Of a stretch of 38,141 nt of DNA, positions 1-38,141 are shown in pieces. Under the pieces are notes generated by a model, which was given only the letters and a program-made list of their open reading frames with translations, did no database searches and was not told where the DNA came from. Every line of letters starts with the position of its first letter. Within the stretch, counting starts at the first letter, position 1. The DNA is from a virus (Duplodnaviria > Caudoviricetes). Both the position numbers and the translations under genes were made by a program. The stretch is taken from the IMG/VR virus record IMGVR_UViG_3300029145_000015, positions 1 to 38,141 of that record; one strand, 5' to 3'.

Positions 1-69
1 GTCCAATGTCTGTCTCTCTTCCCAAAAATTTATTATCCCCGTACTCCATTCGTGTTTCCGAAATAGGTA

Positions 70-98
70 TAGACACCCGAGGTCGTTTGTGATATACT
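70..98 (+). promoter_or_regulatory. sigma70-like promoter upstream of the terminase/late operon
   Basis: TAGACA (70-75), 17-nt spacer ending TGA, TATACT (93-98). The boxes are the same as in the promoter at 4742-4770. Confidence 0.7.
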
Positions 99-104
99 TC
101 CCCC

Positions 105-284
105 ATGAACCAGCCTCTGACCAAGAAGGATTTTATCGAGCCTTTCGGTTTGGAGGCCCGCGAGGTTATGCTTGATCGAGAGGTCTTGAAACTTTACCGT
201 GACAACCAGCGTCGAATTCTTGCCGAGCGTCTCCGGGAATATCGAGGACGTCGTAGCGCGCAACAAGGAAAAGGGCTGGCCTGA
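105..284 (+). CDS. 59-aa hypothetical protein, possibly leaderless, overlapping terS
   Basis: Hand-translated ATG(105)..TGA(284): MNQPLTKKDFIEPFGLEAREVMLDREVLKLYRDNQRRILAERLREYRGRRSAQQGKGLA. The ATG lies 7 nt after the -10 box. Confidence 0.4.
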   Translation: MNQPLTKKDFIEPFGLEAREVMLDREVLKLYRDNQRRILAERLREYRGRRSAQQGKGLA

Positions 285-723
285 TGTTCCCGCACAGGCC
301 AAGGTCTTCGTGCATGAGTATGTCGCCACAGGAAATTTGAACGATGCCGTAGCCCGGATTGATTCTTCCCGGAAGGTCGGCAGTCGCCTTTTGCGTGACC
401 CTTTGGTGCATGCTTACCTCCAACATTTACAGGAGGATTTAGTTGATCACACCATTATCACGCGTCAGTTTGTGGAGCTGGAAATGCTCCAGACCCTCGA
501 CGAGGTTTCCGGGAAGGTGGACGTCCCGCAGGTAACCAAGGATGGAGAGGCTTTCATGGCCCCGATTTACAACCCGTCTTCCAAGATCGCACTCCTTAAG
601 GAAATGCGCTCGCTCGCGGGCGTGAGCGGGAATCAGGATGGGGATTCCGGGGGCGTGAAGGTAGTAATTAATCTCGGTGATGCCGGGTACGTTGAGCCCC
701 CAGAGGTAATCTCCGAGCAATGA
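199..723 (+). CDS. terS: terminase small subunit
   Basis: N-terminal helical motif FVHEYVATGNLNDAV..GSRLLRDPLVHAYL typical of Terminase_2 small subunits. It lies directly upstream of, and overlaps, terL. Confidence 0.8.
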   Translation: MTTSVEFLPSVSGNIEDVVARNKEKGWPDVPAQAKVFVHEYVATGNLNDAVARIDSSRKVGSRLLRDPLVHAYLQHLQEDLVDHTIITRQFVELEMLQTLDEVSGKVDVPQVTKDGEAFMAPIYNPSSKIALLKEMRSLAGVSGNQDGDSGGVKVVINLGDAGYVEPPEVISEQ

Positions 724-2084
724 GTGCCATCACCCTACCAAACGAGTGGAAGGCAAGGGAATACCAATCCCCGTTAATGTCTCATATGCTCCATGGTGGG
801 ACGATGGATAAGAAACGAGGAAGTTGTGTTTGGCACCGCCGTGCCGGGAAGGATTCATGTTCACTTCAGATAGCTGCTATTGCTTCCCAGATGAGGGTGG
901 GCACATATTGGCACATGCTCCCTTCGCTCCAGCAGGGGCGACGTGTTATATGGGACGGTCGCGACAAGCAAGGTCGCCGGATGATCGACCAAGCGTTCCC
1001 GAAGGAAATACGAGCGAAGAAACCCAACGAATCCGATATGAAGATCGAGTTTCAAAACGGTTCGGTGTGGCAGGTTGTTGGTTCTGATAACTTCGACAGT
1101 CTCGTAGGGTCAAACCCGATAGGTATCATATTTTCCGAATATTCGATCGCGGACCCTAATGCGTGGGAATACTTCCGCCCGATATTGCTGGAGAACGACG
1201 GGTGGGCGCTGTTTATTTTCACCCCACGGGGCAAGACCCACGGGTATTCGCTCCATGAAATGGCCGCGGAACACCCAGGTTGGTTTCATTCAACCCTGAC
1301 TATCGACGACACCGGTATAATGACACCGGAACAGTTCGAGGACGAAATCGCGCAGGGAATGAGCCGTGAGAAGGCGATGCAGGAGTTCTACTGCAGCTTC
1401 GATATCGGCATGGAAGGGGCCTTCTACACGGAGGAACTGAAATACGCGGAAGACTCAGGGCACATCGGGAGTTTTCCGTGGAACCCCAATAAACCCGTTG
1501 ATACTTGGTGGGATATTGGCATCCGAGATAATACCTCCGTCATTTTCACCCAAGAACATGAATCTGGGGACCCTATCGTTATTGACCACATGTCTAAGCG
1601 GAATCTTGGGCTCCCAGACTGGATACGGGAGATCAATTCCCTCCCATACAATTATCGTACACACAACGGGCCTCATGATATCGAAACCCGAGATTGGGTT
1701 ACTGGTATGGAGAGAGACGAAGTTGCGCACCGACTCGGGATTAACTTCGACGCTGTTCCTAAGCTCAGTGTTCAAGACGGTATCGACGCGACTCGCGTAT
1801 TTATTAGACGCGCCCGCTGGAATGCCGAAACCACTCAGGGTCTCCGCGATAACTTAGCTTACTATCATAGAGAATGGGACGACAGGCGGCAAATATTTAA
1901 AGACAAGCCTGACCATGACCACTCAAGCCACGACGCCGACGCTACCCGTACCGCCGCAGTAGGGTGGGATATGACCCGAGCCGGTTCAATACTTGTTAAA
2001 GACGAAGTGACTGGACGTTACCGCCCGAATATCCGCGTGAAACGGGCGTACGAACCCAGAAGGAGGAATTCCGTTGGATTGTAA
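720..2084 (+). CDS. terL: terminase large subunit
   Basis: Walker A-like WHRRAGKD, Walker B IIFSEY, coupling motif FTP, RNase H-like nuclease motifs WDIG and HDADA. Confidence 0.95.
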   Translation: MSAITLPNEWKAREYQSPLMSHMLHGGTMDKKRGSCVWHRRAGKDSCSLQIAAIASQMRVGTYWHMLPSLQQGRRVIWDGRDKQGRRMIDQAFPKEIRAKKPNESDMKIEFQNGSVWQVVGSDNFDSLVGSNPIGIIFSEYSIADPNAWEYFRPILLENDGWALFIFTPRGKTHGYSLHEMAAEHPGWFHSTLTIDDTGIMTPEQFEDEIAQGMSREKAMQEFYCSFDIGMEGAFYTEELKYAEDSGHIGSFPWNPNKPVDTWWDIGIRDNTSVIFTQEHESGDPIVIDHMSKRNLGLPDWIREINSLPYNYRTHNGPHDIETRDWVTGMERDEVAHRLGINFDAVPKLSVQDGIDATRVFIRRARWNAETTQGLRDNLAYYHREWDDRRQIFKDKPDHDHSSHDADATRTAAVGWDMTRAGSILVKDEVTGRYRPNIRVKRAYEPRRRNSVGL

Positions 2085-3684
2085 ATCATTAAAGGTACGT
2101 CTGGATAAACTCATACAGGACCGGAAGGTCGTTGAAGAGCAATGGGACCTCATTCAGCAATTCGTGGTGCCCTACCGGGGTAACTTCTTCCGCGATGTAC
2201 AGTCCGAGGGGGCTGTAGAATGGCGGCAAAGTCGTCAGGTATTCGATGCGACGGCCATGAACGCCAACAACATACTCTCTTCGAGTCTCCATGGGTCGAT
2301 TACGAACCCCTCCCACCAGTGGTTTAACTTCCGGTTCCGCCGGGACGATCTGTCGGAAAATCGCGAGGCCGCACAGTGGCTCCGGGATTGTACCCAGATA
2401 TGCTTCGAGACCATCCGGGATTCCAACTTCAACCTTGAGGCCAACGAGGGGTATATCGACCTCACTTCCTACGGCACCGCGTTCATGTCCAAGGAAATCC
2501 TGGAAACCAACGGGAGCTTCGAGGATTATCTGTTCGCTGCCGCGCCCATCGAGGAATCCTATTTCGAGGTCGATTTTCGGGGACTGGTGCACCGGTACTA
2601 CCGCAAGATGAAATGGTCGGCGGTCCAGTTGTCCACCAAATTCGGTCGGGAGAAAATCCCCGAGAAATACCGAGATATGGTAGATAAGCCGCAAGGTACC
2701 GAGGCTAATATCGAAATCGTTTTGTGCGTGTACCAGCGTGAAGGGCAACATGACCCCACCAAGGTGGCCGCGCCCATTAACCGTCCGGTTGGCTTCAAAT
2801 ATTTTCTGTACGAAGGCGGCGAGGCTATTGGCGAAGAGGGCGGCTACTACAGCATGCCCACGCTCGTGATGCGATGGCGCAATACCGCCGGTTCTGTCTG
2901 GGGCAATTCCCCGGCCATGATTGCCCTCCCGGATATCTTGACCCTCAATCAACTCGTCGAACTTATCCTTGAATCATTGGAGAAGGTCGTTGACCCGGCG
3001 ATTAAGACAACCGAGCGAGGCCTCATTTCCGACCTCGACCTCAGCGCGGCGGGGGTGAATGTCGTCCGAAACATGCAGGACCTTGAGGCGTTCGAAACCA
3101 AGGCCCGGTTTGACGTCGCGGAACTGAATCGCGAGAAACTCCAGGCTTCTATCCGGTCAATCTTCTATGTCGATCAGTTGGAACTCAAGGACTCCCCGGC
3201 CATGACGGCGACAGAAGTCAGTGTACGCTACGAGCTTATGCAACGGCTTCTCGGTCCGACTCTTGGGCGACTGGAATCTGACTTCCTTGACCCGCTCGTG
3301 ACGTCTACGTTCGCGGACCTCGTGCGGTACAAGCGCCTTCCGGATATGCCCGCTGTTGTGCAGGATAGCCGGGACCCGACTGTAAATGTTGAGTACACCG
3401 GCCCCATGGCCCGTGCCCAGAAGCTCGATCAGGCCCAGAGCCTTACCCAATTCCTCGGTGCTGTCGCTCAGATGGGCGAGGTAAATCCGCAGGCGTTGGA
3501 GAAAGTAGATTGGGACCAGTCAGTCTCCCTGATGGCTGAATATTACGGTGCCGAACCTAAAGTGCTCGTTTCCGAGGCCGAAATGAAGAAGAAACGTCGC
3601 GAGCAAGCCCAGCTGGGTGCTCGTGCGGGCGAGGCTGAAGTAAGCAAGCTTGAAGGGGATGCGCAACAAGCCAATGAAGAATAG
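2074..3684 (+). CDS. portal protein (T7 gp8-like head-tail connector)
   Basis: 536 aa after terL with AGGAGG RBS before a TTG start. Motifs DLTSYGTA, RW..AGSVWGNSP and MTATEV..R..LLGP.LGRLESDFL. Confidence 0.92.
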   Translation: MDCKSLKVRLDKLIQDRKVVEEQWDLIQQFVVPYRGNFFRDVQSEGAVEWRQSRQVFDATAMNANNILSSSLHGSITNPSHQWFNFRFRRDDLSENREAAQWLRDCTQICFETIRDSNFNLEANEGYIDLTSYGTAFMSKEILETNGSFEDYLFAAAPIEESYFEVDFRGLVHRYYRKMKWSAVQLSTKFGREKIPEKYRDMVDKPQGTEANIEIVLCVYQREGQHDPTKVAAPINRPVGFKYFLYEGGEAIGEEGGYYSMPTLVMRWRNTAGSVWGNSPAMIALPDILTLNQLVELILESLEKVVDPAIKTTERGLISDLDLSAAGVNVVRNMQDLEAFETKARFDVAELNREKLQASIRSIFYVDQLELKDSPAMTATEVSVRYELMQRLLGPTLGRLESDFLDPLVTSTFADLVRYKRLPDMPAVVQDSRDPTVNVEYTGPMARAQKLDQAQSLTQFLGAVAQMGEVNPQALEKVDWDQSVSLMAEYYGAEPKVLVSEAEMKKKRREQAQLGARAGEAEVSKLEGDAQQANEE

Positions 3685-3910
3685 CGACGAAAAATTCGAG
3701 AAGCTGCGTAAGAAGTCGCAGCACTTCGTAACTGTGTTCAATACCCCGGACGGCAAGCAAGTGCTTGAAGCCCTTGAGGCTGAGTTCGACGGTACTGACA
3801 TAATGGCTGAAACCTCGGAGAAGACAGCCTATAACCTTGGCCGCCGTGATGTGGTCGTTTATATCCGACAAATGTTGGACTACGCAAAAAGGAACCCCGA
3901 CAATGCCTGA
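3674..3910 (+). CDS. Bbp19-like small head-associated protein
   Basis: VFNTPDGKQVLEAL...TAYNLGRRDVVVYI pattern and position between portal and scaffold. Start moved to ATG 3674. Confidence 0.65.
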   Translation: MKNSDEKFEKLRKKSQHFVTVFNTPDGKQVLEALEAEFDGTDIMAETSEKTAYNLGRRDVVVYIRQMLDYAKRNPDNA

Positions 3911-4718
3911 TTGGAAAGAAGAAGCACCTGAATCATTCGCCGCCTTGATGGAGGCCCCATTCCTGAAGAATGCTGAGTTTATGGAGGACGCTATTACTGC
4001 GATCACCAACGCGGCGGACCATATGGGTAATTCCATCCGGATTCCCAGCGAGCATGCTGGCGAGGCCGACCTCAAGGCGTTCACCGATAAAATCCTGGAG
4101 AAGGCCCCAAGCCTGATGTACAAGCCTGGCGAGGACACAATGGCCGAGTTCCTCCAGAGTATCGGTGTTCCTACCGACAAAGACGGTTATAAGTACGAGC
4201 CGCCTGAGGGTAAGGAAATCCCGGAAGACCTGAGTGGGTTCGCGGAAATCGCGCACAAGCACGGCCTCACCACCGGCCAATTCAACGGTCTATTAGGGGA
4301 TATCCTCCAGTCGCAGTGGGATGGTATGGAGGCCGATACCCACGCGCAGGGTGAGGAAATGAAGAAGCTCCAGACCGAGTGGGGCGCGGCCTTTGAGGGA
4401 AACATGGCTATGGTCAAAAATTTCCTTCGCCTGACTGATGCACCTGAAGGTCTGGTGGACCTGCTAGCCGATAAGGCAATGTCCCCCGCCGAGATCAAGT
4501 GGGTGCACGGCATCGCCACTGCCATGAAGGACGAGGCGGAACTGGCTAAACTCAAGGATGTCACCCCCGAGGCCAAAATGACCCCGGTCGAGGCTGCGGC
4601 TAAGATTCAGGAGATCATGGACAACCGGGAGCATCCATATTGGAATGCGGCGAACCCGCTTCACAAGAAGGCTGTCGAGGATATGCTCGACCTCCAGAGG
4701 CTCGCCAACCCCGACTAG
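3903..4718 (+). CDS. capsid scaffolding/assembly protein
   Basis: Acidic helical protein with GVP...GYKY, HGLTTGQ, LQTEWG and a C-terminal HPYWN motif, directly upstream of the capsid gene. Start ATG 3903 follows AAGGA. Confidence 0.8.
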   Translation: MPDWKEEAPESFAALMEAPFLKNAEFMEDAITAITNAADHMGNSIRIPSEHAGEADLKAFTDKILEKAPSLMYKPGEDTMAEFLQSIGVPTDKDGYKYEPPEGKEIPEDLSGFAEIAHKHGLTTGQFNGLLGDILQSQWDGMEADTHAQGEEMKKLQTEWGAAFEGNMAMVKNFLRLTDAPEGLVDLLADKAMSPAEIKWVHGIATAMKDEAELAKLKDVTPEAKMTPVEAAAKIQEIMDNREHPYWNAANPLHKKAVEDMLDLQRLANPD

Positions 4719-4741
4719 GGGCCGGGTTTCCGAACGGGGGG

Positions 4742-4770
4742 TAGACACCGGTCTCCCCTCGTGTTATACT
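4742..4770 (+). promoter_or_regulatory. sigma70-like promoter for the major capsid gene
   Basis: TAGACA (4742-4747), 17 nt ending TGT, TATACT (4765-4770). Confidence 0.7.
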
Positions 4771-4790
4771 AAAATTTTGGGAGTATCGTC

Positions 4791-4866
4791 CCTCTGAGCG
4801 GGTTACCCTTTCGGGTCCGCGAGGAAAAACGTAGCAGTGGGGTCCGTCCTAGACTACGGGTTACCT
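4791..4866 (+). promoter_or_regulatory. putative structured 5' leader of capsid mRNA (two bulged hairpins)
   Basis: CCTC-tga-GCGG-gtt-ACCC-tttc-GGGT-CCGC-GAGG (4791-4824) and GGT-CCGT-loop-ACGG-gtt-ACC (4841-4865). Confidence 0.5.
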
Positions 4867-4918
4867 GGCAGCGATTAGTAACTTTTTCGTTTACAGGCTA
4901 ACTAAGGAGATCACTGCT

Positions 4919-5794
4919 ATGCCTGCAACCATCGATAAGGTCTACGTCAATACGTACGAGACCAATGTGCGGCACCTTGCCCAGCAAGGCACAACCCGCC
5001 TCCGCCCGTGGTGTATGGAACGCCACGTCCAGTCCGAAGGCCATAACTGGGAGCGCATGTCCCAGACTTCTGCCAGCCAGAAGACGGGCCGTGAGGTCGC
5101 AACCCCCAACGACGAGACTGCGTGGAGCCGCCGGAAATCGGTTCCCAAGACGTATCACACTGGCGACGTAACCGAGCCGGAAGATATCGTGCAGATGATC
5201 GTCGACCCCAACAGCAACTACGCTCGCGCTCAGGGCATGGCAATGCGCCGCGCTCACGACGATGAGATTATCTCTGCTGCTGTGGGTACTTCTTTGGATG
5301 GTGATGGCAACTCGGTTGCCTTCGACACCACCAACCAGGAAGTTGGCGACGGCACCGCATCCATCACCTTCGATCTCGTGACTCAGGTAACTGAGATTTT
5401 CATGAACAACGATATCGACCCGGATGAGGACAAGGTGTTCGTTATCTCCCCCGCGCAGGCGCGCAAGCTCCTGCAGTTGACTGAAGCGACTTCCGGCGAT
5501 TACAACGCGTTGCGACCGCTCACCAGCAAGGGGTATGTCGAATCATGGATGGGTTATACGTGGGTTGTCTCCACCCGGCTTCTGGCTGGTGATGGAGCCG
5601 GCACAACCCCCATCTACTGTTTCGCAATGACGAAACGCGCTCTCGGGCTCCAGGTCAACAAGGATATCTGGGCGCGTATCACTGAAGACCCGTCAATCAG
5701 CTATGCGTGGCGCATCTATTGTGCCTCGACCTTCGGCGCCGTGCGCGTGGAAGACGAGCACCTTGTGCGCGTTGAGCTGGACGACGCGGCCTAA
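4919..5794 (+). CDS. major capsid protein
   Basis: 291 aa after the scaffold, strong RBS TAAGGAG. Motifs VDPNSNYA, AMRRAHD and a C-terminal GAVRVEDE; followed by a terminator. Confidence 0.9.
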   Translation: MPATIDKVYVNTYETNVRHLAQQGTTRLRPWCMERHVQSEGHNWERMSQTSASQKTGREVATPNDETAWSRRKSVPKTYHTGDVTEPEDIVQMIVDPNSNYARAQGMAMRRAHDDEIISAAVGTSLDGDGNSVAFDTTNQEVGDGTASITFDLVTQVTEIFMNNDIDPDEDKVFVISPAQARKLLQLTEATSGDYNALRPLTSKGYVESWMGYTWVVSTRLLAGDGAGTTPIYCFAMTKRALGLQVNKDIWARITEDPSISYAWRIYCASTFGAVRVEDEHLVRVELDDAA

Positions 5795-5803
5795 AACCCG
5801 ACT

Positions 5804-5832
5804 GAGGGGGGCTTCGGCCCCCCTCTCCTTTT
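5804..5832 (+). terminator. intrinsic terminator after the capsid gene
   Basis: GAGGGGGGC-TTCG-GCCCCCCTC perfect 9-bp stem with a C(UUCG)G tetraloop, followed by TCCTTTT. Confidence 0.75.
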
Positions 5833-5846
5833 AGGAGGTTACACCA

Positions 5847-6047
5847 ATGAAAGTAGGTCCCAACTTCGAGGACAAGAACCGCATCCGTGAGTGGTATATT
5901 GAGGGTAAGGATGCTGAATTCATTTCACAGGCGCTGAAAATCGAGCAGGACGCCGTGCAGCGTGAGATTGACCGGCTGGAGGCTGCTGAAGAAGATGCCC
6001 CGGACCCGGAAGAGGAAGAGGAAGAGGAAGAAGACCCCGAAGAATAG
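5847..6047 (+). CDS. small acidic hypothetical protein with poly-Glu tail
   Basis: 66-aa ORF with AGGAGG RBS; C-terminus DPEEEEEEEEDPEE. Confidence 0.75.
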   Translation: MKVGPNFEDKNRIREWYIEGKDAEFISQALKIEQDAVQREIDRLEAAEEDAPDPEEEEEEEEDPEE

Positions 6048-6062
6048 CCTGTCGGGGCTTTT

Positions 6063-6084
6063 GGGGGCTTCGGCCCCCCGTTTT
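6063..6084 (+). terminator. intrinsic terminator
   Basis: GGGGGC-TTCG-GCCCCC stem followed by CGTTTT. Confidence 0.65.
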
Positions 6085-6134
6085 GGACTTCTGAGATGAG
6101 ACGTCCGTAAGGGCGAGATGAAAGAGGAAGTAAT

Positions 6135-6533
6135 ATGTCATTAGCTGCAGATGCGCACATCATCCTTAATGTGCACCAACCTAAGCGCAACGCCACAATC
6201 GGCTCAGGTGCGCCCGCCGCGCCCGCCGCCGATGAAATCACCGTCCGTATCACTACGTTCCCCCGGATTCTTCCATCGGGTGTTGTTGTGGGGATGATGC
6301 GTCAACTTCGTATCCAGCTGCTGTCGGTGTTAGGCACGGCCCCCACTACTGCGGTGGTTGATTTCCGCCGTACCGGTGCTAAGGATGTTGTTATCAATGG
6401 AGTATCTAACGACGCCACTGATATCATCGTAACCCTCGGCAGTAACCTCCGGACCAAAGGGCAGTCACATTTCATTGACCGCACTATGAAGCGCCTCGAG
6501 GAAATTTATTTGGAAAATACCAAGGATGAGTAG
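6135..6533 (+). CDS. hypothetical virion-module protein
   Basis: 132-aa ORF with GAGGA RBS, overlapping the next gene. Confidence 0.7.
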   Translation: MSLAADAHIILNVHQPKRNATIGSGAPAAPAADEITVRITTFPRILPSGVVVGMMRQLRIQLLSVLGTAPTTAVVDFRRTGAKDVVINGVSNDATDIIVTLGSNLRTKGQSHFIDRTMKRLEEIYLENTKDE

Positions 6534-7371
6534 CCTCGTCGACGCAAGATACGCCGCCCTCAGTGGGTTGGGCCTCACCGGTAGCATAAATGAAATGTTA
6601 TTGGCATGGTACCAAGCCTTGGGGGCGACTAGTAATAATATCAATACCGCCCGCCGAGAGTTGTTGGATGGGTTGGGTTATGCCGCTGAGAAGGATATGC
6701 GGCAAGCTTGGTTACTATTTTTGCGTGACGTCGGTTACACCCCCATCAATAACGGTGAAATGCAGTTCTGGATTGATTACCTGCCGCCCACTGCCGTTAA
6801 TGCCTATCCGGGTATGATCTTTGGTGATTCACTCTCCGCAGATAATTGGCAGAGTGCGGCTTATGGTACCTACCTCGATACCAATGTCACCCCTCAGAAG
6901 GTAACCCTTCGTCGCCATGCAAGAGGTCTGGCTACTACTAGTTTCATCAAGGACAGCCTTTTCACCCGGAATTGGACGGCCTTAGGCGCTAAGTTCACTA
7001 TCATCCAAGGTGGCATTAATGATATTATGTCCGCCACAGAGGACCCGTCTGCTGAAATCCAGGCCAACATATCCCACATGGTGAATGCAGTCAAGAATTC
7101 CGGCCAGATGTGTGTTGTAATAGGCCCCGGCCCAGCCAAGAACAACGGGTTATGGACGTCCACTCGGCAAACATGGATAGATAGTCTACAGTCATGGCTA
7201 TCCACCACGTTCCCGAATGAATTCTTTGACGTGTACTCTATCCTTGAAGACCCCGCCAATGCGGATGAACTTCTCCCGGCGTATGATGTTGGTGACGGGT
7301 TGCACTTTACCGCAGCCGCGTATCAAGCAACTGATGCCGCGCTTGCCCCGAGATTCGATGGAGTATTATAA
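6526..7371 (+). CDS. SGNH/GDSL hydrolase with an N-terminal extra domain
   Basis: Block I FGDSLS, block II G, block III GGIND and block V DGLHF. The first ~90 aa form a separate helical segment. Confidence 0.85.
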   Translation: MSSLVDARYAALSGLGLTGSINEMLLAWYQALGATSNNINTARRELLDGLGYAAEKDMRQAWLLFLRDVGYTPINNGEMQFWIDYLPPTAVNAYPGMIFGDSLSADNWQSAAYGTYLDTNVTPQKVTLRRHARGLATTSFIKDSLFTRNWTALGAKFTIIQGGINDIMSATEDPSAEIQANISHMVNAVKNSGQMCVVIGPGPAKNNGLWTSTRQTWIDSLQSWLSTTFPNEFFDVYSILEDPANADELLPAYDVGDGLHFTAAAYQATDAALAPRFDGVL

Positions 7372-8519
7372 TGCCCTTCGAACCAACTCCAGGCTCACCT
7401 AAAAGTATCCGTGGTCTTTACCATTGGGTATGGGGCCAGCTTGTTGAGCTGGGGAAAACCAGTGGCGGAGGCGGCGTTACTTTATTCACGGGGTTAACGG
7501 ATACACCCTCTGCGTACTCCGGTGCCGGGAACCAAGCTGTCCGTGTTAATGGGGCTGAGGACGCTCTTGAATTTTTCGATATCAATGCTTTATTGGCGGG
7601 TAAATCGGATACCGGCCACCTCCACACCGGAGTTTACTCTCCCGTAGGCCACACCCACGCCTATCAACCTATCGGGGATTATATCGTTCAAGGGGGGCCT
7701 CTTACCCAGACCTTAGATGCTAGCAACGAGAAGCTAGATAAAGTCTTAAGGATTGATATCGATGGTCAGGCGACGGAGTATGCATCTTTCGAGAAAGGAT
7801 TCCTAGTCCTTGATCAAGACCATAGTTATGATTTTATATCTGGGACGGCACCCCCCGGATGGGAGGCTTTTGATGGTATAGTTATGCCTTCCGCTATTGT
7901 TGTGGAAGGTACTCATACTTTCGGTCGTGATGCTAATCTACTAGGCTCCGGTATTCTGTTCTATGCGAACATGAAAATCGTTAACGAGTCGGGGCTGGAT
8001 ATACTTCAAGGTCCCTATTATACTCTAGCGGGCACCCCAATATTTGAGGCCGACGATGCTACGGTCACCCACGGTCAGGCAACTGAAATCTTTCTAAGTC
8101 CGGTTTTTCAAGCCGTAGGTGCTTCCGGTCTTTATGATTTGGACCACCATTACAATCTTGAAATACGTGCGGAGTATAAAGAAAACGTAGAAGTAAACCA
8201 CCGCAATGCTTTATCCATTAAAGATGCTGAGGTGGCCGATGTTAATGGCCTGACGCGTCAAGTGGGGCTGGCGATAGAGGAATTGACCGGCGGGGACAAT
8301 AATGCTTATTTAGTGTTAGGCCGTAATGTTGATACGGCGTTCACTGGCGATCATGGTATATATTTGGTCCCAGACGTCCCTAGTTATCTCGGCGGGGATT
8401 TAACTATCAATGGTAATGTTTTAAACGTAGGGAATCTGCCCACCTCATCGGCGGGCCTTAGTTCAGGTGACGCTTGGATAGACACTACCGCCGGTAGGGT
8501 GATAAAGGTGGTAGCATGA
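7371..8519 (+). CDS. fibre/spike-like virion protein
   Basis: GGGGVTLFTGLTDTPSAY segment and HxH motifs (GHLHTG, GHTHAY) common in phage fibres, followed by a beta-rich body. Confidence 0.55.
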   Translation: MPFEPTPGSPKSIRGLYHWVWGQLVELGKTSGGGGVTLFTGLTDTPSAYSGAGNQAVRVNGAEDALEFFDINALLAGKSDTGHLHTGVYSPVGHTHAYQPIGDYIVQGGPLTQTLDASNEKLDKVLRIDIDGQATEYASFEKGFLVLDQDHSYDFISGTAPPGWEAFDGIVMPSAIVVEGTHTFGRDANLLGSGILFYANMKIVNESGLDILQGPYYTLAGTPIFEADDATVTHGQATEIFLSPVFQAVGASGLYDLDHHYNLEIRAEYKENVEVNHRNALSIKDAEVADVNGLTRQVGLAIEELTGGDNNAYLVLGRNVDTAFTGDHGIYLVPDVPSYLGGDLTINGNVLNVGNLPTSSAGLSSGDAWIDTTAGRVIKVVA

Positions 8520-8884
8520 AGCCAGAGGTACCGGAGTTGGAATTTTTTGAGTGGGGTGAATTTGCCTGTAGATGTGGCTGCGGCAAGAATGAATTTCAAC
8601 CGTCTACTGCTGTCCGGGTAAACAAAGCGCGCGGGTACTCCGGTGTCCCGTACGTGGTGACTTCGGCTTACCGCTGCCCTGTGCATAATCGGGTGATTGG
8701 GAGTAAATCAAACGTCCACCCAAGGGGTTATGCAGTAGACATCGCGGCTGGTGATAGCCGGAGTCGGTTCAAAATCATTCAGGGAATGATTAAGGCGGGG
8801 TTTACAAGGATAGGTATCGCCAAAGATTTTATTCATGGCGATGATGACCCCACCAAGGCACCTGAAGTGTCATGGTTATATTAA
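8516..8884 (+). CDS. endolysin, peptidase M15A family
   Basis: EFACRCGCG, VTSAYRCPVHN, S..HPRGYAVDI and FIHGD Zn-peptidase motifs. Confidence 0.9.
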   Translation: MKPEVPELEFFEWGEFACRCGCGKNEFQPSTAVRVNKARGYSGVPYVVTSAYRCPVHNRVIGSKSNVHPRGYAVDIAAGDSRSRFKIIQGMIKAGFTRIGIAKDFIHGDDDPTKAPEVSWLY

Positions 8885-8901
8885 GAACAAGGAAAAATAA
8901 A

Positions 8902-9237
8902 ATGTCGAGTGAAGACGGGACTATGGATGCCTCTGGGTTGTTTAAAAAGATTACAATAGAACTTGTGGTCTCTGCTGTACTTGCTACTTTTATGGGTGGT
9001 ATGGTATATAACGCTATTGCGGACGGAATCAAAGACAACAAGAAGGTGGGGGAAGAAAATAAAGCCGCCATTGCCGCTGAGCATAAGGACGTCAACCGTA
9101 TCAAGCTTGACGTCGCCATCATAAAAGATGATCTTGAGGAAGTAGAAGAGGGATTGAAGAAACTTAACGATAACACTGAGCAGATCAAAATGATGTTGAT
9201 ACAGGCCGGGTATACCTCTTCCGGCCCCGGAGAATAG
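8902..9237 (+). CDS. membrane-anchored coiled-coil lysis-cassette protein (holin- or spanin-like)
   Basis: One hydrophobic helix ITIELVVSAVLATFMGGMVY followed by a coiled coil; sits next to the endolysin. Confidence 0.5.
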   Translation: MSSEDGTMDASGLFKKITIELVVSAVLATFMGGMVYNAIADGIKDNKKVGEENKAAIAAEHKDVNRIKLDVAIIKDDLEEVEEGLKKLNDNTEQIKMMLIQAGYTSSGPGE

Positions 9238-9239
9238 TT

Positions 9240-9650
9240 ATGGCCGTAGACCCGTTATCCGCCGGTTTAAATCTCGCCGAGAAACTCACCGATGTATGGA
9301 AGGGGAAAACCGACCGCCGTAAAGCCCGCGATGAGCTTAAGGCTACCGCTAAGCTGGCCAAGCAAAATAATGACGCCAAGCGAGAGCTTACCGACGCTGA
9401 ATGGGAGGCCCTCAGCAAAGAAGGGGAAGATCGTACTTGGAAAGACGAATACGTCACCATTGTTATTACGTCCCCTATCGTTATGTTGATACTCGGTTCT
9501 ATTTGGGGTACGCTGACCGGGAAATGGGAAATGGTCTACGGCGTTCAAAATGCCCTCCATGAGTTGGATAAGGCTGGGGTCGATATGGCCTTTCTCATGA
9601 ACGCAACGGTTTTAGCGGCTTTGGGCCTGAAAGTCTGGAGAAAGTTGTAG
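9240..9650 (+). CDS. holin-like membrane protein
   Basis: Charged N-terminus, TWKDEY motif, hydrophobic segments and a basic C-terminus; within the lysis cassette. Confidence 0.65.
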   Translation: MAVDPLSAGLNLAEKLTDVWKGKTDRRKARDELKATAKLAKQNNDAKRELTDAEWEALSKEGEDRTWKDEYVTIVITSPIVMLILGSIWGTLTGKWEMVYGVQNALHELDKAGVDMAFLMNATVLAALGLKVWRKL

Positions 9651-12064
9651 TGGATTATAAGGCAGTCAAGCGGGACTTTAGCGGGGGCGAAATCGGCTCA
9701 CGTATGATTATGCGTGACGATTCGCCTTTGCATGAAAAAGCCGTAATGCATATGCGGAACTACATGCCTACCCTTCAGGGTCCGGCCATGAGAACCCCCG
9801 CTACTCGGTTTATTCATGATATTAATCCGAATGATAATTATGCCAGGATTATACCTTACGTAACTTCTAATAATCAGCGGGCCTTGGTTGAAATCCTCCC
9901 GGCTGTGTATAATTCCGTCGGCGGGTTGGTTACGGATGGTGCGATCAATATCATCCAAGATATCAATTCGTCCACCGAGAATACCCAGTTTGACCCAGTG
10001 GGGCCCCCCGGCCAAACCTATCAGTCTATCGTTCCTAATGGGGACATCACCGGCGGCATCGAGCCATGGGAACTTTTCCCGCTTCAATATGCCGCTAATG
10101 CTGGGGATATGCTCGGTTGGTGGTACGGCCCCGGTGGGTTCAACGGGACGGCCCGGAATACTAAATTCACTAATTATCCGATTCCCGGCCCCCGTGGCGG
10201 CGAGGTCGGTGTCAAGGAATATGAATACGCTTGGATGCGTAATTCCTTCACTATACCGCAGGACACGTCCAGTATTATTGTTATCCCGGATATGCGGTAT
10301 GTTACTAATTTCGGGGACGAATTTGATGGCAATGGCTTAGTCGCCACTATCAAGATCGGGACTACTCCCGGTGGGGCGGAAGTGGATACTATCGATATTA
10401 GTGATCTTCCGATTGGTCAATTTTATACCCAGCCGACCACGATCACGGGGACCTTCCTTGAGGGGGAGGTATATTATATCGAGTTTCGGTTCGAGGGGAC
10501 CAACAACGGAGCGAACAAGTACAATAGTACCCCTTTCTTCTCGGTAAAGGCATTAGATATCCGGTCTTTAGTCGATGCCGATGGCGAAACCGAGACTTTG
10601 CTCGCTAACGTGCCTTACAGTGCGGATGAGCTGAGGGAAGTGCAGTACGTTCAATCCCCGTACAATGATAGCGCAGATGGCGGGAATGCCGGTAAGCAGC
10701 TTGTATTGGTGCACCCGAATTACCCGCCTAAGGAACTTTTTTTCAACGGGACGGCGTATGTATTCCAAGATATCTCGTTCACAAACGCTCCGGGAGCGTG
10801 GGGTTCACAGGGGTATCCTGCCGCTTGCGGTTCATATGGAGGTAGACTCGTCTTGGGTGGTAGTAAAGACGTCATTACCACCGGGGACCCCTTTGGTAAC
10901 GCTTCTGAAACAGTATGGGCTACTGAGATAGGGAAGTGGTATACTTTTACTAGCCCGACTAAAACCCCAATCGAAGCCACCGATTCTATTGAATTCACTG
11001 GTGTGTACCGCTCGCCCATCAAATGGGTCTTAGGCCAGAAGCGACTATTGGTAGGGGCTGAATCCTTGGAGTATGTAGCCGAATCTGACGGGATTTTCCA
11101 GCCCGGAGACCTCGGCCTTAATTTGGAAAGTACCCACGGCAGTAATCATGTCCAGCCGGTGCCTATGGGGCAGTATATACTCTTCCCGTCGGAGAACGGG
11201 ACAAAGTTGAGGGCTATGAGGTATCTGGCGGATGATGAAAGCTGGATATCCCCTGATTACACAATAGGCCACCCTAACCTGTTGTCATCCGGGATTGTTC
11301 GGATGGCTCGTATGCGTAACCCGGTCCAAATGTGCGTAGTTGTTAAAGGCGACGGGGAAATGGCCTTGGCGGTAATAGACCCCCATGAGAATATTCTGGG
11401 TTGGTGTCGGGTCAACATCAACGCTAATATTCTTGACGCCTGTGTACAAACCAATTCCAATGGCCAAGACGTCCTGTATTTAGTGGTCCGCCGTAAGATC
11501 AACGGGACATTCAAGGTATACCTTGAAGCTATAGTCAATTGGTCCGAGGGAAAGACTTGGCGGTACCTGAACTCCCACGTAGAGTTGGTCAATGCGGGTG
11601 GGGTATCCACTATTACCGGGCTTGGGCACTTAGAGTCTGAGACAGTGCAAGTGCTGGGGGACGGCAATTACCTGGGCAGTTTCACGGTATCTGGGGGGGA
11701 GATAGACCTTACCGACGAGATTGGTGGCGATGTAACCGTCACTAATGCAGTCGTAGGTCTTCCGAGCGTGGCTCGCTTGGATACCCTGCCGCTAAATGCC
11801 ATGGACCCGTCGTCCAAGAAGAAATACTCTAAATTGACGGTAAGGACGCTGGCTTCATACCGACCTATTATTAACGGGGATAGGGTGCCCGCAAGGGACA
11901 CCGAAACCCCCATGGGGACCAGCCAGCAAGTAGATATTGTGTACGATAGCGATGTAGGTATGTTAGGGAGCCGGGATTTCCTAACAATATCTATTGAGGA
12001 AAATCTTCCATTCCCTAGTATGATTATGGGGATATTTGGTAAAGTTTCAGACAAGAGTCTGTAG
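9650..12064 (+). CDS. tail tubular protein B / nozzle (T7 gp12-like)
   Basis: N-terminal DFSGGEIG, NYMP.LQG, LVHPNYPP, GYP....YGGRL.LGG, GLGHLE.ETV.V.GDG; 804 aa. Confidence 0.85.
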   Translation: MDYKAVKRDFSGGEIGSRMIMRDDSPLHEKAVMHMRNYMPTLQGPAMRTPATRFIHDINPNDNYARIIPYVTSNNQRALVEILPAVYNSVGGLVTDGAINIIQDINSSTENTQFDPVGPPGQTYQSIVPNGDITGGIEPWELFPLQYAANAGDMLGWWYGPGGFNGTARNTKFTNYPIPGPRGGEVGVKEYEYAWMRNSFTIPQDTSSIIVIPDMRYVTNFGDEFDGNGLVATIKIGTTPGGAEVDTIDISDLPIGQFYTQPTTITGTFLEGEVYYIEFRFEGTNNGANKYNSTPFFSVKALDIRSLVDADGETETLLANVPYSADELREVQYVQSPYNDSADGGNAGKQLVLVHPNYPPKELFFNGTAYVFQDISFTNAPGAWGSQGYPAACGSYGGRLVLGGSKDVITTGDPFGNASETVWATEIGKWYTFTSPTKTPIEATDSIEFTGVYRSPIKWVLGQKRLLVGAESLEYVAESDGIFQPGDLGLNLESTHGSNHVQPVPMGQYILFPSENGTKLRAMRYLADDESWISPDYTIGHPNLLSSGIVRMARMRNPVQMCVVVKGDGEMALAVIDPHENILGWCRVNINANILDACVQTNSNGQDVLYLVVRRKINGTFKVYLEAIVNWSEGKTWRYLNSHVELVNAGGVSTITGLGHLESETVQVLGDGNYLGSFTVSGGEIDLTDEIGGDVTVTNAVVGLPSVARLDTLPLNAMDPSSKKKYSKLTVRTLASYRPIINGDRVPARDTETPMGTSQQVDIVYDSDVGMLGSRDFLTISIEENLPFPSMIMGIFGKVSDKSL

Positions 12065-12073
12065 GGGTAAATC

Positions 12074-14590
12074 ATGACGATCGATTCAGTTTATCAACCC
12101 GAAGAGTTTGTGGTCACAGGCCCGCAGGTTTATGATTTCGTCTTCGAGAATGATGGCTCTTCCTCCGTTTACGTCTATGAAAAGACTATAGGTGGTACGG
12201 AAATTTTCGTTTCCCCGTCCAATTACAGTCTTGTGGTTAATGGCAGTGGTCCCATTCATGACGGCGGCACCGTTACGTTTCTCGTGGCCCATGGGGCCGA
12301 TGTATCCCACGTGGTGATCAAACGTGAAACCGAAATGCTCCAGGTTATTGATTTCGAAGATGGGAAGCCCTTCCCCGCCGATGTGGTTGAGTATGCCCTT
12401 GATAAGTTAACCATGATGCGGCAAGAAGAGCTGGTAGGCGGCGGCCAATCCGGCTCTTTTGTTGACCGGTCCGGCGATACTATGTTTGGCCCACTGGCTA
12501 TGATCTCAGGGGCCGACCTCACCATTAATGACCCCAACAATACCAGCACCGGATGGGGTTCCCAGTTGTACGCCACCGGCGGCGCGGGGTTCTCGGACAA
12601 TATATCCATCTTCAACTACGAGGGGGACAACTCGGCGGGAATGGCGTTTTATGCCACTACCAATGTAACCGGACCCGATGCGGTATTGATCTTGACCCCT
12701 TCCGTCAACGATCCTTTTTCTGACCCGTACAGCCCAGATCAAATCCACTCTTTAACAGAGTTCTGGGTGCGTACCTATGAAGACCTGCCGGGGGGAGTGC
12801 CGGGTACTGTTCATGAGTGGCAATTTACCCGTGAAGGTCAGCTCCGCGCGCCGGAATCAGCGCCGGGAGTTCCTGTTCTTCCGGTATACCCTAATAGTCT
12901 AGTCACCAAAAAGTGGGTGGAAGATAACGCGGGTGCCGGGGGTTCCGGTGTTTACGACCATACCGTAACGGTTAGTCAGGTGGCTAATCCGGTTCCCCCT
13001 GATGAACTTAACAACGGCTGGAGGTTTGGTTCTTACGGCAACCTTGTCGGTATGAACCGGGGTATCATCGATTATACCTCAACCGACATCGATGCGCAGT
13101 TGCAGATCATTACGAATGACTGGCGCGACCCCGGCACCGGGTTTGAGAACTTTCCGCATACCTTCTTGTTCAGCCATGAAGGCACCCTCACCGTACCGGG
13201 TGATTTCATTATGGACTCGGATGCCACGAACGTTGACGACCCTAATACGGGCGCGTTCGAAATGCGAAACTACGAGCCAAACTTGGGTGGCGATGCGACA
13301 TGGTTCAGTCTATATGCGACTAATAATGTCGCTGGCGGGGACGATGGTAAAATGTTGCTGGTGCCAGCACAGTCATTATCGAGCGGAACGCCACAATGGT
13401 ACCGTAATTCCCTGTCGATCATGACGTATGGTTTTAATGGGCCTCACACCTTTGACCAGCAATACCTGAACGAATGGGAATTCAAGACCAACGGTGATTT
13501 TGTTGCTTGCGGTGATGTTATCATTGATTCTAGCAATAACAACAAAGGCGCACTGGAAATTCGTAATATCGACGCTGCCGGGCCAAACGACCGGTGGTGG
13601 TCAATGTACGTCCAAAACGCTACCGATGCCGGGGGGCAGTTTGGGGTATTGAACATCCAACCCGCCCACGAGGACCTCGGTGGGTCGCCTACATGGACTC
13701 GCGGCGAAATCCACATCTATACCAAGCCTACCAATGGCGCGGCGGCAGATTGGAATAAGTTTACCTTCGATATGGACGGCAACATTTACGTCCCTCGGTC
13801 GATAATCCTCGACCAAAATGGGGGCAGTAATGGCGGGCTGTATATCAAGAACTTCGAGGGTGCTGGTGATTACTACTGGGGACTTTACGTAGCAAGCGGC
13901 GGCCAAGCTGTTTTGACCCCCGGATGGGACGGTACTTTCTACGATGGTGAATTCGAAATCCAGTGTCTCGATATAGGTGAGGACCTTCGGGGGTACAAAT
14001 TCACCGACGACGGTAAAATCCAGTTTAAGAATGACGGTACCGTACGTGGCCATGTCTGGTTGGAGGATATTGGCGGCGTTTTCTATAATATGGAAATGTG
14101 GGCGGCAGCAGATGCCAGGGTTAAGGGTGGGACCGCTGTTCGCCTCCAGCTGGACGGCGGCGAATACCTTAACCTGACCCCGACCGAGGTCGTTAGCAAC
14201 AAAAATATCAGGACGTCCTTCCGCATGAAGGCAGGTCTCCAGCCACTGGTTGCGGAGGACCTGACCCGCAAGGATTATGTTGATACGGGCGATGCTTCTG
14301 ATATCCGCTTGAAGGACATAACCGGGGAACTGCGATTCGGTCTCGATGAGATAATGGCCCTAAACACCATTGAGTTTGATTATCGACCTGAAGTGGTATG
14401 GGCTAAGCGGGCTAAGGACCACCACTACGGCTTGATCGCCCAAGAGGTGAAGGAAATTCTCCCCCATATCGTCCACGGAATGCCCGGCCAAGGCGATTAT
14501 CTCGCAGTAGATTATGTGGAAATCGTCCCGGTACTGATCAACGCGGTGCAAGAGCTGGCCGATAAGATCAAGAAGTTGGAGGAAAAGTAA
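12074..14590 (+). CDS. tail fibre with T7 gp17-like N-terminal anchor and C-terminal peptidase S74 intramolecular chaperone
   Basis: N-terminal YDFVFE..GGTVTF..IKRET..EYALDKLTMM; C-terminal SDIRLKDI, YGLIAQEV..ILP and VPVLINAVQEL coiled coil. Confidence 0.9.
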   Translation: MTIDSVYQPEEFVVTGPQVYDFVFENDGSSSVYVYEKTIGGTEIFVSPSNYSLVVNGSGPIHDGGTVTFLVAHGADVSHVVIKRETEMLQVIDFEDGKPFPADVVEYALDKLTMMRQEELVGGGQSGSFVDRSGDTMFGPLAMISGADLTINDPNNTSTGWGSQLYATGGAGFSDNISIFNYEGDNSAGMAFYATTNVTGPDAVLILTPSVNDPFSDPYSPDQIHSLTEFWVRTYEDLPGGVPGTVHEWQFTREGQLRAPESAPGVPVLPVYPNSLVTKKWVEDNAGAGGSGVYDHTVTVSQVANPVPPDELNNGWRFGSYGNLVGMNRGIIDYTSTDIDAQLQIITNDWRDPGTGFENFPHTFLFSHEGTLTVPGDFIMDSDATNVDDPNTGAFEMRNYEPNLGGDATWFSLYATNNVAGGDDGKMLLVPAQSLSSGTPQWYRNSLSIMTYGFNGPHTFDQQYLNEWEFKTNGDFVACGDVIIDSSNNNKGALEIRNIDAAGPNDRWWSMYVQNATDAGGQFGVLNIQPAHEDLGGSPTWTRGEIHIYTKPTNGAAADWNKFTFDMDGNIYVPRSIILDQNGGSNGGLYIKNFEGAGDYYWGLYVASGGQAVLTPGWDGTFYDGEFEIQCLDIGEDLRGYKFTDDGKIQFKNDGTVRGHVWLEDIGGVFYNMEMWAAADARVKGGTAVRLQLDGGEYLNLTPTEVVSNKNIRTSFRMKAGLQPLVAEDLTRKDYVDTGDASDIRLKDITGELRFGLDEIMALNTIEFDYRPEVVWAKRAKDHHYGLIAQEVKEILPHIVHGMPGQGDYLAVDYVEIVPVLINAVQELADKIKKLEEK

Positions 14591-15199
14591 ATGGCCAACC
14601 CCCCTCAGGTTAGCGAGGCGCATATTTGCAGCCAAGCGCTCACGTGGTGCGGGCAAGACCCGATAAACACCCTTGAGGAGAAAAATGAACCCGCCCGATG
14701 GATGAAGGCGAATTATTATCTCATCCGGGATGCAACTCTGGAGGCGCGCCTCTGGTCTTTCGCCAAACAGCGCCACAAATCCGTGGTTGCGACTCGGGAC
14801 CCGTGGGGTATTAAATTCCAGCACACTATCCCCGCCTCGTGGGTCAAGGTATTTAATGCCTTCTGTGATGTTAGCCCGTCTGACCCTAAGAATTGGGTTG
14901 TGTCTCATGACTGGCAACGATTGGGGCCTTACGTTTTATCCGACGACGCCACCCTTTACCTTGAGGGGGTGAACCGAGAGGTGGATACTGGCAGGTATAG
15001 TGCCTTGTTCGTTCAGGCTCTTACCGCTCGCCTTGCAGCCGCCGCCGCCATTCCCCTTGCCGGGAGTCGTCAATTACAAGAAGACATGTGGGATATTTAT
15101 TCAGGTATTATTTCGGAAGCTTCGTTCTCAGACTCCCAGCAGGGTGTCCGTGAAAAACTCCGGGGTGGTAACCTTGTGAAATCGAGGCGGGGGGGTTAA
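14591..15199 (+). CDS. tail tubular protein A / adaptor (T7 gp11-like)
   Basis: ICSQAL...GQDPI, WSFA and FVQALTARLAAAAAIPLAGS patterns; 202 aa. Confidence 0.82.
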   Translation: MANPPQVSEAHICSQALTWCGQDPINTLEEKNEPARWMKANYYLIRDATLEARLWSFAKQRHKSVVATRDPWGIKFQHTIPASWVKVFNAFCDVSPSDPKNWVVSHDWQRLGPYVLSDDATLYLEGVNREVDTGRYSALFVQALTARLAAAAAIPLAGSRQLQEDMWDIYSGIISEASFSDSQQGVREKLRGGNLVKSRRGG

Positions 15200-15202
15200 A
15201 CC

Positions 15203-15655
15203 ATGGCAGCTGCCGTAATAGGCGCAGTAGCCGCTGTTGTTGGTGTAGGGAGTGGTATTAAATCCGCCCTAGACGCCGATAAAAGGGCAAAACGAGCCGC
15301 CGAACTTCAAGCCAAACTAACGTATAAGACCCGGCAAGAAGAAATCCGGCGGTTGTCCGGGGAGTATACCTATCGGGAATCTTATAACCGGGCGGCTATT
15401 GCGGAATCTAATTTGATGTTTTCCGGTTCATCCCGAAGACATTTGCGGCATATGCAATCTACCTTTGCCCGTGACTTACAGTGGCGTAGGAACGCCGCCC
15501 GACTGGAGCGGAAAGCTATCGCCAGCGGGGCAGCTGCCGCAAGTTCCGGTGCCACTATAACCCAAGGGGTCGCTCAAATCATCGGTATTGGCGCGGATTA
15601 CTACGCTAGCCAACAACGCGTTAATAGCACCAACAATACGCAAGGTACATCATAA
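15203..15655 (+). CDS. internal virion/ejection protein (gp14-like)
   Basis: Ala/Gly-rich hydrophobic N-terminus and helical body; first of three genes of increasing size after the tail genes. Confidence 0.65.
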   Translation: MAAAVIGAVAAVVGVGSGIKSALDADKRAKRAAELQAKLTYKTRQEEIRRLSGEYTYRESYNRAAIAESNLMFSGSSRRHLRHMQSTFARDLQWRRNAARLERKAIASGAAAASSGATITQGVAQIIGIGADYYASQQRVNSTNNTQGTS

Positions 15656-17826
15656 TGGTTGCTCAGATCAAACCAGAACTGCTCCCGGTAGCGGAACTCA
15701 AAGGTCCTTCTGTGGCAGGCGATATCGCCACGGCCCGGCGGCTTCAATCAGCGTCCGATGAACTTATCCGAGCGGGCAAAACTGTGTCCCAAGCGGCTAT
15801 CCGTACTCGCGCCCGTGAGAATCGTGAACGTGAGATTATGAACCAAACCCAGGCCATTTCTGATGCAGCCCTGGATTACTCGGATTGGTATGATAACGTC
15901 ACCGCTAAACCGGTTCTCACTACGTCCGAGGCAATGGAGTTGGGTGCTAAGGATGACCCGTCGTTGTGGCTCGATGAAACCGAAGGCCTTGAGCGGGACG
16001 ATATCTACCTGTGGGATATTCTGCCTGATCTAGCCAAAGATAAGTATGAGCGGCTCATCACACAATATTCTGATAAGTTCACCGACCCTCTTGATCGGAA
16101 AGAATGGATCACCCGTACTCGTGAGCAAGGGGCGAGTATTTACAGTGACCTACTTACCGAACAAAGGAAACAGCGGTTTAACCAGTCGGTCTCAAAATAC
16201 GAATTGAGCATTGAGGCCAACCACCAATCCGGTAACCACGAGATGGCCATTGAGATGGCCAAATCCCACCCCATTCCGTCGGAGCGGGCTAAGGCGGTCA
16301 AGGTTGCCCAAATCCGGGGTGAAACCGACTCCCTTCACCAGGTTTATCAGGATGGTGATCTGGAAGAGGTCCGTGAGGCGGTGGAATACCTGCGTGACCC
16401 GGATAACAAGACATTTCTGACCGAAACCCAACAATCGGCGTGGCTCAATCAAATGAAGGCCCGCGAGCAGAAACTGATTTCAGACGGGGCTACCCGGCGC
16501 TCTTTTGCTCTCGATAAGGAACTGGCGGATATCGAATCCAAGGTTGCCTCCGGTCAAGCCGGGTACGCCGATGTTCTTGATTTTGCGGAGTCTCTATATG
16601 ACAGGGGCCACCAAAACTATATTCCCAAGGGATGGTTAGCCTCTAAGAAGAAGGAAATTGACCGGATTCAGGCCGACCAATTAGACGTCCAGAACCGCAT
16701 CGAAAACGTCTACCTTGCTATGGGCGGCACTAGCGTAGTTGATACCTCAGACTCCAAGAATGTCGAGGCTATCAACCATGTCGCTAATCAGCTCGTGACT
16801 TCCATGGCTCCGGGCGCTGAGGAAGATTTGTTCCGTCTGATTTCTTCCACCAAGTTCATCCCTGATGCTTTTCAGACGGCAATGACCACCTCCATGAATG
16901 ACGCCGCCCCAGTGGAGTCGGTGGTTCAGGCGGCCAACCTATATAACAAATTGCTAGTGGAATCCCCCAACGCCTTATCGGAGGTTTCGTCAGACGTCGG
17001 TATTTTTATGCGCCGGGTATATACTCTTTCCCGTGGCGGGGTGCCCACCGAAGATGCAATCCAAGCAATCCGGGACGAAATGAGAACTACTGAACCGGAC
17101 GTCTTGAAATACCGGCAATCTAATTTTGATCAGTTTTCTGGTTCCGGACAAGCCCGCACGTGGTTTGAAGATAAATTCAAGGGGGACTCTCAGTATAACA
17201 CTTTCTCCCAGAGGTGGTTGTGGGACGAGCGCACATCGGTCAGCGATAATATGTACATGGATTTCCTCCAACATTCCGAGGAAGCCATGCTCCGGGGTAT
17301 GCCCCAAGAAGAGGCCATGGAGTACGGCTATGGCGCCGTTGCTAATACTTATACCGTGTCCAACGTCAATGGTTCTCCTGAGGTAATGAGGGATGCCCCG
17401 GAATTCCGGTATAATGTTCCCTCTGAACACATCCGGACCGATCTTAATCACCAGCTTATGCATGAGTTCAACGTTACTAGCGACAGGGTGGGGGAATACG
17501 TAATACTTCCTACCCCCCGGACTCAATTTGAACAGTTCCCGTCCTACCAAATTTACCACAAGGACCCAGACACAGGTATTTTGATTGCGGAGACTGACCA
17601 GTATCGTCAGCTTGTGACATATCAACCTAATCTTGAAGATATCGACGCCAAGATCAAGGCGTCACAGGCTGATTACCTGCGGCAGCAGAAGCGCCGGGCC
17701 ATTGAAGCCCGCGAAATGTGGAATACCGTTGAGCGTGACGGGGCCATGAACCCTACCGCCACACCGGGCGACTTCGAGGATACTCGGTCGCATCAGGTAA
17801 TCAAGGATATGTTCAATGCTGATTAG
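15655..17826 (+). CDS. internal virion/ejection protein (gp15-like)
   Basis: 723-aa helical protein in the ejection-protein position. Confidence 0.6.
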   Translation: MVAQIKPELLPVAELKGPSVAGDIATARRLQSASDELIRAGKTVSQAAIRTRARENREREIMNQTQAISDAALDYSDWYDNVTAKPVLTTSEAMELGAKDDPSLWLDETEGLERDDIYLWDILPDLAKDKYERLITQYSDKFTDPLDRKEWITRTREQGASIYSDLLTEQRKQRFNQSVSKYELSIEANHQSGNHEMAIEMAKSHPIPSERAKAVKVAQIRGETDSLHQVYQDGDLEEVREAVEYLRDPDNKTFLTETQQSAWLNQMKAREQKLISDGATRRSFALDKELADIESKVASGQAGYADVLDFAESLYDRGHQNYIPKGWLASKKKEIDRIQADQLDVQNRIENVYLAMGGTSVVDTSDSKNVEAINHVANQLVTSMAPGAEEDLFRLISSTKFIPDAFQTAMTTSMNDAAPVESVVQAANLYNKLLVESPNALSEVSSDVGIFMRRVYTLSRGGVPTEDAIQAIRDEMRTTEPDVLKYRQSNFDQFSGSGQARTWFEDKFKGDSQYNTFSQRWLWDERTSVSDNMYMDFLQHSEEAMLRGMPQEEAMEYGYGAVANTYTVSNVNGSPEVMRDAPEFRYNVPSEHIRTDLNHQLMHEFNVTSDRVGEYVILPTPRTQFEQFPSYQIYHKDPDTGILIAETDQYRQLVTYQPNLEDIDAKIKASQADYLRQQKRRAIEAREMWNTVERDGAMNPTATPGDFEDTRSHQVIKDMFNAD

Positions 17827-20722
17827 AAATTCAGAGCCCCCGAAGAAGCAATTCATAACCGGGGAAAGGCCTGAGGTTCCCGGCACCACCGTACCGGAGA
17901 CGTCGGTAAGCAGCCACAACGCTTATGATGTGTTTGAGGCCGCGCAATTAGAGTATAACTTCGCGGCGGCGGGCATCCGCAAGTTAATGGAATCAACAGG
18001 CCCGGAGTACGAAATTGAGGCTGATCTCGATTATAGCCCCTTCTCCCCGGAGAATGAGGCCGAGATTGAGGGGTACCCGCCGGGTTTATTTATCAAGTCG
18101 CAGTCCCGGCAAGAAACCGAAGCCATGAAAATCGATTTTGATAAGGGTGTCGAGCGCCAGAAAATCCTCGATGAAGCCGGGGCTTATGGTACATTGAATC
18201 TCGTAGGGGCGGGTCTGTTCAACCCCCTAGCGTTGGTTCCTTTATTCGGTTGGGGGGCCGGTAGGGTATCTAATGGCGTTCAGGGTATGGTTAAGGGCGC
18301 TGCCTATGCAGGTGGGGCCGAAGCGGTTAATGAGGCCTTACTTCATGCTATGGAGAATTCCCGCACCTATGAAGATACTGTGGCGAATATCACTGGGGTT
18401 GCTATTTTCGGCGGTCTTCTCGGCGGGGTTATCGGCAAAGCATCCGGGTATGCTGATGAGCTTATGTCTGCCGAGGCCAAATTCCTTGAAGAACACAGGT
18501 CCGTCCATTTCCGTTTAAGGGGCGACCCGGACAAAACTATCGAGGAAATTAAACCCGGCGTCTATGAGATCGTCAATAAGGCGCTCAAGGACCGCACCCC
18601 TGTGGACCGTATTAAGGGGGCCGTCCCCCGTGCCATTGCACACCTGACTCCCATTAGGGCCTTAGCTTCCCGGAACCCTCTCACCCGGATTATAGCCTCC
18701 CACCTTGGGGAACAAACGGTTGTTGGTACGGACCGTGCCGCTATTGAGACCTTGCTCAATCGGATGGAGGGCGATCTGCAAAACGCATACAAGATCGCCC
18801 GGAGGGGTTACCATGATCTTGCGGGTCAACCGGGTTACGAAAAGTATACCTACAGGGAATTCCAAGAACAGGTTTCATCCGCCTTGCGTAATGGGGACGT
18901 TCATGAAAACCCCCAGATTGAGGCCGCAGCCAAGGGGTACCGCAAGCTCCTAAACCAAATGAAGGATGAGGCTGTTGAGGTCGGGTTGCTCAAGGGGTCG
19001 GACAATTTGGTTAAATTTGCGGATTCCTATTTCCCCCGTATATACCACATTGGCAAGATGCGACATAATCCGTCCCAATTTAAGACGGACCTCGTTACGT
19101 GGCTCACCAAGGACAACCCTAAACTCAAAACTGAAGACGCGGAGGAGATCGCCCGTCAGGTTTATCGGGACCTTACGACCAACCATTACCAGACTGAGTT
19201 TCACCGAGCTTTCGTTCCGACTGCCGGTCCGCTTAAGGGGAGGGAACTCGCCATCCCGGATAATGTATTGGCACCGTACCTCGTTAATGAACCCGAGGCC
19301 GTGGTAAGGCAATATACCCGGCACGTCGGTGCGCGGATACAACTCCACAAGCGATTCGGGAATGACGATCTGAAGGATGCCATTGAAGAAGTCGAAGATG
19401 AGTGGGTCCGGATGATTGATGAGGCTTCTGCCGACGGGGCTTCACAGGCATCTATCCGTCGTATGAACAGGGCAAGGGAGCGAGACGTTACTGACCTGCG
19501 TATTATGAGGGATCGCCTGTTGAACAGGTACGGCATTCCGGAGGACCCCAGTGGTATGTTTACCAGGGTTAACCGGGGCGTCCGTAACCTGAACGCTCTC
19601 CGTTTGCTGGGCGGTATGACTCTTTCCTCATTCCCCGACGTCGCCCGCCCGATCTGGAAACACGGTCTGATGCCCTATATGCGGGGTATCATGAAGGTCG
19701 CCACTAACAGCGATCTACGAAAAATGTCCAAGGAAGACCTTCACCGCATGGGAGTTGGTCTCGATTTGGTGTTTGGCCAACGTCTCCGGGCGATCGCGGA
19801 ACTTGACTACAATCCGTACGGGGTGTCAAGGGCGGAGCAAATCCTTGAGGGAATGACCCAAGGAACAGGTACCACTGGACGGCTTATGGCTGGGGAAAAC
19901 ATTCCGGATATGGGCAGATTCACGCTCATGTCTTACTGGAACTCGTCCTTGAAGATGCTTTCCGGGGTCCTGTCCCAAGACGGCTTCCTGCGCAAGGTCG
20001 TCCACTTCAAGAAGTATGCTAAGGACCTCAGCCGCGCCGGGATTGACGAAGATATGGCCCGCCGTATCGCCCAACAATATAAGAAATACGGTAACAACGA
20101 CAAAGGTATGCTCTTCGGTGACTCCAGTAAGTGGGATGATATCGACGCCGCCGAAGCTTTTGAAGCCGCAATCCTGAAGGAGGTCGAAACCACTATCGTT
20201 ACTCCCGGCATACTGGACCGCCCCCGGTGGATGAGCAATGAAATGGGTAAAACGGTCGGTCAATTAAAATCGTTTGCTTTCGCATCCACAAACCGCCAAC
20301 TCTTGGCCGGGATATCACAAGCCGATGCCAGGGTTTTCCAGGGGATTCTAGCCTCCACTACTATGGGCGCTGTATCTCTTGTAGTAAAGGGCTTGATAGC
20401 GGGAAAAACATATGAAGAAATAACGGGCAATGACCCGGCTGAATTCCTTTGGAGTTCAATGGAGCATTCCGGTGCGATCGGCATTGGGTCGGAGCTTTCT
20501 GATATCGCCCAATCCGCTTTAGGCGAAAACGCGAACCAATATAGTGCGGAGCGCACACTAGAAGGTAAAATTTTGGGGCCGACTGCCGGTACCGCTCAAG
20601 AAATGTTGGGTACGGCTTACGGTGACGTCGAATCAATGCGGCGTCTAATCCCATACAACAACCTATTTTATGTACGTCGGTTCTTTGATAAGGCCGTCGA
20701 AAACGCAGAGGCCAACCAGTAA
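17816..20722 (+). CDS. large internal virion/ejection protein (gp16-like)
   Basis: 968 aa with Gly-rich hydrophobic segments, YFPRIY and GQLKSFAFA motifs seen in podovirus internal proteins. Confidence 0.7.
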   Translation: MLIRNSEPPKKQFITGERPEVPGTTVPETSVSSHNAYDVFEAAQLEYNFAAAGIRKLMESTGPEYEIEADLDYSPFSPENEAEIEGYPPGLFIKSQSRQETEAMKIDFDKGVERQKILDEAGAYGTLNLVGAGLFNPLALVPLFGWGAGRVSNGVQGMVKGAAYAGGAEAVNEALLHAMENSRTYEDTVANITGVAIFGGLLGGVIGKASGYADELMSAEAKFLEEHRSVHFRLRGDPDKTIEEIKPGVYEIVNKALKDRTPVDRIKGAVPRAIAHLTPIRALASRNPLTRIIASHLGEQTVVGTDRAAIETLLNRMEGDLQNAYKIARRGYHDLAGQPGYEKYTYREFQEQVSSALRNGDVHENPQIEAAAKGYRKLLNQMKDEAVEVGLLKGSDNLVKFADSYFPRIYHIGKMRHNPSQFKTDLVTWLTKDNPKLKTEDAEEIARQVYRDLTTNHYQTEFHRAFVPTAGPLKGRELAIPDNVLAPYLVNEPEAVVRQYTRHVGARIQLHKRFGNDDLKDAIEEVEDEWVRMIDEASADGASQASIRRMNRARERDVTDLRIMRDRLLNRYGIPEDPSGMFTRVNRGVRNLNALRLLGGMTLSSFPDVARPIWKHGLMPYMRGIMKVATNSDLRKMSKEDLHRMGVGLDLVFGQRLRAIAELDYNPYGVSRAEQILEGMTQGTGTTGRLMAGENIPDMGRFTLMSYWNSSLKMLSGVLSQDGFLRKVVHFKKYAKDLSRAGIDEDMARRIAQQYKKYGNNDKGMLFGDSSKWDDIDAAEAFEAAILKEVETTIVTPGILDRPRWMSNEMGKTVGQLKSFAFASTNRQLLAGISQADARVFQGILASTTMGAVSLVVKGLIAGKTYEEITGNDPAEFLWSSMEHSGAIGIGSELSDIAQSALGENANQYSAERTLEGKILGPTAGTAQEMLGTAYGDVESMRRLIPYNNLFYVRRFFDKAVENAEANQ

Positions 20723-21000
20723 TGCCCAAGACTAAAAGCGGGGTTCGTAGCCCCACAGCACACAGAACGTTGGAGCAAATGCGGAAGCATGGCCGTACAT
20801 ATCAGGCCAGCAAGAAGCAAAAGAAAAATCGCGCCGCCCGCAATAATGCGAGGGCGCGTCTCATGAAGGAAGGTCGGGTCCGCAAGGGTGACGGAAAACA
20901 TGTCGACCATAAAAAACCCATGAGCAAGGGGGGTTCTAATTCGAAGAAAAACCTTCGGGTACTGACCCGTCGGCAGAACCTTCGGAAAGGTAGTAAGTAG
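20722..21000 (+). CDS. small basic HNH endonuclease-like protein
   Basis: HVDHKKPMSKGGSNSKKNLRVL...N motif. Confidence 0.8.
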   Translation: MPKTKSGVRSPTAHRTLEQMRKHGRTYQASKKQKKNRAARNNARARLMKEGRVRKGDGKHVDHKKPMSKGGSNSKKNLRVLTRRQNLRKGSK

Positions 21001-21274
21001 TCAGTTCCTCCAGCACGGCAGCGTTAAATACCATGTGGCTGCTGTGAAGGAGGCCCGACTCCGGGTCCTTGAGTTCTCCATTCTTCATTGCCATGGCGTG
21101 GCGGCAAAGGCTATCAAGAACCTCGTTCATATCATAATTCATCCAGCCTTTGTCCTCAGCGGGACTGTATTTTTCCTCCCCGAACATAAGAACCGCCGCC
21201 AGCCCGGATAGCGCGTTAGGCATGAGGAAACACTTGCCTATCCTCGGTTTACCTTTATTTTTGCGATCGGACAT
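20936..21274 (-). CDS. DUF5664-like protein (dATP/dGTP diphosphohydrolase N-terminal domain family)
   Basis: GKPR..L.P.AL...A.VL.FG.EKY....W ... DSL.RH ... DPESGL.H..H...N pattern. AAGGAG RBS before ATG 21274. Confidence 0.8.
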   Translation of the reverse strand: MSDRKNKGKPRIGKCFLMPNALSGLAAVLMFGEEKYSPAEDKGWMNYDMNEVLDSLCRHAMAMKNGELKDPESGLLHSSHMVFNAAVLEELTTYYLSEGSADGSVPEGFSSN

Positions 21275-21671
21275 GGTACTCTCCTTTAAGTATTTCTTGA
21301 AACTCAGGCCAGTCAATATTACCGTCCCATGTATGGTCCGCCATGACTTCCCAGTCATTAACTTTATCGCTGTCTGGGATGGAAAAAGGAAAGTGTAACA
21401 TGTATAAATCCCCTTCCTCCCATTTGGTCAACACGAAGGCCCTTGCGGCCACCCGGCGGCGGCGACTGAACCACCCTCGCTGGGACGGGCGTAGGGTAAT
21501 CCTGTTGTTATGGACGACCTTCAGCTCAATATCCCACGAAATACCAGGGTACATCGCGAAATTGACGTCGGGCCGCCCGATAGAGGTACCGGATTCAATG
21601 CGGTCCACATCACCCATGGAACGGAACCCGGCCCTCAGCTCATTAGTCCAGAACTTCTTCTCCGGTTTCAT
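21255..21671 (-). CDS. PD-(D/E)xK nuclease (VRR-NUC / Holliday junction resolvase-like)
   Basis: PEKKF, RIES..SIGRPDV, WDIELKV and LRPSQ.GW motifs. Confidence 0.8.
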   Translation of the reverse strand: MKPEKKFWTNELRAGFRSMGDVDRIESGTSIGRPDVNFAMYPGISWDIELKVVHNNRITLRPSQRGWFSRRRRVAARAFVLTKWEEGDLYMLHFPFSIPDSDKVNDWEVMADHTWDGNIDWPEFQEILKGEYHVRSQK

Positions 21672-22168
21672 GGTAGCGCGTAATCTACAACGGCGATTCC
21701 GGCTACAACATCTTCAACCATACTGGCCTGATCAGCTGGGAGATCAGTAATCATATTGGTATATTGGTTGGTGACGTATTGAAACGCAAAAACCCCATAG
21801 TGCCCCGTTTTGTATTGTCGAATCCATAGCCACGTTTCAATAACATCGGCTATCTTGACAATTTTCTGCACGGAAATAGGCCCGTCCCAATTATAAGGCT
21901 CCTTATTGGGGGAGGGTATATCACCCGTCAGGACTTCATCTACGTCGTGGTTTAGGGCAGAATCCAACACCGCATGCATCCACTTATCATATTGTGCTCT
22001 TGGCCACTCCTCCTGTGATCGGTTAACAAATGATTGGGCCAGCGATTGAGCAATCACTATAACCCCGTACGTGTGACCGGCGACCGTCTGACTCCGGGTA
22101 GTCGGGACAGTATGCCAGCGCTCAACCTCGTCGAGGCGGAGCCTATCTTTTAACGTAAGGTTTGACAT
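21668..22168 (-). CDS. datZ: HD-domain dATP triphosphohydrolase (DatZ-like)
   Basis: RWHT....QTVAGH, ALNHDVDEVLTGDIPSP.K and KIADVIE motifs; directly downstream of purZ. Start probably ATG 22168 (the ORF extends to 22192). Confidence 0.85.
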   Translation of the reverse strand: MSNLTLKDRLRLDEVERWHTVPTTRSQTVAGHTYGVIVIAQSLAQSFVNRSQEEWPRAQYDKWMHAVLDSALNHDVDEVLTGDIPSPNKEPYNWDGPISVQKIVKIADVIETWLWIRQYKTGHYGVFAFQYVTNQYTNMITDLPADQASMVEDVVAGIAVVDYALP

Positions 22169-23168
22169 GTTGGTACTCCGGGCCATAACCACAAAGACGA
22201 ATGCCGGTGCCGTAGGATTCGGCCACCCGGTCGATTTGATCTGTCAACACCCCGAGATGTCCCGGCTCAAGATAGTTACAGAAATTAAGGAACAGATGGT
22301 CCGGGCGACAATGCCAGAGGGATTCTTGCAACTGGCTGATTGAGAATGTGAACACCCGGCGCTCCCGTTGGGTCACGGTGGTGAGTTCGGGCGTTTGACC
22401 AAGCTCGTCCCATGTGAGTTCGGATTGGTCCGCGTAATTATCGCCACTATAACCGCCGGGGGTGTTACCGACCCGGATGGGGTAAGTACGAAGGGTACCC
22501 CACGTGTTTACCCTCACCTGCGGGAGGCCCATGTCGCTGAGCATCCGGTAGGGGGTGCACTCGCGGGAGGTACAGTAGGGCCAGAAGCGTTGGTTAATAC
22601 CGAGCGAAAAGCCCTGGCTCCCCTCTGCCAGCACCCTATCGCATTCATCGAGGTGCATCATCCATTCGTCGTGGTTCAGTACCACGATGTTCATGTCCGG
22701 GTGGTAGATTTCGTCGACCATGTGTTCCGCTGTGCACAAGGCATCCGGTTGCCGAGTCATTTTCTCGACCAGAGCTGCCATGGAACCCTGCATGGTGGAC
22801 GCAATCGAGTTCAACTCGTTCTGCTCCATTTCCCGGTGATAATCCCGAAGGATCATTGCGTTGGGGTGGATGAGAACAGGGGCCGTAATCCCCTCCCGGT
22901 ACATCTGCTCTATCTCCGCATGCAGGCGGGCGGGGTCGAATACAGCCCCCGGCCCGATAAAAATATAGCGAAGGTTCGGTGAAACAATGCCGTTAGGGAG
23001 AACCTTGTGAATCCACTTCCGGCCCTGCCGGTCGATGTATGTGTGGCCAGCGTTCGGCATATTGCAGGTGATAACACCGTCATGCCCGCTAGTCTCCGCA
23101 AGGTACCCCACCAGCAAACCCTTCCCGGTACTCCCGTACTGGAGGTCTACTACCAAATCAATTTCCAT
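22143..23168 (-). CDS. purZ: PurZ, N6-succino-2-amino-2'-deoxyadenylate synthase (adenylosuccinate synthetase paralogue)
   Basis: DLQYGSTGKG with Ser replacing the catalytic Asp of PurA GDEGKG; PNAGHT, EGSQGFSL, PYCTSR, ELTTVT..RRV; LNFCNY replacing the PurA TKLD GTP motif. Confidence 0.95.
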   Translation of the reverse strand: MEIDLVVDLQYGSTGKGLLVGYLAETSGHDGVITCNMPNAGHTYIDRQGRKWIHKVLPNGIVSPNLRYIFIGPGAVFDPARLHAEIEQMYREGITAPVLIHPNAMILRDYHREMEQNELNSIASTMQGSMAALVEKMTRQPDALCTAEHMVDEIYHPDMNIVVLNHDEWMMHLDECDRVLAEGSQGFSLGINQRFWPYCTSRECTPYRMLSDMGLPQVRVNTWGTLRTYPIRVGNTPGGYSGDNYADQSELTWDELGQTPELTTVTQRERRVFTFSISQLQESLWHCRPDHLFLNFCNYLEPGHLGVLTDQIDRVAESYGTGIRLCGYGPEYQHVKPYVKR

Positions 23169-25458
23169 CGTTATCTTCCTCTGTCGGTTGTTGGAATGAT
23201 AGGCCTAGTTCTCTTTTCGCTATGTCGAGACAAGTCTCATATGCCGGGACTAGGTAACCCGGAATTCTTTTACCGTTTGGTTTCTTGAACTTCATGAGCG
23301 ACATACCACATTGGAGCATACGCTTGAAGAATACATTATCTGCGATCGTCTTGCGGCGGTTATCCTTACACCAATCTTTGTATGATCGTAGGGCATCAGC
23401 TTTGGTTATCTTCTCGGGCCAGTCGGATTCATCATCGGCTCGGAAGGCTGGTATATCCAACACGCCCGTGGCCAATCGTTCTGACCACCATCCGGTGACT
23501 GAATCCATGCTACTATATTGCGCTCGCTGATCGAATAGAGCTGCGGTTTCGGGAGCCTTGCCGAGGTGACTCGTGATCTCTCGTTCAAGCAGCTCATGAA
23601 GCATACCGGCCAACCCTCCTTCCTGCTCCATCTGGCGATGAATCGCACTGAAGTATTCCCGATCGTTCGCCCGGTCGGGTTGAAGTTCAAGTACCAGCCA
23701 GCGTCGGGACTGGGGGCCAGCTGGTATAAACCAACTTTCATTTGAAGCAACGAGTAAATGAGCGCAGTTGTGGTACTGTATAGCATCGACACCCTTTCTC
23801 TCGGCAGTAATGTACCGTTCCGTAACAAGCGCCTTAAGTTTGCCCGCGACTTTACGATTTCCTCCGTATGTAACTTCGTCCGCAAAAGCCACGATGCAGT
23901 CAGCCATGTGGCCGTTGAATCTGCCGACCAGATGTTCTTCGTCAGTGATGTGCTTGTAGCTCGTTCCAAAGAGTTCACCTAGAAAGTGGGCGAATGTACC
24001 CTTGCCACACCCCTCAATTCCGTTCATTACGATAGCGGTACCGGGTGGATTAGCCGGGTCCTGCACTAAATTAGCCATCCAATCCATTACCCACTCGAAT
24101 AAGCCACTGTCCCCACCACATAGTATATCACGCACGTGGCCCCGGTACAAGTCCCAATTTCCGGGCTGCGGCTCAACGCTGAATCCGCCCCACATGTTGT
24201 AGTAGCCCTGATAGCGCTTCGGTTTGTGGGGGAACATTCCTAGCCCGCACGGGTAGGTGCGCCGGTTTTCATGGGCCAGCCAAATATCAGCTAATGACTT
24301 CTTGGTCACGGCCCCTTGGTCGTTGACTTCGAGCATCTGCTTATTCTCAAGGAGGGCGCGGAACCCTTGACGCTTGAAGATGCGGTACTTAGGCTGGATG
24401 CGCCTCATGACCTCCGGGACGTCGATTTCCTCCAAGATCATGACGTCTGACCCCATTGGTACTATAGCAAAGGTCTCATTCAGGCGCTCGATTATTTGCT
24501 CGTACTCCTCGCTGTTCTGGGGGTTCTCGGCATTGAGTAAATCCCACCCCCGGTTCTTGGCGTAGAAGATGAGGGTACCCATCCTGATGTTACCGTGCTG
24601 GTTGAAGCCGTTCCACCGCTGGGAACACTCACCCGCCTTATAACGTTCCCCCTTCTGAGACCATTGATCCCAAATCTCCATACCCTCTGGGTCCGGGTGC
24701 TGGGAGTGAATAGCCTGCCCGACGTTGAGCCATTCATCGTAGCTGAGTTCATCCGGGTCGATAATTTCGAGCATCCCCCGGACCTCTTCGATGCTGTAGA
24801 AATTCTCAATATCGTCGTCTTCTACAAACTCGTTACCTCGATTGCCACCCCTAGCGCCCTGTTTCCAGGGTTTGCCCATCTTGCTAATTAACCAATCTGG
24901 GGTGTCGGGGGTTTGGCCCCCTTGCTCCCATGTGTAGGCTCTTCCTTCGACGACTGAGGGCCAGACAACGATGTGACCTCCACACTTGTCAGGCATACCT
25001 CCACGGGTATCAACCCCGTCCGCGATCTTAGATGTGGAAGAGGTCGCATGTTCCCGCCAGTTGAAAAGTAGGTGCCTGCCACCGGAGGGCGTAAACTGAA
25101 CCGGACCCCGGAATTCGAAGTCTTCTGGTACGGTATTATCGAATGACTCGATGCCATTGGTTTCCCCATGCTTATCCAGATCGATTACGAAGATGCCATC
25201 CCGGCGACCGGTACCCAGCCCCACATTCCAACCTTCGTACTTGCCGTCAGGGCCGAACCATTTGGCGACTACCTTCGGGTTCTTGGACGCGTGAGTATAA
25301 TTAAAGTTGTACCTCTTCCCCGGCAAGGCTTTCCCGTTAGGTCTTATCGGGACGACGTATAGCCCTTGATTTGCGTACATGACCGCCGCCGCCAGAACTT
25401 TGGCATCGAGGTCCTTTATCTGCTCTATGTCTTTGATTTCACTGATATCAATTTCCAT
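23158..25458 (-). CDS. primase-polymerase / PriCT-2 / SF3 helicase fusion
   Basis: Prim-Pol motifs VIDLD, TPSGGRH, GVDTRG; PriCT-2 YDEWLNVGQAIH..WDQWS; Walker A GIEGCGKG, Walker B FADE and motif C ASN. Confidence 0.9.
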   Translation of the reverse strand: MEIDISEIKDIEQIKDLDAKVLAAAVMYANQGLYVVPIRPNGKALPGKRYNFNYTHASKNPKVVAKWFGPDGKYEGWNVGLGTGRRDGIFVIDLDKHGETNGIESFDNTVPEDFEFRGPVQFTPSGGRHLLFNWREHATSSTSKIADGVDTRGGMPDKCGGHIVVWPSVVEGRAYTWEQGGQTPDTPDWLISKMGKPWKQGARGGNRGNEFVEDDDIENFYSIEEVRGMLEIIDPDELSYDEWLNVGQAIHSQHPDPEGMEIWDQWSQKGERYKAGECSQRWNGFNQHGNIRMGTLIFYAKNRGWDLLNAENPQNSEEYEQIIERLNETFAIVPMGSDVMILEEIDVPEVMRRIQPKYRIFKRQGFRALLENKQMLEVNDQGAVTKKSLADIWLAHENRRTYPCGLGMFPHKPKRYQGYYNMWGGFSVEPQPGNWDLYRGHVRDILCGGDSGLFEWVMDWMANLVQDPANPPGTAIVMNGIEGCGKGTFAHFLGELFGTSYKHITDEEHLVGRFNGHMADCIVAFADEVTYGGNRKVAGKLKALVTERYITAERKGVDAIQYHNCAHLLVASNESWFIPAGPQSRRWLVLELQPDRANDREYFSAIHRQMEQEGGLAGMLHELLEREITSHLGKAPETAALFDQRAQYSSMDSVTGWWSERLATGVLDIPAFRADDESDWPEKITKADALRSYKDWCKDNRRKTIADNVFFKRMLQCGMSLMKFKKPNGKRIPGYLVPAYETCLDIAKRELGLSFQQPTEEDNDGN

Positions 25459-25461
25459 GAC

Positions 25462-27345
25462 TTACCCCTGTAGTGCGGCCCACCAATTTTCCCCACACCC
25501 GTTACGGTCGAGTATTAGTGGTACCCGGAGGATAGGACGCTCTATTTGACCCTTGACGTCCTTCCAACATTCTTCAACCTTATCCTCGTCTACGCTCATA
25601 CTATAACTATCATGTGTGTTGATGAGTAGACGCCCTCTATCACCCAAAGCCTCACTAACGAGAGACCAGTTTTCCTTATTTATATCGGCGGCGGTGGCTT
25701 GGATGAGTACCCCCGACGCCTTATAAGTCTTATGTTTCCACAGGGACGCAAACCGGAGTCTTCGTCCGTACATCGTGAATACGTACCCCCGGCGCTTGGC
25801 GGCTTTCTCTGCCTTCTGTGCCAATTCCTTTACGCCCCTTACCTTCCGGTGATAACTATTGATCACCGCCATAGCCTCTTTACCGGCCTTGAAATAGTTG
25901 ACTCTCTTGCCCGATTCGTCGGTGAAGTGGGCCGGGGTACAGGGCAGTCCCAATAAATTCGCTATAGCGCCGTTCCCGGAATTAAAAATCATTGACAGGT
26001 TCAGCTGTTTCGCATTAGCACCGCCCTTGGCATGCGGGTTTCGGGGGACTCCCATCAACTCCGCTACCCAACCATGGAAGTCGGTAAATGGGTCCTCCGC
26101 GTAGGCTTGTACCAGAGCGTCGTTGAATGCCCCCACTAGATGAGCAAAACATCGAACCTCGAAACTATTCAAGTCCCCGTCCAACCATTTCTGGCCCTCG
26201 TCCGGGAGGAAACAAGGCTTGACTATCGCAGCCACAGTCTTATTCCGATTAGGAATCTGCCCCAGTGCGGGGTCCACATAGGAGAACCGCCCTGTCTTGG
26301 TCCCGCCGTCGTCTCCGGCAACCTGATTGATTGTGGGGTATACCCGCCCATCGATGGAATGCCCGATCACATGCTTGGCAAGAAAGGTGTCCGCCGTCCG
26401 GATGAGGGAACGAATGTCGATAATGGATTGGGCCACTGGGTCTACGTTAACTATCGACTGTAGCACGTCATTGTCGATTGATGGATTGCCCTTTGGGGTC
26501 TGTTTGGTCGGATAGCCCCCGCAAATAATATATCCATCCTCTTCGTTACCTTGGGGGTTGAAGTATTCGCGAATCTGGGGGGCGGAATTGGGGTTGAATG
26601 GGCGACCGATTAAGCTATTAAGTTTAGATTTCTCTTGGTCGATCTTAATATGGAGTTCGTTCATGGCCCTTTCAGCCACGTCAAGGTCTACCCGGACACC
26701 CTTGATCTCTTGCTCGTAAACATGGGGGATGGTCCTGCGCTCGAATTCGCAAATCTCCCGTATGTCTTGGGCCTTAATCTCCCCCTCTTGCCAATGCCAC
26801 AACTCGAATGTACCCTCGGCGTCGATCTCGGCATAAGGTTCTACCATGCCAGCCGGGGCATGCTGCAGGTTGGGCATCTGGACGTTCCGGGTAGCCATCC
26901 CCCCAAACATATCAGCAAGTTCCTGGTAAATATCCCCGTATTTCTCCTTACCCAAGTACCGCTGCATGAGGGAGTCCAAACTATAGGACATTAGATGCTC
27001 ATCGATCAGACAAGCCCTAATTGCCACATCGTCCACCTTGGTAAGGTCAAAGTGGACTCCCTCATTAGCGAGCATCTTCAGGTCGAACGTGGCATTGAAG
27101 AATACCCACAGCGTTCCCGGATTACGGGAAATAGAATCCCTGAGCCATGATAGCGCCTCTGGTTGCTTGCGTATGTCGTAATACGCCGAAAACCCCTGCC
27201 AAGCAATCGAGAATCCGAACACCCGGTGGAGTTTAAAGTGCAGCCCGGTCGTCTCCGTGTCAAGGGCGACCACTGGCGGGAGGCTAGAAGGGAATGTCGT
27301 CGTCAAAATTATCTGGCCCTGATTTTTGTGAATTACCCGGCGCAT
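25462..27345 (-). CDS. dpoZ: family A DNA polymerase with 3'-5' exonuclease, DpoZ-type
   Basis: Exo motifs DTETTG, FNATFD, YAEID; TGRFS; motif A DLNSFEVR; motif B KQLNLSMIF; ASGVLIQATAAD; motif C HDS. Linked to purZ. Confidence 0.88.
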   Translation of the reverse strand: MRRVIHKNQGQIILTTTFPSSLPPVVALDTETTGLHFKLHRVFGFSIAWQGFSAYYDIRKQPEALSWLRDSISRNPGTLWVFFNATFDLKMLANEGVHFDLTKVDDVAIRACLIDEHLMSYSLDSLMQRYLGKEKYGDIYQELADMFGGMATRNVQMPNLQHAPAGMVEPYAEIDAEGTFELWHWQEGEIKAQDIREICEFERRTIPHVYEQEIKGVRVDLDVAERAMNELHIKIDQEKSKLNSLIGRPFNPNSAPQIREYFNPQGNEEDGYIICGGYPTKQTPKGNPSIDNDVLQSIVNVDPVAQSIIDIRSLIRTADTFLAKHVIGHSIDGRVYPTINQVAGDDGGTKTGRFSYVDPALGQIPNRNKTVAAIVKPCFLPDEGQKWLDGDLNSFEVRCFAHLVGAFNDALVQAYAEDPFTDFHGWVAELMGVPRNPHAKGGANAKQLNLSMIFNSGNGAIANLLGLPCTPAHFTDESGKRVNYFKAGKEAMAVINSYHRKVRGVKELAQKAEKAAKRRGYVFTMYGRRLRFASLWKHKTYKASGVLIQATAADINKENWSLVSEALGDRGRLLINTHDSYSMSVDEDKVEECWKDVKGQIERPILRVPLILDRNGCGENWWAALQG

Positions 27346-27559
27346 CTTTTGCAGTAAATGCGAGGGACATAAATTTCTGCCCAGCGATTTTACTCTTCTC
27401 TCCGGCAGTTTTTACCCACCCGGAAAGAAAGAACCCGCTGACGGCCCCACAATGAGGACACGCCACTTCTGCACTCCCGGTACGGTCGGGGGAGGATGAA
27501 CTCCTCTTATCCTTGTTCACATACAAGGTACCCGAATTGGTGTTATCGTAATTAGGCAT
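27284..27559 (-). CDS. small SSB-like protein with acidic DDDIPF tail
   Basis: YDNTNSG.L..N.DK....PD.TG...LSGW.K pattern and C-terminal FDDDIPF. CAGGAG RBS before ATG 27559. Confidence 0.65.
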   Translation of the reverse strand: MPNYDNTNSGTLYVNKDKRSSSSPDRTGSAEVACPHCGAVSGFFLSGWVKTAGEKSKIAGQKFMSLAFTAKDAPGNSQKSGPDNFDDDIPF

Positions 27560-27572
27560 AGTATCTCCTGAT

Positions 27573-27608
27573 AAAAAGCCGCCCGGCACCGGAGCACCGG
27601 GAGGCTTT
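27573..27608 (-). terminator. intrinsic terminator/attenuator
   Basis: On the - strand, AAAGCC-t-CCCGG...CCGGG-c-GGCTTTTT hairpin with a U-tract, downstream of 27623-28378. Confidence 0.6.
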
Positions 27609-27622
27609 CAGGTTGAGCTGAC

Positions 27623-28378
27623 TTAGAATTCCTCGTCAGCCTCTGAATCGCCTTCAGCGTGGCCGGATTCAGGCGTGTGGTCCTGATCGCGTTTCACGTC
27701 CATGGCACCGGAGGCTACAGCCTCGTACATGGCCTCCGCCGCACTGAAGACTTCCTCGGTCACAAACCCCAATTGGGTCAGTTTCCAGTTATAGAAGTCC
27801 TGTCCGGCGGAGTTCTGGTCATCCACGACTGACAGCTTGTACGCCCGCTCGAAACGATCACCGCCAAGAGTCTGAATAGTGGTGTTCCACTTGCGGCTCA
27901 CCTTCATCTGCGACTTGGACATGGAAATAACGGCTTGCGCCACCAGTTCCAGAGCCTCGTTCAAAACAAGGACGAAGTGCTGGTGGGTATCAACCACCTC
28001 GCAATCGTTGGCGTCCTCGACCTCGGCCAAAGCCGCCTTGGCCTCTCCCACGGTGCCGAATGCGCCACGGAATCCGCCGCCGGAGTCAATGTCCTTCCAG
28101 ATCACCCATTCCTTGCGGAACATCACGGGGACAACGACGCAACCTTCCGGGTAGAGTTCGCCGGTCGCGGTGTTGAACACCATCTTGACCTCAGCGCCGT
28201 CGATGTATTCCTCCTTCGACTTCTTGTGCTGGGGCGACAAATCCTGGATGATAGCGAGTCTTGGAATCGCCATGTCATCTGCGGTTACACCCTCGTTACC
28301 TCGGGTAGAATTGTCCTTCATCCAAGAAGGACGTTCGGTTGGCAGGCTATCTGCCGTCGTTGCTACTGCTTTTCCCAT
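27623..28378 (-). CDS. putative single-stranded DNA-binding/annealing protein
   Basis: G.EGV...D.AIPRL.I.Q.LSPQ pattern, beta-rich core, acidic tail ending in F, replication-module position. Confidence 0.55.
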   Translation of the reverse strand: MGKAVATTADSLPTERPSWMKDNSTRGNEGVTADDMAIPRLAIIQDLSPQHKKSKEEYIDGAEVKMVFNTATGELYPEGCVVVPVMFRKEWVIWKDIDSGGGFRGAFGTVGEAKAALAEVEDANDCEVVDTHQHFVLVLNEALELVAQAVISMSKSQMKVSRKWNTTIQTLGGDRFERAYKLSVVDDQNSAGQDFYNWKLTQLGFVTEEVFSAAEAMYEAVASGAMDVKRDQDHTPESGHAEGDSEADEEF

Positions 28379-28433
28379 TTCTAGTTCCTCAGTTCTAGTT
28401 TCTCAGTTCAGGGACTTGACCGGCCCCTCGCGG

Positions 28434-28877
28434 TTACGCTTTAACCACCGACGCCCGCATATAGGGCCGGAAGTTAACGACGTCTTCAGGCGGCAGTTTC
28501 TGGCCCTCTTTGAACCGCTCCATCATTAGCGATTTCAAGCTGGACGAGTTTACTGTCTGACCTATCATTTCGGACATTTTGTGTTGTCTTAGCCACTTGT
28601 AGAGTTCGGAGCGCTGACCTTCCGGTACCGTGCACCACGCTTGGGAAGAAAGCTGAATGCGACCGACACCATCGATCTTGATGGAAGTCATGCCTTCCTC
28701 GGCCATCTTTTCAGGAATTACATTGATCGTGAGGAAATCGAGTTCCTCCTTGAGTGCGGTCTCCTTGGCCCTGGCGGTAGAGTACCGCTTCTCCAAAGCT
28801 TTAACCGATTTAGCTAGGTCTTTGAAGGCTAACCCTTCATACTTCGCCGCCATTTCATCTCGTGTGCTCTTATCCAT
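28434..28877 (-). CDS. conserved replication-module hypothetical protein
   Basis: 147 aa with an N-terminal coiled coil, WLRQH and VNSSSLKS segments; has its own promoter and GGAG RBS. Confidence 0.7.
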   Translation of the reverse strand: MDKSTRDEMAAKYEGLAFKDLAKSVKALEKRYSTARAKETALKEELDFLTINVIPEKMAEEGMTSIKIDGVGRIQLSSQAWCTVPEGQRSELYKWLRQHKMSEMIGQTVNSSSLKSLMMERFKEGQKLPPEDVVNFRPYMRASVVKA

Positions 28878-28920
28878 AGTTTGCTCCGTTTAAGGTAGGA
28901 CCCCCCACCTAGATATCCTT

Positions 28921-28949
28921 ATTATATCACAGGGGGAGGCCCATATCAA
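28921..28949 (-). promoter_or_regulatory. sigma70-like promoter for the replication/Z operon
   Basis: On the - strand, TTGATA, 17 nt ending TGA, TATAAT. Confidence 0.8.
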
Positions 28950-28965
28950 GACATAATTTAAGAAG

Positions 28966-29271
28966 TCAGTGCTTGGTTTCGCAATCATCGGCGGGCGAAT
29001 CTTCCGGGGCCTTCTCAGGTTTCTTCAGACCGGCCTCTTCCAGTTTCTTGTAGTACGTATCGGTTTCACTGAATTCTGCCAGCATTTCTTCCGCAATCGC
29101 CAGCCGCTGGCCCTTACCTTCAATCTGCTGCTGCATCGCGCTACAAATGTGCTGGAAGTCGTTAAATATCTGACCGCACAATTCCTTGAAGTTGACAGGG
29201 ATACCAGCCTGCTCGGCGGACATTGCCTGTTGCATGCGCTGCTGCGGGTTAGGTTGCTGAGGTGGTAACAT
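28966..29271 (-). CDS. hypothetical protein
   Basis: TAAGGAG RBS before ATG 29271 (MLPPQQPNPQQ...); 101 aa. Confidence 0.7.
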   Translation of the reverse strand: MLPPQQPNPQQRMQQAMSAEQAGIPVNFKELCGQIFNDFQHICSAMQQQIEGKGQRLAIAEEMLAEFSETDTYYKKLEEAGLKKPEKAPEDSPADDCETKH

Positions 29272-29281
29272 ATCGTTCTCC

Positions 29282-29398
29282 TTAGTTTTTGGGGAGCGCC
29301 CCCGTATTTTGCAGGTACCAAACGTCCCGCTCATTTGCGTCGAACCATTGTGGCTCGCCGTGTTCAAGCTCCTCAGGGGGCACTAACACATTCGCCAT
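29282..29398 (-). CDS. small hypothetical protein (start uncertain)
   Basis: ORF MANVLVPPEELEHGEPQWFD... fills the gap below the helicase. The start could be further upstream (29479). Confidence 0.35.
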   Translation of the reverse strand: MANVLVPPEELEHGEPQWFDANERDVWYLQNTGALPKN

Positions 29399-29453
29399 GA
29401 TTTTTTCGATCTGGAGTATTTGTTTGCCCCGCCAGCTGCGACGGAATCTAAGC

Positions 29454-30911
29454 CTACCCGTGGCTACCAGAATTCTCATGTGCTTGTATCCCCGCGATGT
29501 TTTCTTCAACAAATTTAGCTAAACCGCCCTTTTCCTTGACGGCACGCATAATCATTTTATCGTAGTGGTGCCGGGCTTCGATATCAATATAGGTTACAGA
29601 CTCGGTTTGTCCCTTCCTGTGCGCCCGGTCCTCACTCTGCACTCTGTCTTCGTATGAAAAGCTGTTCGAAAAGTAAATCACCAAAGTGGCATTCGTCCAC
29701 GTCTGTCCCATTCCACCCATCGACGGATTGGAGATCATGAACCTCGCGTTCCCATCCGTGAAACGTAGCACTTCGTTCCTCCTCTCCTCGTCCGGGATTG
29801 CGCCGTAAAACGCGGCCACCGAGTCTGGGCCATGAGTCGCTGAAATCGAGTTCAGTATACTCTCGATCTCGGGTCGGAACCTCGCCCATATGATAACATT
29901 TGTTGTACTCGGTAGGTCTTCCAACACCTCCATCAAGGCGTTGAGTTTCGGATTCGGCCCCTCTATTGGCTCGACTGAGAACGTCCCGTCGTCTTCTACG
30001 AAAGGAAAGTTCCCGCCGATTATCTGTTGGAATCTCGTCAGACGTTCCAATATCGTCTGGGTTATTAACCATTTATCCCCCTGCTCCGCCTCCATTGTAT
30101 CCTTCAGCTGTTTGATAGCTTTCAACTGATTAGGCGACGGTTCTACTACGATTTTCTCATATACCTTGCTCGGGAGGTCCAGTACATCCTCTTTTTTAAC
30201 TATATCTACATACGGGGAGACTCTAGCAAGGAGTTGGTCTAAATTCTGGTAATCAACAATCTCTTTATCGTCGTGACCACCCATAATACAATAGGCAGCC
30301 TTAAATAACCGGAAGTTTTGCTTCCCAATAATCTTCGGGTTTAGGAACCGAAATTGACCGAATAAATCTTCGACACCCTGAGTGATCGGGGTACCAGTCA
30401 TTAGTATCCGGTATAGACACTTGGCCGCGACTTTGGTTGCCCTTTTGGTGCGGAGGGAGGCGTAATTTTTAAGGCGGGACGATTCATCCGCCGCGATCAT
30501 ACATTTGTTATCTTTGGCGAATTGGAGCAGGTATTCGTGAGTATCGCCCTGTGATAGCGCTTCTATTCCCACTATAAGGACTTTCATATGATTCGGATAC
30601 GAGGTTTTCCCGAATTCACGCATCCCATCTTTGAAAGCTTGGCCCGCCATGTGGGTGTAAACCATACATTCGACCGGGGACCATTTGTCGATCTCGTTTT
30701 CCCAGACTAACTTAATTGGGGTGGGGCAAATTACAATGAGGGCCTCGATTTGATCCTTCATATATCGGGCGGCGGCGAGATTTATCACCGTGAAGGTCTT
30801 GCCTGTGCCCATTTCCCAGAATAAGGCGAATTCCGAACCTTTCTTCCACGCACGTTTCAGGCCATTAACCTGATGAACCATAGGCTCGGCTTTGTAAGGG
30901 TGACCACTCAT
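29454..30911 (-). CDS. SNF2-like superfamily 2 helicase
   Basis: EMGTGKT (motif I), ADES (II), MTGTP (III) and QSEDRAHRKGQ (VI). Confidence 0.92.
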   Translation of the reverse strand: MSGHPYKAEPMVHQVNGLKRAWKKGSEFALFWEMGTGKTFTVINLAAARYMKDQIEALIVICPTPIKLVWENEIDKWSPVECMVYTHMAGQAFKDGMREFGKTSYPNHMKVLIVGIEALSQGDTHEYLLQFAKDNKCMIAADESSRLKNYASLRTKRATKVAAKCLYRILMTGTPITQGVEDLFGQFRFLNPKIIGKQNFRLFKAAYCIMGGHDDKEIVDYQNLDQLLARVSPYVDIVKKEDVLDLPSKVYEKIVVEPSPNQLKAIKQLKDTMEAEQGDKWLITQTILERLTRFQQIIGGNFPFVEDDGTFSVEPIEGPNPKLNALMEVLEDLPSTTNVIIWARFRPEIESILNSISATHGPDSVAAFYGAIPDEERRNEVLRFTDGNARFMISNPSMGGMGQTWTNATLVIYFSNSFSYEDRVQSEDRAHRKGQTESVTYIDIEARHHYDKMIMRAVKEKGGLAKFVEENIAGIQAHENSGSHG

Positions 30912-31102
30912 TTTTGCTTGATCGCCCTCCGGAATTCGTTATAGGATTTGGTGTGCAGATGGCTTGGGCTAACAACCTGCGGGAATCTGGTGGGTTGCTT
31001 CTTCAGGGCGTGTTTGACCTGATTGTAGGCTCTGGTATGGCCATTTGGCATCTGATCTTGCCCCGGTGTGTGATCTGGCGGTGGCGGGTAACGGAAAATC
31101 AT
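30908..31102 (-). CDS. hypothetical protein
   Basis: 64-aa ORF whose stop overlaps the helicase start (ATGA). Confidence 0.5.
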   Translation of the reverse strand: MIFRYPPPPDHTPGQDQMPNGHTRAYNQVKHALKKQPTRFPQVVSPSHLHTKSYNEFRRAIKQK

Positions 31103-31107
31103 GGGGG

Positions 31108-31275
31108 CTATTTCGCCCCCGAATTAGATTCCATTTTCTCAGCGATCTTCTCTTCAATTTCTTGAAGGTATTTCACGTGGTTGACCGGGACTTCAACCAT
31201 CCGGACTTCACGAAGATGTTCTTTGAGGACTTTCATCTGGTGGTAGGTAAAATCTACCTTGAATTGCCGTGCCAT
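31108..31275 (-). CDS. 55-aa hypothetical protein (not in the ORF track)
   Basis: Hand-translated MARQFKVDFTYHQMKVLKEHLREVRMVEVPVNHVKYLQEIEEKIAEKMESNSGAK; fills the gap in the - strand operon. Confidence 0.55.
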   Translation of the reverse strand: MARQFKVDFTYHQMKVLKEHLREVRMVEVPVNHVKYLQEIEEKIAEKMESNSGAK

Positions 31276-31389
31276 ATTAGTAACCTGTCGGGTTATTGAA
31301 AAATACCCCCCTTCGCGGCGTAGCCGGGCTGCAACCCGGTGGGGGGCGGTCTACTTAACGGCCAGAGCGTAACCGTTGCCTAGGTATCG

Positions 31390-31842
31390 TTACTTCTTGG
31401 CTTTCGCCCTCTCCTTAGCCTTCGCCTTTGCGGCGGCTTCCTTCGCCTTTGCGGCCTTTTCCTGCTCGCGTTCCTTCTCGCGACCGGCGACGGCCTTGCG
31501 AACAGCAGAGGACAACTTGGTGATGTAAGTATCACCGGAGCCTTCCTTCTCCTTGTTCATCTTACCAGCAACACCACGCATCCGGTTGCCCAGATTCATG
31601 CGCTGCATGCCGTCATTCAGGTGGCCGTATTTGGCCTTCAGGTCCTTAACGGTGGTATCACCGATAGCCTCGGCGGCGAGGTCGTAAACCTCATCCAGGG
31701 TTGCGCCCTGCAGGGCGGTTGCCACAGCGTCGCCATTGTGTTGCGATTTGGCACCGCTGGCGCTGCGAGCGGTTTCGTACTTGCTGGTATCAGGGCGGAC
31801 CGTGGTCTTGCCACTGTCGGGTGCTTCTTTTGCTTTGGGCAT
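31390..31842 (-). CDS. Lys/Ala-rich putative DNA-binding protein
   Basis: KYGHLNDGMQRMNLGNRMRG core and a histone-like KAKEAAAKAKAK tail; has its own promoter and GAGGA RBS. Confidence 0.65.
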   Translation of the reverse strand: MPKAKEAPDSGKTTVRPDTSKYETARSASGAKSQHNGDAVATALQGATLDEVYDLAAEAIGDTTVKDLKAKYGHLNDGMQRMNLGNRMRGVAGKMNKEKEGSGDTYITKLSSAVRKAVAGREKEREQEKAAKAKEAAAKAKAKERAKAKK

Positions 31843-31895
31843 CGTTCTATCCTCAGTTGTGATGCTTGGGGGATGGTCTCTCGACCTGCCACGTT

Positions 31896-31924
31896 ATTCT
31901 AACACAGTACACTGTACCGGTCAA
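31896..31924 (-). promoter_or_regulatory. sigma70-like promoter with an inverted repeat in the spacer
   Basis: On the - strand, TTGACC, 17 nt, TAGAAT. The spacer contains ACAGT-gt-ACTGT. Confidence 0.75.
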
Positions 31925-31940
31925 GAATGGGTTTTAGCTG

Positions 31941-32207
31941 CTACGCACACCGTTCGGAAATATACTCGGCGGCGGCGCGATCAGTCATAACAAACTCGTT
32001 CTGGGAAACAGTCCGGAGGTCGGACAAAGCGCCCCACTCGTACCGCCTCCATTCACCTTCGATGAACACAGTCACGTGGCTCTTGCCGTGAATCACTATG
32101 GGGCATCCTTCGATATCGGGGAATACGGACAGGACCATAAAGACAGCGAGTGTCTGATACGGTTTCCCTGTGAAATCGGAGGGGAGGGGTTTTCTAAGGT
32201 CGCTCAT
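31941..32207 (-). CDS. hypothetical protein
   Basis: GGAG-CGCTATC-ATG start at 32207; 88 aa. Confidence 0.65.
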   Translation of the reverse strand: MSDLRKPLPSDFTGKPYQTLAVFMVLSVFPDIEGCPIVIHGKSHVTVFIEGEWRRYEWGALSDLRTVSQNEFVMTDRAAAEYISERCA

Positions 32208-32728
32208 GATAGCGCTCCATCCATCCATGCGGCATAACTGTCCGCGTTTACGTTAAGTTGGTTTAGCTCCACCGTACAGGTGTTGGCGAATTCGGCCCAC
32301 TCCGGGTCGTACGGAATCTGAAGGTGACGGTTAATGAACTCAAGGTGAATATCTACCTCAGTAAACGGTACCCGGTACCCCTGTACAGTAGAGAGTTGCG
32401 CCTCGAAGAATCCGAACATCTCCCACGCGATACCCAGGTCTATTTCCTGCCCGATTTTGTCGGCCCACCGGGCGAAGCTTTCATAGGCGTACCGCTTCGG
32501 ACGCTCGATAATGACTGTGGGTTTGTCGGGCCAAACTTGCTGAAAGTCCGTGATCGGGAGGCCGGTGTCGCAAAACACCAGAGGCCGGGACCTGAACAGT
32601 TCGTGGAACTCTTCTGCGTCATTGACCTTGTTCATTGGTTCGTGAATGGCCTCGATTCCCAGCCCCCGGAGGTAGAAGGTGAACCACGCCGATCGCGTCC
32701 GGGGTAACCCTGTGATAAAACCGATCAT
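32204..32728 (-). CDS. sulfotransferase-like P-loop protein
   Basis: N-terminal FITGLPRTRSAW resembles the PAPS 5'-phosphosulfate loop (GxPRSGT/S), followed by HEP and VIIERP. Confidence 0.55.
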   Translation of the reverse strand: MIGFITGLPRTRSAWFTFYLRGLGIEAIHEPMNKVNDAEEFHELFRSRPLVFCDTGLPITDFQQVWPDKPTVIIERPKRYAYESFARWADKIGQEIDLGIAWEMFGFFEAQLSTVQGYRVPFTEVDIHLEFINRHLQIPYDPEWAEFANTCTVELNQLNVNADSYAAWMDGALS

Positions 32729-33090
32729 TATACCGGTATCTCTATTTCTAGGAATTCGTCCGACAGACGTCTTGTCCTTATGAAGTCTTTGATTTCAGGG
32801 CGAACATCGCCGTAGTAAACAGCGCCCGCAAAATGTCTACCCACTACCTTAAGTTGAAGGGCACTGGGGTCCACCAAAGAAGTGTAAACGCACGTCCCTC
32901 CTGTTTTAGTAGTGATGAACCCCCGGTTCCGGTCTATGGAAGCCAGCATACCTTCCGCGCTGAAAGTATCCGCGTGATGGGTCATAGTTTCAAGTAACAT
33001 CTGCCGGAAGGGGAACACGGCTATAATGTTCTGACCGTTGATGTATATTTGGCGCAGGGCCTCGAATTTTCGTTCGTAATCGTCCATCAT
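32728..33090 (-). CDS. hypothetical protein
   Basis: 120-aa ORF coupled to both neighbours. Confidence 0.65.
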   Translation of the reverse strand: MMDDYERKFEALRQIYINGQNIIAVFPFRQMLLETMTHHADTFSAEGMLASIDRNRGFITTKTGGTCVYTSLVDPSALQLKVVGRHFAGAVYYGDVRPEIKDFIRTRRLSDEFLEIEIPV

Positions 33091-33677
33091 ACCACCAATT
33101 TAAGCAGTGTGTTTTGCTCGGGCTTGTCTTCTTCCTGCCGAAGATGTTTCCGCCTATCCCAAATCTCTTCCTGCTTCGGGCGCTGCTTGTCTAGGATAGC
33201 GCGTAGGTGATCCACAACCCCCATGTCAGCTTGGCGCTCAATCAACACGGTCTCGGTTTCCGCTATGCTGAACGGGAACAGGTCCTCCACTTTCTGGGGA
33301 TTGAACTCCCGGAAGGTCGGGGTCATGTCCAACACTGTAAATGGTTCAAAGATTTCCTGCCGGAGAACCTCGATTGACGATACGACATTGTTGATAATGA
33401 TCGGGGGACCCTGCGGTATGTGTCGCACCCTATCCAGAGGCTCGTATGTGTACTCTGGCACAAACGCATATAGCTTTAGAAATTTGTTCCTGATTGCTAT
33501 CCTGACTTCCCATGTCTCAGGGGTGTAATCAACAGCAAATTCCCACCCGTTCCTCTGCAGAACATAGGTGTTCGACTCCCACCCCGCAAAGTGCACAGGG
33601 ACAGGAGCCGAGTAAAGGACCTTTAACTTATCCAATGTCGTAGGTGCCGTCAGTGATGCGAGCGTTGAGGTCCTCAA
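33087..33677 (-). CDS. hypothetical protein (start uncertain)
   Basis: 196-aa ORF in the - strand operon. Confidence 0.7.
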   Translation of the reverse strand: MRTSTLASLTAPTTLDKLKVLYSAPVPVHFAGWESNTYVLQRNGWEFAVDYTPETWEVRIAIRNKFLKLYAFVPEYTYEPLDRVRHIPQGPPIIINNVVSSIEVLRQEIFEPFTVLDMTPTFREFNPQKVEDLFPFSIAETETVLIERQADMGVVDHLRAILDKQRPKQEEIWDRRKHLRQEEDKPEQNTLLKLVV

Positions 33678-33828
33678 TCTCGCGGTTGATGTTTGCCAGG
33701 ATTTTCTCGGCGTCGGCCCTCTGGTGCAATTTCTCCTTCAGAGCCCTTACAGCTTCCTTGTTGCGCTCGGCCTCAACCTCAGCCTCGGCAATCTCCATCG
33801 GGGTCTTACTCTTTACTTCTTCAACCAT
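33628..33828 (-). CDS. small coiled-coil hypothetical protein
   Basis: GAGG RBS before ATG 33828 (MVEEVKSK...); 66 aa. Confidence 0.65.
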   Translation of the reverse strand: MVEEVKSKTPMEIAEAEVEAERNKEAVRALKEKLHQRADAEKILANINREIEDLNARITDGTYDIG

Positions 33829-34007
33829 TACTTTATCCTCACTATGCGGACCCGCCACGGGAACCATGGCTTCTTACTCCGCAGTTTCGTTTTGCACTGG
33901 TCAACCTCTTCGCGGAATTTCTCCGCTGCAACCTCGGCCTGTGCTTGGGCCATCGGGTCCATGGTGCCTGTCACGGTTCCCATGCAGTATGGGCATTTCT
34001 TGCTCAT
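33828..34007 (-). CDS. 59-aa hypothetical protein with CPYC (not in the ORF track)
   Basis: AGGAG-CGCTATC-ATG start; MSKKCPYCMGTVTGTMDPMAQAQAEVAAEKFREEVDQCKTKLRSKKPWFPWRVRIVRIK; the stop overlaps the next start (TAATG). Confidence 0.65.
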   Translation of the reverse strand: MSKKCPYCMGTVTGTMDPMAQAQAEVAAEKFREEVDQCKTKLRSKKPWFPWRVRIVRIK

Positions 34008-34138
34008 GATAGCGCTCCTAAAATTAGTGCCCCTCTGTCGCCCACGGCGGGGCTACCGTGTTTGCCTCCCCAGTCAACCACGGACGAGAATTAACCGGGC
34101 GGGCTTGCATATTATTAGACCACATATGCCAGATGGTT

Positions 34139-34429
34139 TCACCCTGCGAATCGGTCTATGGCGAAACCGACCGCAGTTAGGGTGACTCCGATACTATAAA
34201 GGACGTGGAATGGGAACAAATGTGCCCAAGAATAGGGGCGCAGTCTGTGGTCCTCGGTCAGAATATTCTGGCCTGTATGGGTCTTATGTTCCTTATCAGA
34301 GAAGGGGTTCCACGACGCGCGCTTGTGGCGGTCAATATGAACCTTCTTGTTGGCGTCCCAAATAGCGCGTTCCTCGCGCAGGGTCTCCAAGTTCCCATCC
34401 AACTTCTTCAGCATCTTTTTAAGCATCAC
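34139..34429 (-). CDS. hypothetical protein with a C-terminal membrane helix
   Basis: AGGAG RBS; hydrophobic VLYSIGVTLTAVGFAI. Confidence 0.6.
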   Translation of the reverse strand: MMLKKMLKKLDGNLETLREERAIWDANKKVHIDRHKRASWNPFSDKEHKTHTGQNILTEDHRLRPYSWAHLFPFHVLYSIGVTLTAVGFAIDRFAG

Positions 34430-34689
34430 GCGTCTCCTGTCAACCGGTCGTCACGCATCCGGTCGTATTCATAATCGGCCCGACAAGCAGCCTCCTCGAA
34501 AGCCCATTCATTATAGTCTGACTCAATAGTGCATTCCTCATCTTCGAAAACTTCGCCGTCGCAACAGTCTGAGCTAAGGCCCATCCTGCTATCGAAGCCT
34601 TTAGCACCCCAAGCCTCGTAAGAGCCAATACCGAAGTCCTCGGCATGGACGCCACATTCATTCTTGCATTCACCACAGTAATAGGTCAT
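34426..34689 (-). CDS. acidic Cys-rich (probably Zn-binding) small protein
   Basis: YYCGECKNEC and SDCC motifs; RBS and promoter upstream. Confidence 0.65.
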   Translation of the reverse strand: MTYYCGECKNECGVHAEDFGIGSYEAWGAKGFDSRMGLSSDCCDGEVFEDEECTIESDYNEWAFEEAACRADYEYDRMRDDRLTGDA

Positions 34690-34716
34690 GTCCGCTCTCC
34701 CATAGATGACCCCTGC

Positions 34717-34746
34717 AGTATACCATGCGGGGGGGGCCGGAGTCTA
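34717..34746 (-). promoter_or_regulatory. sigma70-like promoter
   Basis: On the - strand, TAGACT, 18 nt ending TGG, TATACT. Confidence 0.55.
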
Positions 34747-34750
34747 GCAC

Positions 34751-35599
34751 TTATTTGCCGATCGAACCCCAAGCTTCCTTGATCTTGGTGTAGGCCTGCT
34801 CCAATATCCGGATGGAATCATCTTCACCTTCCAACTTTTCCTTCAGGTGTGCGTGGACCGCCAAGAAGGTATCCAGATTGCACGGTCGCTCGATGAACTC
34901 GGGGCCAAAGCCGTAGATGATAGCGCTCTGGCTATATTCGTCCATCCCGTCGAACTCACCTTCCAGAACGGCCTCAATTCGTTGCCGCGGGAATAACATA
35001 AGCACCCGATCGATTTTATCATCCATGGACTCCATTTTCTTGGAAGTCTTCTTGTCGGTACCGCCGTGCTCGGAAGGTTGGGGGGCGGGTTTGTCCTTGG
35101 CCTTCGCCTCTTTAACTTCGGCGGTTGTTACTTCCTCACCTTTCTCCGCCTTTTCCTTTACTTCCTTCACGACCTCGGGGGATGCGTTCAGCAGTTCGCG
35201 GGCGGTGGACCAGCCAAGCTTATCAACCAGCGCCGGGGCATCCTTAAATTCTTTGGCCATAGCCATGTATTGGCTCACGGTCCGGGGTGCCATGTCGGGC
35301 AGGACAGCTTTCCGCCATTTGCCGAATTCGTTGTCGCCGGGGAAAAGATCGCGGGCGCGTTGTAGTAGCTTGCCGAGTTTGAGCCGGGCGCGGGCAACTG
35401 TGATGATAGTGTCCTCGACCGTCTTGTCAATGTCGGCCCGGATTGTGTCCAGTTTTTCGAGTGATAGCGCGGAAACTCCCTTCGCCCAGTCGGGACTGGC
35501 CTCGGCCGGGGGTTTGGCGTCGCCCTCGAATCCCAACATTTCGTCCAGTTCGTCGGATTTCTCTTCGCTCATTGTTGCGCGGGGTGATGACTTAGCCAT
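34751..35599 (-). CDS. DUF3102-like phage protein
   Basis: LGKLL..AR......EFGKW......M..RT...YM..A pattern of DUF3102; 282 aa. Confidence 0.65.
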   Translation of the reverse strand: MAKSSPRATMSEEKSDELDEMLGFEGDAKPPAEASPDWAKGVSALSLEKLDTIRADIDKTVEDTIITVARARLKLGKLLQRARDLFPGDNEFGKWRKAVLPDMAPRTVSQYMAMAKEFKDAPALVDKLGWSTARELLNASPEVVKEVKEKAEKGEEVTTAEVKEAKAKDKPAPQPSEHGGTDKKTSKKMESMDDKIDRVLMLFPRQRIEAVLEGEFDGMDEYSQSAIIYGFGPEFIERPCNLDTFLAVHAHLKEKLEGEDDSIRILEQAYTKIKEAWGSIGK

Positions 35600-35795
35600 G
35601 TTTTAGCTCTCCGTTGCTGCGGTACTTGCTTGATGAAGGGAGGTACGCACGTTTCAACGCGATCTCCCGTGGAGCGCCTAAATTCGGACGCCATGTTTTG
35701 CTAGTAAAAATGGTAGGGTACGCGTAAATCCGCCTTGGCTCTGTGGCCACTGCATTGGGTGGAACGGTGTCGGGGCTTTTGGGGCCGTATTTCAT
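35592..35795 (-). CDS. hypothetical early protein
   Basis: 67-aa ORF with GGAG RBS, coupled to its neighbours. Confidence 0.6.
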   Translation of the reverse strand: MKYGPKSPDTVPPNAVATEPRRIYAYPTIFTSKTWRPNLGAPREIALKRAYLPSSSKYRSNGELKHG

Positions 35796-36097
35796 GCTGG
35801 TACTCCAATTAGTTTCAATCCGCCTTTCGGGATGTCGGTCCGAAGGAGGTAGTAAACGGGTCGGTTAAGATATTTCGGGTGGGTTGGTGCCCAGATGTAA
35901 GCAGCATGGGGCGAGTTGTGGAGTTCGTAGCGGTACGGGTTTATGTCCCCGCCTTCAATCTCCAGCCCGCCGTTGGAATCCTTGATAGCGCCCTCTATTG
36001 CCGCCTCAAGGTTCGGGTAATCGTTGGGTAAAATACCGGTCTCCCCATCATTCTGGGAAGACCGATAGATGATGAATTTTTGAACGGGCTGGTTCAC
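35792..36097 (-). CDS. hypothetical early protein
   Basis: 101-aa ORF with a GTG start overlapping the upstream stop. Confidence 0.6.
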   Translation of the reverse strand: MNQPVQKFIIYRSSQNDGETGILPNDYPNLEAAIEGAIKDSNGGLEIEGGDINPYRYELHNSPHAAYIWAPTHPKYLNRPVYYLLRTDIPKGGLKLIGVPA

Positions 36098-36330
36098 TCG
36101 CCAAAAACCTCATCCATGAGGGGTTGAATATCCCTCTCCGGGAGGCGGTGGGCCGCATCAATCTTGCGGAACACCGTGTAGCAATTAAGTGCATCGTCGT
36201 CGGTGTCAAACTCCGCCACCTTCTGCTCTCGCAGGACGCGGTGCATGATTTCGAGTTCGTCGGGGGTGAAGGCCAGCAGAACCGCTGCGAGCTGATCCTT
36301 CATGTTCAAACCTGTAAGTCGCCTTGCCAT
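36094..36330 (-). CDS. hypothetical early protein
   Basis: 78-aa ORF with GGAG RBS. Confidence 0.65.
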   Translation of the reverse strand: MARRLTGLNMKDQLAAVLLAFTPDELEIMHRVLREQKVAEFDTDDDALNCYTVFRKIDAAHRLPERDIQPLMDEVFGE

Positions 36331-36504
36331 AATTGTAGCTCCGTGTGTGATAGCGCAAAAGTTAAAAAATGGTGACGGGTATTGGCCGGGATTGCTGGAT
36401 TGCTCGTATCGTACCTGTTCAATCCGCAGGGTATCCTCCTCACCGTCACACCTTCATCATACCATACCGGGGCCGGGGTGTCCAGTCCCAGTTTTGGCGG
36501 TGAT

Positions 36505-36843
36505 CTATTGGATTTTGGTCCCCGTGATTACGAATTCCAGTTGCGGGGTGCCTGTTTCGTCGTCGCAAGTCAGGGTTATCCGACGGTCGACGGCCAATCC
36601 AAGTTTGGGTTTCGCCTTGAGCCGGGTGTAATCCGCCGCTTTGGTACTCTGGTCGAATTTCAATACTTTGGGTTCCTTGCGGGCCTCGGCTATTGCCGAG
36701 AACTCCATTCGATAACCCTCCGCCGCTGATAGCGCGCGTTGCAGACTGCGGTATGCGGGGTCAAATGTCCGCATCATGTCGCGTTTACCATTGTGGATTT
36801 CCGAGACGGTGACAAACCAAATTAATCCTCGTTGCTCTTCCAT
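36505..36843 (-). CDS. hypothetical early protein
   Basis: 112-aa ORF with CAGGAG RBS and an upstream promoter. Confidence 0.7.
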   Translation of the reverse strand: MEEQRGLIWFVTVSEIHNGKRDMMRTFDPAYRSLQRALSAAEGYRMEFSAIAEARKEPKVLKFDQSTKAADYTRLKAKPKLGLAVDRRITLTCDDETGTPQLEFVITGTKIQ

Positions 36844-36888
36844 TTGTTGCTCCTGTTGTACTGGGGGCCATCCCCAGCTTGCAATTAC

Positions 36889-36918
36889 ATTATATCACGG
36901 GACCGGGCAAGGCGTCAA
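36889..36918 (-). promoter_or_regulatory. sigma70-like early promoter
   Basis: On the - strand, TTGACG, 18 nt ending TGA, TATAAT. Confidence 0.75.
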
Positions 36919-36981
36919 GTACAGTTTCATTCACGGAACGAATATTTGCCATTCGCGGGAATTATGCCTGATAGCGCATAT

Positions 36982-37293
36982 TTATGTATGCAGGACTATG
37001 TTTACCTCGTAGCTGATGATGTGGAACTCAGGCCATTTGCATTTCAGTTCGAACTCAGGTATGTGTTTCCTACTTTCTTTGTTCATAATAAAAATGCGGT
37101 GGCCGGGTTTCTCCCAAGATACGCACTCTCCGTATTTAGGCGGGTGTTCCATTCCCTCGGACAGCTCTTTAATGATTTCCTTTACCCGTTTGTATGCCAT
37201 ACCCCAATGATTATAAGCTTGGGGGTGGGGGATGAGTTTATCCCCCTCCGCGTCCGGGTAAAGCTCGGTGACAAAATGGACCTGGGTTTTCAT
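36982..37293 (-). CDS. hypothetical early protein (start uncertain)
   Basis: ATG 37293 (MKTQVHF...) avoids overlap with the upstream gene; no clear RBS. Confidence 0.55.
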   Translation of the reverse strand: MKTQVHFVTELYPDAEGDKLIPHPQAYNHWGMAYKRVKEIIKELSEGMEHPPKYGECVSWEKPGHRIFIMNKESRKHIPEFELKCKWPEFHIISYEVNIVLHT

Positions 37294-37309
37294 TATGATA
37301 GCGCGGGTT

Positions 37310-37726
37310 TCAGAACTCGTTGGGGAAATTTGTATCTTGCCAAGCGTTTGCCGCTTCTTGGATGCCTGCCTTAATAATCTGGTCAAACTCCCAGCCTCGT
37401 GCCTGTTCTTCGCGGTCAAGGTGCAGGGCCTGCTCTTCCGGGGTCAAGGAATTAAAATACCTCTTCTCTCCCTCGGCAATCAAGCACTCCGGCCACCATT
37501 CGAACTCGTCGAAATCTTGGGCCGTGATAGGTTTATCCCCGTTCCAGAAAATATGCTCCAAAAAGACCGCCCGGTCAGTGGACATTCGGGTTCCATCCGA
37601 CTCGTGCTGCTCCGCAATGGCGGCGTACTGGTGGGTTTCCATCAACCCCCGCCACTCTCTATCGCATTGGCGAATCTCATGGTTGATGAACATGGTGAAG
37701 ACCTTAGCCTGTGTGTGTGGTTTCAT
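37310..37726 (-). CDS. hypothetical early protein
   Basis: 138-aa acidic ORF with CAGGAG RBS and an upstream promoter. Confidence 0.7.
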   Translation of the reverse strand: MKPHTQAKVFTMFINHEIRQCDREWRGLMETHQYAAIAEQHESDGTRMSTDRAVFLEHIFWNGDKPITAQDFDEFEWWPECLIAEGEKRYFNSLTPEEQALHLDREEQARGWEFDQIIKAGIQEAANAWQDTNFPNEF

Positions 37727-37754
37727 GATGCATGCTCCTGTAGCCGATAGAAAA

Positions 37755-37783
37755 AGTATAGCACAGGACCCGCCCTAAGGCAA
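37755..37783 (-). promoter_or_regulatory. sigma70-like early promoter
   Basis: On the - strand, TTGCCT, 17 nt ending TGC, TATACT. Confidence 0.7.
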
Positions 37784-37799
37784 GCCCTGATAGCGCAAA

Positions 37800-38066
37800 C
37801 TAGCAAATGGCATTTGCCTCCATCCACCGGCGGCTTTCTTCCCACCGAAATGCTTCAACCTCGTATTCCAAGTCGTCCGGCCTCATATCGAAACGGGTTG
37901 CCACCTGATCGATGATGCGCTCGTATTGATTCTTCTGTATCCGGGCGTGGGCCGGGCCAGAAAACTCGCCGCCGTCGAAATGAGAGTCGGCCTCTTCGGC
38001 CAATTCAAGGGACGGGGCGATCTGGGACCAAAGGCGAAGGACTGCCTTGATAGCTGCCTTGTTCAT
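37800..38066 (-). CDS. hypothetical early protein
   Basis: 88-aa ORF with CAGGAG RBS. Confidence 0.7.
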   Translation of the reverse strand: MNKAAIKAVLRLWSQIAPSLELAEEADSHFDGGEFSGPAHARIQKNQYERIIDQVATRFDMRPDDLEYEVEAFRWEESRRWMEANAIC

Positions 38067-38141
38067 GTTGTGGCTCCTGATAGCGCGGCTTGCTGGTTTA
38101 AGGGTTTGAACTCTCCCGGCGCCGCTGTGCCGGAAAAAGAT

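Follow-up and report, generated by a model that had tools for sequence, protein, structure and literature searches.

A strand-polarised 9-bp word in a Z-genome podovirus: a predicted virion-DNA nick site and a candidate HNH nickase

The window and its Z-genome module

The stretch of DNA analysed here (the window; 38,141 nucleotides, IMG/VR record IMGVR_UViG_3300029145_000015) is, on its gene content, a purZ/dpoZ podovirus of the phiVC8/ZP6 kind. The principal features are collected in Table 1. The predicted PurZ shares 52% identity with that of phiVC8 and 50% with that of ZP6, and retains S13, a serine at the position of PurA Asp13 that we take to be the PurZ signature. The HD-type dATPase and the polymerase are 48–52% identical to their phiVC8 and ZP6 counterparts, and the primase-polymerase is 42–45% identical to the enzyme of phiVC8, VP2, K300 and ZP6. 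No integrase or repressor family was found among 51 window ORFs searched against PHROGs and Pfam, many of the small early ORFs being unannotated, and no terminal repeat lies within the window.

Table 1. Genes and word sites in the window; word sites are listed on the early-gene sense strand (-)
Feature	Position	Strand	Context
Z-genome module	20936..27345	-	dATP/dGTP diphosphohydrolase, DatZ-like, PurZ, primase-polymerase, DpoZ-like polymerase
HD-type DatZ-like gene	21668-22192	-	part of Z-genome module
PurZ gene	22143-23168	-	part of Z-genome module
P0121, basic HNH-family protein, 92 aa (phrog_4590)	20722..21000	+	last gene of late operon; candidate nickase
GCGCTATCA	38078..38086	-	just upstream of RBS of first early ORF; predicted nick GCGCT/ATCA
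GCGCTATCA	37788..37796	-	intergenic; weak sigma-70-like -35 lies 5 nt downstream
GCGCTATCA	37296..37304	-	junction of ORF 37310-37726 and next start
GCGCTATCA	36969..36977	-	intergenic; ~50 nt upstream of best sigma-70-like promoter (36918-36889)
GCGCTATCA	36727..36735	-	within ORF 36505-36843, Ala-Leu-Ser
GCGCTATCA	36348..36356	-	intergenic
GCGCTATCA	35983..35991	-	within ORF 35792-36097, Gly-Ala-Ile-Lys frame
GCGCTATCA	35462..35470	-	within DUF3102-like ORF 34751-35599, Ala-Leu-Ser
GCGCTATCA	34918..34926	-	within DUF3102-like ORF 34751-35599, Ser-Ala-Ile-Ile frame
GCGCTATCA	34007..34015	-	between GGAG and ATG start; overlaps A of ATG
Variant GCGCTATCC	33194..33202	-	within ORF 33087-33677
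GCGCTATCA	32207..32215	-	overlaps stop and next ATG start
GCGCTATCA	30552..30560	-	within SF2 helicase gene, Ala-Leu-Ser
GCGCTATCA	27148..27156	-	within family A polymerase (DpoZ-like) gene
GCGCTATCA	24209..24217	-	within primase-polymerase gene, Arg-Tyr-Gln frame
Variant GCGCTATCC	21206..21214	-	within dATP/dGTP diphosphohydrolase gene
GCGCTATCA, lone distal site	10666..10674	-	antisense to tail gene; 72% of genome from early end

An oriented word graded from the early-gene end

By exact count over the whole window, the 9-mer TGATAGCGC occurs 15 times on the + strand and 0 times on the - strand, with starts as in Table 1; every position agrees with a sequence-only reading of the same DNA, which had listed 14 exact copies between 24209 and 38086 plus one at 10666, all on the + strand and none in reverse complement. 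The two variants it had added, at 21206 and 33194, are present as GGATAGCGC on the + strand, and the 8-mer GATAGCGC common to the 15 exact and two variant sites is found 17 times on + versus 0 on -. Read on the early-gene sense strand, the word is GCGCTATCA and its variant GCGCTATCC. Dinucleotide shuffles (n = 100) gave a mean of 0.15 copies of TGATAGCGC and a maximum of 1, with 15 reached in 0/100; protein-keeping synonymous-codon shuffles (n = 300), the control that the earlier reading had proposed, gave a mean of 0.31 and a maximum of 2.

The gaps between exact copies, counted from the right (290, 492, 327, 242, 379, 365, 521, 544, 911, 1800, 1655, 3404 and 2939 nt), are as previously claimed, and they widen progressively away from that end (Spearman rho 0.93, p 4e-7). 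Within the early arm, site positions are non-uniform (KS p 0.007): the 17 sites span 0.1–72% of the genome from the early end, with 13 in the first 20% and most inside the first 11%. Five sites are intergenic with respect to the called genes, and the other 12 touch ORFs; all three frames are represented, as had been noted. Two (32207 and 34007) overlap an ATG start, and sigma-70-like promoters lie close to three. In minus-strand genes, Ala-Leu-Ser is written GCG CTA TCA in 5/7 cases, at codon frequencies of 0.27, 0.11 and 0.14. The flanks of the window sites are not conserved, and neither a longer consensus nor a hairpin was found around them, so the element is 8–9 bp in size. The word is a cis signal under selection, with a fixed orientation and a gradient that starts at the early-gene end, and coding does not explain it. 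That much of the sequence-only reading stands, though none of the four mechanisms it named (a Chi-like site, a DNA entry or packaging signal, a stoperator-like repressor site and a primase site) fits best.

The same word was found in two phages, G001 and G002, which were identified through DpoZ (53–59% identical to that of the window) and not through the HNH protein described below. Both carry GCGCTATCA, again on the sense strand of the early genes and graded in the same way: nine copies and 0 reverse in G001, six copies plus one variant and 0 reverse in G002. Within shared genes, their sites occupy places that differ from those of the window, and in all three purZ phages the gradient starts at the terS/early-gene boundary. 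Across 157 DpoZ loci, at least three copies of the word occur only in three loci (phages G001 and G002), and elsewhere at most two; the HNH profile matches three loci, the same three that are rich in the word. A search of related purZ podoviruses for an equivalent motif, suggested earlier, divides them, the word being present in G001 and G002 and absent from the cultured DpoZ relatives phiVC8, VP2, K300 and ZP6. A scan of IMG/VR with a single primase protein gave no match, alignments being needed.

A small late HNH protein and its words

P0121 matches the Pfam HNH family with an E value of 7e-5 and 23.4 bits (cut-off 21.4), and His63, Asn77 and Asn86 are invariant in 21/21 aligned HNH homologs. 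Its predicted model places two strands and a helix at residues 59–87, fitting a beta-beta-alpha layout. Fold similarities are weak: the best is to the nicking HNH 4h9d (Z 5.2, rmsd 3.6, 62 aligned), Foldseek returned an E value of 0.12, and a sequence search of the PDB gave no match. Comparison of the model with SciA, that is T5.153, deposited as 'Nicking endonuclease' (PDB 9qgv, 9qgx), gave Z 2.6 and 4% identity. To our knowledge, no activity is known for the HNH family of P0121.

Homologs of P0121 in G001 and G002 share 70% and 77% identity with it, at or near the top among shared proteins. The family is also encoded by two phages taken from the literature, tf (ORF 16129-16416; E 5e-8) and LUZ24 (gp26; E 1e-6), with an hhalign probability of 95.6, and by UFV-P2 and NV1, the closest relatives of Rembedalsseter, which is itself not among the matches listed; in QDWS535 the homolog lies immediately upstream of the terminase large-subunit gene. 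The profile has no match in phiKMV or T5. Of 54 window ORFs, P0121 is the sole one with homologs in 10/10 motif-bearing genomes, six of which had been chosen by HNH, and in 0/4 motif-free cultured relatives. We take P0121 as the candidate nickase for the word.

As a test of prediction, phages were chosen by HNH and then scanned blind for polarised, graded words; the same scan recovered the tf motif. Words were returned (copies on one strand/the other) for QDWS535 (GGTC[GT]ATCA, 16/0), RHph_TM27A, here TM27A (GCGCACTCA, 9/0), Vibrio phage 1.293.O (AATACTATCA, 6/1), VR7901 (AATGCTATCA, 6/1), G019 (CTACTATCAC, 6/0) and Lyrsu03 (ACT[AG]TGACG, 13/0). The words broadly track the HNH tree, with GCGC-type words in the window/TM27A branch and TACTRTG in the tf branch, and 1.293.O carries a form, ATACTATCA, intermediate between the window word and the tf-type word. 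Near-identical words occur in QDWS535, VR7901 and 1.293.O, which have no purZ homolog, and this argues against the earlier suggestion that the signal depends on Z.

A family word was present in 11/45 HNH-bearing versus 0/17 HNH-negative genomes (Fisher p 0.026), a comparison in which the pattern was defined after the positives had been seen and the genomes are not independent, the window, G001 and G002 forming one clade. No family word reached a corrected log10 p of -2.5 or better in 34/45 HNH-bearing genomes, including the complete cultured phages SU10, ICP2, VP41s3 and CW02, so some carriers have the HNH gene and no detectable word. Two genomes with profile matches were counted as HNH-negative: Ralstonia phage Raharianne, which matches (E 1e-6) by way of an endonuclease VII-like protein of 238 aa and has no word, and G032, with a weak match (E 0.001–0.004). 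The counts leave out G022 (152 kb, HNH-positive), T5, L005, L006, L013 and the first 121 bases of QDWS535. Separately, seven genomes (G006, G008, G012, G015, G020, G021 and G029) hold strong words outside the family pattern, and the strong matches in HNH-negative G033 and G038 are clustered short-period repeats.

A predicted nick site in virion DNA

Localized single-strand interruptions in tf virion DNA have the consensus 5'-TACT/RTGMC-3' (Glukhov 2012, PMC3517423); 14 were mapped, at one 9-mer on one strand, 4.5–80% from the early end, six of them within 20% of it. Nicks at WACTRTGAC are described for Rembedalsseter and 60 LUZ24-like phages (Dougherty 2025, PMC11780129), and site-specific virion nicks have been known for some 50 years with no agreed function (PMC11780129). 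The enzyme is not named in the accessible parts of these two papers. Because the nick sites of tf and LUZ24 share the anatomy of the window word, the earlier description of an undescribed kind of signal is not supported.

We propose, with a probability of about 0.66, that the word is a virion-DNA nick site cut by P0121. Made late, P0121 would cut the early-gene sense strand at GCGCT/ATCA, a position predicted by alignment with tf TACT/GTGAC, LUZ24 TACT-ATGAC and Vibrio 1.293.O ATACT-ATCA. Packaged virion DNA would, as a consequence, carry some 15–17 ligatable nicks, mostly in the first 11% from the early end, with the early template strand intact, and host ligase would seal them afterwards. 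Against this, the assembled contigs of runs X1 and X2 are broken at positions other than the word sites (such breaks can show neither nicks nor genome ends). The word-free majority of HNH-bearing genomes, the weak fold matches and the lack of the family in nicked phiKMV and T5 also count against it. The HNH protein could bind without cutting, or could assist the terminase, next to whose large-subunit gene its QDWS535 homolog lies. The weakest step is purpose. Granted the nicks, the function we favour, at slightly less than even odds, is mechanical: they would provide swivels or flexible joints in the part of the genome under greatest constraint in packaging and, on entry, in the leading DNA that host RNA polymerase is already transcribing with the remainder still anchored. 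Defence evasion is the less likely purpose of the two.

Alternative readings

Two alternatives are improbable to the same degree. In the first, the sites are nicked as in tf, and the cutter is another protein, such as the terminase or an unrecognised early protein, with the HNH protein a fellow traveller or accessory. The word-free majority of HNH-bearing genomes fits this, as does T5, in which nicking takes two genes, sciA and sciB (according to PMC3517423), and P0121 is not the only gene that recurs: dATP/dGTP diphosphohydrolase homologs are also found in G001, G002, QDWS535, tf and LUZ24. Set against it are the invariant catalytic His and Asn residues of the HNH protein, its standing as the only window ORF common to all ten motif-bearing genomes, and the presence of terminase homologs in motif-free relatives.

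In the second, the word is an asymmetric site that a phage DNA-binding protein occupies and leaves uncut. It would be a late shut-off or stoperator-like element damping early transcription, with the HNH-like protein or the DUF3102-like early protein as its binder. Early-arm sites are all oriented with transcription, some coincide with start codons or lie near promoters as noted above, the first site of G002 sits inside the spacer of a TTGACG-17-TACAAT promoter, and the phage encodes a DUF3102-like protein (34751-35599). The stoperators of mycobacteriophage L5 are 13-mers bound by the immunity repressor of a temperate phage; the lack of repressor and integrase families among the 51 ORFs speaks against the stoperator option of the sequence-only reading. 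Moreover, 12/17 sites touch ORFs, a tail gene holds one in antisense orientation, the motif-free phages phiVC8, VP2 and K300 also encode homologs of the DUF3102-like protein, and the proven nick motif, too, is reported as enriched at gene starts (PMC11780129).

Less probable again is that the terminase or an ejected virion protein reads the word directly, without nicking, as a translocation signal for packaging or ejection. In its favour, the sites thin out from the terS/early-gene boundary in each of the three purZ phages, and contigs from two runs that end at 38003 and 37829 give a weak hint of a nearby genome end. One contig extends 145 nt beyond position 1, and the G001 assembly continues across the boundary equivalent to the dense end of the window. 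Terminase and portal homologs occur in word-free relatives, and related words turn up in phages whose head and tail genes are unrelated and that have the HNH protein alone in common. As a direct mechanism, the packaging or entry option raised earlier is not the best fit, and it survives as a plausible purpose for the predicted nicks.

A host Chi shielding the first-entering end from RecBCD or AddAB is very unlikely. Chi is a short, asymmetric, oriented word, host-defined and over-represented in the host. The orientation here would suit entry from the right, and GATAGCGC matches 6/8 letters of GCTGGCGC, given in the sequence-only reading as the Pseudomonas syringae Chi; the window + strand holds one GCTGGCGC and one GCTGGTGG. 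A scan of bacterial genomes turned up one phage contig, carried by a Gammaproteobacteria MAG and lacking the word, and pointed to no host; 121 genomes of the class of that MAG, which may not be that of the host, hold at most ~32 word copies/Mb, most near the 7.6 expected at uniform composition. Variants of the word are also present in phages infecting Klebsiella and Vibrio, hosts with a GCTGGTGG-type Chi, and the equivalent word of tf is a proven nick site; the word follows the phage gene, not the host. Least probable of all is a priming site for the primase-polymerase: the phage encodes one and priming sites are strand-specific, but phiVC8, VP2, K300 and ZP6 have the same enzyme and no word, related words occur in phages without a homolog of it, and half of the genome has a single site.

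Implications

In the literature searched, no paper assigns the tf-type nicks to an enzyme or describes nicking in phages with diaminopurine DNA; the 2026 SciA structures belong to a paper that was not found and that may cover this ground. What would be new here is the prediction of a nick motif for a Z-genome phage, together with a named nickase candidate for tf and LUZ24. Tentatively, and with the odds a little against us, we suggest that the 90-aa HNH proteins of the phrog_4590 type are the missing virion nickases of tf/LUZ24-like phages, forming a mobile gene-plus-site module in which each acquiring lineage writes its cognate 9-mer on one strand, graded from the first-entering end; in the 2-aminoadenine DNA of the window, P0121 would be a nickase of 92 residues that recognises Z:T pairs within its 9-bp site. 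One small candidate cutter gene would reduce virion-nick function to a knockout question in cultured phages (tf, LUZ24, QDWS535 and TM27A), and the motif variants offer a natural series for how a 90-residue protein reads 9 bp. Predicted nicking would extend to Z-genome phages, suggesting a compact long-site nickase that may act on 2-aminoadenine DNA.

Comparison with known systems

Like Chi and the L5 stoperators, the window word is short, asymmetric, oriented and repeated across the genome. Unlike Chi, it shows no Chi-like excess in the 121 sampled genomes (one class, possibly not that of the host), and unlike the stoperators of L5 and Bxb1, it is accompanied by no integrase or repressor family among 51 window ORFs. 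phiKMV-like phages are nicked at 5'-CGACxxxxxCCTA/CTCCGG-3' (cited in PMC3517423 and 10.1101/619015). Motif-defined virion nicks confined to one strand, predicted in the window, are common to both, whereas the phiKMV site is long, bipartite, present in four copies and on the non-coding strand, and phiKMV has no P0121 homolog. The T5 site, 5'-R/GCGCRGG-3' (PMC3517423), likewise starts its core with GCGC, and its cutter is a small nuclease gene of the late region, established in T5 and a candidate in the window; T5 sites depend on additional context and are distributed over both strands, in contrast to the single strand here. The T5 register, if applicable, would place the window cut before GCGC and not at GCGCT/ATCA.

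The closest likeness is to tf and LUZ24. All are podoviruses with convergently transcribed genomes and have a non-palindromic 9-mer in 14–17 copies on one strand, the early-gene sense strand, with the highest density towards the early end; sites lie within and between genes, often at gene starts, are mostly intragenic in any frame, are kept while flanks diverge (in G001 and G002 at non-homologous places), and all three phages encode a P0121-family HNH protein. The window differs in its steeper gradient, in nicks that are predicted from sequence and were mapped in tf, in belonging with phiVC8 and ZP6 among the purZ/dpoZ phages, its replication and head genes being unrelated to those of tf and LUZ24, and in an HNH gene that ends the late operon, theirs standing behind the polymerase exonuclease gene. 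TACTRTGMC is matched by 0/17 window sites, GCGCTATCA having only the CT-R-T core in common with it; the window word would therefore be tf/LUZ24-like in its working and a non-member by consensus.

The word in the window

The 9-mer TGATAGCGC occurs 15 times on the + strand of the window and not at all on the - strand; counting the two GGATAGCGC variants, the shared 8-mer totals 17 against 0. Dinucleotide shuffles of the window give a mean of 0.15 copies, and protein-preserving synonymous-codon shuffles (n=300) a mean of 0.31 with a maximum of 2. The word is real and lies far above chance expectation. The farther the sites lie from the right end, the wider the gaps between them (rho 0.93); five sites are intergenic and 12 touch ORFs, with all three frames represented. 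The sequence-only reading, which had described a one-strand word with a spacing gradient from the right end and sites indifferent to coding frame, is borne out on each point, including under the codon shuffle it had proposed. The word reads GCGCTATCA on the sense strand of the early genes, and five of seven minus-strand Ala-Leu-Ser peptides are spelled GCG CTA TCA.

The window, 38 kb long, has the gene content of a podovirus-like phage; its closest cultured relatives are VP2, phiVC8, K300 and ZP6 (primase identity 42–45%). Its PurZ retains Ser13, so a Z-genome is likely. A contig from sequencing run X2 (record 9) extends 145 nt beyond position 1 and was not placed on the right end, so the window does not represent a closed genome. 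Contigs from two runs end at 38003 and 37829; from the gene layout, we infer a physical end near 38141.

Coordinates and strand counts of features in the window and in compared genomes
Genome	Feature	Position	Strand	Copies (one strand/other)
Window	Terminase, portal, capsid, tail and internal virion genes	up to 21000	+	
Window	dATP/dGTP diphosphohydrolase, HD dATPase, PurZ, primase-polymerase, family A polymerase, SF2 helicase, many small early ORFs	convergent arm	-	
Window	dATP/dGTP diphosphohydrolase (PF18909), overlapping the HNH gene tail to tail	20936-21358	-	
Window	GGATAGCGC variants	21206, 33194	+	
Window	Early protein, 282 aa, DUF3102-like features, containing two word sites	34751-35599	-	
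Window	Pair of identical 17-nt hairpins GGGGGCTTCGGCCCCCC, one following the capsid gene and one following the small ORF behind it	5807-5823, 6063-6079		
tf (L275)	HNH ORF, 95 aa	16129-16416	+	
QDWS535 (L169)	Unannotated HNH homolog immediately upstream of the terminase large-subunit gene	49321-49617	+	
QDWS535	GGTC[GT]ATCA, blind scan			16/0
TM27A	GCGCACTCA, blind scan			9/0
1.293.O	AATACTATCA, blind scan			6/1
VR7901	AATGCTATCA, blind scan			6/1
G019	CTACTATCAC, blind scan			6/0
Lyrsu03	ACT[AG]TGACG, blind scan			13/0
G002:C1	First GCGCTATCA, in the 17-nt spacer of a near-consensus sigma-70 promoter	about 7554-7582		
phiVC8 (L002)	Palindrome GTGTCGACGTCGACAC	687, 16448, 21324, 24137, 29217, 33052, 34594, 35815		8 in all
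VP2 (L004)	Palindrome GTGTCGACGTCGACAC	1095 to 36258		8 in all
L124 (G040)	CCGACGA[GA]CGGTA	312-4073	one strand	4-5
L051	CCGACGA[GA]CGGTA	69-2853	one strand	4-5

The paired GGGGGCTTCGGCCCCCC hairpins are probable terminators. The PF18909 diphosphohydrolase is also found in G001, G002, tf, LUZ24 and QDWS535 and is absent from phiVC8, VP2, K300 and ZP6, the last being annotated with MazG instead.

Conservation among relatives

Scans with a polymerase alignment collected 157 loci (74 of at least 15 kb, some duplicates), among which only L007/L082 (G001) and L083 (G002) have the word. G001, a complete genome with a 59% identical polymerase, holds nine exact words and none reversed; G002 (53%) holds six and none reversed. 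In both, the words lie on the early sense strand and are dense directly past the terS/early boundary. Within the shared helicase and polymerase genes their sites differ in place from those of the window, so turnover of sites, not their inheritance at set positions, maintains the pattern. The check proposed in the sequence-only reading, whether related purZ podoviruses carry an equivalent polarised motif, came out positive for these two genomes and negative for the cultured phiVC8, VP2, K300 and ZP6, all of which lack the word.

Other repeats were seen among these relatives. phiVC8 and VP2 each contain eight copies of a perfect 16-bp palindrome, mostly at gene boundaries and in part labelled terminators or inverted repeats in the phiVC8 record; the window has none. 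K300 (L003) has TTTGGGTT 12 times on + and six times on - (0.8 expected), scattered along the whole record. The 13-mer CCGACGA[GA]CGGTA, seen in the early region of the polymerase relatives G040 and L051, is a different repeated element; G040 is without the HNH.

A small HNH gene accompanies the word

The 92-aa HNH-family protein encoded at 20722-21000 in the window shares 70% identity with its counterpart in G001 and 77% in G002, at or near the top among shared proteins, and was undetected in ZP6, phiVC8 and K300. Among the 157 polymerase loci its profile matches just the three that have the word; across the whole records of 11 motif-free relatives it is absent from 10, with a weak match in the eleventh. 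Among the 54 window ORFs, the HNH alone has homologs in 10/10 motif-bearing genomes (six selected by HNH, four not) and 0/4 motif-free genomes tested. His63, Asn77 and Asn86 are invariant in 21/21 homologs, and a structure model (pLDDT 81) gave only weak fold matches, the best being a nicking HNH (Z 5.2).

If the HNH sets the word, further carriers should show polarised, graded words of their own. A blind word scan of 47 genomes (31 with HNH, 16 without) recovered the published tf motif and the words tabulated; PhCF1.2 has a graded WACTRTGMC (6/0) under the scan threshold. Words in carrier genomes take tf-like relative positions, and annotation of QDWS535 and 1.293.O places them on the early sense strand, as in the window. 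The family pattern, defined post hoc in genomes that are not independent samples, is seen in 11/45 HNH carriers versus 0/17 non-carriers. A clear word is absent from 34/45 carriers; many of these are fragmentary records, SU10, ICP2, VP41s3 and CW02 being exceptions. CW02 shows weaker polarity (ACTRTSA, 13/2), and ICP2 (W01) has WACTRTGMC 5/5 with a strand switch near 27 kb, differing from the one-strand tf pattern.

Proposed function

Most likely, the word is a nick site cut by the late HNH. The enzyme would nick the early sense strand at a predicted GCGCT/ATCA before or during packaging, giving virions with 15–17 ligatable nicks, crowded toward the early end, and a whole early template strand. 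This cut position is predicted by lining the word up with the tf motif, using ATACTATCA and similar intermediates as a bridge; an alternative is the T5 register, before GCGC. The nicks may relieve twist and bending in packaging and transcription-coupled entry, a mechanical purpose that we favour over a possible role in defence evasion.

Among other readings, a regulatory site is kept alive by those sites that lie at promoters or start codons. A host Chi, raised by the sequence-only reading, is unlikely: across 121 genomes sampled from a single bacterial class the word does not behave like Chi (maximum about 32 per Mb), and it tracks a phage gene across hosts. The suggested stoperator role sits poorly with the window, where no repressor or integrase family turned up among 51 ORFs scanned. 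A primase priming site fails because the same primase-polymerase is found in phages without the word. There is no need to invoke Z-dependence, also floated earlier, because phages lacking purZ carry close variants.

Comparison with known nicked phages

In phage tf, 14 ligatable nicks occur at TACT/RTGMC; every one is in the top strand and 11 are in the left half. T5 is nicked at R/GCGCRGG with the late genes sciA and sciB required (PMC3517423). Nanopore sequencing placed 13 breaks at WACTRTGAC, a motif that shows one-strand enrichment across 60 relatives and frequently falls at gene starts; the sections consulted name no enzyme, and the string 'HNH' is absent from the text (PMC11780129). Both tf and LUZ24 encode the window HNH family (hhalign probability 95.6, E 1e-8). 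The tf ORF has no RefSeq annotation, tf_29 being called over it in another frame, and its annotated LUZ24 homolog is gp26.

T5 and phiKMV are nicked phages without this HNH family. T5.153, deposited as a nicking endonuclease, sets a precedent for a small nuclease in the cutting role, although it has no detectable relation to the window HNH. The literature searched, which does not include the work behind the 2026 SciA structures, yielded no paper that names a tf-type nickase. The one-strand nick word is an already known kind of element; new here are the word itself, its occurrence in a clade of purZ phages, and the naming of a candidate nickase that the window shares with tf and LUZ24.
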